Shown piece after piece: positions 1 through 64,000 of a DNA stretch of 64,000 nucleotides; the stretch's first letter is position 1, and every line of letters begins with the position of its first letter. The DNA comes from Chiloscyllium plagiosum (Eukaryota). Both the position numbers and the translations under genes were made by a program. The stretch is taken from NCBI RefSeq assembly GCF_004010195.1, contig NC_057754.1, positions 11,538,008 to 11,602,007 of the forward strand, in the 5' to 3' direction. A model generated the notes under the pieces. That model saw only the letters and a program-made list of their open reading frames with translations. It did no database searches and had not been told where the DNA came from.

Positions 1-1360
1 ATAAGGTTCCCCATGGTAGGCTCATTCAGAAGGTCAGGAGGAATGGGATTCAGGGGAACATAGCTGTCTGGATACAGAATTGGCTGGCCAACAGAAGACA
101 GCGAGTGGTAGTAGAAGGAAAATATTCTGCCTGGAAGTCAGTGATGAGTGGTTAGATTAGATTAGATTACTTACAGTGTGGAAACAGGCCCTTCGGCCCA
201 ACAAGTCCACACTGACCCACCAAAGCGCACCCATCCAGATCCATTCCCCTACATTTACCCCTGCACCTAACACTACGGCCAATTTAGCGTGGCCAATTCA
301 CCTAACCCGCACATTTTTCAACTGTGGGAGGAAACCGGAGCACCCGGAGGAAACCCACGCAGACATGGGGAGAATGTGCAAACTCCCTGTGGTGTTCCAC
401 AGGGCTCTGTCCTTGGGCCTCTATTGTTTGTAATTTTTATTAATGACTTGGATGAGGGGATTGAAGGATGGGTCAGCAAGTTTGCAGATGACACAAAGGT
501 TGGAGGTGTCGTTGACAGTATAGAGGGCTGTTGTAGGCTGCAGTGGGACATTGACAGGATGCAGAGATGGGCTGAAAGGTGGCAGATGGAGTTCAACCTG
601 AATAAATGCGAGGTGATGCATTTTGGAAGGTCGAATTTGAAAGCTGAGTACAGGATTAAGGATAGGATTCTTGGCAGTGTGGAGGAACAGAGGGATCTTG
701 GTGTGCAGGTACATAGATCCCTTAAAATGGCCACCCAAGTGGACAGGGTTGTTAAGAAAGCATATGGTGTTTTGGCTTTCATTAACAGGGGATTGAGTTT
801 AAGAGTCGTGAGTTCTTGTTACAGCTCTATAAAACTTTGGTTAGGCCGCACTTGGAATACTGTGTTCAGTTCTGGTCGCCCTATTATAGGAAAGATGTGG
901 ATGCTTTGGAGAGGGATCAGAGGAGGTTTACTAGGATGCTGCCTGGACTGGAGGGCTTATCTTATGAAGAGAGGTTGACTGAGCTCGTTGGAGAAAAGGA
1001 GGAGAAGAGTGGACCTAATTGAGGTATACAAGATAATGAGAGGCATAGATAGAGTCGATAGCCAGAGACTATTTCCCAGGGAAGAAATGACTAACACGAG
1101 GGGTCATAGTTTTAAGCTGGTTGGAGGAAAGTATAGAGGGGATGTCAGAGTCGGGTTCTTCACACAGAGAGTTGTGAGAGCATGGAATGCGTTCCCAGCA
1201 GCAGTTGTGGAGGCAGGGTCATTGGGGACATTTAAGAGACTCCTGGACATGCATTTGGTCACAGAAATTTAAGGGTGCATACATGAGGATTAGTGGTCAG
1301 CACAACATCGTGGCCTGGAGGGCCTGGTCTGTGCTGTACTCTTCTATGTTCAATGTTCTA
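1..1360 (+). mobile_element. CR1-clade LINE, 3' part (RT domain and 3' tail), interrupted by a SINE
   Basis: ORFs 289-978, 816-1022 and 988-1272 carry CR1 RT motifs (GVPQGSVLGPLLF, KFADDTK, RPHLEYCVQFWSP). A tail tctatgttcaatgttcta lies near 1343-1360. Confidence 0.95.
152..387 (-). mobile_element. HE1-type SINE, 5'-truncated, inserted in CR1
   Basis: (TTAGA)n tail at about 152-168, and the body matches the full-length copies at 14764 and 39497. CR1 sequence resumes at about 388. Confidence 0.9.
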
Positions 1361-1950
1361 TCCCCTGGGACTGCCAGAGTGTTAAAAGTTTAAGATGGAG
1401 AGGAATTTTTTAAGTGCGTACAAGAAAATTTTCTGAGTCAGTATGTGGGTGTACCGACTAGAGAAGGTGCAAAACTTGACCTATTCTTGGGAAATAAGGC
1501 AGGGCAGGTGACTGAGGTGTCAGTGGGGGAGCATTTTGGGGCCAGCGACCATAATTCTACTCGTTTTAAAATAGTGATGGAAAAGGATAGACCAGATCTA
1601 AAAGCTGAAGTTCTAAATTGGAGAAAGGCCAATTTTGACGGTATTAGGCAAGAACTTTTGAAAGCTGATTCGAGGCAGATTTTCGCAGGTAAAGGGATGG
1701 CTGGAAAACTGGAAGCATTCAGAAATGAGATAACAAGAATCCAGAGAAAGTATATTCCTGTCAGGGTGATAGGGAAGGCTGGTAGGTATAGGGAATGCTG
1801 GATGACTAAAGAACTGAGGGTTTGGTTAAGAAAAAGAAGGAAGCATATGTCAGGTATAGACAGGAGAGATCGAGTGAATCCTTAGAAGAGTATAAAGGAA
1901 GTAGGAGTATACTTAAGAGGGAAATCAGGAGGGCAAAAGGGGGACATGAA
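1361..1950 (+). mobile_element. CR1 ORF2 fragment (end of endonuclease domain and tether)
   Basis: ORF 1445-1885 reads PTREGAKLDL...GEHFGASDHNS, the C-terminal motif of the APE endonuclease. Confidence 0.9.
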
Positions 1951-1954
1951 CTTT

Positions 1955-4490
1955 TCTAACACTTTACCAACAATTGAAGTGGTTTGTAATTACCAGTGTT
2001 GTCTCTACTACCGTTTTTGAACAAGGGAACCACATTTGCTTTCCTCCAGTCCTCAGGCACTATTCCTATAGACAATGATGATTTGAAAATCAATGCCAAA
2101 GGCTCGGCAATCTTCCCTTGCTTCCCAGAGGATCCTAGGATAGATCCCATCCGGCCCAGGGCACCTGTCTATTTTCACACTCTGCAGTATTTCTAATACT
2201 TCTTGCTTCTGAACCTCAATCTCTTCTAGTCTAGATGCAAGTATCTCTGTATCTTCCTCGCCAACATTTTCCTTTTCTATAGTGAACACGGTCGAAAAAT
2301 ATTTATTTAGTGCTTCCCCTATCTCCTCTGACTCCACACACAACTTCCCACTATTATCCTTGATTGGCCCTAATTTAACTCCCGTTATTCTTTTATTCCT
2401 GACATCCCTTAGGGTTAACCCTGATGCTATCCGCCAACAACTTCTCATGTCTCCTCCTGGCTCTTCTGAGCTCTCTTTTTAGGGATTTCATGGCTTCCTT
2501 CAGTTTCCTTCCCCATTCTACGCTTCCTAAATCTTTCCTAATTGCATTGTAATTTCCCTTCCCCCAGCTGTAACTCTTGTGCGGTGGAGTACACCTATCC
2601 CTTTCCATTACTAAACTAAACCTGACAGAATTGTGATCGCTGTCTCCAAAGTGCTCACCTACTTCCAAATCTAATACCTTTCCAGGCTCGTTACCCAGTG
2701 CTAAATCTGAAGTGGCTTCGCCCCTTGTAGGCCTGTCTACATACTGTGTCAGGAAGCCCTCCTGCACACACTGGACAAAAACTGACCCATCTATAGTACT
2801 CGTACTGTAGTGATCCCAGTCAATATTTGGATAGTTGAAGTCCCCCATGACAACTACCCTGCCTCTCTCACTCCTATCGAGAATCATCTTTGCTATCCTT
2901 TCCTCTACATCTCTGGGACTATTCGGAGGCCTATAGAAAACTCCCAGCATGGTGACTTCTCCTTTCCTGTTTCTAACCTCAGTTCATACTACCTCAGTTA
3001 ATGAGTCCCCAAACATCCTTTCTACAACTGTAATATTGTCCCTGATCAACCATGCCACATCTCCCCCTCTTTTACCATCTTCTCTGTTCTTACTGAAACA
3101 TCTGAATCCCGGAACGTGCAACAGCCATTCCTGTCCCTGCTCTATCCATGTCTCCGTAATGGCCACAACATCGAAGTCCCAGGTACCAACCCACGCTGCC
3201 AGTTCACCCACTTTATTTTGGATGCTCCTTGCGTTGAAGTACACACACTTCAAACCAGGTTCTCGCTTGCCAGTGTCAGATACCTGACTTTGGAACTCCC
3301 TACTCTCATCCTCTTCTGTACCTGTCCTACAAATTTGGTTCCCATCCCCTGCTGTATTAGTTTAAATCCACCTTAATAGCTTTAGCGAATTTCCCACCTA
3401 GGATATTGTTACCCCTCTGGTTTAGATGAAGACCATGCTGCTTGTAGAGTTCCCATCTACCCCAGAAAGAGCTCCAATTATCCAAAAACCCGAAACCCTC
3501 CCTCCTGCACCATCCCTGTAGCCACGCATTCAACTCCTTTCTCTCTCTATTCCTCACCTCACTAGCACGTGGCACGGGCAGCAAACCAGAGAAAACAACT
3601 CTGTTTGTCCTAGCTCTCAGCTTCCATCCTAGCTCCCTGAATTTCTGCCTCAAGTCCCCATCTCTCTTCCGACCTATGTCGTTGGTCCCAATGTGGACAT
3701 CGACTTGGGGCTGCTCTCCCTCCCCCCGAAGGATCGCAAAAACACGATCAGAGACATCACGGACCCTGGCACCCAGGAGGCAATACACCAACCGTGAGTC
3801 TCTCTCGTCCCCACAGAACCTCCTATCTGTCCCCCTAACTATCCAGTCTCCAAAGACTACTGCTCTGCTCCTCTTCCCCCTTCCCTTCTGAGCAGCAGGT
3901 GCCCCACTGCTTTCCCCTGGTAAGTCATCCCCACCAACCGTATCCAAAACGGTATACTTATTGTTGAGGGTAATGGCCACAGGGGATCCCTGCACTGCCT
4001 GCCGGTTCCCTTTCTGTCCCCTAACTGTCACCCATCTGTCTTTTTCTTTCATCTGGGGAGTGACTACCTCTCTGTAAGTCCTATCAATAACCCCCGCTGC
4101 CTGCCGAATGATCCAAAGTTCATCCAACTCCATCTCCAGTGCCCTAACGCGGTTTTTGAGGAGCTGGTGTTGGGTGCACTTCCCACAGATGTAGTCAGCA
4201 GGACACTAGTGGTGACTCTTACTTCCCACATTCTGCAGGAGGAACATTCCATTGCCCTAAACTCCATTCCCACTATTCTAACTCCCGAAGTGACTACTTA
4301 AAAAAAGATTAGGAAATAAACTAGTTACCTTACCTTGTCAATCTGGCTCGCACAACTTTTTTTTAGGTTTGAGGAGGAGGATGGGTGGGAGACACTACCC
4401 AAGTAGTGTCTCGGGTAACGCAATCACGCAAATATAAACTGTTCTACTTACCCTTCCCAGAAGTACTTTGCTCACTCCTCCCAAGTTGGC
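1955..4490 (-). mobile_element. CR1 LINE 5' half: 5'UTR, ORF1, APE endonuclease and start of RT, with internal deletions and frameshifts
   Basis: ORF2 pieces 2984-3253 (YFNARSI...ITETW), 2393-2950 (GVFYRPP, GDFN, SDHN) and 1956-2448 (PGPDGIYPR, PEDWRKANVVPLFK). ORF1 lies upstream. Confidence 0.93.
3357..4273 (-). pseudogene. CR1 ORF1p: N-terminal zinc-finger/coiled region plus SGNH esterase-like domain, frameshifted
   Basis: 4064-4273 reads CSSCRMWE. 3357-4133 reads VVFGDWIVRG (GDS block mutated), HIGTNDI and HGLHLN, typical of esterase-type CR1 ORF1. Confidence 0.88.
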
Positions 4491-4511
4491 CTGAAGGCCT
4501 GATCATCTGTG

Positions 4512-4635
4512 GCAGTGTGAGAGATTTCATGGAAATGCAGGCTACCAGACTGTGTGAATCCCTTCCCACACTCGGGTCAGGTGAATATTCAATTGGATTT
4601 ACTCGGGTGCAAGAGGTTTGGAGGAACGTGGATGC
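4512..4635 (-). pseudogene. C2H2 zinc-finger fragment, paralog of 20930-21060
   Basis: The minus strand reads FT*PECGKGFT, and the sequence is nearly identical to 20930-21010. Confidence 0.75.
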
Positions 4636-4893
4636 ACCAGCTTTCGGAACGCTGCTCCTTCAACAGGTGGTTGTGGAATCTAAGACCATAAGACACAGAA
4701 CTTATATCAAAAGATTACAGTACCACGGGGCTGAAATGATATATTGAACACACCTGGATTGTTATTAAATATTTCATCTTTCAAAATGGGTGGCAAATTT
4801 CGGTTCATTAATATGCAAATCCCAGAACTTCTCCAGATACTTCAATGTTTTATAACAAAAAGTGACATCTCAGCTCAGACAATGCATTAAAGG
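4636..4893 (-). mobile_element. Penelope-type terminal repeat fragment (family B) with a decayed hammerhead motif
   Basis: gctttcggaacgctgctccttcaacaggtg at about 4640-4669 is the reverse complement of a decayed CUGAUGA...GAAAGC core. Related copies lie at 21140, 23110, 52160 and 61887. Confidence 0.7.
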
Positions 4894-4894
4894 T

Positions 4895-6860
4895 TGGCGT
4901 TGAGAGTGTGGTGTTGGAAAAGCACAGCAGGTCAGGCAGGATCGGAGGAGAAGGAGAAACGACATTTTGAGCAAGGGCCCTTCATCAGGAATGAGTCTTG
5001 TGAGCCAAGGGGTGGGGAATGGCGCTGGGGGGAAGGTAGCTGAGAGTGCGATAGGTAGATTGTGTTAGGGATAATGACGATAGGTCGGAGAGGAAGGTGG
5101 ATGAATAGATGGGAAGGAAGATGGACGGGTAGGACAAGTCAACAGGGCCGTGCCACTTTCGAAAGTTGGATCTGGGATCTGGGGAGGCGTGTAAATGAGG
5201 AAAGGAGTAAAATCCACAATGATGTCACGTGGTTGGAACGTCTCAAAGTGGAAAATTAGGCGTTCTTCCTTCTGGTGTTGGAGGGTTAGGGTGTGGCAAT
5301 GGAGGAGGCCCAGGACCTGCATGTCCTTGGTGGAGTTGGAGGGGGAGTTCAAGTGTTTAGCCACAAGGTGGTGGGGTTGGTTGGTGTGGGTGTCCTGGAG
5401 TTGTTCTCTGAAGTGATCTGCAATTAGGCATCCTGTCTCCCAAGTGAAGAGGACACCACAATGGTAATAAATGACATGTGTGGAAGTGCAGGTAAAATTC
5501 CTTTGGATGTCGAAAGCTCCTTTGGTGGTTTGGACAGAGGTGAGGGGGAGTGGTGTGGGCGCAGGTTTTGCAATACCTGTGGTGTCAGGAAAAGACGTCT
5601 GTAGAGGAGGGTCTGTTGCTGGGGAGGGCGGGGGGGGGGGGGGGGGGGTGGGGGCCGTGGAAGGAGTCGCAGAGGGAAGGGTATTTATGGCAAATGAATA
5701 TGAGTAGGGAGGGAAATATATCACTGGTGATGGGTTCGTTTGTCGGTGACAGAGATATAAGAGGTTGATACAATGTATATGGAGGTTGGTGGGGAATGGA
5801 AGGTAAAGAGCGAAGGGTTCTGTGCTTGCTGCAGTTAGGCGGGTGGCGTTTGAGGGTGTGGGTGAGGGTGTGGGAAGTGGATGAGGCATACTGGAGGACA
5901 TTGTCGACCATGCTGGGTGGGGAATTTGTGTTCTTTGAAGAAGGAGGCCATCTGGTGTGTTCTGTGGTGAAACTCTCATCCTGGGAGCAGATGCAGTAGG
6001 AATTGGGAATAAGGGACAGCAGTTTTACAAGGGGCAGGGTGGGAAGATTTGTAGTCCAGTTAGCTGTGAGAGTCGGTGAGTTTGTGGAAGATGTCCATGT
6101 TGAGTCGGTCATCTGGAGGGAGTGGGAGGACTCAAAGGTGAAATTATTGAGGATGAAGACCAGTTCAGCCAAACGAATGAAAGTGTTAATGGAGGGGTAC
6201 TGGTGGGGATGCCAGAAGAGAAGAAACAGAGGGCTTGGAGGCCTTTGTCAAGGAAGATAGAGGTGTATGTGAACTGGATGTCCAAGGTGAAGATAAGACA
6301 TTGGGGGCTGGGGAAACAAAAGACTTGGAGGAGATGGAGGGCGTATGTGGTGTCCCAAATATATGTGGGGAGTTCCTGAACAGTGGGGATAGGACAGTGT
6401 TAAGGTATATGGAGATAAGTTCAGTGAGGCTGGAGCAGACTGTGATAATGAGTTGGCTGGAGCAATGAGGTTTTGCAGATTTTGGAGAGGAGATTGAACC
6501 GGGTGGTGTGTGCTTCCTGAACTATGAGTTTGGAGGCTGTGGGTGGGAGATTCCCTGAAGTGAATGAAGTTGTGTATGGCCTGGGAGATGATGGTTTCGT
6601 AATGGGCGGTGAAGTCACGGTCAAGAGGGCAAAAGGAGGAGGTGTCTTCGAGTTGGCGTCTGGCTTCAGCGGTGTAGAGGTCAGTGAGCCAAACTATCAC
6701 TGCATGGTCCGCTGGTTTGATGGTGAGGTTGGGGTGGAGTGAAGGGAGTGGAGGGCAACGAGTTGCGAAGGTAAGAGATTGGAGTGGGTGAGGAGTGGTC
6801 GACAGGTTGAGATGGTCAACATGGGAGGCGAAGGTGGGAGGTCAGATGACTCAAATGAAG
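4895..6860 (-). mobile_element. Penelope-like retroelement body (RT and GIY-YIG endonuclease remnants plus 3' terminal repeat), degraded
   Basis: ORF 5065-5979 ends FTCTSTHVIY...GCLIADHFREQ...VAKHLNSPS...EERLIFHF, a GIY-YIG-type domain. RT remnants include AELVFILNNFTF and YTAEARRQLEDTS. Confidence 0.88.
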
Positions 6861-7582
6861 TTCATATAACGAACCAAAATTTGCAACCCATTCTAAAAGA
6901 TGAAAGACTTATTAATCCAGGTTTTTTCAATATATCATTTCAAGTGCATGACACTGACATCTTTTTTCTATAAATTGTGTGTCTTATCGACCTCATTCAC
7001 AGCTACCTGAAGAGGAATAAATGGCTCATTCCCATGTAGTAGATTGTGAGCAATGGAGTATTGCAAGGATCAGTGAGTGAACTCCAACTATTCAGTATCC
7101 ATATCATTGATTTGAATATGGAAGCTGAGCAGAGGGGGATTATGTTTCCAAAATGAATTTCTGGGATTTACTGTACATGTAATGAACGGAAACTTGCAAA
7201 CCATTCTAAAAGATGAAAGACTTAACAATTCAGGTTTGTTCGATATATCATCTCAGTCTCATGACACTGTAATCTTTAGGTATAAATTCCGTGTCTTACA
7301 CGGCTCCACAACCAGTTGATCAAGGAGCAGTGCTTGCAAATAAACCCATTGGACTATAATCTGGTGTTGTGTGGTTTTTATCTTTGTAAAGGATGTGCGG
7401 AAAGAAACTTTATCAGCCAGCGGGTGGTTGAATCTGGAAGTCACTGTCTGTACGGGTCGGAGAAGCAGAAACCCTTTTAATGTGAAGAAGCATTCCGATG
7501 TGAATTTGTGATGCGAATACGCACAAGTCTATTTTCCGTCCAGTCCAGTCACAATAGGTTGAATAGCAGCACTCTTGCTAAC

Positions 7583-7654
7583 TTGTTGGTAGTATAGTGG
7601 TTAGTGTTGCTGCCTGTCACGCGGGAGACCGGGGTTCAATTCCCCGCTCAAGGA
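7583..7654 (+). tRNA. tRNA-Asp(GTC) pseudogene
   Basis: tagtatagtggttag...cctGTCacgcgggagaccggggttcaattccccg matches vertebrate tRNA-Asp. The T-arm and the A/B boxes are intact, but the acceptor stem (ttgttgg/ctcaagg) has two mismatches. Confidence 0.85.
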
Positions 7655-7974
7655 TATCAACTCAACTTTGTGGTAACGCAGTAAGCAGTAGCATTTTCTT
7701 TCAGCGACAGGGACCCAGGTTCTTCGTGGAGTTCACATGCCCTTCCAGAGACCATGAATGTGTAGATTAGGTGGCTTGGAGATGAAATATATTTCTCGTC
7801 AATTTGTCTCACCAGGCGTTCTTGAATACTGGACACTGCTCAATATCAAGAATTAGAACCTGTCGCCAATGCTGCATTGACATTTAAATGGAAGTGCGAA
7901 AATAAAAGGAACTTTATTTCCACTCCCATCTTCACTCTTTATGAATATGCATCGAAACAGGTAATTCAGCCCAT

Positions 7975-9490
7975 CTAGGTAAGATGTATGGAATACAGGG
8001 AGAACTAGCCATTTGAATACAGAACTGGCTCAAAGGTAGAAGACAGAAGGTGGTGGTGGAGGATTGCTTTTCAGACAGGACGCCTGTGACCAGTGGTGCA
8101 CCTCAAGTATAGGTACTACTACTTTTCGTCATTTACTCAAATGATTTGGACATTGTCGTGGAAATTAAAACGACTTGACTCAATTATTAGCAAGAGCAAA
8201 GAAAGGATCTTTATTTTTAAATCCTGCAAGATTGACTCATTACACTCAACCAGATGCCTCAATGCAAAGAGTACTGAAACATTGTACAGATGCCTGCCTT
8301 ACAGCGTTCCTTATTACACTCTCAAGTGCAAAGACTGGGGAAACTCAAGTTGTTATCCTCTCATCCCCTGGTCCGAGACAAAAGAGTTCTTCAGTTTTCG
8401 CTGAGTTCGACTATCACAAGGTCGAGTTGAATGTTTTCAGAATTCAAATAGATAAGCTAACTGCAAACCTTCATCAAAGCATCGTTTACAAAGTTCAGTA
8501 CAGCATTACATTTAAGAAAACCATTCTCTTTAAATTTCACAGTAAATGGACAATTAATTTCACAGTAAATGGATAATTTTCCTTTACAGATGTGAACATT
8601 ACAAGTTAGTAAGTTTGCAGATGACAATAAAATTGGAGGTGTAATGGACAACAAAGAAGGTTACAACGGGATCTTGATCAAATGGGTCAATGGGCTGAGG
8701 AGTGGTGGATGGAGTTTAATTTAGGTAAATGTGATGTGCTGTATTTTGGAAATGCAAATCTTAGCAGGACTTATACACTTAATGGTAAGGGTCTGGGGAG
8801 TGCTGCTGAACGAAAAGAACCTTGGAGTGCAGGTTCATAGTTCCTTGAAAGTGGAGTCGCAGGTAGAAAGAGTAGTGAAGAAAGTGTTTGGCATGCTTTC
8901 CTTTTTAGGTCAGAGCACTGAGTATGGGAGTTGGGAGGTCATGTTGCAGCTGTCCAGGACATTGGTTTTGGAATATTGTGTGCAATTCTGGTCTCCCTCC
9001 CATAGGAAGGATGGTGTGAAACTTGAAAGGGTTCAGAAAAGATTTACGAGGATGTTGCCAGGCTTGAAATGTTTGAGCTCTCAGGAGAGGCTGAATAGAT
9101 TGGGGCTGTTTTCCCTGGAAGATCAGAAGCTGAGGAGTGACTTTATAGAGGTTTGTAAAATCATAAAGGGCATGGATAGTGTAAATAGACAAGGTCTTTC
9201 CCCTGGGTTGGTTAAGTCCAGAACAAGACGGCATAAGCTCAGGGAGTGAGGGGAAAGTTTAAAAGGAAGCACAGAGTCTGGTGCGTGTATGGAATGAGCT
9301 GCCAGAGGAAGTGGTGGAGGTTGCTACAATTACAGATTTAAAAAGGCATCTGGATGGGTGTATTAATAGGAAGGGTTTAGCGGGATATGGGCAGAGTGTT
9401 GGCAATGGGACTAGGTTAGGTTAAGATATCTAGTCAGCATGGATGAATTGTACTGAAGAGTCTGTTTCCATCTGTACATCTCTATGACTA
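7975..9490 (+). mobile_element. CR1 RT 3' fragment, interrupted by a solo LTR
   Basis: ORF 8731-9249 reads LGVQVHSSLK and EYCVQFWSP. Its paralog is at 27670-28765. Confidence 0.9.
8154..8588 (-). mobile_element. Solo LTR, 435 bp
   Basis: TGT...ACA termini with imperfect inverted ends (tgtcgtggaaatta / taattttcctttaca). Flanks are gacat (8149-8153) and gatgt (8589-8593). AATAAA lies on the minus strand near 8211-8216. The paralogous site at about 27840 is empty. Confidence 0.8.
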
Positions 9491-10199
9491 TAGAACAGAA
9501 AGTGTTGGAGGAACTCGGCAGGTCTGCCAGCATCTGTAGAGAGATCTCAGTTCTGAAGAAGGGTGAATGGATTCCATGCTGCTTTGGTTTTGGAGTATGG
9601 TTCGGGACTGGGTGGAGTAAGTGCGATTTCAATGATACCAAGGTCACACTGGGATCCCTCATGATCTTTGCAGTGAATATATCACACACGGAGAAGAATG
9701 AAAGAAGTGTTAAAGAACCTCTGCCTGTACTCATCATGCTTCATCACTAGTGGTGAAAGGCGTTACATAAATGCAACTCTGTCTTTTTAAAATGTTCTCA
9801 AATCCCAGTCCCCTGCTTACTGATCCTGGTCTGTGGAAACAGTTTCTCACTATTTGCTCCACCCAAACACTAGTGCCATGAAATCTCCATTTCATCGTCT
9901 TTGTTCCAAATAGAAAAGTCCTAGTCTCTGGAATCTCGCCACAAAACTAAACTCCCTCCTTCTAGGTCATGATGAAATGGGGGATTGAGAAAAAATAAGT
10001 CAGTTGGTGGTGGAAACATGGAAGCCCAGTATTCAGCTTTGTGATCTTTCAATACTCTTTGTGTATCAAGTGGAAGAAAATGGCTGAATAATGTGCCAAT
10101 GGAAAGAGGCCGAACCCAGGGAAGGGACAAACAGTACCGTCCCTGGATCGGGGAGAAAGAATGAGAAGAAGACGTTCTTGAAATGCCCTGCTGCATGGA

Positions 10200-13100
10200 A
10201 TTCCTGGAGCAATGCATACAGTTCCGGTCACCACAGTACCTGAAGTTTGTGCTTACTGTGGAGAGGGTACAGGAAGGTTTACCAGGATATTGCCTGATTA
10301 GGGGGATTTTAGCTTTGAAGGAATTTTGGATAGACTGGGTTAGTTCTCACTGGCATGCAAGAGATTGAGGGTCGACCTGATAGAAATTTATAAGTTTGTG
10401 AACGGCATGGATATATTGAAAAATGTGAGCCTTTTTTCCCAGGGTACAGGGATCAACTACTAGGGGACACAGGTTCAAGGTGCAGGGATAGCGGTGAATG
10501 TTTAAAAGAGATGTGCGAGGCAAGTTTTCAGACAGAGTGGTGAATGCCTGGAACATACTGAGAGGAAGTGGTGGAAGCAGGCACAAGAGCAGCATTCAAA
10601 AAACATCAGGCTGAATATATGAATAGGAAGGAAATAGTGGGTTATGGATCCTGTAAGTGACGACATTGTAAGGGCAAAATATGTCGACGCAGGCTGTGAG
10701 GGCCAAAGGGCCTGTTCCTGTGCTGTATAGTTCTTTGTTCAATGTGGAATGTACATCAGCAGAGTTCCACATGGAAGAGTAGTGAGTAATGTTAGACTCC
10801 ATGAGATTCGGGGCAAGCTTGCCAATTGGATACAAAATTGGCTTTATCACAGGAGACAGAGGGTGGTGATTGAAGATTGTTTTCAGACTGGAGGCCTGTG
10901 TACAGCAGTGTTCCACATGAATCAGTACAGGGTCTACTTTTGTTTCTCATTTATGTAAATGATTTAGGTGAGAGTATGCGAGGCACAGTTAGAATGTTTA
11001 TGGATGGCACAAAAATTGGTGATTTGGTGGACAATGAAGAAGGTTATCTAAAATTGCAAAGAAATCGTGATCAGTCACGTCAATGGACTGACGAGTGGCA
11101 GATGAAGTTTAATTTGGATAACTGTGAGGTATTACATTTTCCTAATACAAATAAGGACAGGATGTGTACAATTAATGGTAGGGTACTGAGAGACCCAGAG
11201 GTTCAGGAAGGTAATTATTTGAAATTTGCTTTACTGGTAGAGAGGGTGATTACGAACGCGTTTGGCACACTTGCTTGGATTACCATAGGCGCAAGGATGT
11301 CATGTGGAGAATGTGCAGGATGTTGATGAGGCCTCCTCTCCAATACAATGTGCAGTTCTGGACCGCTGTTATGGGAAGGAAATTATTAAACCGGAAAGGG
11401 TTCAGAAAGGATATTGCCAGGAGGGTTTGTGATATAAAAATAGGCTGGGAAGTCAGTGACTTTTTCAAAACAGTGTCATGAAGTTTAGGGGGTGACCTCA
11501 TTGAGGTTTATAAAATCGTGAGAGGCATCGATTGTGTGAATGAGAAGATTATTTTCGCAATGGTGGGAGATTTCAACGCAAGATGCATACTTTTAAGGTA
11601 AGAGGGGAAAGATTTGAAAAGGACAGGAAGGGCAATGTTTTAACACAGAGAGAACAATACAGCACAGAACAGGCCCTTCGGCCCACAATGTTGTGCTGAA
11701 CATTTGTCCGAGCTTAAGCACCTATCCATGTACCTATCCAATTGCAGCTTAAATGTCACCAATGATTCTGACTCTGCCACTCCCACAGGCAGCGCATTCC
11801 ATGCCCCCACCACTCTCTGGGTAAAGAACCTACCCTGACATCCCCCCTATACCTTCCACCCTTCACCTTAAATTTATGTCCCCTTGTAACACTCTGTTGT
11901 ACCCGGGGAAAAAGTCTCTGACTGTCTACTCTATCTATTCCCCTGATCATCTTATAAACCTCTATCAAGTCACCCCTCATCCTTCGCCGTTCCAATGAGA
12001 AAAAGCCTATCACTCTCAACCTATCCTCGTATGACCTATTCTCCATTCAAGGCAACATCCTGGTAAATCTCCTCTGCATCCTCTCCAAAGCTTCCACATC
12101 TTTCCTAAAGTGAGGCGACCAGAACTGCACACAGTACTCCAAATGAGGCCTTACCAAGATCCTGTAAAGCTGCAACATCACCTCACGACTCTTGAATTCA
12201 ATCCCTCTGCTAATGAACACTAATACACCATAGGCCTTCTTACAAGCTCTATCCACCTGAGTGGCAACTCCCAAAGACCTATGAACATAGACCCCAAGAT
12301 CCCTCTTCTTCGTATCGTCTGCAAATGTACTGACCCACCCTTCGACTCCCTCTTCCAAGTCATTAATAAAAATTACAAACAGCAGAGGATCCAGAACTGA
12401 TCCCTGCGGAACTCCACTTGTAACTGGGCTCCAAGCTTAATATTTACCATCTACCACCACTCTTTGACTTCGACCGGTTAGCCAGTTCTCTATCCAATTG
12501 GCCAAATTTCCCACTATCCCATGCCTCCTAACTTTCCGCATAAGTCTACCATGGGGAACCTAATCAAATGCCTTACTAAAATCCATGTACACTACATCCA
12601 CTGATCTACCCTCATCCACATGCTTGGTCACCTCCTCAAAGAATTCAATAAGACTTGTAAGGCAAGACCTACCTCTCACAATTCCGTGCTGGCTGTCCCT
12701 AATCAAGCAGTGTCTTTCCAGATACTCATAAATCCTATCCCTCAGTACCCTTTCCATTACTTTGCCTACCACCGAAGTAAGACTAACTGGCCTGTAATTC
12801 CCGGGGTTATCCTTATACCCTTTTTGAACAGGGGCACAACATTCGCCACTCTCCAGTCCCCTGGTACCACCCCCGTTGACAGTGAAGACGAAAAGATCAT
12901 TGCCAACGGCTCTGCAATTTCCTCTCTTGCTTCCCACATAATCCTAGGATATATCCCGTCAGGCCCGGGGGACTTGTCTATCCTCAAGTTTTTCAAAATG
13001 CCCAACACGTCTTCCTTCCTAACAAGTATCTCCTCTAGCTTACCAGTCCGTTTCATACTCTCCTCTTCAACAATACGGTCCCTCTCATTTGTAAATACAG

Positions 13101-13290
13101 AGAGTGGTTCATGTGTGGTATGAGCTGCCAAAGGAAGCGGTGAATGCAGATACAGTTACAATGTGCAAAAGACATTTTGATCAATTCATGAAGAGGAACG
13201 GGTTATAGCTAAGTGGGACTCGTTCAGTTTGGGAACATGGTCGGCGTTGACTGGTTGGGCCGAAGGGCCGTGCTGTATAACTCTATAATG
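10200..13290 (+). mobile_element. Older CR1 fragments (10200-10742 and 10760-13290), the second interrupted by a younger CR1
   Basis: Degenerate RT ORFs 10749-11481. Paralogous to 30242-31700. Confidence 0.85.
11652..13096 (-). mobile_element. Young 5'-truncated CR1 (RT and 3' end)
   Basis: Well-preserved RT ORFs 11756-13131. It is flanked by acagagag on both sides (probable TSD) and is absent from the paralog near 31500. Confidence 0.92.
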
Positions 13291-13304
13291 AACCAAGACC
13301 AGAG

Positions 13305-13441
13305 TTAGGACAAAGTGAGGACTGCAGATGCTGGAGATCAGAACTGAAAACCTGAAGAAGGGCTTATGCCCGAAACGTCGATTCTTCTGCTCCTTGGATG
13401 CTGCCTGACCTGCTGCGCTTTTCCAGCAACACATTTTTCAG
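13305..13441 (+). mobile_element. Penelope-derived mini-element (family A) with a minimal hammerhead motif
   Basis: 12-bp TSD ccaagaccagag at 13293-13304 and 13442-13453. Core ctgaaga-a-gggc-ttat-gccc-gaa-acgt-c at 13352-13379. The site is empty in the paralog at about 31705. Confidence 0.85.
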
Positions 13442-14763
13442 CCAAGACCAGAGCTGTCAGCAGAAAGCGTTACCTTTCTGCTGCTTTGAAGAGGGCAGTG
13501 TCCCAGCTCACCTGTTGACATTGTGCGGTACTTTTATATAATTTTTCTGTCTTTCAGTTCCTCCGTGTGTTTTGGGAACAAATTAAACTACTTACAGCAC
13601 AGTTTGAAAAAAATCAAAAGCTTTGAAATGTAAAGTTCACATCATTTCTCAACTTTATAATTTTCCCTTCAAATCGATTTTGTATCCTGGAATAAAATCA
13701 GAAATCAAACCAGTTCTGAGGAAAGGTGGAGAAATTAGACCACTCAGCCCATCGATTCTGCTCCGTCAATACGGCTGATAGGTTTTCCAATCCCATTTTC
13801 CCGCTTTCTCCGCCTAACCTTTGATTCCCTTGCTCCTCAAGAACAGCGGAGGCGGAGCGAATAGCAGAAGAGCAATTTTCTCAATACAAATGAAAGAAAA
13901 TAATCAATGAAGGCAGGAAAATAACACGTCAACAACCAACACAGAATAAAATGGGTTAAGGTGATGAAAAACGCAAATTTCAGTCTGAAGGGCCTTTTCA
14001 CTAAAAAGACATATTTCAATCTTTTCCCAGTTCCCACTGACATCCAGCAATGGTGGTGCCAACGTTGGACTGGAGTGGACAAAGTCAAAAATCACACACT
14101 GGGTTGTAGTCCAACAGGTTTATTTGAAAGTGCAAGCATTCGGAGCCCCGCTCCTGCCTCAGGTGAGAGAGAGTACGTCGGACACAGAATTTGTAAGTAA
14201 TACATCAAAGAGACATACAACTTATGCAAATGAATTGAACAAACCTAGATAGATAAATTGTTTTAAACGCGAATCTGGAAAATGATATTCAATGTTTTAT
14301 ATTTGTGACTGGAGAATAATGTAAAAATGATCACTGCTTATATTGGACTCTGGGGAACAAAGTTTATTGTCGAGATTGTGGTGCTGGAAAAGGGCAGAAT
14401 CCTCGGAGCAGGAGAATTGACGCTTCAGGCAAAAGACCTTCATCAGGAATTCCAGGGAATTCTGGTGTTGGGGCCTATTCCTGTGTTCCTGTTCTCTTTG
14501 TTCTATTACCAATAAAGAAAACCTGAATGATCAAAATGTTTTCATCCCAGATGTGGTTAATAGGTGAATCTGACTCGGACAGTCACATGTAAATTTCTTG
14601 CTGCCTCAGCAGGATAGTAACACCTGCGGACCAGTGTCAATATTGGGAGAGCTAACTTATAGGTCAGACAATAACCAAACATAGTCATACTTACAGCTAG
14701 CTGACTCTCATATCTCATCTTCTCCTCCCTACCTCTTACTGATTTTTTAGTCATTTCTGTTTT

Positions 14764-15090
14764 GGGCGGCACGGTGGCACAGTGGTTAGCACTGCTGCCT
14801 CACAGCGCCAGAGACCCGGGTTCAATTCCCGACTCAGGCGAGTGACTGTGTGGAGTTTGCACACTCTCCCCGTGTCTGCGTGGGTTTCCTCCGGGTGCTC
14901 CGGTTTCCTCCCACAGTCCAAAAGATGTGCGGGTCAGGTGAATTGGCCATGCTAAATTGCCCATAGTGTTAGGTTAAAGGAGTAAATGTAGGGGTATGGG
15001 TGGGTTGCGCTTCGGCGGGTCGGTGTGGACTTGTTGGGCCGAAGGGCCTGTTTCCACACTGTAAGTAAGTAATCTAATCTAATCTAATCT
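14764..15090 (+). mobile_element. Full-length HE1-type SINE
   Basis: tRNA-like head with A box (tggcacagtgg) and B box (ggttcaattcc), and a (TAATC)n tail. Absent from the paralog at about 34070. Confidence 0.95.
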
Positions 15091-15421
15091 GTTGGTTTTT
15101 ATAGAGCCTCTCAATCTTCTGGCTTCTCACTAAACCTCACCACATTGCATACTTTTTCTTTCACTTTTATGCTGTTCCTGACTTCCTCTGTTAGCCATGG
15201 TTGCCTCATCCTCACCTTAGCAGGAACTCCTGATGAAGGGTTTATGCCTGATACGTTGATTCTCCTGTTCCTTGGATGCTGCCTGATCTGCTGTCCTTTT
15301 CCAGTGCAACACTTTCAACTCTGAACTCCAGCATCTGCAGTCCTCACTTTCTCCCAGAACAATGCTCGTTGTTTTATACTGGGCTGTGGAGGATAATAAA
15401 CTGTAATGTTTGTCAATTACA

Positions 15422-16535
15422 GATTTCCACATCCGTTTCAATTGGGCAGTTAATTCTATCACGTATTCCCGAATTTTGTCTTTCAGTGGTCCCATATCGG
15501 TTGTCCCTGTGATTACTGTCTGTCGCAATTGCATTGCTCGCCTGGTCATTAATGCATCTGGTGTCAGCTCGGTTGCCTGATTCGTGGTTGCTCTTAATTT
15601 CAGTAGTAAAATGTGACCCTTAGTCAGAGGCGATCTGGAAGGGTACCCCACCTAGGGATTACCACCTTCACCAATATTCTACCTAAAGTTTTCGTGGTGC
15701 AGCTTTTGGGCGGGGATGCTTTGATCCACCAGGTAAATTGCTGTATGGTGACCAGATAGTACGTTTTCCCACTGGAGGAAGGTAATGGCCCTTTAAAATC
15801 TATCTGAAGTTGTTTCCAAGATCTTTCAGGATGGTGCCTGAACTGCTGTGCTCTTCCAGTCGAGGTTCCAGTCCCTATTGGTGACGGGAGCCATTTTAAT
15901 AGTTTGTAGATGTCTTGTAAGTTTCCCAATCCCTGTCTTACAACCGTTCTGTCTAGGCCAAATCAATTTCCCTTCTGCACAATAAATTAGAACATGATAT
16001 TCTCTCATGAGATCATTGCCCATTATGATGCCCTCATTATTTAGGCATACATAGAATTTCATGGGGATATATATATTGTTTATTTCTATGAGGGTAGTTT
16101 CGCTTAGGTAAGCTGGTGTTTTATCCCCTCCATACCACAGTTAAGTGAATAATTTTATTTGTGTGCAGTAAGGGTAAGTTTGTGTTGGAAACAGCTGCTC
16201 CTGTGTCTATTAGCATTACACATTTCCTGCATCCTGTTATTGCCAGCACGTAAATTCTCCCCTCTCCCTTACCATCATGAATGGGAGCAGCTGGTTGTCA
16301 GCTCTGCTGACTTTGGGTTATCCGCAATTCCACAATGCAATAGGTAATGTTTGGGGGTGCCCCATGCATTCCCTACATACTGCTACTATGTGTCCTATTA
16401 TCTTGCAATGGCTGCAGTATTGTACATTGTTTCCTGCTCTATCTATTGTATTCTGTCCTCCAGCTCTTTAACTTGTTCCTATTTCTTTCTCCACCTACTC
16501 GTGGAGGCACTCACATTTTCAATTAGGAGAGGAAA
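15422..16535 (-). mobile_element. Internally deleted retrovirus-like/LTR element: gag zinc knuckle, protease, integrase
   Basis: Minus strand shows CSHCKIIGHIVAVC (CX2CX4HX4C, about 16375-16416), VMLIDTGAAVS (DTG at 16199-16207), IMGNDL and the integrase core LQIDFKGPLPSSSGKTYYLV...VIPRWG...SD*GSHF. LRATTNQATELTP follows. Confidence 0.88.
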
Positions 16536-17045
16536 AAATGGAGGGCTTGGAGGCCCTGATCATGGCGGATGGAGGTGTAGAGGGATTGGATATCGATGAT
16601 GAAGATGAGGCGTTGGGGGACTCCATACAAAATGTGGACTTCACCAGTTTCCTCATTTCCCCTTCCCTCACCTCACCCCAGTTCCAAACTTCCAGCTCAG
16701 CACTGTCGCCATGACTTGTCCTACCTGCCTATCTTTCTTTCCACCTATCCACTCCATCCTCCTCTCTGACCTATCACCTTAATTCCACCCCATTCACCCA
16801 TTGTACTCTTTGCTACCTTCCTCCCTCCTCTTCCCTGACCTATCACCTTCATCCCCACCCCCACTCACATATTGTACTCTATGCTACTTTCTCCTGACCC
16901 CCACCCTCCTCTCATTTATCTCTTCACTCTTCAGGCACTCTGCCTGTAGTCCTGATGAAGGGCTTTTGCCCGAAACGTTGATTTTCCTGGTCCTCGGATA
17001 TTGCCTGAACTGGTGTGCTTTTCCAGCACCACTCTAATCCAAAAT
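16536..17045 (+). mobile_element. Penelope family A fragment with an inverted RT piece and an intact hammerhead core
   Basis: The minus strand at 16540-16620 reads DIQSLYTSIRHDQGLQAL (Penelope RT). The plus strand at 16952-16979 reads ctgatgaagggcttttgcccgaaacgtt. Confidence 0.8.
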
Positions 17046-17689
17046 CCAGTAGCAGGAGGCCACTCAGCCCCTCAAACCTGCCCTTCTATTCTAGTTCATG
17101 GTTGTTCATCTCTCTCAGTACCACATTCCTTGATGTACCTTGAAGTCATTAGTAACTGGAAATCTAACAATCTCTCTTTTGGACTTATTGAATGACTGAG
17201 CTTCCACAGGCCTCTGGGGAAGAGAATTTCAAACGTTCATTATTCTCTGAGTGCCCGCCCCAACCCAATCCGAAATGGCTTGACTTCTATTCGGAGACTC
17301 TGTCCCTGCTTGTGGACTCCACGGTCAGGGAACATCCTTTCTGTATCTATACCCACTTGACTCTTCCAGTAATATGCAAATTCCTATGAGATCACCTTAC
17401 TTTTTTTAAACTCTAAAGATTAAAGACCCAATGCCAATAATATGACAGTCCCACCAAACAAGGAATCAGTCTGATGAAGCTTCACTGCACTGCAAATACA
17501 TCTTACCAGGACTGCACACAAACGCTCCACCAATGTCTGCACAATTGAAGCCATGACGTGGAGGAGTGAGTGTTCGACAGGGGTGGACAAAATTCCAACC
17601 ATCCGCTAGCTGAAAACGTTTTTTGGCATATCTACTCAATACGTTCTGCCTCTTACCATAAATCTATTCCTATCCCACCCCCGCCCCAG

Positions 17690-17985
17690 GTTGGTCCCTC
17701 GATCAAGGGGTAACGTTTCTTTCAGTCTACCCTATCCATATCTCTCATTATTTTGTACATTTCAATCATGTCTTCTCTCAATAATGTCTTCTCTCAATCA
17801 CCTCTGCTCTAAGAAAAACAACCCCAGTCTGTCTAAACTCTTCATAACTGAACCTCTTCAGTCCAGACAATATCCTGGTAAATCTATTCTGCACCGCTCC
17901 CAGTGCTAACACATCCCCGCTATAAAGTGAATTGCAGAACTGCACACAATAATCTAAATAGAGCCGAATAAACAAGTGAAACAAA
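17690..17985 (-). mobile_element. Old CR1 RT fragment
   Basis: ORF 17778-17984 reads LDYCVQF...VQNRFTRIL. Confidence 0.75.
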
Positions 17986-19674
17986 TGACGCAGAAAGCTA
18001 CAGAAACTGGTCTTTTCAAATAAAATCTCTTTTGCTCAATATTGTCCTGTGTCCTGATTGTCCAATAATCTCTGGTACATGCCAGTAAAAGCTGCGACAT
18101 GAGGTTTGATCTCACAACCGTGGGATCTAAATAGATCGAAGGGTTTAAAGAATCCTTGATGGAGTGATGGATTGGATTCTGCTGAGGGCACCACACAGCA
18201 AACCAACCACTGTATCATCATGGCGCAACACTGCAATGCAACCTTAAAAGGGCCATCAAGTACAGTGTTAAAAACCACACAACACCAGCTTACAGTCCAG
18301 CCACTTTACTTGAAAGGGAAAGCCTGTAATTTCATATAAACCTGTTGTACTCTAACCTGGTGTTGTGTGATTTTTAACTGTCCACCCCAGTCGAACACCT
18401 GCTCCTCCAAATCAGTTAGAGAACTAGTGAAGAGAGTCAAGATTGCTTGGATACTTTACCATTTCTGTATTCCTGATTATAAATTCTCTTCATTTTTGTG
18501 TACTTACCTAAGTTTTTACAAGCTTAGGTTTGTTTAACCCTCACATTATTTTCTCAAATCATCCATTTTGTTGTCCTCCTTTTGTGAAGTTCCTATGCCT
18601 TTAAGACAGATTTGTTCTGTATTGTTTCTCTTCCAGACAAGTGTTGCTGTAGTGTTACCAGAATGTCTGTTTCAGGAGCAGTGGGTGAACCCTTTGAGCT
18701 CTCTCATTGTTCACGATTTCCTAAAGGTTCTTTCACAGCAAGTTTATTCATTTCTCATTGTATTCTCGCAGATCTAAAGTAGCCGGTACCTGAGGTGACT
18801 CTTCAACATTTGTCTTCAGAAAACTATCTCAAACACATTCATGAAGTCTTCTTCCACAGCATTGGGTTACTCCTCATTTGGGACTTGACTACAAAATGAG
18901 CCCAACTGTTCCAGAGTCACCATAAATGTCAAAGATTTTGAGAAATATGCAAAGTTTTCCAATTCTTTTCTATTTTACATTCAGACTAACAGAAATCATG
19001 GAGCAAATTTCTGTACTTAACAAGAATGTCTATTTAGTAGAAATTAATAGACTTTAATTCCAGATAAATAATTATGAAACATGAGGATATAACTACTCAT
19101 TGAAACTTAAACCTCCAATATAAGTTCCCCATCTATGCACCAATACAAAAACAAAATCATGTATGGGGAGAGAAACTAGGAAGGTAGTCCAATAGTCCCT
19201 GTTCACAGAGTTGGCTGAGGTGATTCTTTTGCAGATCAGAATACAGCTTCTCGATCTACCTTCCTCTGTTACTTATTCACAGGAGGCACAGAGTGACTGG
19301 TTAACACTTAGAACGTTCTTTGGCTTATTACATTAAAAGGCATAGCCGACAGCAACTGGAAGTGGGAAATAAACGACTCTCTTCAAGCTGTATTTCTTCT
19401 TGCTGAGCAAAAGCACTCATTCTCCAGAGATCCAGTATTTTCTTTCAAAACATGAACATCCCAAGATGTTCAGCTACCCAGGAGCCAGTAACATAGTTGT
19501 GGGCAGGCCTTTGTCATTGATAAGTGATCATGAGCTTTTGTAAAGAGCAGAATTTAACACAGAAAGAGAATGCAGCTTCTCTTTGGGAATTCCCTTCTTT
19601 CACCAAATCAAAGGCAAAGAATGAGCAGAATTCTTACAGACTGTGTTTGGAGATTCGATGACTGAGCAAATCAT

Positions 19675-19795
19675 TTCTCACACAGATTTTCCTCTTCGTG
19701 AATGGGCTGGTGTTTCTGGAAGCGAATTCAGTGAATCCCTTCCCGCGCACACAGAGAACGTGAACAGCCTCTCTCCAGTGTGACTGTGCCGATGA
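19675..19795 (-). pseudogene. C2H2 zinc-finger fragment
   Basis: HRHSHTGERLFTFSVCAG linker motif in ORF 19678-19869. Confidence 0.75.
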
Positions 19796-20218
19796 GATGG
19801 GATGGGATGGGAAGCTGATTCCTTTTGCACAGCCCTCACATTTGCCCTTTTACTTCCTACTGTGGACATGAAGGCGCGACATTTCTGATGGCATTTCTGT
19901 CGGTGAGCAGTTCAGTTGTGTTTCCAAACTTGCCAGGAACCTTTCTGCTTATTCCACATTCAGTGGTCATTTCCAGGGCAGGTCAGGAGGGTACCACTTC
20001 CAACTCAACAATGTCAGAAAAATGCAGGACAGCATAAAATTGACACTGGGGCAGTTCTCCCCCCCCCCATTGTAAGTCTCGGGGTAACGTTCAACCCAGT
20101 TCAACCTATTCATTTCTCTGCCTGTTTAGTTTACCATCTGCCGGTTTTGGGCGGGGATAATGTTGGTGATGGTTCTACCACGTTATATCTCAATGGCATG
20201 GCACACAGTATGTAGATT

Positions 20219-20545
20219 TCAATTAGGGACAGCAGTTTGGATTTCTTTGCTCAGATTGACACAGTACTTATTTGCTCGGTTTCTGCCTGCAGTATACATG
20301 ACTGTCTTGGTTCTTCTAAGTGAAACTGTGTTCCAGCTGTTGGGTTTGTGTTGTACGTCACGGGCCTTCAGTATTTGCTTCAATGACAAATGCCACCTCT
20401 GCTGAGCAGGCTTGAAACTCTTCTTTATTGTGAATTCCACCTTGATAAATGTCTCAGAAATTATTGAACCCAGCAACTTCCAAACTTTATCAAGATCAAT
20501 GTGAATTGCTGCAGCATTGATTGATGTGCCTGGAAAATCTTTCAC
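20219..20545 (-). mobile_element. Highly decayed non-CR1 LINE RT C-terminal fragment (Rex1/Babar-like)
   Basis: KLLGSIISE...KPAQQRWH.LKQI resembles the FKFLG.ISEDL...KKAQQRLYFLR motif. Confidence 0.45.
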
Positions 20546-20789
20546 TATTCTGCTTCATTTCCCTTTACAATTTCAGTCCATAATGAAAGGGTCACTGTGC
20601 ACGTCAATAAGATTCGTCAACAAAGATTAATCAGCACTTTCCCATTGGCAATGCGTGGACCACGTCAGATATTGAACTGCAGATTTTGCACCAAAAATCG
20701 ACTGAAGCCAAAGTTCCGAACAGTGGTGTAATCGAGTTCCGGTAATCGCAAGCCAGTTAGAGGAGATGTTAACAAACCACACTGCACAT

Positions 20790-21065
20790 TGTCAGCCTCT
20801 CAATCCTGGGTGTGATTCACAGCAGCAGTAACAGCAGAATAGAAATCCTGCATTAATTTATAAACTCGCTGCATGTGGATGACCGAATGTATCCATTCTT
20901 ACACACAGAGCAGGGGAACGGCTTGTCACCAGTGTGAGAGAGTTCATGGAAATGCAGGTGCCGGACTGAGTGAATCCCTTCCCACACTCGGGTCAGGTGA
21001 ATATTCTCGCTACAGTGTGCACTATCTGGGTTACAAGAGGTTTGGATGAACATAGAAATCCTTTT
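20790..21065 (-). pseudogene. C2H2 zinc-finger 3' fragment
   Basis: HELSHTGDKPFPCSVCKNG in ORF 20853-21053. The downstream sequence resembles the 3' end of the plus-strand ZNF at 43510-43570. Confidence 0.8.
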
Positions 21066-21745
21066 GCAGTGAGCGTCTCGGTGTTAACTCAATGGGGTAA
21101 TAGCAGAGTGAATCACTTTCCATACCCTGAACAAAGTTAAAAATCACACAATGCCAGGTTGTAGTCCACCAGGTTAATTTGGAGGTATTAACTTTCCAGC
21201 GTTTCTCCTTCATTTGGTAACTATTGGACCAGGATCATGAGACATAGAATTTGTAGCAAAGATCACAGTGTCATGCATGCCTCTGATACAATCTATTGAA
21301 TAATCCTCGCTTGCTGTTAAGTCTTGCATCTTTTAGAATGGGTTACAGGTTTCGGTTCATTTATGTGTAAATTCCAGAAACTTCTGTCAAGTCACATTCT
21401 CGAGATAACTTAAGATTTTATGAAAAAAGGCGACATCTCAGCTCAGTGAAGTCAAGGTGCATGGTGAGAGTCTGTCTGTATCCCAATCTTGAGTCTTCTA
21501 TTTCCAAAGTAGGAATTTATAAAATATTACAAGTATTGACTGCCTTCAAATTGTGTGCCACTTAACGAAAATGGAAGGCATCTGTAATTACAGTCCTGCA
21601 AATGCATACTCTGAACAGACGAAAGACTACCGCGGGTGCCCATCTCGGAATAAATATGGCTTCTCCCAGATTGAAGTGTTTCCTGGGAGCAAATACTGAT
21701 GTTGAAACGCTACACAATTCCAGTGTGTTACATGACACAGGATAT

Positions 21746-21746
<1 letters not shown>

Positions 21747-21778
<32 letters not shown>
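21747..21778. repeat. (AC)16 microsatellite
   Basis: Direct reading of the sequence. Confidence 0.98.
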
Positions 21779-21779
<1 letters not shown>

Positions 21780-22233
21780 GACGACCGGCAATGCACCAGC
21801 AAGACACACAATCCCAGATAAAGAAAGGGCCCTCCTCCCAGTCACCAATCAGACTCATTCCTCCGGTTGACCAGCCGGGCCGTACCCTCTGCCTGTCTTC
21901 ACCTAACCCCACTTCATCACCCTGCTCCCACCAACCCCTTTATCTGCAGCTCCCATGGACAGATTCATTATTTGCCTCAAGTTTTACTAAAAGCTGATCC
22001 ATAATTTACATTCCTCATTCTTAACAGCTGTGATGAAGTGTCCTGAAACATTAACTCAGTTCCTTTCTCCGCAGAGTTCTCCAACAATTTCTGTTCTCAC
22101 TACCTCCTTCAAGGTCGTTTGTCTGGATGGCAACATTTCGTGAATCGTGTGAAATGACATTCAAATTTGTCTGAATGCTGTCGGTCGTAGCTCTCTCTTA
22201 ACCAGTCTTTCCTTGCCCTACTGCCTTCCACAC

Positions 22234-22302
22234 CGGGAATTGAACCCGGGTCTCAGGCGCTGTGAGGCAGCAGTGCTAACCACTGTGCCACCGTGCCGCC
22301 CA
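22234..22302 (-). mobile_element. HE1 SINE head only, flanked by a 65-bp direct repeat
   Basis: Reverse complement of the SINE's tRNA-derived head. Repeats at 22169-22233 and 22304-22368 differ by one base. Confidence 0.9.
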
Positions 22303-22449
22303 CGTCTGAATGCTGTCAGTCGTAGCTCTCTCTTAACCAGTCTTTCCTTGCCCTACTGCCTTCCACACACCAAAACGTTTGAATTTTTTTTTTACTTCCT
22401 CCCTCAATGGCTTCAAAAACACAAACCTCACCCAGTTCTAATGAAAGGT

Positions 22450-23052
22450 TATGGATTTTAGCGTTCATTAGCAGAGGGATTGAATTCAAGAGTCGTGAGG
22501 TGATGTTGCAGCTGTACATGACCTTGGTAAGGCCACATTTGGAGTGCTGTGTGCAGTTCTTGTCGCCTCATTTTAGAAAAGATGTGGAAGTTTTGGAGAG
22601 GGTGCAGAAGAGATTTACCAGGATGTTGCCTGGAATGGAGAATAGGTCGTACGAGGATAGGTTGAGAGTGCTAGGCCTTTTCTCATTAGAACGGCGAAGG
22701 ATGAGGGGTGACTTGATAGAGGGTTATAAGATGATCAGGGGAATAGATAGAGTAGACAGTCAGAGACTTTTTCCCCGGGTACAACAGAGTGTTACAATGG
22801 GACATAAATTTAAGGTGAAGGGTGGGAGGTATAGGCGGGATGTCAGGGGTAGGCTCTTTACCCAGAGAGTGGTGGGGGCATGGAATGCTCTGCCTTGGGA
22901 GTGGCAGAGTCAGAATCATTGGTGACCTTTAAGCAGCAATTGAATAGGTACATGTATAGGTGCTTAAGCTAGGACAAGTGTTCGGCACAACATCGTGGGT
23001 CAAAGGGCCTGTTCTGTGCTGTATTGTTCTATATTCTATGTTGTATGTTCTA
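22450..23052 (+). mobile_element. Young CR1 3' end, same subfamily as 11652-13096
   Basis: ORF 22407-22925 is nearly identical to the 11756-12358 peptides, and a (TTCTATG)-like tail follows. Confidence 0.93.
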
Positions 23053-23104
23053 TATGAAAGAAGAATCCTGCTTGAAAAGACACAGGGGCAAACATGCATT
23101 TAAT

Positions 23105-26100
23105 ATGATGTGGAGGAGCCGATGCCGGACTGGGGTGGACAGATTAAAAATCACACAACATCAGCTTATAGTCCAGTAGGTTTACTTGGAAGCACCACCT
23201 TCGGAGCGCTGCTCCTGCAACACGTGATTGTGGAGTCTAAGACCGTAAGACACAGAATTTATTTCAGAAGATTACAGATTCACGAGGCTGAAATGATATA
23301 TTGAACAAATCTGGATAGCTATTAAATATTTCATCTTTTAGAATGGGTGGCAAATTTTGGTTCATTCATGTGCAAATCCCAGAACCTCTTTTATGTCACC
23401 TTCTCCAGATAATTTAAGATTTTATAACAAAAGGTGACATCTCAGCTAAGACAATGCATTAAAGGTGAGAGTCGAGAGTGTGGTGTTGGAAAAGCACAGG
23501 AGGTCAGGCAGCATCGGAGGAGCAGGAGAAATGACATTTTGGGCAAGGGCTCTTCATCGGGAATGAGGCTTGTGAGCCAAGGGGGTGGGGAATGGCACTG
23601 TGGGGAAGGTAGCAGAGAGTGCGATAGGTAGATGGTGGTGGGGGTAGTGATGATAGGGCAGAGAGGAGGTTGGAGTGGATAGATGGGAAGGAAGATGGAC
23701 AGGTAGGACAGGTCCAAGAGGGCCGTGCCACTTCCGAAGGTTGGATCTGGGATCTAGGGAGGAGAGTAAATTAGAAAACTAGTAAAATCCATATCGATGC
23801 CACGTAGTTGGAGCTTCCCAAATTGGAAGATGAGGCTTTCTTATTCCTGGTGTTGGATGGTTAGGGTGTGGCAATGGAGGAGGCCCAGGACCTGCATGTC
23901 CTTGATGGAGTGGGATGGGGAGTTCAAGTGCTTGGTCACAAGGTGGTGGGGTTGGTTGGTGTGGGTGTCCTGGAGTTGTTTTCCGAAGTGTTCTGCAAGT
24001 AGGCATCCTGTCGTCCCAATGAAGAGGACACTGCAAAAGCAACAACGGATACAATAAATTACATGTGCGCAAGTGCAAGTAAAATTCCTTTGGATGTCGA
24101 AGGCTCCTTTAGTGGTTTGTGCAGAGGTGAGGGGGAGAGGCAAGAGATATGTGAGAAAAGCTTTTACACACAGAAACCAGTTTGGGTATAGAAGGCACTG
24201 CTTGGAAATGTGGCGGGGGGGGGGGGGGGGGGGAGGAGGGTGGTGGTGGTTTGGACCTGACAAGGGATTCGCGGAGGGAATGGTCTTCAGGGAAAGTGGA
24301 TATGGGTAGGTCATGGAACATATCCCTGGTGATGGGGTTCATTTGTCTGTGACACAGATATCAGAGGTTGAAATGATGTATATGGAGGTTGATTGGGGTA
24401 TGGATGGTCAAGACCAAAGGGTTCTGTCCTTGCTACATTTAGGCGGGTGGGGTTCGGGGGTGGAGGGATGGGAAGTGGATGAGGCACACTGGAGGACATT
24501 GTCGACCATGCTGGGTGGGGAAATTGCGATCTTTGAAGAAGGAGGCCATCTGGTGTGTTTTGTGGTGAAACTCTCATCCTGGGAGCATATGCAGCAGAGG
24601 CAGAGGAGTTGCAAATAAGGGACAGCATTTTTACAAGGGGCATGGTAGGGGGAGGTATAGTCCAGGTAGCTGTGGGAGTAGGTGAGTTTGTGGAAGATGT
24701 CAATGTTGAGTTGGTCACTATTGATGGAGATGGAGAGGTCCAGGAAGGGGAGGGAAGTGTGTGGGATGTTCCAACCAATCATAAGGTTGAGGTGGAATGT
24801 ATTGGCGAAGTTGATGAACTTTTCAACCTCCTTGAGTGTTCACGACACAGAGCCAATACAGTCATTAATGTAATGGTGAAAAAGGTGGGGAGTGTTACCC
24901 GTGTAAGTGTTCCACGTAAACAACAAAGAGACGGACATGGCTGAGGCTCAAGCGGATGCCCATGGCTACCCCTTTCATCTGGAGGAAGTGGGAGGATTCA
25001 ACGGTGAAAGTATTGAGGGTGAGAACCAGTTCAGCCATGCGAATGAAAGTGTCAGTGGAGGGGTACTGGTGGGGATGCCGGGATTGAAGAAACAGCGGGC
25101 TTGGAGGCCTTTGTCATGGTAGAAAGGGGTGTATGTGAACTGGATGCCCATGGTGAAGATGAGGCATTGGGGGCTGGGGAAACAAAGGTCTTGGAGGAGA
25201 TGGAGGGCTCATGTGGTGTCCCAAATGTACGTGGGGAGTTCCTGAATTGTGTGGGTAGGATAGTATCAAGGTCTGTGGAAATGAGTTCAGTGAGGCTGGA
25301 GCAGACTGAGGCAATGTGTAGGCTGGGGCAATGGGGTTTGTGAATTTTGGGTAGGAGATTGAACCGGGTGGTGTGTGCTTCTGGAACTATGAGTTTGGAG
25401 AATGTGGGTGGGAGATTCTCTGAAGTGTTTAGGTTGTGTATGGCCTGGGATAATATGGTTTTATGATAGGCGGTGAGGTAATGTTCAAGGGGGCAAAAGG
25501 AGGAGGTGTCTTCGAGTTGGCGTCTGGCTTCAGCGGTGTAGAGGTCAGTGAACCAAACTATCACTGCATGGTCCGCTGGTTTGATAGTGAGGTTGGGGTG
25601 GAGTGAAGGGGTTGGAGGACTGTCAGTTGCGAAGGTAAGAGGTTAGAGTGGGTGAGAAGGGGTCCACAGGTTGAGGTGGTCAACATGGGAGGCGAAGGTG
25701 GGAGGTCAGGTGACTTATATAAAACGAGCCAAAACTTGCAACCCATTCTAAAAGATGAAAGACTTATCAATACAGGGTTTTTCAATATATCATTTCAGGT
25801 GCATGACACTGAGATCTTTTGCTATAAATTATGTGTCTTCTGATCCTCGTCCACAGCTACCTGAAGGGGAGTAAATGGCTCATTCTCATGTAGGTAGATT
25901 GTGACCAATGGAGTATTGCAAGGATCGGTGAGTGGACTCCAACTATTCAGAACCAATATCATTGATTTGGATATGGAAGCTGAGCAGAGGGGATTATATT
26001 TCCAAAATGAAGTTCTTCGATTTACTGTCTGTATAATGAACGGAAACTTGCAAACCATTCTAAAAGATGAAAGACTTAACAATCCAGTTTTGTTCAATAT

Positions 26101-26240
26101 ATCATCTGAGTCTCATGACACAGTAATCTTTAGCTATAAATTCCGTGTCTTACATGGCTCCACAACCAGCTGATGAAGGAGCAGCGCTCGGAAAGCTAGT
26201 GCTTGCAAATAAACCTATTGGTATAATCTGGTGTTGTGTA
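23105..26240 (-). mobile_element. Penelope family B terminal repeat carrying a nested Penelope family A body (about 23470-25712), paralog of 4636-7385
   Basis: ORF 23841-24314 reads FTCTCAHVIYCIRCCFC...IGTTGCLLAEHF (GIY-YIG). RT remnants lie at 24408-25564, and a plus-strand hammerhead-like core at 26170-26198. Confidence 0.85.
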
Positions 26241-26480
26241 ATCCTTGTCCGGATGTGCAGAAAGAAACTTATCAGCCAGCGGGCGATTGAATCTGGAACT
26301 CACTGTCTGTCAGGGTGGGAGAGGCAGAAACCCTCTTAACGTGAAGAAGTATTCTGATGTGATGCGAAGGTCCACAAGTCAATGTGTCAAATGATTAAAA
26401 ATATAAATAACAAAATAATGCAATCGCCTTTTGACCGTTACAGACACAATAGGTCAAATAGCAATGCTTTTGCTGTAAGT

Positions 26481-26552
26481 GGCTAGGTAGTGTAATGGTT
26501 TGTATTCCCAACTGTTGTGCGGGAGGCTGGGGTTCAATTCCCCGCCACAGAG
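26481..26552 (+). tRNA. tRNA pseudogene on an Asp-type scaffold, anticodon reads GTT; paralog of 7583-7654
   Basis: ggctagg-ta-gtgtaatggtttgtat-t-cccaa-ctGTTgt-gcggg-aggc-tggggttcaattccccg. It occupies the same position in the duplicated unit, and the stems are degenerate. Confidence 0.7.
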
Positions 26553-26726
26553 CGGTTGCCACTTCTTGTGGTGGCGCCGTTGGCGGCAGCATTTCCACTT
26601 GGCAAAAGAGGGACCCAGCGTCTGAATGGAGTTGACATGCACTCCCAGAGTCAATGCACGTGCAGTTGAGGTGAATTGGAATGAAATCGCTCATTGTCAA
26701 TTTCTCTCACCAGAGATGATTGAGTT

Positions 26727-27010
26727 CGGGATGGCATGGTGGCTCAGTGGTGAGCACTTCGGCCTCACAGCGCCAGGGAACCAGGTTCAATTCTCGCCTG
26801 GAGTTTGCATAATTTCCTCGTGTTTGCGTGGGTTTTCTCCGGGTGCTCCGGTTTCCCCCCACCGTCCAAAGATGTGCAGGTAAGGTGAAATGGCCCTGCT
26901 GAATTGTCCATAGTGTTGGTCTCGGGGAATGCGTCTGGATGGTTTGCTCTTCGCAGGATTGGTGTGGGCTTGTTGGGCCGAAGGGCCTGCTTCCACACTG
27001 TGGGGGATCT
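26727..27010 (+). mobile_element. HE1-type SINE, older, not seen in the first duplicate
   Basis: Head ggatggcatggtggctcagtgg...ggttcaatt and a 3' end ttgggccgaagggcctg. Confidence 0.85.
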
Positions 27011-27669
27011 ATCAATACTGGATCTGCTCGAAATCAAGTATTAGAATCTGTCACCAATGCTTTATTGGCATTTAAACGGAAGTAGGAAAATGAAAGGAAT
27101 ACCATTCCACTCCCATCTTCACTCTTTGAGAATTTGTATCGAATACAAAAGAAAAGCGAAAATCAAATAACGATCGATCAGAAGCAGAAGTTTATCCAAT
27201 CGGATTGTTGATGAGTATCCTAAGCTAACACCACACAAGATTCTGATCAATAATTCAAACAGTCCTTATTAAACTGTTGAGGAGTCAATCACAACTGCAA
27301 CAGCACAACATTTCTCCAACAGAACAAAGAACCTTTCATCTATGTTACATCCTTTTCTGTTCTGTGAGAATCATACCATTATCCATTATCCCAATTGTAT
27401 AAGGTTCACTACTTGCCTTGAGCGTTCACAACAAGTGCACGTATGCATTGAAAAGGAGATCTGTGGTCTGCAGAGTACTATTTGTTGTCTCAGACACAGC
27501 ACGTTTGTTCTTCCGTGAGATTATGAGCTCAGTTACTGATCTGATCTGATCAGGTAAATAAAAATGTTCTATCACTTGCTGCAATGCCTTGAAATTTTTG
27601 AACGTGTTAATCAATAAGATCATAGACCAAATGATGTAGGAGCAGATACAGGTCATTCAGCCTATCGAG

Positions 27670-28765
27670 CCTGACAAGGTTAGATGTCATGGAATATAGC
27701 GAGAACTCGCCATTTAGAAACAGAACTGGCTCAAATGTAGAAGACAGAATGGTGGTGGAGGATTGCTTTTCACTCTGGAGGCCTGTGACCAGTGGTGCGC
27801 CACAAGGATCACTGCTACTACTTTTCATCATAAACGACTTGGATGTGAACATGGTATGTAAAGTTTGCAGATGGCATCAAAATTGGAGTTGTAGTGGACA
27901 ACGAAGAAGGTTACCTCACATTACAAAGGGATCTTGATCAAATGGCTGAGGAGTGGTGGATGGAGTTTAATTTAGATAAATGTGATGTGCTGTATTTTGG
28001 AAAAGCAAATCTGAGCAGGACTTATACACTTAATGGTAAGGGTCTGGGGAGTGCTGCTGAATGAAAAAGACCTTGGAGTGCAGATTCATAGTTCCTTGAA
28101 AGTGGCGTCGCAGGTAGATAGAATAGTGAAGAAAGTGTTTGGTATGCTTTCCTCTTTAGGTCAGAGCACTGAGTATAGGTGTTGGCAGATAATGATGCAG
28201 CGGTTTAGGACATTGGTTTGGGAATATTGTGTGCAATTCTGGTCTCCCTCCCATAGGAGGAATGTTATGAAACTTGAAAGGGTTCAGAAAAGATTTACGA
28301 GGATGTTTGCCAGGCTTGAAATGTTTGAGCTCTCAGGAGAACCTGAATAGGTTGGGGCTGTTTTCCCTGGACCATCGGAGGCTGAGGGGTGACCATATAG
28401 AGGTTTATAAAATCATGAAGGCCATGGATAGTGTAAATAGACAAGGTGTTTCCCCGGAGTTGGGGAAGTCCAGAACGAGAGGGCATAAGCTTAGGGTGTG
28501 AGGGAAAACGTAAAAGGAAATGAAGGGACAGCTTTTTCACACAGATTCTGGTGCATGTATGGAATGAGCTGCCAGAGAAAGTGGTGGAAGCTGCTACAAT
28601 TACAGATTTTAAAAGGTATCTGAATGGGTATATGAATAGGAAGGGCTTAGAGGGATATGGGTGTAGTGCTGGCAATGGGACTAGATTAGGTTAGGATATC
28701 TGATCAGCATGGATGAGTTGGACTGAAGAGTCTGTTTCCATCCATGCTGTACATCTCAATGGCTA
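27670..28765 (+). mobile_element. CR1 RT 3' fragment, paralog of 7975-9490 without the solo LTR
   Basis: ORFs 27689-28501 carry CR1 RT motifs. Confidence 0.9.
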
Positions 28766-29001
28766 TAGAACAGAAAGCGCTGGAGAAACCCGGCAGGTCT
28801 GCCAGCATCTGTAGAGAGATCTCAGTTCTGAAGAAGGGTCAATGGATTCCATGCTGCTTTGTTCTTCCTCGTTGGTTTTGGAGTATGGTTCGGGTCTGGG
28901 TGGAGTAAGTGCGATTTCAATGATACCAAGGTCACTCTGGGATCACTCAGGATCTTTGCAGTGAATATATCACACACGGAGCAGAATGAAGCAAGTTTTA
29001 A

Positions 29002-29906
29002 NNNNNNNNNNNNNNNNNNNNNNNNNNNNNNNNNNNNNNNNNNNNNNNNNNNNNNNNNNNNNNNNNNNNNNNNNNNNNNNNNNNNNNNNNNNNNNNNNNN
29101 NNNNNNNNNNNNNNNNNNNNNNNNNNNNNNNNNNNNNNNNNNNNNNNNNNNNNNNNNNNNNNNNNNNNNNNNNNNNNNNNNNNNNNNNNNNNNNNNNNNN
29201 NNNNNNNNNNNNNNNNNNNNNNNNNNNNNNNNNNNNNNNNNNNNNNNNNNNNNNNNNNNNNNNNNNNNNNNNNNNNNNNNNNNNNNNNNNNNNNNNNNNN
29301 NNNNNNNNNNNNNNNNNNNNNNNNNNNNNNNNNNNNNNNNNNNNNNNNNNNNNNNNNNNNNNNNNNNNNNNNNNNNNNNNNNNNNNNNNNNNNNNNNNNN
29401 NNNNNNNNNNNNNNNNNNNNNNNNNNNNNNNNNNNNNNNNNNNNNNNNNNNNNNNNNNNNNNNNNNNNNNNNNNNNNNNNNNNNNNNNNNNNNNNNNNNN
29501 NNNNNNNNNNNNNNNNNNNNNNNNNNNNNNNNNNNNNNNNNNNNNNNNNNNNNNNNNNNNNNNNNNNNNNNNNNNNNNNNNNNNNNNNNNNNNNNNNNNN
29601 NNNNNNNNNNNNNNNNNNNNNNNNNNNNNNNNNNNNNNNNNNNNNNNNNNNNNNNNNNNNNNNNNNNNNNNNNNNNNNNNNNNNNNNNNNNNNNNNNNNN
29701 NNNNNNNNNNNNNNNNNNNNNNNNNNNNNNNNNNNNNNNNNNNNNNNNNNNNNNNNNNNNNNNNNNNNNNNNNNNNNNNNNNNNNNNNNNNNNNNNNNNN
29801 NNNNNNNNNNNNNNNNNNNNNNNNNNNNNNNNNNNNNNNNNNNNNNNNNNNNNNNNNNNNNNNNNNNNNNNNNNNNNNNNNNNNNNNNNNNNNNNNNNNN
29901 NNNNNN
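29002..29906. other. Assembly gap (N)
   Basis: Run of N. Confidence 1.
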
Positions 29907-30575
29907 ACAGGAACAGGCCCATTGGCCCTCACAGCCTGCGCCGACATATTTTGCCCTTCCATACTAAAAATGTCGTCACTTACAGGATTCATAACCCACT
30001 ATTCCCTTCCTATTCATGTATTCGTCCTGGTGTTTCTTGAATGCTGCTTTTGTGCCTGCTTCCACCACTTCCTCTCTCAGTATGTTCCAAGCATTCACCA
30101 CTCTTTGTGTGAAAACATGACTCTTTTAAACATTCCCCCCAACCCCTGTACCTTGAATCTGTGTCCCCTAATAGTTGACCTCTTCACCCTGGGAAGAAAG
30201 ACTCACGTTTTTCATTCTATCCATGCCGTTCACAAACTTATTAAGTTTGTGAACGGCATGGATAGAATGAAAAACGTGAGTCTTTCTTCCCAGGGTGAAG
30301 AGGTCAACTATTAGGAGACACAGATTCAAGGTGCAGGGGGAGGGAGGAATGTTTAAAAGAGTCAAGTTTTCACACAAAGAGTGGTGAATGCTTGGAACAT
30401 ACTGAGAGAGGAAATGGTGGAAGCAGGCACAAAAGCAGCATTCAAGAAACACCAGGACGAATACATGAATAGGAAGGGAATAGTGGATTATGAATCCTGT
30501 AAGTGACGACATTTTTAGTATGGAAGGGCAAAATATGTCGGCGCAGGCTGTGAGGGCCAATGGGCCTGTTCCTGT
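29907..30575. repeat. About 334-bp-arm inverted repeat centred at 30241 (CR1 3' sequence)
   Basis: Centre reads cacaaactta-t-taagtttgtg. ORFs 28986-30314(+) and 30168-30560(-) give nearly identical peptides. Confidence 0.95.
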
Positions 30576-32582
30576 GCTGTATTTTCTTTGTTCAATGTGG
30601 AATGTTCTTCAACAGAGTTCCACATGGAAGAGTAATTAGTAATGTTAGATCCCATGGGATCTGTGGCGAGCTTTCCAATTGGCTACAACATTAACTTTAT
30701 CATAGGAGACAGAGGCTGGTGATGGAGGGTTTTTTTTTTTCAGACTGGAGGCCTGTGAACAGTGGTGATCCACATGAATCACTACTCGGCCCACTTTATT
30801 TTGTCATTTATATAAATTACTTAGATGAAAATGTCGGAGGCACGGTTAGTACGTTTGTGGATGTCACCAAAAGTTTTGATTTGGTGGACAATGAAGAAGG
30901 TTATCTAAATTTGCAAAGAATTCGTTATCAGCTGGGTCAATGAACCGATGAGTGGCAGATGAAGTTTAATTTGGATAAATGTGAGGTATTGCATTTTGCA
31001 AATACAAACAAGGACAGGTAGTTATACAATTAATGGTAGGGTACTGAGAGACCTAGGGGTTCAGGAAGATAATTATTCGCTTTACTGGTAGAGAGGGTGA
31101 TTAATAACGCGTTTAGCACGCTTGCTTTGCTTAGCATAGGCGCTGGGATGTCGTGTTGAAAATGTGCAGGATATTGATGAGGCCTCCTCTCCAATACAAT
31201 ATGCAGTTCTGGGCCGCTGTTATGGGAAGGAAATTACTAAACTGGAAAGGGTTCAGAAAAGATTTACCAGGATATTGCTAGGAGGGTTTGAGAAATAAAA
31301 ATAGGCTGGGAAATCAATGACCTTTTCAAAAGAGTGTTATGAAGTTTAGGGGGTGACATCATTGAGGTTTATAAAATCGTGAGAGGCATCGATCATGTGA
31401 ATGATAAGGCTCTTTTCCCAAGGGTGGGGGATTTCAACGCAAGTGGCATATTTTAAATGTAAGTTGGGAAAGATTTAATAAAGGGCAGGTAGGGCAATGT
31501 TCGTGTGTGGTATGAGCTGCCAAAGGAAGCGGTGGATGCGGATACAGTTACAATGTGTAAAAGACATTTTGATCAGTTCATGAAGAGGAACGGTTTGGGG
31601 GGATATGGGTCAAACGCAGGCAAGTGGGACTCGTTTAGTTTGGGAACATAATCGGCGTTGACTGGTTAGACCGAAGGACCGTGCTGTACAAACCTATAAT
31701 GAACAAAGACCAGAGCTGTCAGCAGAAAGCGTTACCTCGCTGCTGCTTTGAAGAGGGCAGTGTCCCAGCTCACCTGTTGACGTTGTGCCGTGTTTTTATG
31801 GAATTTTTTTTTCTTTCAAATTGCAGCTCCTGTGTGGGTTTTGGGAACAAATTAAACTATTCACAGCACAGTTTGAAAAAAAAATCAAAAGCTTTGAAAA
31901 GTAAAGTTCACATCATTTCTAAACTTTATCATTTTTCCTTCAAATCGATTTTGTATCCTGGAATAAAATCAGAAATCAGACTAGTTCTGAGGAAAGGTCC
32001 ATAAGACAGAGGAGCAGAAATTAGGCCACTCAGCCCATCGATTCTGCTCCGCCAATACGGCTGATATGTTTTCCAATCCCATTTTCCCACTTTCTCCCCC
32101 TAACCTTTGATTCCCTTGCTACTCAAGAACGTATCTGTCTCTGTTTTAAATGTAGTCAATGGCCTGGCTTCCTCCAATGACAGCTTTCTGTGGCAATGAA
32201 TTCCACAGATTCACCACATTCTGGCGAAAGACGTTTCTCTTTGTCTCTGTACCCGAAATGTTAAATGTGATTTCTTTCCACAGATGCTGCCAGACCGATT
32301 GCCCAGCAATTTATGACTTTGTTTCTGATTTCCAGCATCCGCAGTTCGTGATTTTTTTTGTAACACGAGAGGTTTGTAAGCTGAATTAGCGAAGACGTGA
32401 TCTGCATATGAAGTGTGCCCTTAGTTTTCCGGTGAAATTCATCAGCTTTCAAAGTGAACGAGGTCAAGTAGTGAAGCTGTTTCTCTTGATGAATATTCAG
32501 GTTGTCGATTCGCTATTGCCATTCATTTATCATCAAAACCACAGCATTGCAGAGGTGATTCATGCCATGGGTGCCGCTGTAT

Positions 32583-32656
32583 GGGCGAGTGGCGCTATGG
32601 GCAGCTGTTTTTGACTCCAGATCCAACGATGAGAGGTTCGACTCCGACCTCGCTCG
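32583..32656 (+). tRNA. tRNA-Trp(CCA)-like pseudogene
   Basis: The acceptor stem gggcgag/ctcgctc pairs fully. A box tggcgctatgg, anticodon arm tttga-ctCCAga-tccaa, B box ggttcgactcc. The T stem is disrupted. Confidence 0.7.
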
Positions 32657-33079
32657 AATGCCTCAAACCTGCCACTTCAACATAATTTGGGAAACGAAAT
32701 TTAATGGAAAGATTTCTGTAGGTGTCTGCTACCACTTGCCCTGATTATGGATTTCATCACCTCTCCTGCCAGTGGTGTTAAACCAGATAGTCTTCATTTG
32801 CTCGAACACAGCGTGCAGGATAGGACTCATGATCAGACAACAGGATTCATGAAACCAAGTCAGAAGGACAAATGAAAACGCATGTTTTCATTTTGGAGGC
32901 GGAGCGAATATCAGAAGAGCAATTTTCTCAATGCAAATGAAAGAAAATAATCAAGGAAGACTGGAAAATAACAGATCAACAAACAACACAGAATAAAATG
33001 GGTTACGAAGATGAAGAACTCAGTTTTGAAACTGAAGGGTAAATGCCCATTTCACTAAAAAGGCATATTTCAGTCTTTG

Positions 33080-33190
33080 AGGAGAAAGTGAGGACTGCAG
33101 ATGCTGGGGGCTGGAAAAGCGCAGCAGGTCAGGCAACATCCAAGGAGCAGGAGAATCGACGTTTCGGGCATGAGCCCTTCTTCAGGAATA
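33080..33190 (-). mobile_element. Penelope family A mini-element with an intact hammerhead core
   Basis: 33153-33189 reverse-complements to attc-ctgaaga-a-gggc-tcat-gccc-gaa-acgt-c-gattc. The site is empty in the paralog at about 14015. Confidence 0.8.
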
Positions 33191-33827
33191 ACACATTTTC
33201 AATCTTTTCCCCGCTCCCGCCGACATCAAGCCATGATGGAGAGGTACCGAAGTTCGACTGGAGTGGATAAAGTCAAGAATCATACGACGCTAAGTAATAG
33301 TGCAACAGGTTTATTTGGAAGTGCAAGCGTTCAGAGCCCCGGTCGTTCCTCAGGCGGAGTTTATAATTAAAAAAATCAAAGAGTCATACAACTTGTGCGA
33401 ATGTATTGAACAAACCTAGATAGCTAAATTGTTTTAAACTCTGTTCTGGGAAATGATATTCAATATTTGATATTTGGGGCCGGGAAACTAATGTAATAAT
33501 GGTCACTGTTTTACATTGAACTCTGGGGAGCAATGTTTATTGTCGAGAGTGTGGTGCTGGAAAAGAACAGCATCCGAGGAGCAAGAGAATCGACGTTTCA
33601 GGCAAAAGCCCTTTATCAGGAATTACAGGAAATTCCTGTGTTGGAGCCTATTCCTGTGTTGTACTTTTCTCTGTTCTCTTTGTTCTATTACCAACAAAAT
33701 AAACCTGAATGATCAAAATGATTTCTTCACAGATGTGGTTAATAGGTGAATCTGACTCTGACAGTCACACGTAAATTTCTTGCTGCCTCTGAAGCATAGT
33801 AACATCTGGGGGCTAGTGTCAACATTG

Positions 33828-33950
33828 AAGAAGGGCTTATGCCCGAAACGTCGATTCTCCAGCTCCTTGGATGCTGCCTGACCTGCTGCGCTTTTCCAGC
33901 AACACATTTTTCAGCTCTGATCTCCAGCATCTGTAGTCCTCACTTCCTCC
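33828..33950 (+). mobile_element. Penelope family A mini-element
   Basis: tcaacattg lies on both sides (about 33819-33827 and 33951-33959). The element starts inside the hammerhead core. The paralogous site at about 14637 (tcaatattg) is empty. Confidence 0.82.
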
Positions 33951-34507
33951 TCAACATTGGGAGAGCCAACTGGAGAAACAATAACCAAACATAGTCATAC
34001 TTACAGCCAGCTGACTCTCATATCTGATTTTCTCCCACTTACATCTTATTGATTTTTTAATCATTTCTGCTGGTTTCTAGTACGCCTATCAATCCTCCAG
34101 CTTCCCACTAAACATCACCACATTGCACGCTTTTTCTTTTGCGTTTATGCTGTCACTGACTTCCTCTGTGAGGCATGGTTGCCTCATCCTCCCCTTCGCA
34201 GGAATTCCTGATGAAGGGCTATACGTTGATCGTCCTTCTCCTTGGATGCTGCCTGACCTGCTGTCCTTTTCTAGTACAACACTTTCAACTGTGATCTCCG
34301 GAATCTGCAGTCCTCACTCTCTCCCAGAACAATGCTCATTGTTTTATATTGGGCAGTGGAGGATAATAAACTGTAATGTTTATCAATTTCAGATCATAGC
34401 AATTACAGAAACATGGCTCAGAGATGCGCAGGACTGGCAGATTAATGTTCCAGGATACAAATGCTACAGGAAGGATAGAAAGGGAGGCAAGAGCGGAGGG
34501 GGAGTGA

Positions 34508-35007
34508 NNNNNNNNNNNNNNNNNNNNNNNNNNNNNNNNNNNNNNNNNNNNNNNNNNNNNNNNNNNNNNNNNNNNNNNNNNNNNNNNNNNNNNNNNNNNN
34601 NNNNNNNNNNNNNNNNNNNNNNNNNNNNNNNNNNNNNNNNNNNNNNNNNNNNNNNNNNNNNNNNNNNNNNNNNNNNNNNNNNNNNNNNNNNNNNNNNNNN
34701 NNNNNNNNNNNNNNNNNNNNNNNNNNNNNNNNNNNNNNNNNNNNNNNNNNNNNNNNNNNNNNNNNNNNNNNNNNNNNNNNNNNNNNNNNNNNNNNNNNNN
34801 NNNNNNNNNNNNNNNNNNNNNNNNNNNNNNNNNNNNNNNNNNNNNNNNNNNNNNNNNNNNNNNNNNNNNNNNNNNNNNNNNNNNNNNNNNNNNNNNNNNN
34901 NNNNNNNNNNNNNNNNNNNNNNNNNNNNNNNNNNNNNNNNNNNNNNNNNNNNNNNNNNNNNNNNNNNNNNNNNNNNNNNNNNNNNNNNNNNNNNNNNNNN
35001 NNNNNNN
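34508..35007. other. Assembly gap (N)
   Basis: Run of N. Confidence 1.
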
Positions 35008-35219
35008 TCAATTTTCCAGTATGCTCTGGGACTGGCATCCACTCATATTCACAGGTGCTTGTAATCTCTCAGTTCAGAACAGCACTTGCTCTCCTGTAAA
35101 AGTACAATACATGCCTTCAACTTCATAACAAGATGCACAGAAAACACAACAATTATTAACTCAGAAAGCAAACCAAAATTGCAATGAAGTAAATTAAGTC
35201 ACGTTGAATACGCACAAAA

Positions 35220-36020
35220 GGTTAATGCAAATGGTAAGATCACATGAGGTAAGGGGCAATTTATTCACTTGGATAGTGGATTGATAAATTTGCAGAAAGC
35301 AGAGAATCAGGAAAATGGGTCTTTTTCTCGTAGACAACTAGTGGGGGTGCCATAGATTTGGTCATTGATGCCAGCTATTTACAATCTAGTTCAATAACTT
35401 GGATACGGAATGAAAGTTGTAAAGCTAAATTTGCAGATGACACTTGAAGAGGTGGGAAACTAAGTTGCAATGAATATCTGTGAAATTGACAAGAGGACAT
35501 GGATTGTTTAGGTGAATGAGCTAACATTTGACAGGTGAAGTTTAACGATAGATATGATGTTATCAATTTGGATCAGAGGAGTGAAAAGGCAATTTATTAT
35601 CTACTGTAAATGGAGAGGAAAAAGTGTGTTGGAACAGGGGGATCCATGTATTAATTGTAGAGAACTAGTATTCAGATGCAGCAGTTAATAAGGAAAGCAA
35701 ATGGAATTTTTGCATTTGTTGCTAAAGGAATAGAGTGCAAAAGTAGGGAAGTGTTACTGTAACTGCACAAGACATTAGTTAGATAGTAATGCATACAATT
35801 TTGGTGCCTTTACATGAGGAGGGATGGAATTGCATTTGGAGGCAGTTGAGAGAAAGTTCACCAAATTGATTCCAGAGATGAGGGGTTTGTGTTTTGAAGA
35901 GAGATTGAGCAGTTTAGGTTATACTGTCTGGAGTTTAGAAGAATGAGAGGAGACCTCATTGACGTATATAAGATGCTAAAAGGGGTTAACAGAGTTGACG
36001 TAGAAAGGATGTTTCTCTCC
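35220..36020 (+). mobile_element. Old degenerate CR1 RT fragment
   Basis: aaatttgcagatgacac (KFADDT) near 35428, with downstream CR1-like sequence. Confidence 0.7.
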
Positions 36021-36359
36021 ATATTATTAAATATCTCTCCATCCCCTCCTTAAATTTACTCTAAGTCCCAGCATCCATTATGAGGGCTGAACTGCCTTCT
36101 ACTGCACCTACTTCTGTTAGAAACCACACAGTTTGCATCATATGCCATACTGCCTTTTTGTGATGGAGAATCACTCTCACTTCGCTTTAGGAATTCGGTT
36201 CATTGACCATGCTTTAATCAAAGGTCAGGAGTGGAGAGGCCCTGGCAGAACCCAAACTTGGATGTCAATGAGCCAGTTATTGCTGAACAAGTGGTGCTTG
36301 AGAACATTGTTAGTGACCCCTTCCATCAAATTGATGATCAACTGTAGACTGATGCCGCG

Positions 36360-36770
36360 GTAACTTACCCGGCTGGATTAGTCCTGTCCTTTGTGGATGG
36401 ATATACATGGGTAATTTACCTGGCTGGTTTCGTCTCGCCCTCTGTGGATGGATATGCATCGTAATCTACCCAGCTGGATTAGTGTCTCCCTTTGTGGATG
36501 GATATACATGTGTAATTTACTTGGTTGGATTAGTCAAGCCCTTTGTGGATGGCTATACATGGGTAATTTACCTGGCTGGATTAGTCCTGCCCTGTATGGA
36601 TGGATATGCATGGGTAATTTACCTGGGCTGGATTAGTCCTGCCCTGTATGGATGGATATACATGGGTAATTTACCTGGCTGGATTAGTCCTGCCCTGTAT
36701 GGATGGATATGCATGGGTAATTTACCTGGCTGGATTTGTCCTGCCTTTTGTGGATGGTTATACATGGGTA
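36360..36770. repeat. 51-bp minisatellite, about 8 copies, inside a LINE fragment
   Basis: Unit atgggtaatttacctggctggattagtcctgccctgtatggatggatatgc. It produces 17-aa repeats in ORF 36407-36817. Confidence 0.93.
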
Positions 36771-37529
36771 CTTTTCCATTTTCCAGATGGATGTCAGCAT
36801 TTTGCTTCCCCAAATAGTTTTGGCGGTGGTGCAGCTCGATTTGGCACACTTGTAGTCCTCTGATATACCTTCAGGTTGGTTCCTGATTTTGAGTTCTGCC
36901 TCCTGCTGTTCCTGGCATGGTCTCCAACACTCTCTTTATTGAACCAAAGTTGATCTCCTTGGCTTGATGATAATGATAGAGATGGGAATATGCCAGGCCA
37001 TGAGGTTACAGATTGTGGTTGAATACATGTCTCATGCTGTTGCAGTGACTGGATGATGCTCAGTTTTGAAGCAAAGCACCACAAAGACTAAACCTGTGAT
37101 TTCCGAGGCTGGGAAAAGATGTTCTTCTGAGAGTTGAAGATGTATAATGATTTTTGAATGGACTTGAAGTTCAGGTTGAGGTTCAGGTTGTATGTTTGTT
37201 CACTGAGCTGGAAGGTTTGTTTTCAGATGTTTTGTTTCCATGATAGGTAACATTATCAGTGAGCCTCCGGTGAAGTGCTGGTGTATGTCCTGCTTTCTAT
37301 TTATGTGTCTTGGTTTCTTAAAGAGGGTGATATAGTTTCTGCTTCTACCTATATTGACTTGGGTGGGGCAACATTGAATAGTGATGTACAGAATATATAA
37401 TGAGCATGGCAGTGTGACATGATTAAATTGAGAGAACTGGATGGGAAGTGGAGGATCTCCCAGAGTATTGAGAGAATGTGTGAATCTTCTTTGCTGTGTA
37501 TAAGGAGATTTTATAATGAACATCAGGAC

Positions 37530-39465
37530 TTAGAGTAACACAGCAAGGAAACAGGCCCTTCAGCCCAAACTGCTCCATGCTGACCATGGTGCCCACCCAG
37601 CTAGTTCCAATTGTCCACATTTGGACAATATCCCTCTAATCCCTTTCCATCCATATACCTGTCCAAATGTTTTGTCAAGTTGCTATTGTACCTGCCTCAA
37701 CCACTTTCTCTGGCAGCCCATTCTATGTACACACCACTCTCTGCCTGAAGAAGTTACCCCTCAGGTCCTTCGTAAATCTTTGCCGTCTCACCTTAAACAT
37801 ATGCCCTCTAGTTTTCTATTCCCCATCCCTGGGAAAAAGGCAATATGCATTCATCCTCTTTGTGCCCCTCATGATTATATATACCTCAATGAGGTCACCC
37901 TTATTCTCCTATGTTCCAAGGAATAAAGTCATATCCTGGCCAACCTCTCCCTATAACTCAGGCTGACTAGTCCTGGCAACATCCTTGTAAATATTTATTG
38001 CAGGCTTTCAGGTTTAACTATGTCTTTCCTGTAATAGGGTGACCAAAACTGTACACAATACCCCAAGTGTGAACTCACAAACAACATATACAACTGTAAC
38101 ATAACGTCCCAACTTCTATACTCAATGCCTCAACTGATGAAGGCAAACATGCTAAATGCCTTCTTCACCACCCTGCCTACCTGTGATACTGCTTTCAAAG
38201 AACTATGTACTTGTACTCTTCGGTCCCTCTGTTCAACACCTTACCATTTACGATGTAAGTCCAACCTTGCTTTGACTTTACAAAGTGCAACACCTCACAC
38301 TTATCTGTATTGAATTGCATTTGCCAATCCTCAGCCCACTTCCCCGTCTGATCAAGATCCCTTTGTAATATTTGATGATCTTCCTCACTATCAACGATAC
38401 CGCCTTATTTTGTATCATCTGCAATCTTACTGATCATGCCTTGAATGTTCAATCCAGATAATTTATGTAAATATCAAATAGCAACGGTCCCATCACTGAC
38501 CCCTGTGGCATAGCACTAGTCACAGGCCTACAGTCCAAGAAACAACCTTCACGCATCACCCTCCGCTTCCTACCATCGAGCCAATTTTGAATCCAATTAG
38601 CTAGCTCTCCCTGGATCCCATGCGACCTAACCTTCATGTCTAGCCAGCTGTGCGGGACCTTGTCAGAGGCCTTACTAAAGTCCATATAGACAACATCCAC
38701 TGCCCTACCCATACATATCCTCTTTGTTACTTTTTCGAAAAACTCGAAAAGATTTGTGAGACATGACTTCCTGTGAACAAATCCACACTGACTATCCCTA
38801 ATTACACCTTGACTATCCAAATGTTGGTTGGTCCTACCCCTCAGTATCCTCTCCAACAACTTGCCTACCACTGATATCAGGTTCACTGGCCTGGAGTTCC
38901 CTGGCTTGTCTTTGTTACCTTCCTTAAACAATGGGAACAACATTAGCCATCCTCCAGAAGAGAAAATGCTGGGAAATCTCAGCAGGTCTGGCAGCATCTG
39001 TAAGGAGAGAAGAGGTTTATCCCTAGTATAAATACCTCCCTATTTCTCCCTTTTTTAAGCTTTGACAAAGGGTCAGTTAGACTCGCAACATCAACTCTTT
39101 TCTCTCCTTACAGATGCTGCCAGACCTGCTGAGATTTTCCAGCATTTTCTCTTTTGGTTTCAGATTCCAGCATCCGCAGTAATTTGCTTTTAGCCACCCT
39201 CCAGTCTTCCGGGACATCACCAGTGGCTAAAGATGAGCAAGAATCTCTGCAAGTGCCTCTGCAATTTATTCCCTAGCCTCCCACAATGTCCGAGGATGGA
39301 CTTGTTCAGGCCCGGGGATTTATCCACATTAATGTGCTTTAAGGCTACAAACACCTCCTATCTGATAATATGTATGCAGTCCAAAGCATCCCCATTTGTT
39401 TCCCTTATTTCCTTAGCATCCACAATTCTCTCAGTAAACACTGAGCAGAAATATTCATTAAAATG
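37530..39465 (-). mobile_element. CR1 RT and 3' end
   Basis: ORF 38449-38997 reads PGNSRPVNLISVVGK...YMDFSKA...PQGSVMGPLLF. Confidence 0.92.
38958..39189. mobile_element. Palindromic Penelope-type mini-element inserted in CR1
   Basis: 15-bp TSD ttagcca(t/c)cctccag at 38943-38957 and 39190-39204. Inverted arms at about 38958-39015 and 39094-39152. A decayed hammerhead-like sequence ttgacaaagggtc-agtta-gactcgcaacatc lies at about 39062-39092. Confidence 0.8.
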
Positions 39466-39496
39466 AATATTAAAAATGACTTAAGATGCAATTTGT

Positions 39497-39815
39497 GGGC
39501 GGCATGGTGGCACAGTGGTTAGCACTGCTGCCTCACAGCGCTGGAGACCTGGGTTCAATTCCCGCCTCAGGCGACTGACTATGTGGAGTTTGCACGTTCT
39601 CCCTGTGTCTGCGTGAGGTTTCCTCCGGGTGCTCCGGTTTCCTCCCATAGTCCAAAGATGTGCAGGTCAGGTGAATTGGCCATGCTAAATTGCCCGTAGT
39701 GTTAGGTAAGGGGTAAATGGAGGGGTATGGGTGGGTTGCGCTTTGGCGGGTCGGTGTGGACTTGTTGGGCCGAAGGGCTTGTTTCCACACTGTAAAGTAA
39801 TCTAATCTAATCTAA
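39497..39815 (+). mobile_element. Full-length HE1-type SINE
   Basis: tRNA-like head and (TAATC)n tail. Confidence 0.95.
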
Positions 39816-39889
39816 TGTCAGACGTTAGTGGCAGTTAGACCACCTAAGCAAACACATCTTCCCTCACAAACTGAAGACAAGCCTTCTCC

Positions 39890-41005
39890 CTTCTACGTCC
39901 AAAGACTGTGTAAGTGCTTTTCCACATTCAGAGAGGTGAACAACCTCTCCCAGTGAGAGTTTGCTGGTGTGTCAGAAGGTCAGATGAACTTGTGAATAAA
40001 TGCACATAGCAGATGAAAGGCCTGTCTTCTGTATGAGCCCACAGGGGTGTGCATACGTTGGATTTCCAAGTATATATCTTTCCACACTCAGAATAGCTAA
40101 ATAGCATCTCTTCTGTGGCAGTACGCTGATGCACCAGAAGGTTAGATGGATTAGTGAATCCCTTCCCAAACACCAGGGGAAGCTTCTCTCCAGAATGAAT
40201 TTCCATGTGTGTATGGAATCTGTATAATTCTGTGAAAACCTTCCCACGTGTGGAGGACGAGAATGGCACCTCCTCAGTGCTGTGCTTCTAGTTGGTATGG
40301 AAAATTGAATCCCTTCCCACAGTTGCTGAATTTCCAGTTTCTCCATATTGTCAGTGCCTTTGTTTGTAACCTTGATCTGTCCCTCTCCACTGAGAATAGA
40401 ATGCTGTTATTTGAGGCTGTGTAACTGGTTAAAGCTGTCTCCACAGTACGTTCACTGGAGCACTCTCCCTCATGATGAGGAATTTGTTCAAGGTCTCTCC
40501 ACAGTCACAGCTCTGGCGCATTCTGTGAGCTGTACATCCTGATGGTTTTTATGTCACAGTAATGATTGAAAAGTCCCCACGTACACAAGGAAGATGCATA
40601 TTTCTTATTCGACATTTAAAGGCCAATGATATTTGTGTGAAAGGTATCAACGTGAAATGGGTGGCACTGCTGCCTCACAGCACCAGGGACCTGGGTTTGA
40701 TTCCACCCTCAGGTCTGTGTACAGTTTGCACATTCGCCCCATGTCTGGGTTCCTCCCACAAACCAAAGATGTGCGGGCCATGCTAAATTGCCCATAGTGT
40801 TCAGGGATGTCTAGGTTAGGTGCGTTGTTCTGGAGTAAATATAGGATAACAGCTAGGGCAAATTGTCTGGGTGGGATACTCTTTGGAGGGTCAGTGTGGA
40901 CCTGTTGGGCCTAAGGGCATGTTTTCACACTGTAGGAATTCTATGATCTATGACAGTGATAGTTGCTTTGCATGTCTGGTCTCCAAATCGTCCCCTTCTA
41001 ATACT
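39890..41005 (-). pseudogene. C2H2 zinc-finger array exon, disrupted; SINE inserted at about 40660-40950
   Basis: ORF 39928-40269 reads HSGEKLP..FGKGFTNPSNLLVHQR...ECGK...HTEDRPFIC...SSDLLTHQQ. Acceptor-like ttttacag|agtattagaagggga at 41005 resembles the start of the plus-strand ZNF exon. Confidence 0.85.
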
Positions 41006-42352
41006 CTGTAAAAGTAATCTACACAGAATTACTTGGAATTTACAGAACAGAAATAGTCCATCTGATAAACAAGCTTCTCAGTAGTTATCTACAGCTATTG
41101 ATTCTGATTATAACTTGCATTTGTCTAGCTTCCTTATCAAAGACATTTCAGCTCTTTGTCGCGACCACCTGCTGTGGGTGTGAGTTCCCCATTTTAACTG
41201 CATGTCACCTAACCTGGGATTCTCCCACACGTGGTACACTATCTCAGCATCAATCCTGTCAAATCCATTCATCATGTCAAATATCTGATCCTAAAATAAA
41301 TCCACATTTTCTCAAGGAAATGTCACTGAGCTAGTAACATTTTCTAATAAATATCATGTCTCTGTTTAGACAATCAACATTGTCTGGGTTAAAAGGAAGA
41401 AAGACAGACAGTTGTAAACCTTCCCCTTCTACCACCATTAAAAGTAGTTTCCAAATCCCTTTCTTTTCTCCAATCCAAGTCAGAAATTCAAAGCATCCTG
41501 CTCCTGGATAAACTTGAATTTACTTGCTGTTTCCACAAATGCTGCCTTATTAATAGAGAAGGTGCAGTATTTTCCCTTTTCTATTTCAGATTTCCAGAAA
41601 TCACACCGTTTTGCTTTTATTTCAATGCAAGCCAAGAAGGAAACACAGACCAACTAAAGTTCAATTTAATTTGAATTAGGATGGGTGTTGGACGCAAGAG
41701 CTGTCTGAGCTGGAGCAGAGATGAAGAAAACATTGCAGGGTTTCATCCAGAGTACTTTGGAACATGGAAAGGCCCAACGTATTGCAAGGTGAGACTAAAA
41801 AGGGAGCTAGATTCTTGGGAAAATTGATTCCTAAATGAATGCTGATCCTACACTGTATTAGAAGAAGTATGTTGTGTTCATAAGTAGTATGTCTGTGCGG
41901 TCTTTTTATCCAGGAACAGCAAGTAACATCCAAATCAGAATAGGTGTGTGATGAGTTGGACCGAAGGATCTGTTTCCGTGCTGTTTATCTCTATGACTTG
42001 AAGGGGAATTTGAGATAATGTTTCCTTGCACCTGCTGCTCTTAGTTTTCCAGGTTGTTAAGGTGACGACAGGTTCTGTCAAACATCACGTTCCGGTGCAA
42101 ATATAGCGATCCCTCTTTGCCAACTTCCCAACCTCTCCAGGCCGAAACATACTGGCAGGTTCCATGGACACGGGCATATAGTTGCGTTTTTACTACAATC
42201 TGGCAGCTTTCATACTCCTTCTTCCACATGTCGACCCCATATAATACCAGCTTCATTCAGCTCAGGTTCACAATCTGTCTTAGTGTTTTTGTGGTTTCTC
42301 TCTCTGTGGTTTCTCTCTTTGTAATTCTCTTTTTTTCAATTCATGTCACCAG

Positions 42353-43570
42353 ATGTTAGAAGGAGAGGATGTACAAATGGAAAATCCAAACACCACATCA
42401 GGATCTAACAGTGATGCTGGATTCCTCAGGATCTGAATATCAACAACCTTTGATCATGGAAACAGAAAGCACCATTCACCGTGGGAAGGAACCGTACACT
42501 TATCCTGTGTGTGGATGAGGCCTCAGTCCATCATCTGGATTGCCAAAACATAACTGGAGTCACACTGGGGAGAAACCATGTCAATGTTGGGGCTGTGAGA
42601 AATTATTCAGTTAGCCCTGTGAGCTGGAATGTCATTGATGCAGTCATACAGGGTGTCGTCCCATTTCCCCCCTCAGTCGAAGCAAAACATTCAGCAACAC
42701 ATTATCATTTCACCTCCTTTATCTTTATTCAGGGCCCTGAAGGGAGAGAGAACAATCGCCCATGTTCACAGAGATGAGTTCACGATCTTATCTGATCTGA
42801 TTTATATTCAGCTGAATCTTTTGTTTCACAAAACTCAAAAACTTAACTCTTTCCCTACCTACTTATACCCTATACACATTCTCAAGGGGAGAGGCCATTC
42901 TGCTGCATTGAATGTGGTAAAGCATTTATTCATTCATCCACCCTCCTGACACACCACTGGAGAGAGGCCACTTACCTGTTCCGTGTGTGGGAAGAGATAA
43001 ATGTTTTTATCGGTGATGCTGAGATACCGGCAAGTTCACTATGATGAGAGACAGTATCCATTGCTCTGACTGGGGTAAGAGTTTTAAATGTTCATATGGA
43101 CTGAGGGAGCACTAGCGCATTCCCATTGGGTACTTCCCATTCTAATATTCTCACTGCAGCAAGAGATTCAGGCGATCATACAGCCTGTTGATAAATCAGC
43201 AAGTCCACACTGGGGAGAGGCCTTTCACCTGCTTGGTGTGTGGGAAGGATTTCTTCTAACATGCTAGTATACTGGCAGTTGCACACTGGAGAGTGACCTT
43301 TCAAATGCCTAGATTGCAGGAAGTGCTGTAAATGTTCTGGGGATATGCATGCCTGTTCACAATGATGAGAGACCATTTAGGTTTGGGCGATTATCTGAGC
43401 TCTCTGTACACCAGCGGGTCCACACACTGGGGGGAGGCTGTTCACCTGCTCCTCGGATGGGGAAAGATTTTCTTGTTCGTGCAACCTTTACAGACACCAG
43501 TGTATTTTCCAATGACTGCTGGGATTGGGTTCTGCTGCTATTGTTAATCAAATCCAAGACTGAACCATGT
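42353..43570 (+). pseudogene. C2H2 zinc-finger array exon with many stops and frameshifts
   Basis: A polypyrimidine tract and cag precede atgttagaaggagagg at 42353. Repeated cacactggggagaaacc / cacactggggagaggcc linkers (HTGEKP/HTGERP) and tgtgggaag (CGK) follow. Confidence 0.85.
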
Positions 43571-44211
43571 TGATACTGACAGTTCCAATCTGTTTTGATG
43601 ATTTTAATCATCTCCATCCTAGCTCCAGCTGTTAGAATTCTGGCTAAATGTCAAGTCTGTCCAAGTCTGTCAAACCTTTCTGCAATCGCCAAGACAAGGT
43701 GGTTCCTTGAAATAACCTCTCTGTTTCACGACAACCAGCATGTGCACAGCAAGATCTCACAAACATCAGTGAGGTAAGTAACCATTTAACCAAGTTTTTT
43801 TTGGTGGTGTTATTTAGAGCAGTAAAGTTAGTCCCAGTACAGACAGGAGAACTTCCCTGAGGACAGTGTGTAGAATTGTTGAGGTCTTCTGATCTGGAAG
43901 TAGAGCTGATTTGAGATGTTTGGTCTGCAGTGGACCTTGAAGAACTGCTCTGTGCGTCTTTCCTCTTCATACACTGACTCTCAGCTGAAGCTTCAGTAAG
44001 AGTTCACTTTAAACATCAATCCCAATTTAATCTTTAGAGCAAATCTACAAATTAGCTGCAATCAATATGGCCACCCAAGTGCTCTTTTCTTCCTTTTCCT
44101 GTATTTGAAAAATAACTGTCCAGTTCCCATGCAATTTTAAGCAACAGGTTCCATTATTTTTGCATTTTAGATTCCCACACAGCTGTATATGCTTGGAGCT
44201 GCTTTTTAAGT

Positions 44212-44605
44212 AGAAACCCCACAATGTGGAAACAGGCCATTCAGCTCAACAAGTCCTCACCAACCCTCTGAAGATCATCCTGCCAAGACACACCCTCCTA
44301 CCCTATCCCTGGAACCCTGCATTTTCCATGGCTAACACAGCTAACCGACACATCCCTGAACATTATGGGTCATTTAGTCTGGCAAATCCACCTAACCTGC
44401 ACATCTTTGCTGTGTGGGAGAAAACCAGCACACCCAGTGAAAATGCATGCAGACACGGGGAGAATGTACAAACTCCACATAGACACTGAGACAGTGTGCA
44501 AACTCCCCTCAGATGCGATGAGAACATGCAAACTCCACACAGACAGATGCCCGAAGCTGGAATCTAACCCGGGTCCCTGGCGCTGTGAGGCAGCAGCGCC
44601 ACCCC
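44212..44605 (-). mobile_element. HE1-type SINE with an internal about 30-bp triplication
   Basis: SINE body with three copies of the caaactcc motif at about 44469, 44499 and 44530. Confidence 0.8.
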
Positions 44606-45717
44606 CATTAGCCAGCTAATCAATGAAATGTACAGCCCCATTATACCACCAGTGACACTATCTGTAGAGTTGCATTGATTTGGTCACCAAAACAGTCAAT
44701 TAATTCCCAACTCTACTATTGTGCAGAATAAATGAGACTTTCACCAGGATTCTTGTAAACAAAATTTCAAAATAATCCATTTGATATGAAAGGATAAAGC
44801 TGGTGACAATCTCTGGTTAACATTTGAAGCATAATCTGGAAGAATAACTATATTCTCTTAAAGACACACTCACACAATGCAAGGACACTGCAGAGATTAC
44901 TTTTTTGTTTGAAACAAAAAAAGCCAAGGGTCTGCCATGAAGGGACAGAATTTCATGAATCTTCATGGTCCACCACTTGTTGATGAAGTCGAATTGCCAG
45001 CTATAGGATGAAAGATTGAAGGAGTCAGAAATACAGATATTTGGAAACATTTTCAGGTTCCTAATAACTTCCACTGAGAGACTAAGTGAGAGAGGCTTGC
45101 AGCTTCTAGGGTTTCCTTTCTGACCACTTCGATCAGTAAAACATTGATCAAGACTAGAAAGGGTTCGTAGAAAGCCCATCAGTACTCAGAACTCACCATA
45201 GACTTTCGAAAAGCCACTTTTTCCAGGAATTAATTTCCATAAATCCCATCTCCCAAAAACATTTACTTGTCTCTGTTTCCCCCTAAATAATTTATCTTTC
45301 TATGTAATCTGTAATAATGTTTAGCAGGTCAACCACAGCAGACATTTAATCTGACCTCATTCTACAAATAAATAATTAAAAGTCCATTACATTTTCAGCA
45401 AGTGTACAAACAGTTTCATATCTTCCGAGTTTTCACACAGATATGAATTTTATTCCCAATACTGTCCAATGTACTCGAGGGCATTCCCACCAATGCCTTT
45501 TACAATTACAATGAGATTTGCAAATCAGGGCTAACAATCCAGTTGGCTTTCTAATTACTTGCTCTCTCTGCACACTACATTATGTGATCCAAGGACACCT
45601 AGATGCATCTGCAATGCAGCATTCTACTGCCTCCACCACTGAAGGACTAATCTGCATTTCTATATTTCATGCCAGAGTGGACATTCACAATTTTTCCCTC
45701 AGTTAGACTCGATCTTA

Positions 45718-46270
45718 CATAGAACATTACAGTGCAGTATTGGCCCTTCAGCTCGTGATTTTGTGCCAACTTGTAAAACCAATCTGAAGCCCATCTAACC
45801 TACACTACTCCATTTTCATCCATATGTCTATCTAATGAACACTTAAATGCCCTTAAATTTGGCAAGTCTACTACTGTTGCAGGCAAGCAGTTCCATGCCT
45901 CTACTGCTCTGAGTAAAGAAACTACTTTTGACATCTGACCTATATCTATCAACCATCAATTTAATGCTATGTCCCTTCATGCTAGCTATCACCATCTGAG
46001 GAAAACTGCTCTCACTGTCCACCCTATCTAATGTCTGATTATCTTATATGTCTCAATTAAGTCACCTCTTAACCTTCTCCCTAATGAAAACAACCTTGAG
46101 TCCCTCAGCCTTTCCTCATAAGACCTTCCCTCCATACCAAGCAAATTCCTGGTAAATCTTCTCTGAACCCTTTCCAAAGCTTCCACATCCTTCCTTTAAT
46201 GCAGTGACTAGAACTGTAAGCAATACTCTAAGTGCGGCCACACCAGAGTTTTGTACAATTGTGACATGAT
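45718..46270 (-). mobile_element. CR1 3' fragment
   Basis: Reverse complement of the CR1 3' end (catagaacattacag...ggcccttc). Confidence 0.8.
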
Positions 46271-47072
46271 CTGTCATGTTGTTTTCCCCGTGCCTTTCTT
46301 GCTTTGCAGGTTCAGTCTAACCTCTTCACATCTTGCTCAGCAAGTTTAGTTACAATGCAGTTGGATCTTTCATCCATGCCAGTCGTACAGATTGCAAATA
46401 GTTGAAGTTCCAGGACTGATCTGCACGAGTTAAAGTTTTCAGGTTGGCAAACTAATATTTATCCCAACTATCAGGTTGCTTTTAGTGAGGCAAACCTCTG
46501 CTTCACTGTCCACCAACACCACAACCTCTTATTTTGTTCAAAAACCTTTTACCTGACGTCTTAGTGAACGCTGATTGGAAATAGAAATACACAACATCTC
46601 GTCTTTCTGCACTGTCCGTGTCACATCTTCTAAGAGGTCAGAGTTCCTCGCTCTTGTTGGGAGGAAAGCCCTTCACAAGGAAGTAGCTTATTTTAGAGAT
46701 GTTACTGTCCAGATCGTTGTACACAAATCACATAAATCGAAAGTGATGGTATCACCAAATATTCGGATGGGTTGCTAGTTACTATCAAGGGATGGGACAG
46801 TCTGGATGTGATCATACAGGGGTCATGCTCACCATGAACCAACTCAATAAGCCTAACAGATGAATCTAACAATTTACAGGTATTCCAGGCAAGGAGAGAG
46901 AAACTGACAGACACACACACTGATCAAGCAACAGAGAGCAATATAAGGATATTTGGATTTCCTTCAGGTCAGTCTTCGATTTAAAAAATTGAACATTTTC
47001 TTGGTGAAAATAATTTGGAAGATAAATTGTGAAGAGGATATAAACGTTATTCAAACTGAGCAATGTAGAGGT

Positions 47073-47162
47073 TCACAGGATGCTCCCAAGCACTGAGGAT
47101 GTCACCTAGACAGGGGACGAAACGTTTGCAACAAAAACTTCCAGCTCGGCGAACAGAACCAC
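47073..47162 (+). ncRNA. 90-bp insertion carrying a minimal hammerhead ribozyme motif (family C)
   Basis: gca-CTGAGGA-t-gtcacct-agac-aggggac-GAA-ACGT-T-tgc at 47090-47129. 14-bp TSD agcaatgtagaggt at 47059-47072 and 47163-47176. Confidence 0.8.
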
Positions 47163-47589
47163 AGCAATGTAGAGGTGCTCAATGAGTGGGTTAAGCATTG
47201 TCCGACGTGGCATAATGTGGAGTGTGTGTGGATGGTTGTCAAGAAGAACCGATAAAGAGCCTTTAATTTAAATGGGGAGTTGTTGTAGGACTCTGAGGTG
47301 CAGAAAGGTGTGGGTGTCTTGGAATGTATATCACATTGAGTTAGTCTGCAGAGGCAGCAAGTAATGAGGAAGGCAATGAAATGTCTTGTTTTCATTTGTT
47401 TGTGGGAGCATCACTGGCATTTATTCCCCCATTCCTATCAGCCCTTGAGTAGTTGGTCGTGAGATACTCATTAAATTGCTTTACTCCATAAAAATTCAAA
47501 CATCTTTTGGCGAAACAACATAGCAGAAATTAAACTGCAGCTTTTTCTTTTACTGCTCCCAGTTTAACGTTCAACCAGTTTCTGTTGAA

Positions 47590-48120
47590 TTAGACACTGG
47601 AATCTCATTGGTCTGAGTGAGTTTACATAAAGCATTATAAAACTGGGAAGGAGTTACAAACTGGAATCTACCCGAAGAGATTGGGATTTTTATATAGAGC
47701 ATAGCATGTAATGGGGAGTGAGTTACAGTCTGAAATCTAATTTGGGGTAATTTATATACGGAGTGACTGGTAACAAGGAGTGAGTTACATACTAGAATCT
47801 AGTTGAGAGGATTGGGTTAGTTTATACTGTATACAGAATAACAGATACTCAGGAGTGTGTTACAGACTGGAATCTAATCAAAGGGATTGGCATGGCTTTT
47901 GTGTAGAAATGCAGATACTCCGGAGTGAGCTAGAGAGTAAAGTCTGAGGGAATCGGCCTGGTTTTATATAACAGAATGCAGATACCCAGGAGTGAGATAC
48001 TGACTGGAATCTCATCAAGGGGTTCAGGGTGGTTTCTGTATGCAGTCACAGATACATGGGAGTGACTTACAGATTGGAATCTCATCGAGGGTTTTGGGGA
48101 GGTTTGTATAGCGAATACCA
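47590..48120. repeat. Degenerate tandem repeat, about 65-bp unit, about 8 copies
   Basis: Recurring cagatac..ggagtgagttacagactggaatctaatc..gggg.tt motif. Confidence 0.85.
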
Positions 48121-48129
48121 GAATCACAT

Positions 48130-49150
48130 GCATTGCAATATTTGGGAGGCGGCTAATTTGTGGAGGGCCTGCAAAACCTAAGGGGGGCATAAAATGGGAT
48201 GGGTGGGAGTTGGAAGAACTACACAATTTTGTAGGGGGCTGCAAATGGGGGAGTGCAATATTTTGGGGGTCAGTATTTGGCATGTAAAACTTGGCAGGAA
48301 AGTTTGTGGGTGTATGCAAACATTTTTGGGGGTACAGCAAAATTGTGGGTGTTGTATAATTTGGGAGCAGTTGAAGACATGGGGTGCACATTGAGGCAGT
48401 GCATAATTTTGGGGAGCAAGATTGTGGAGGCTGCAAGAAGGACCAATATCCAGGGGTGTAAAACTTTAAGGGGAGGTACAAGATTAAAAGGCACACCATT
48501 GAGGGTCACATTGGGGTGTGAAAAATCAGGGACGGTGTCTGAGGGGGGCACAGTATTTCGGGAAGGGCAAATATTTGGGGGGTGCACATCGGTTTTGGGG
48601 GTATGCAATATCTGGGTGGAGGATGCAAGATTTATGGGCTTGCAAAATTGGAGGGGACCACACAAACTGGAGGGAAGGTGGAACAAATGTTAGGGATATG
48701 CATACACTTTGGGGTACAGTATTGTTGGACCATCAAATTTAGTGGGGACACAAAAGTTGGGAGGAGGACTGCATCGGTTTAGTGATCCATAATTTGTGGC
48801 TGCAAAATGAGGCTGTGGAATGTGGCAAGGTGAGAGGAAGGCAGTGAGAATAAAACAAAGGGAAAAAAGTGGGAAAGAACAGAGATGAAGTCAGATTAGC
48901 ATTAGAAATACAAAAGAAAGGGAACAAAAAAAAACAGACCGGATGAAAAAAATAGTGTGGGAAGAAGACAGAGATAAAGGCAGAAAGAAGAGGTAAGAAT
49001 CAAAATAAGAAAGAAAGAAAAGAGAATTTGAGAGAGGGAATGGAAGAGAGGTAAAGAGAGAGAGAGAGAGAGAGACCAAGAGAGACAGCCATTGAAGGGG
49101 AGAGGGAGAGCAGAAAAGGGGGAAAAGAGAGAGAGCGAGACAGACAGACA
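48130..49150. repeat. Low-complexity G-rich tract (to about 48800) followed by a GA-rich purine tract
   Basis: Repeated ggggg/tgcaa/aattt words, then (GA)n near 49054-49075. Confidence 0.75.
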
Positions 49151-49911
49151 GAAGTTAAGGAAGGTCATGGAGACACTCACCATTCCAGTGGTCCCAGCTT
49201 TCTTGTTAGTTTCTCACCCTCCCTCTTTCCCATGAGAGTCAGATCCTGTTCCTAGGGTTTGCTTCTGCCTGACTGGTTTAGGGAGGGGTGAAGATTCCAA
49301 ACTGCCATTGAAATTCCAACAGTACCGACACACAGAGACAGAGAGACACACACACACAGACACACCCTCGTATATTCACCTTCTGCAAAAGGAACAATGG
49401 CTGCCAGGACCTACTCTAAATACCTTCAGATCTGTCACCCAAAGACCCTTGTCCAAAAATGCCAACTCGTCCACTCAGCTCCCTCGACTTGAAGCTCACT
49501 TGCCCCAGGTAGGGAGCACTCCCAGAGGCATATGAGATTGGGGACAGGCGTAAGAGAAAGCAGCAGCTCAATTGTTAAGTCCAGACTGCCTCTGGTTGTT
49601 CCTCTCCTCCCCGCACACATACTCCTTTCAATCCACAGCAGCCACAACACAGGTTAATTTAGACAACTGAACGCAGGCCTCTGCAACCAATGGGCATACA
49701 TTTCTTCTGCAAGGGAACACAAGATTTTTACACAGATCAACTCAAGGTGTAAGTGGGACTGAGATGAACTAGTCAGCAGTTTACTTTTAATGAGTTTCTG
49801 AGAATTTTAAAAACAAATCAATCCATTTTATAAATGAACAGTTATTTCACAAACGCCCCTTCCCTGTGGTCACTCAAACAGACCAAACAATGTCTTGCAC
49901 AGAGTTGATGG

Positions 49912-50305
49912 TAATAGAACAGTAGAGCACAGGAACAGGCCCTTCGGCCCATTATGTTGTGCCAAACATGGCACCAAATGAAATTCTGCTTGCTCTTGGC
50001 CCATATCCCTCCATTCCTTGTGCTTATCTAACAGTCCCTTGAATGCCCCTATTATATCTGTCTCCACCACCACTCCTAGCGGTGCGTTCCAAACTCTTAG
50101 CACTCTCTCTGTAAAAAACACATTGCCTCTCACATCTCCTTTGAATTTTTCCCCCTCTTATCTTAAATGCATGCCCCCTTGTATTAGACATTTCAACTGT
50201 GTGAAAAAGATTTTGACCATCAACCCTATCTATTCATCTCAGAATTTTATAGACATCTGTCAAGTTTCCCCTCAGCCTCCGCCACTCCAGAGGAAACGAC
50301 CCAAG
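49912..50305 (-). mobile_element. CR1 3' fragment
   Basis: ORF 49870-50133 reads RGNVFFTERVLRVWNA. Confidence 0.85.
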
Positions 50306-50565
50306 GCGTGAGTGGGACTGAGATGAACAAATCAGCACGTTTACTTTGAATGAGTTTCTGAGAATTCTACAAATGATTATACATATCTATTGTACAAATT
50401 AAATTGAGTTTATTAAACAGATCAACCCTGACGATATATCAATGGACATTGTGTGCCTCTCTATGTGGATGTCTGTGTATTTCTATATATGTGTTTCTTT
50501 GTCTCATTCTCTGTCTTCATCTGTGTGTTTCTATCTCTATGTGAGTATGTCTATGCAGCAAGGTG

Positions 50566-50925
50566 GTAAAAACAATGACTGCAGATGCTGGAAACCAGAT
50601 ACTGGATTAGTGGTGCTGGAAGAGCATAGCAGTTCAGGCAGCATCCAAGGAGCTTCAAAATCGACGTTTCGGGCAAAAGCCCTTATCAGGAATAAAGGCA
50701 GTGAGCCTGAAGCGTGGAGAGATAGGCTAGAGGAGGGTGGGGATGGGGAGAAAGTAGCATAGAGTAGGAAATGACCTGGGAGTTGCAGTGGGAGAGGGAC
50801 TCCCTGAGATTCTTGTAGAGAGAGGAGGAAAACTTCTTCAAGGCAGGCATCCTTGCAAGAGGATTCGCAGTAGGGTTAAAATCAATGAGGTAAAAACAAT
50901 GACTGCAGATGCTGGAAACCAGATT
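50566..50925 (-). mobile_element. Penelope family A fragment with a partial tandem terminal repeat
   Basis: gtaaaaacaatgactgcagatgctggaaaccaga occurs at 50566 and again at 50890. A hammerhead-like core lies at about 50661-50690 on the minus strand. Confidence 0.8.
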
Positions 50926-52159
50926 CTACTGCCTCCACCACTGAAGATCTACTCTGCATTTCTATATTTCCTGCCAGAGTGGACATTCACAATTTTTCCC
51001 ACAGTTAGACTCGATCTTGCATAGAACAATTCAATGGATTGGAGGGGAGCTAAAGTAACCCCACCAATGCCTTGTACAATTACAATGAGATTTGCAAATC
51101 AGGGCTAACAATCTAGTTGGCTTTCTGATTACTGATGCAATCACCCCACTATTTAAAAAAGGAGGTAGAGAAAAAAACATGGACTTATAGACTATTTAGC
51201 CTGACACTGGAAAACAGTGTGGGATCGTGTTCAAATAACAACCGAAGTTGGTGAGTGGTGAAAATAACCTCTATTTAGCAACTGCAGTAGCACAGTTCAA
51301 GGTGGCGATGGAATCCTGAAATACGGCCCTTTCAGTCACCTCTTTAAACACTGTTCTTACATGTATTACATAGTTTTATCCATTGTGCACAAACATTTGT
51401 GTGCCATCTGTCCTGGGGAAGTAGGAGATTGATTGCGAAGATGTGCTAATTGCTGGCAACTACTCAGGTTAGAGTGTCTGTCCGGTCTGCTTGCATAGAT
51501 AAGAGGTGTTAATCCTTTTACTTTCTAAGTTGGTACATGTGAGTAAACCTCCTAATCCTTAATGATCTAAATAAAATTTGCATAATCAAATTCTAGAGAA
51601 TATTAAACTGATAACTGCAGCTTAGTCAAGAGCTTGGTCAAATATTTACCTATTTGCTGTCTGACTGTTCTCACTCATACATGCAATTTTATGGAAGCGC
51701 TGTTTTGATTGTAAGTTTCTTAAAGGGGACCGCAGCCCTGTTTAATAAATATTTAACAAGTACAAGCTGATTGGGGAAACTGTTTGGTGATCTGTAATCT
51801 ATTCAGGTCCTGACAGATAGTTGGTGAAGGCGGATTAATATTATAAACTTTCCATATTTTCAGTTGAGATGTGAGGAAATGATGGCAGGATTGTGTTGTT
51901 TCTGAATAGGTTACAATATTGACATTTGTTCAGAGGTAGCTTTTAACACTAATAAGTCTAAACACTGTTTGATTGAAGGTGTAAAGAAGCAATAATGAGT
52001 TTGAAGGGGTGTTTTAATTTAGTCAATCTTGCAACAGTAAAACATACTACAAAATGTGGTTTAATGAATGAATGAAAATACATTAAAGTAAGCATAGCCA
52101 TTAGCAAAGAGTTATAAATGAATTTCGTGAGCTGGCCAGTGGGTTAGTAAAGATACCTA

Positions 52160-52470
52160 TAACACAATATCTTGCAACACCAGGCAAGTTTAATTGGAAG
52201 CACACTAGCTTTCGGAGCGCCGCTCCTTCATCAATCTGTTTCTCCACATCTCTGCTGCTATTGGAAGCACACTAGCTTTCGGAGCGCCGCTCCTTCATCA
52301 GGTGATAGTGGAGGACACAATTTTAAGGCACAGAATTTATAGCAAAAATTTCCAGTGTGATGTAACTGAAATTACACATTGAAAAATACCTTAATTGTCT
52401 GTTGAGTCTTTCATCTGTTTGAATACCATGATAGTTTCACTTCTTTCATGTGTAAATCACAAAACCTTTT
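52160..52470 (-). mobile_element. Penelope family B terminal repeat with two tandem hammerhead motifs
   Basis: cacactagctttcggagcgccgctccttcatca occurs at 52201-52233 and 52268-52300. The second has a full minus-strand core cac-CTGATGA-a-ggagc-ggc-gctcc-GAA-AGCT-A-gtg. Confidence 0.85.
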
Positions 52471-52944
52471 TTTTATCTCACAACAGTGACAGGATTGGAC
52501 AGAGTCAGCCAGCATAGATTCACAAAAAGGAAATCATGCTGCATAAATTTGCTGGAATGTTTCAAGAGCGTATTTAGAGTTGAAAAGGAGGCAGTGTACG
52601 TTACTCTTCGGAGGGTCGGTGTGGACTGGTTGGGCCGAAGGGCCTGTTTCCACACTGTAGGGAACCTAATCAAAAACAAAATGTGGTTTACCTGGGCTCT
52701 GAGAAGGCATTCAAAAAGTTCCATAGATGAAATTAGCATGTAAAATTAAAGCACGTGGGATTGAGAGTAGTGTATTGACACAGATACAGTACTGGACATC
52801 AGACAGGAAACAAAGTCTTTTTTTTGAGTGTCAGCCAGTGATCAATTTAGTACCACAGGGATCACTGCTTGGACTCCAGCTATTCACAATATCTATTAAT
52901 GAAGTAAGTGAGAAAACTTAAATGTCATGTCGCCAAGCTTGTTT

Positions 52945-54390
52945 GTAGATGAAGTGACAAAGATGATTGAGGAAGGCATAGCAGTCGACGTGGTCTATAT
53001 GGATTTCAGGAATGTGTTTGACAAGGTAGACTGGTTAACAAGGTTAGATCTCAAGGAATACAGGGAGAACTAGCCATTTGGCTCAAGGATAGAAGACAGA
53101 GGGTGGTGGTGGAGGAACGCCTTTCAAACTGGAGGCCAATGACCAGCGCTGTGCCACAAGGATTGGTGATGGGTCCCCTGCTTTTCATATTGATATAAAT
53201 GATTTAGATGTGAACATAGGAGGTATAGTTAGTAAGTTTGCAGATGATACCAAAATTGGAGGTGTAGTAGAAAGAAGTGCAGAAGGTTACCTCAGAGTAC
53301 AACGGGACCTTGATCAGATGGGCCAGTGGGTCGAGGAGTGGTAGATGGAGTTTAATTTAGATAAACGTGAGGTTCTGCATTTTGAAAAGGCAAATCAGAG
53401 CAGGACTTAGACACTTATGGTAAGGTCCTAGGGAGTTTGGCTGAACAAAGAGATCTTGGCATGTAGGTTCATTGTTCCTTGGAAGTCGGGTCACTGGTAG
53501 ATCGGATAGTGAAAAAGGCATTTGATATGCTTTCCTTTATTGGACGGAGTATTGAGTGGTGCTGGAAATGCACAGCTGGATAGGAACAGGAGAGTTGATG
53601 TTTTGAGCATAAGCCCTTCAGCAAGATTGGTTTGGGGGGGGGGGGGTGGGGGTGGAGGGGGAACATAAAGGCACCCCCCGCATTTCTCATGAAAAGCTTA
53701 TGCTTGAAACATAGACTCTGCTGCTCCTTGGCTGCTGCCTGACCGGCTGTGCTTTTCTAGCGCCACACATTTTGACTCTGATACTCCAGCATCAGCATTC
53801 CTCACTTTCTCCTGTTGGAGTTGGGAGGTCATGTTGTCGCTGTATAGGACATTGGTGCGGTTGCTTTTGGATTACTGCATTCATTACTGGTTTCCCTGCT
53901 ATAGGAAAGATGTTGTGAAACTTGAAAAGGTTTGTAAAAGATTTAATAGAATGTTGCCAAGGTTGGAGGGTTTGAGCGATAAGGAGAGGCTGAATAGGCG
54001 GGGGCTATTTTCTATAGAGCTTCAGAGACTAAGAGGTCATCTTATAAAAGTTTTTAAAATCATGAGTGTCATGGAACAGTGAATTGTCATGGTCTTTTCA
54101 CCAGGATAGCGAAGACAAAAACTAGAGGTCATAAAATTAAGGAGATGGGAAAGATTTAAAAGGGACCTTAAGGATAACATTTTCACAGAGGGTGATGTGT
54201 GTGTGTGGAATGAACTGCCAGAGGAAGTGATGGAGGCTGCTACTATTAAAATATTTAGTGGCATCTGGATGGGTATATGAATAGAAATGGTTTAGAGGGA
54301 TATGGGCCAGAAGTAGATTAATTTATTTGCTCAGCATGAACAAGTTGAATCAAAGGGTCGGTTTTCATGCTGTACATCTCTCTGACTCCA
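52945..54390 (+). mobile_element. CR1 RT 3' fragment with a nested palindromic Penelope family A piece (about 53555-53812)
   Basis: KFADDTKIGGVV near 53233 and ORF 53831-54082 (LYRTLVR...DYCIHYW). Confidence 0.85.
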
Positions 54391-57009
54391 TGATGTGAAG
54401 CTGGGTGGAGCAGTGAACTATTAGGGGGAATACAGATATGCTCCAGTGTGATTTTGGAGTTGAGTGAGTAGACAAAAATGCAAGGCAGATGAATGATAAT
54501 GCAGATAAATGGGAGGTTAACCAGTCTGATCACAAAAACAGGATGACAGATTATTATCTGAATGGCAAGAGGCTGGGAAAGGGGGAGATGAAATGAGACC
54601 TGGTGTCCTTGTACACAAGTCACTGAAAGTTAGCATGCAGGTGCAGCAGGAGGTGAAGAAGGCAAATGGTGTATTGGCAAGAGGATGTACAGGAGCTAGG
54701 ATATAGATATAGTATCCCTACAGTGTGAAAACTGGTCATTTGGCCCAACAAGTCCACACCGACATTCTGAAGATCATCACACTGAAACCCATCTGCCTAA
54801 ACTATCCCTACAACCTGGCATTTCCCATGGCTAATCCATGTAATGTACACATCCCTGGATACTATGGGCAATTTAGCATGGCCAAACCCTCACATCATTG
54901 GACTGTGGGAGGAAACCAGAGGAAACGCCTGCACATTCGCTCTGTGTCTGCGTGGGTTTCTTGCAGGTGCTCCAGTTTCCTCTAATAGTCTTACTGCAAT
55001 TGTCCAGGGTCTTGGAGAGAAATCGGAGTTAGCGTTTCGGTTCAGTGACCCTTCCTCAACCTACAGCAGAATGAGTGCGAGGCGGGTGGGGGGAGTCCTC
55101 AGTGAAAGTCAAGAATGAAGCAATTAGGACTAGGTCTGCTAGAGCCAGAGTATTGTTCCCTGCATTGAGGGGAGGACTGCTTTCTGTCCACTCTTTTTAC
55201 AGCACATTCAATCAATAGTATTTCCACATTGTCAATCCCAACCAGATATCACAGTAAGACCTAACAGAGTCGCTGCACTCACCAGCATCTCACTATCATC
55301 GGCCTTTCACTGTGCACGATTTTCTATCGTGTCTGTGGGAAAACCTTTCTGAGATCAGTGTCAATGGAAGAGCGCCAAGAGATGCAAAATCATGAGCAGA
55401 GCAGCTCCAAAGGATGTGTCTGGGTATCACAGTTCAAAGGAGAGACTGGGCTTTCCAGGGGGAGCAGTGCGATTTACCCTAATGATTCCTGGATCAAGGG
55501 GTTATATGATGAGCAGCGGTTGTAGAAATCAATCTTGGATTCAGTATGGCAGAGAAAGAAGTAATTTAGCCTATTTCATCAATGCCAATTTTCTTGCAGA
55601 AATGCATTCTCTCCAATTCCCCTGCAAGTTTATTTCCCTTAAATACTTATCTAATTTCCTTTTTTAAGTCATTGATTCTCTTTTTTTTCCACCCAGAAGC
55701 AGAGAGGACTGTGTAGAACCATTCATTCTGAGGAACAACAGAGCTTTGTTCCCCTTGTATCTGTTGTTGAAATAGTTCAGGTGGGAGTACATTAGCTGAA
55801 GGATATAAAGGTTCCTGGTTCAATCCCAAGTTTCACCAGTCAGTTTTATGCACCATGGTGGCCAAGTGCTACCTTGCAGTGCCACAAACCTGGATTTGAT
55901 TTCACCTTTGTGTGATTTTCTGAGTGGAGTTTGCACGTTCTCCCAGTATCTGCGTGGGTTTCTGCTAGGTATTGGAGTTCTGTGCCATTGTCCAAGGATG
56001 TGCAGGTTGGGTGGATTGACCATGCTCAAAATTATGCTGTAGTGTCCAGGGATGTGTGCAGGTTAGCTGATTTAGCTATATAAAAACACCATACTCGGTT
56101 ACTGGAATGGGGGGTGGGGGTTGAATGGAGTGGGAGGGAGGGAGGAGAGTCTGGGTGGCATGCCAAAAGGAGGGAGGTGCAGACTTAATGGGATAAATGG
56201 CCTTTTCCTGCACTGTAAGGATTATGATTCTATCTTTTGCCCATCTTGGAATGATTGATTCGGGTTAGGGATACTACCCAACATTTTACAAGTTACATGA
56301 TTCATTTGGATGAGAGGATTGAAAGCAAGGTAGCTAAAGATCGATAGAAAACTGTTGTTTGAAGACATGAGGTTGCAGGCAGATATAGTTAGGGTTGGTG
56401 TATGGGCAAAATATCTTGCAGATGGAGTTCAATATATAAGTAATTCACTTTGGCAGGAAGAATAATTAAGAGCAGAGTTCCTTAGATGGAGAACGACTGC
56501 AGAATTCTGAGGTGCAGAAAGATTTCTGAGTCATAACGTATGAGTCACAAAGTTAGTACGTGGATTCAGCATGCACGTGTAGTCAAACATCATTGAAAGA
56601 GACCTTTTGGTTTCACTAGTGCAAGCTGACCATGTTCCCAAACTAAAGTAATTCCACCTTCCTGTGTTTGGTCCATATATCTCCAAACATAGAGTCATAG
56701 AGATGTACAGCATCGGAACAGGCCCTTTGGTCCAAGCTGTCCATGCAGACCAGATATCTCAACCCAATCTAGTCCCACCTGCCAGCACCTGGCCCATATC
56801 CCTCCAAACCCTTCCTATTCATATACCCATGCAAATGCCTCTTAAATGTTGCAATTGTACCAGCCTCCACCACTTCTTCTGGCAGCTCATTCCGTACACG
56901 TACCACTCTCTGTGTGAAAAAGTTGCCCCGTAGGTCTCTTTTATTATCTTTACCCTTTCACCCTAAACCTATGCCGTCTAGTTCTGGACTCCCCGACCCC
57001 AGGGAAAAG

Positions 57010-57262
57010 ATTAGATTAGGTTAGATTAGATTACTTACAGTGTGGAAACAGGCCCTTCGGCCCAACAAGTCCACACTGACCCGCCGAAGCGCATCCCACC
57101 CATACCCCTACATTTACCCCTTTTACCTAACACAACGGGCAATTTAGCATGGCCAATTCACCAATTCATCTTTGGACTGTGGGAGGAAACCGAAGCACCC
57201 GGAGGAAACCCACGCAGACACGGGGAGAATGTGCAAACTCCACACAGTCAGTCGCCTGAGTT
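57010..57262 (-). mobile_element. HE1-type SINE, 5'-truncated, inserted in CR1
   Basis: (TTAGA)n tail plus SINE body. Confidence 0.9.
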
Positions 57263-58083
57263 GCCTGACTTTGTCTATTTACCCTATCTATGCACCTCAT
57301 AATTTTATAAACCTCTATAATGTCACCCCTCAGCCTCCTATGCTCCAGGGAAAACAGCCCCAGACTGTTCAGTCTCTCCCTGTAGCTCAAATCCTCCAAC
57401 CATGCCAACATCCTTGTAAATCTTTTCTGAACCCTTTCAAGTTTCACAACATCTTTCCAATAGGAAGGAGACCAGAATTGCACGCAATACTCCAATAGTG
57501 GCCTAACCAATGTCCTGTACAGCTGCAACATGACCTCCCAACTCCTGTACTCAATACCCTGACCAATAAAGGAAAGCATACCAAACGCCTTCTTCACTAT
57601 CCTATCTACCTGTGTCTCCACTTTCAAGAAGTTATGAACCTGCACTCCAAGGTCTCTTTGTTCAGCAACACTCCCTAGGACTTTACCATTAAGTGTATAA
57701 GTCTTGCTAAGATTTGCTTTCCCAAAATGCAGCACCTCTGAATTAAACTCCGTCTGCCACTTCTCAGCCCATTGGCCCATCTGGTCAAGATCTGTTGTAA
57801 TCTGAGGTAGCCCTCTTCGCTGTCCACTACACCTCCAATTTTGGTGTCATCTGCAAGCTTACTAACTGTGCCTCTTATGCTCACATGCAAATCATTTATG
57901 TAAATGAGAAAAAGTGGAGGACCCAGCACAAATCCTTGTGGCACTCCACTGGTCACAGGTCTCCAGTCTGAAAAACAACCCTCCACCACCACCCTCTGTC
58001 TTCTACCTTTCAGCCAGTTCGTGTCCAAATGGCTAGTTCTCCCTTTATTCCGTGAGATCTAACCTTGCTAATCAGTCTCCCAT

Positions 58084-58610
58084 TGGGGGGGTGGGGTACA
58101 TTTTGGTGCCGCCCTTTTGGCGCCGATCATTTGGCCCCGCCGTTTTGGCTCTAAACTAGTTTGGTGCTCATTACTTTGGCGCTGAGCTGTTTTGGCACCA
58201 ATTCAGAATAAAAAAAAACTCTTGTTTGGTTAAAGAAGAGAGGATGACTAATGACCCAATGTAATTTTCCCAACTAGCAAGAGTTGATAGTCAAAGCTGT
58301 AATGACCCGCTGTAGATTCAAATCTCGTTTTGTAATCATTTTCTCATTTAACAATTGTTAATTCTTAATCTACTGCCTTGATGATACTTAAGCCCTTCTG
58401 TCTTCACATTGGAAAGCTGTAATACAGTTTTCTTTTTATTTTCTTGTAGAGCTCAGACCAGAAATGGCTAAAAACATTCTAAGCAAGAGAGACAGACCAA
58501 ATTTTCACACAGTGGTTATGTATTAGTGCCAAAACAGCTCCATAATGAGCGCCAATACGACAGGGCCAAATGATCGCGCCAAAAGGGCGGTGACACATAG
58601 TCCCATTCCG
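58084..58610. mobile_element. Non-autonomous TIR DNA transposon, 527 bp
   Basis: About 100-bp imperfect TIRs with internal ttttggcgc repeats (ccgcccttttggcgccgatcatttggcccc versus gggccaaatgatcgcgccaaaagggcgg). 4-bp TSD ccat at 58080-58083 and 58611-58614, within CR1. Confidence 0.82.
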
Positions 58611-59633
58611 CCATGCGGAACCTTGTCGAACGCCTTACTGAAGGACATATGGATCATATCTAGCACTCTGCCCTCATCAATGGTCTTTGTTACTTCCACA
58701 AAAAACTCAATCAAGTTTGTGAGACATGATTTCCCATGCACAAAGCCATGTTGGCATTTATCTGAATTAAATTCCATCTGCCACTTCTCAGCCCATTGGC
58801 CCATCTGGTCCAGATCCTGTTTTAATCTGAGGTAACCCTCTTCGCTGTCCACTACACCTCCAATTTTGGTGTCATCTGCAAACTTACTAACTGTACCTCT
58901 GATGCTCGCATCCAAATCATTTATGTAAATGACAAAAAGTAGAGGGCGCAGCACTGATCCTTGTGGCACTCCATTGGTCACAGGCCTCCAGTCTGAAAAA
59001 CAACCCTCCACCACCACCCTCTGTCTTCTACCTTTGAGACAGTTATGTATCCAAATGGCTGGTTCTCCCTGTATTCCATGAGATCTAACCTTGCTAATCA
59101 GTCTCCCATGGGGAACCTTGTCAAATGCCTTACTGACGTCCATATAGGTCACATCTACTGCTTTGCCCTCATCAATCTTCTTTGGTACTTCTTCAAAAAC
59201 CTCAATCAACTTTGTGAGACATGATTTCCCATGAACAAAGCCATGTTGACTATCCCGAATCAGTCCTTGCCTTTCCAAATACATGTACATCCTGTCCCTA
59301 GGATACCCTCCAACGACTTGCCCACCATCGAGGTCAGGCTCACTGGTCTATAGTTCCCTGGCTTGTCCTTACAACCCTTCTTAAACAGTAGCACCACGTT
59401 AGCCAACCTCCAGTCTTCCGGCATGTCACCTGTGACTATCGATGATATAAATATCTCAGCAAGAGGCCCAGCAATCACTTATCTAGCTTCCCATGGAGTT
59501 CTAGGGTACACCTGATCAGGTCCTGGGAATTTATCCACGGTTATGCATTTCAAGACATCCAGCACTTCATCTGTAATATGGACATTTTCCAAGGTGTCAC
59601 CATCTATGTCTCTACTTTCTATGCCTTCCACTG

Positions 59634-60043
59634 TTGGAATATTGCGTGCAATTCTGGTTTCCTTCCTATCAGAAAGATGTTGTGAAACTTGAAAGGGTTC
59701 AGAAAAGATTTACAAGGATGTTGCCAGGGTTGGAGGATCTGAGCTACAGGGAGATGCTGAACAGACTGGGGCTGTTTTCCCTGGAGCATTGGAGGCTGAG
59801 GGGTGACCTTAAAGAGGCTTACAAAATTATGAGGGGAATGGATAGGATAAATAGACAAAGTCTTTTCCCTGGGGTCAGGGAGTCCAGAACTAGAGGGCAA
59901 AGGTTTAGGGTGAGAGGGGAAAGATATAAAAGAGACCTAAGAGGCAACTTTTTCACGCAGAGGGTGGTACGTGTATGGAATGAGCTGCCAGAGGATGTGG
60001 TGGAGGCTGGTACAATTGCAACATTTAAGAGGCATTTGGATGG
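59634..60043 (+). mobile_element. CR1 3' RT fragment running into the gap
   Basis: EYCVQFW...FFTQRVVRVWNELP. Confidence 0.92.
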
Positions 60044-60910
60044 NNNNNNNNNNNNNNNNNNNNNNNNNNNNNNNNNNNNNNNNNNNNNNNNNNNNNNNNN
60101 NNNNNNNNNNNNNNNNNNNNNNNNNNNNNNNNNNNNNNNNNNNNNNNNNNNNNNNNNNNNNNNNNNNNNNNNNNNNNNNNNNNNNNNNNNNNNNNNNNNN
60201 NNNNNNNNNNNNNNNNNNNNNNNNNNNNNNNNNNNNNNNNNNNNNNNNNNNNNNNNNNNNNNNNNNNNNNNNNNNNNNNNNNNNNNNNNNNNNNNNNNNN
60301 NNNNNNNNNNNNNNNNNNNNNNNNNNNNNNNNNNNNNNNNNNNNNNNNNNNNNNNNNNNNNNNNNNNNNNNNNNNNNNNNNNNNNNNNNNNNNNNNNNNN
60401 NNNNNNNNNNNNNNNNNNNNNNNNNNNNNNNNNNNNNNNNNNNNNNNNNNNNNNNNNNNNNNNNNNNNNNNNNNNNNNNNNNNNNNNNNNNNNNNNNNNN
60501 NNNNNNNNNNNNNNNNNNNNNNNNNNNNNNNNNNNNNNNNNNNNNNNNNNNNNNNNNNNNNNNNNNNNNNNNNNNNNNNNNNNNNNNNNNNNNNNNNNNN
60601 NNNNNNNNNNNNNNNNNNNNNNNNNNNNNNNNNNNNNNNNNNNNNNNNNNNNNNNNNNNNNNNNNNNNNNNNNNNNNNNNNNNNNNNNNNNNNNNNNNNN
60701 NNNNNNNNNNNNNNNNNNNNNNNNNNNNNNNNNNNNNNNNNNNNNNNNNNNNNNNNNNNNNNNNNNNNNNNNNNNNNNNNNNNNNNNNNNNNNNNNNNNN
60801 NNNNNNNNNNNNNNNNNNNNNNNNNNNNNNNNNNNNNNNNNNNNNNNNNNNNNNNNNNNNNNNNNNNNNNNNNNNNNNNNNNNNNNNNNNNNNNNNNNNN
60901 NNNNNNNNNN
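60044..60910. other. Assembly gap (N)
   Basis: Run of N. Confidence 1.
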
Positions 60911-62790
60911 AAGCTGCCAGTCCTGCCCATCCCTGAGCCATGTTCCTGTAATTGCTATGATATCCCAGTCCCATGTTCCTACCCATGCCCTGAATTCATC
61001 TGCCTTCCCTGTTAGGCCCCTTGCATTGAAATAAATGCAGTTTAATTTATTAGTCCTACCTTGTCCTTGCCTGCCCTGACTGTTTGACTCGCTTCTGTTC
61101 TCAACCGTACCAGTCTCAGATCGATCTCTTTCCTCACCATCTCCCTGGGTCCCATTCCCGCCACCTTATTAGTTTAAATCCTCCCATGCAGCTCTAGCAA
61201 ACTTCCCTGCCAATACATTAGTCCCCTTCCAATTTAGGTGCAATCCGGCCACCTTGTACAAGTCACTTCTACCCCAAAAGAGATTCCAATGATCCTCCTT
61301 TTTAAATTCCTGCCTTACTCTCTGTAATCTCCCTTCAGAATCTCAACCTTTTCCCTTCCATTGGTTTCAATGTGGACAATGACCTCTTGCTGGCCCCTCT
61401 CCCCCATGAGAACATTCTGCACCCTCTCTGAGACATCCTTGATCCTGGCATCAGGGAAACAACACACCATTCTGATTTTTTTCCTGCTGGCCACAGAAAC
61501 GTCTGTCTGTACCTCAGAGTAGACAGTCCCCTAACACAATTGATCTCTTGTAACCTGACTTACCCCTCATTGCATTAGAGCCAGTCTCAATACCAGACCC
61601 TTGGCTGTTCGTGCTGAGTTCCCCTGAAAATCCATCACCCCCTACATTTTCCAAAACAGCATACTTGTTTGAAATGGGTATATCCACAAAAGACTCCTGC
61701 AATAGCTGCCTACCTCTCTTATCTTCCCTGGCGTTTAACCCATCTATGTAACTGTATCTGAGACTTTCCCCCCTTCCTATAACTGCCTTCCATCACATAC
61801 TGTTGCTTTTGCAAATTCCTCATTGCTTCTATCTCTCCAATCGATCTGTTCGATCTGATAAGATTCGCAGCCTACAGCATTTATGATTTGGAAATGCTGG
61901 TGTTGGACTGGGGTGTACAAAGTTAAAAATCACACAACACCAGGTTATAGTCCAACAGGTTTAATTGGAAGCACACTAGCTTTCAGAGCGCCTGACTATC
62001 ACCTGATGAAGGAGCGACGATCCGAAAGCTAGTGTGCTTCCAATTAAACCTGTTGGCATGTAACCTGGTGTTGTGTGATTTTTAACTTTGTGCAGCATTT
62101 ATGACAGATGTAATCCACAGTAATCCTTAAACTCTCTTTAAACTCCCACATCTGACAAGAAGTACATATCATTCTATTAATGACCATTTTTGCTCCTTCA
62201 CAATCTACAGACCCAGAAAATAACACCATCTTATTCCTCTCCAAACACTGCCCCAGGTTAAATTAATAGTTATGGCTTATATTTTAAGTTTAATCAAGAG
62301 ACATATCTCCAAAAAACATATAATCAAGAAAGAACCCACTGTACTCCCTACTGCAGATTCTCTGTGGGCCACACTTAAAAACAACGATGAATTTATCTGA
62401 TTCTGTGCCTTGAACTTCGCCCAACAGTTCATCCATGATCAGTTGTGAATTTCACTGCTTGTTAATTTTCCCAGATGCACTCCGATGTCCAACGATATAT
62501 GAATTCAAACAGCAAAGGCAGTAAGTGTGCAGGTTCACTCTCTCTCTGTCTCTTTCTCCCCTGCAATGACCTCACCATGTACTTCCTTTGTGTGCTCTTC
62601 TCCCTTTTAATATGGCTGTTGTTTTGACTTTCTTTTTCCCAAAGTTCCAAAACAATGCAACAGCATATAAAACAGTAATTGGTGCTCCTGGTGTTCGAGG
62701 AAATCACCTCCAACCCCTAAAATACCTCAAAAAGGAGCAGCTGTTATAGCCAGAAATTTTTCCCATCCTCCATCTTGGATTACCCCCTTT
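60911..62790 (-). mobile_element. CR1 5' end (5'UTR, esterase-type ORF1, start of ORF2)
   Basis: ICTSCQMWE...YICHKC (62044-62244) and NKYAVLENVGG...IVLGD (61514-61702). The start of the APE domain lies at about 60911-61045. Confidence 0.85.
61887..62092. mobile_element. Palindromic Penelope family B mini-element with a hammerhead motif
   Basis: 12-bp TSD cagcatttatga at 61875-61886 and 62093-62104. Inverted arms of about 70 bp surround cac-CTGATGA-a-ggagcgacgatcc-GAA-AGCT-A-gtg at 62000-62034. Confidence 0.88.
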
Positions 62791-63013
62791 CCTATTCATG
62801 AACTTATCGAAATGTCTTTTAAACATTGTAACTGTACCTGCATCCACCACTTCCTCTGGCAGTTAATTCCATATCACCACTCTGTACAAAGAAAATAAAT
62901 TTCCCATTATGTCTTTGTTAAATCCTTCTCCTCTCACCTTAAAAATATGCTTCCTAATTTGGATCTCCCCACCTGAGAGAAAATATCTTTGCTATTCACC
63001 TTATGTATTCACC

Positions 63014-63298
63014 TGGGCGGCATGGTGGCTCAGTGGTTAGCACTGCTGCCTCACAGCGCCAAAGACCTGGGTTCATTTCCCACCTCAGGCAACTGTCTGT
63101 GTGGAGTTTGCACATTCTCCCCGTGTCTGTGTGGGTTTCCTCCCACACTCCAAAAATGTGCAGGTTTAGCTGAATTGGCCATGTGTATTGTGAAGAGGTA
63201 AATGTAGGGGAATGGGTCTGGGTGGGTTGGTCTTCGGAGGGTCGGTGTGGACTTGTTGGCCCGAAGGGCCTGTTTCCACACTGTCAGTGATCTAATCT
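63014..63298 (+). mobile_element. HE1-type SINE inserted in a minus-strand CR1 3' fragment
   Basis: tRNA-like head and tctaatcta tail. Confidence 0.92.
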
Positions 63299-63571
63299 AT
63301 GCCCCTGGTGATTTATAAACTTCTATAAGATCACCACTCAACCTCCTACACTTCAGCTAAAAAACATCCCAGCCTATCCATCCTGTCTCTATAATTCATT
63401 TCTGGCAACATTCTGGTAAATCTTTTCTGAACCCTCTCTGGTTTAATAATATACTTCCTATAACAGGGTGACCAGAACTGCACACTGTATTCCAGAAGAG
63501 CCCTCACCAACATCCTGTATAACCTCAACATGACGTCCCCACTCCTATACTCAAAAGTCTGAGCAATGAAG

Positions 63572-63868
63572 GGTAAAAACAAGGACTGCAGATGCTGGAA
63601 ACCAGAGTCTAGATTAGAGTGGTGCTGGAAAAGCACAGCAAGTCAGGCAGCATCCGAGGAGCAGGAAAATCAACGTTTCAGGCAAAAGCCCATCATCAGG
63701 AATAGAGGCAGGGTGCCTGCAGGGTGGAGAGATAAATGATATGGGTGTGTGGGGGTGGGGAGAAAGTAGTAGAGTACAGTAGGTTAATGGGGGTGCAGAT
63801 TGAGGTGATAGGTCAGAGAGGAGGGTGGGTTTCTTGTAGAGAGAGGAGGAAAACTCCTTCATGAAGGC
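63572..63868 (-). mobile_element. Penelope family A terminal fragment inserted in CR1
   Basis: Homologous to 50566-50845, with a hammerhead-like core at about 63670-63700. gcaatgaagg / tcatgaaggc flank it. Confidence 0.8.
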
Positions 63869-64000
63869 AAGTGTGCTAAACACCTTCTTAACCACCCTGT
63901 CTACCTCGATGCAAATTTCAAAGAATTATATACCTGAAGCCTCGATCTCTCTGTGTTCTACAACACTATCCAGGGTCTCACCATTCCTTGTATAAGTCCT

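Follow-up and report, generated by a model that had tools for sequence, protein, structure and literature searches.

Minimal type I hammerhead motifs of several families, probably carried by Penelope-like elements, side by side in a stretch of the Chiloscyllium plagiosum genome

The window analysed here, a stretch of 64,000 nucleotides from the genome of Chiloscyllium plagiosum, holds 26 hammerhead copies of full layout, grouped in five families (A to E), together with a decayed, 5'-truncated ORF of a Penelope-like element (PLE) and its duplicate (Table 1; copies are named in the text by the position at which the motif begins on its own strand). The core letters are complete in 8 of the 26 copies, seven of which (13352, 16952, 33185-, 63699-, 52301-, 62003 and 47093) also retain stem II, giving seven complete cores within 61.7 kb of called sequence. 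The first-pass annotation had placed more than a dozen motifs of a common layout across the window, and on base-by-base parsing a hammerhead-derived motif is indeed present at all 20 of its sites; six further full-layout copies (4666-, 23223-, 14162-, 33353-, 53624- and 53686+) were missing from its list. Some of its labels change. Nine sites listed without a strand (4960, 14420, 23530, 33586, 50661, 52201, 52268, 55030 and 63670) lie on the minus strand; 16952 and 33153(-) are intact as described, while 13352, also called intact, lacks the 5' strand of stem I, which has been replaced by an inverted tail. The copy at 63670, called decayed, has a complete core, and the 'decayed' 33826 is instead young: it shares 96% identity with 13352 across 78 nt and is 5'-truncated inside the core, such that its apparent 'U3' is target-site DNA. 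All four sites ascribed to family B (26170, 52201, 52268 and 62000) contain motifs, that at 26170 with a G.G mismatch and that at 52201 without C3 and stem I, and the proposed family C (47090, with a decayed copy near 37223(-)) and variants near 39062 and 55030 were found as C, D and E.

Table 1. Hammerhead copies and associated features of the window (min-HHR, minimal hammerhead ribozyme motif; pLTR, pseudo-LTR)
Feature	Position	Strand	Remarks
Family A min-HHR, C3 to H17	13352..13379	+	complete core; stem II 4 bp; ACGU; GUC site
Young family A insertion unit around 13352	13305..13453	+	12-bp target-site duplication; inverted ~44-nt distal tail; hammerhead to proximal end
Family A min-HHR	16952..16979	+	complete core; best stem I (4 bp); GUU site
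PLE RT fragment	16502..16636	-	E about 1e-3 to 1e-4; inverted head-to-head junction with pLTR piece 16631-17048
Family A min-HHR	33158..33185	-	complete core; GUC site
Family A min-HHR	63672..63699	-	complete core; one G-U in stem II
Family A min-HHR, young	33825..33852	+	5'-truncated within core; 9-bp target-site duplication; ~34-nt tail to about 33951
Family A min-HHR, decayed	4961..4988	-	CpG decay has removed G12 and the palindrome; about 200 nt beyond the 3' end of the PLE ORF
Family A min-HHR, decayed	23533..23560	-	duplicate of 4988
Family A min-HHR, decayed (A15.1)	14419..14446	-	duplicate of 33619
Family A min-HHR	33592..33619	-	G8 lost; G8 is family majority
Family A min-HHR	15230..15257	+	A14 lost; with tail; duplicate of 34208
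Family A min-HHR	34208..34230	+	deletion running through stem II
Family A min-HHR	50663..50689	-	1-nt deletion in 5' core
Two family A copies, strongly decayed, head-to-head (53624- and 53686+)	53597..53713	.	parse and nhmmer
Family B min-HHR	52273..52301	-	complete core; stem II 5 bp; AGCU; stem I CAC/GUG; CUA site
Family B partial tandem copy	52206..52234	-	67 nt downstream of 52301 copy; without C3 and stem I
Family B min-HHR	62003..62031	+	complete core; stem II 3 bp
Family B min-HHR	26170..26198	+	all core letters present; G.G in place of the first stem II pair
Family B min-HHR, decayed	4638..4666	-	duplicate at 23223-
Family B variant, decayed	14134..14162	-	duplicate at 33353-
Family B variant, duplicate of 14162	33325..33353	-	family majority has A15.1
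Family C min-HHR	47093..47126	+	complete core; stem II longer and bulged; AUG at A9-N-G10.1
Family C min-HHR, decayed	37226..37259	-	parse and nhmmer
Family D min-HHR	39062..39092	+	decayed apart from a U3..A8 core pair; lies in inverted unit 38954-39191
Family E min-HHR-like, single copy	55031..55059	-	decayed or truncated
Decayed 5'-truncated PLE ORF	5188..6826	-	RT, broken CX4CxxC linker, GIY-YIG endonuclease
Decayed PLE RT/GIY-YIG ORF	23763..25690	-	duplicate of 5188-6826

Parsing of the 26 copies located CUGANGA, GAAA and UH in type I order, and a representative copy of each of the five families shows the extra base between positions 9 and 10.1, the G10.1-C11.1 pair and stem II. Stem III is a 4-nt palindrome in all seven complete copies, ACGU in families A and C and AGCU in B, and is broken in the single copies of D and E. 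Stem I comprises 3 bp in B and C and 4 bp in 16952; in most A copies 2 bp, a mismatch and 1 bp make for a weak stem, and it is lost in 13352, 33825 and 52234. In folding, stem II pair probabilities are 0.88-1.0 in six of the seven complete copies (0.65 in 62003), and the hammerhead is the minimum-energy monomer in none of the seven. As MAFFT put family B one column out of register, covariation between families was taken from a structure-anchored parse and not from a covariance model, and concerns few events, with no statistic attached: pair 2 (G-C/U-A) and pair 3 (G-C/A-U/C-G) of stem II, the palindrome (C-G/G-C) and the first pair of stem I (C-G/A-U/U-A). The compensatory changes at stem II and in the palindrome bear out the initial observation that the core stays constant while these parts differ between families.

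A strict type I descriptor, requiring an intact core, a stem II of at least 3 bp, a palindromic stem III and a stem I of at least 2 bp, gave six matches in the window and none in each of 20 dinucleotide shuffles. Relaxing the stem I condition recovered the seven complete motifs, against none in each of 15 block shuffles, which is the outcome, for the window, of the descriptor search suggested on first pass. With at most one mismatch there are 11 matches versus 0-1 per shuffle; with at most two, the shuffles themselves yield 0-5, and the most decayed copies were therefore assigned by family homology (nhmmer) and not by descriptor. The sequence CUGANGA occurs 46 times in the window, often inside CR1-type RT remnants, such that chance matches or CR1 LINE look-alikes might be thought to account for the motifs; yet full motifs are absent from all 35 shuffles and family homology reaches E-values as low as 1e-27, and this reading, refuted by the shuffle controls with strict and relaxed descriptors alike, deserves practically no credence. 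Rfam covariance models at E<=5 returned no hammerhead family in the window and nine unrelated weak matches, a result without bearing on the minimal form; ARAGORN found no tRNA in the window.

The copies are not all independent. Positions 4626-15424 recur at 23184-34394 with 80-88% identity, reflecting one old duplication of about 19 kb, from which five copy pairs derive (4666/23223, 4988/23560, 14162/33353, 14446/33619 and 15230/34208); with the inverted pair 53624/53686 and the tandem pair 52234/52301, the 26 copies reduce to about 19 insertion events. The earlier picture of several co-existing lineages holds. The duplicated block supplies empty sites for three insertions (13352, 33825 and 33185), the last being a young one that starts at about -4 to -6. 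Four insertions are bounded by target-site duplications, 9-14 bp in length: 13352, 33825, 47093 (an insertion of ~85 nt with a 14-bp duplication) and 62003 (within an inverted unit, 61884-62094, with a 12-bp duplication). By family, A displays 5' truncation, inverted and partial-tandem junctions, a tail and target-site duplication; B inversion, tandem and duplication; C duplication; and D inversion, all belonging to the anatomy of PLEs. In family A, the 16952 motif sits at the end of the pLTR piece 16631-17048, the 50663..50689 copy is preceded by a partial tandem of tail plus likely ORF start (50770-50930), and two classes of 3' ends ~34 nt apart imply an optional ~34-nt tail, of a type known from PLEs (PMC11167929, PMC8557442).

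A coding partner adjoins family A, whose motif lies directly 3' of the decayed RT/GIY-YIG ORF at one locus and its duplicate, in addition to the RT scrap at 16502-16636. An HMMER search with the window ORF fragment returned 277 relatives, and all five long ones that were examined match RVT_1 and GIY-YIG (some under Pfam cut-offs), map back colinearly onto 5206-6826 and 23781-25690, and possess the CX4CxxC linker, of which CxxC survives in the window copy (about 5540-5565), where a stop takes the place of the first Cys. A CX2-5CxxC linker between RT and EN is a mark of Neptune/Nematis (PMC8557442). Among 12 window ORF pieces Pfam gave no match for the seven PLE pieces, its RVT_1, Exo_endo_phos and GDSL matches belonging to CR1/L2-type LINEs, and a word-seeded protein search with the 23844-24338 piece returned 82 candidates, none significant. 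A profile built from Neptune-type relatives revealed no ORF remnant beside B, C, D or E in the window, where short copies need not carry one. The Penelope association initially claimed for the whole set is accordingly secured for A by the adjoining ORF, while for B to E we infer membership of the PLEs from insertion anatomy and not from an adjacent ORF; these four families could be non-autonomous derivatives.

The association of minimal hammerheads with PLEs is, as a class, already published (Cervera and de la Pena 2014, PMC4209133). The window layout equals the metazoan consensus given there, NNN CUGANGAH G-stem II-C GAAAN palindrome NU H NNN (Fig. S3), in agreement with the first-pass statement that PLEs carry minimal type I hammerheads with a palindromic stem III. 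Common to both are the type I topology, CUGANGA plus an extra base, G10.1-C11.1, the 4-nt palindromic stem III and a short stem I, as well as several families per genome, mostly solo copies, the pLTR location and the U3-A8 variant; among the entries in Fig. S3, those for Acropora Neptune (GGGC/GCUC, ACGU) and for Clonorchis (GUCACC stem) are near-identical in layout to the window motifs. Neither that alignment nor Table S1 includes a chondrichthyan, and within a partial coverage of the literature we found no account of shark PLE hammerheads. The density looks higher here, with 7 complete cores in 62 kb compared with some 4,000 motifs in the whole coelacanth genome and 9,000 in that of Xenopus (PMC4209133). 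With the EN+ Neptune/Nematis elements (PMC8557442) the window shares the RT, the C-terminal GIY-YIG and, in broken form, the CX2-5CxxC linker, together with copies that are 5'-truncated, partly tandem or inverted at the 5' side and, in family A, a 30-40-bp tail, but its ORFs are all broken and the clade is a tentative assignment from the linker. Poseidon of Anolis carolinensis (PAc, PMC11167929) offers a further parallel: family C has an AUG where stem II begins, about 27 nt ahead of the cut site (26 in PAc), and the two RT start sites of PAc fit the two 3' end classes of the window, although family C is known from the 85-nt insertion plus one decayed copy, with no ORF.

The 5' ends of the copies invite a separate question. 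Five of 11 independent family A insertions start at -4..+3 of C3, at an initiator-like motif, and 5' ends gather at the motif border beyond the expectation of random truncation (the head-to-head joints at 33187-33189 were kept out of this clustering because reference copies end there). Conceivably, though we put it forward tentatively, the short copies are a distinct product class, with transcripts starting at the initiator-like motif at the hammerhead 5' edge; the PLE RT would prime within such a transcript, 90-125 nt further downstream, and copy it to its 5' end, which would yield SINE-like 'hammerhead-first' mini-elements and not random truncations. In its fullest and equally doubtful form, a Neptune-type element would start transcription at the first base of hammerhead stem I, and internal priming would make roughly 10^5 precise mini-insertions. 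The rough P for the clustering is 2e-4 to 3e-3 under a uniform null, and empty sites pin the 5' ends in three of the five insertions. In four of five long copies (two of them duplicates) a YYANWYY match has its A at position -4, against a background of 0.012 per position; pLTR promoters with Inr motifs are known from the literature, and internal RT initiation has been described (PMC11167929). These numbers are small, however, the null was chosen post hoc and retrieval was seeded on the motif, while ATTC doubles as the 5' strand of stem I, explaining its conservation without a promoter. Moreover, B, D and E fragments start from -8 to +34 or far upstream, many reads and contigs run upstream into common pLTR sequence (among the loose ends listed, those at 33189 and 33826), and one RNA run (X21, a fragmented single-cell library) has no pile of RNA starts. 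Such a start site would supplement rather than replace the explanation by PLE insertion; if it were real, the place where pLTR transcription starts could be read from genomic 5' ends, which would also point to uncleaved RNA as the in vivo template, a question bearing on what PLE hammerheads do.

The 5' ends also bear on whether some families are non-LTR retrozymes, that is, tandem, circle-forming, non-autonomous elements spread by hammerhead cleavage and rolling-circle copying. Such elements resemble the window copies in having type I hammerheads, held to derive from PLE pLTRs, and many monomers (10.64898/2026.07.22.740005; PMC7229834), and are reported in one chondrichthyan genome (10.64898/2026.07.22.740005); in the window, family B is without an ORF and has one pair of motifs 67 nt apart. 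This pair, the only close same-family tandem in the window, is nevertheless a partial tandem with a defective second copy, and its dimer fold reaches -13.6 as against -39.6 kcal/mol for the minimum-energy fold. No tandem array in the window contains a motif, and head-to-tail arrays bearing one motif per unit are absent; none of the 11 family A insertions starts at the cut site, and the one D/E-type arm that does (9557/28832, duplicates) has a junction that stem I complementarity can explain. We therefore regard a retrozyme origin as improbable.

CpG columns of the motif are mutated in 12/45 cells versus 9/150 for non-CpG cells. Non-CpG core positions vary in 3/87 against 32/351 downstream, a difference that is not significant for core plus stems (9/150; p=0.29), and some per-copy constraint may exist in these copies, which were chosen through the motif. 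Since decay is mainly at CpG and only a single tandem pair is found, most copies in the window are likely inert. On the 1.35-kb stretch 33050-34400, which contains five copies of families A and B and a further, deleted one, 104,376 DNA contigs align; public contigs restore G8 at 33614 (437,439/478,651 summed depth) and A15.1 at 33329 (81,885/83,585). Summed depth, up to 8.3 million on family A versus 18-73 in the emptiest bins, suggests copies on the order of 10^5, although it is no copy number.

With such numbers, seven complete cores in the window and 2,509 family reads of both orientations in RNA run X21, one could imagine that those dispersed copies still intact serve as ribozymes, active or co-opted by the host, and cut host transcripts at scale alone or as trans-dimers. 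We consider this very unlikely. The 4-bp palindrome duplex contributes only -1.7 to -2.5 kcal/mol. Read depth across the 33852 cut site is flat, with no pile of ends, in about 2% of the X21 run, a weak test given a fragmented library, and 96% of the X21 reads aligned on 33050-34400 continue into other loci. Of the four runs compared with that stretch, X22 yielded 0 reads, and for 4600-7400 no RNA run was listed. The copies decay at CpG, and published activity is low or protein-dependent: PLE hammerhead dimers cleaved weakly in vitro, the Anolis hammerhead depended on its protein and insertion in vitro did not require the hammerhead (PMC11167929), and 8/9 Xenopus retrozyme dimers showed no cleavage (10.64898/2026.07.22.740005). 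Dimer cleavage, which had been presented as established, was to that extent overstated.

We conclude, with a probability of about 0.85, that the motifs are minimal type I hammerheads in the pseudo-LTR ends of PLEs, for family A by direct attachment and for B to E by anatomy, present mostly as 5'-truncated copies that are likely inert in place. In active parent elements, by analogy with the literature, two motifs of a tandem transcript would pair through the 4-nt palindrome (ACGU/AGCU) and rebuild stem III, and the rebuilt hammerhead would cut after GUC, GUU or CUA, weakly and probably only with protein help. Selection on the parent lineages, and not on the dispersed copies, would hold the core fixed even as the stems diverge from one family to another. 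The RT and endonuclease of the element would have two priming sites for cDNA, about 90 and about 125 nt downstream of the core, in which case even short insertions would tend to carry the motif, giving rise to its density.

The role of PLE hammerheads is still unsettled (PMC11167929, PMC8557442). A shark-type genome adds to the 2014 survey a taxon absent from it, in which copy numbers appear very high and several families occur together. These co-existing families constitute a natural mutation series for asking which minimal hammerheads cut and whether the element protein is needed, and the 5'-end distribution of the copies offers an inexpensive approach to the question of which RNA, cleaved or uncleaved, serves as template.

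Remnants of CR1-type LINEs are common in the 64,000-nt window, a stretch of animal DNA rich in repeats; three gaps account for 2,272 N. The first-pass annotation had read in it hammerhead motifs of at least three Penelope-associated families, and inspection and parsing of the contexts place a hammerhead-derived motif at 20/20 of its sites; the observation as a whole is confirmed. A strict type I descriptor finds 6 matches, where 20 dinucleotide shuffles yield 0 each. Dropping its stem I condition raises this to 7 (15 block shuffles: 0 each), and also permitting one mismatch to 11 (block shuffles: 0-1). With decayed members recovered by profile searches seeded with window copies, the full layout is present in 26/28 parsed sites (families A=14, B=8, C=2, D=1, E=1), the other two, 9553 and 28828, having the 5' half of the motif only. 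Every core letter is present in 8 copies, and stem II as well in 7; an Rfam search of the window gave no matching hammerhead model. Certain labels change on parsing: the minus-strand copy 63699, called decayed, is complete, and 33825, called decayed too, is a young copy truncated inside the core, whereas the supposedly intact 13352 lacks the 5' strand of stem I. The copies at 26170 and 52201 (minus-strand copy 52234) do belong to family B, but in the former the first pair of stem II is broken, and the latter has no C3.

The motif is exactly the minimal hammerhead defined in the accessible portion of PMC4209133 (a base added after A9, a G10.1-C11.1 pair, a palindrome at 15.2-16.2, a U3-A8 variant), a class already known from published hammerheads of Penelope-like elements (PLEs). 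The same portion describes many families per genome, mostly as solo copies (~4,000 in coelacanth, ~9,000 in Xenopus), and the available part of its alignment holds an Acropora Neptune entry close to family A, a Clonorchis entry close to family C and a Chrysemys entry with the AGCU palindrome of family B, and no chondrichthyan. A 2026 preprint (10.64898/2026.07.22.740005) describes PLEs and hammerhead units in tandem from various vertebrates, one of them a chondrichthyan; excerpts of PMC6155905, PMC3846280 and PMC2377424 provide further background. The interpretation as PLE-associated minimal hammerheads is supported, cleavage here being putative. The host is presumptively an elasmobranch, on the evidence of repeat families.

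The link between family A and a PLE is shown by its adjoining coding sequence and insertion anatomy. A broken ORF lies ~200 nt 5' of the minus-strand copy 4988, on the same strand, and likewise at the duplicate 23560. A 108-residue piece has 277 relatives among 1.84 billion proteins; a Pfam scan of 8 of the 150 listed found reverse transcriptase (RVT_1) and GIY-YIG endonuclease in each of five long relatives (590-827 aa), several matches falling below curated cut-offs, and GIY-YIG in two of three short ones, with no such match in the third. The long relatives are colinear with the window at 5206-6826 and 23781-25690, and a CX4CxxC linker is present in 5/5. In the window copy CxxC survives, and a stop stands in place of the first Cys. 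Linkers of this type mark the Neptune and Nematis clades according to PMC8557442. Two classes of 3' end ~34 nt apart, inverted junctions (13352, 16636, 53624/53686) and a partial tandem (50689) are all described there as PLE anatomy.

For families B to E we infer the Penelope association, a profile of the family A ORF relatives having found no ORF remnant beside any of them within the window. Family B has a partial tandem as well as an inverted unit bearing a 12-bp duplication; in family C an insertion of ~85 nt comes with a duplication of 14 bp, and family D has an inverted unit. In family C, an AUG falls at A9-N-G10.1, with the cut site ~27 nt downstream. Because this layout, with a frame running through the cut site, resembles Poseidon of Anolis as described in the available part of PMC11167929, family C likely belongs, by analogy, to that clade.

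Families share a constant core; compensatory changes, few in all and read from the parse, affect the palindrome, pairs 2-3 of stem II and the first pair of stem I. Within family A (9 ungapped of 14 copies, two of the nine duplicates), 12/45 CpG cells of the motif are changed, against 3/87 non-CpG core, 6/63 non-CpG stem and 32/351 downstream positions (core plus stems versus downstream, p=0.29); these rates fit passive decay, though the low rate in the core may reflect some constraint. In active tandem parents, two motifs would pair via the palindrome and be cut after GUC/GUU/CUA, probably aided by protein. Folding gives the palindrome duplex no more than -1.7 to -2.5 kcal/mol; among the 7 complete copies, stem II forms in all and the hammerhead is the minimum-energy monomer in none. 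The only close same-family pair, the minus-strand copies 52301/52234, could by folding together build one complete core with a predicted cut at 52206, the hammerhead fold having -13.6 against a minimum of -39.6 kcal/mol. As far as the published excerpts go, monomers are inactive and dimers weak (PMC4209133), 1/9 Xenopus dimers cleave (10.64898/2026.07.22.740005), and the Anolis motif cleaves only with protein, is dispensable for insertion in vitro and has no RNA-seq ends at its cut site (PMC11167929).

Public sequences aligned to 33050-34400 comprised 104,376 contigs of one DNA run, 8,998 of a run guessed to be RNA, 2,509 reads from ~13 million of a single-cell poly(A) run and 0 of a second such run; the reads occurred in both orientations. 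At 33614 and 33329 the majority letters are G8 and A15.1 respectively, and the family cores are thus intact there. Summed depth points to a family A copy number of roughly 10^5, as an order of magnitude only. The cut site at 33852 shows no drop in depth, and the listing for this stretch includes no pile-up of starts or ends; since the library was fragmented and 96% of aligned reads come from other loci, the negative at the cut site is weak.

Coordinates of features in and around the hammerhead copies
Feature	Position	Strand	Remark
Family A insertion beginning at -4..+3 of core	13352
Family A insertion beginning at -4..+3 of core	14446/33619	-
Family A insertion beginning at -4..+3 of core	15230/34208
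Family A insertion beginning at -4..+3 of core	33185	-
Family A insertion beginning at -4..+3 of core	33825
Sequence downstream of family A motif	~13400-13427 and other copies		branch point-, pyrimidine run- and CAG acceptor-like; a possible pseudo-LTR intron end
Family C frame	47099-47160	+	opened by AUG inside motif, runs through cut site
Family D motif	39062-39092	+	core has the published covariant pair U3-A8; single copy, double decay possible
Inverted D/E-type unit	9491-9575 and 28766-28850 (duplicates)		minus arm begins one base past cut site; plus arm is motif 5' half only; joined via stem I complementarity
Old segmental duplication	4626-15424 / 23184-34394		offset 18-20 kb; almost wholly repeat relics
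C2H2 zinc-finger coding remnants	42530-43300; scraps 4570, 20986, 40321	+; scraps -	decayed, with stops; suggest a zinc-finger cluster region
Inverted repeat	29907-30575		669 bp, 97% identity; adjoins assembly gap, possibly an assembly artefact
Minisatellite	36359-36774		51-bp unit, 8.2 copies, without hammerhead
Abundant ~300-bp repeat, tRNA-like heads	7589-7647; copies such as 14773-15093, 39495-39816, 57005-57263, 63011-63299	+ (7589-7647)	presumably a tRNA-derived SINE of the HE1/V-SINE kind

The copies are not all independent, since the two halves of the segmental duplication (80-88% identity) contain five copy pairs, each of which counts as one insertion; once an inverted pair and a tandem pair are merged too, ~19 independent events are left. 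Among 11 independent family A insertions, 5 start at -4..+3 of C3. The others are four long copies, a copy with its start at +13..+20 and an inverted pair whose start is ambiguous; under a uniform null, with the bin chosen afterwards, the clustering has P 2e-4 to 3e-3. In 4/5 long copies, an initiator-like match (pattern YYANWYY) has its A at position -4. Both observations would fit short cDNAs made on uncleaved RNA and extending from the internal starts of the reverse transcriptase to where transcription would begin, at the head of the hammerhead. We consider this unlikely: the numbers are small, the ATTC at that place doubles as stem I, other families have fragments that begin far upstream or between -8 and +34, and public reads show many copies extending upstream. 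As regards the PLE-associated hammerheads themselves, the paralogous block preserves an empty site for 13352, 33825 and 33185, which are therefore later insertions with target-site duplications, and such filled and empty site pairs across the duplication are usable for dating insertions.
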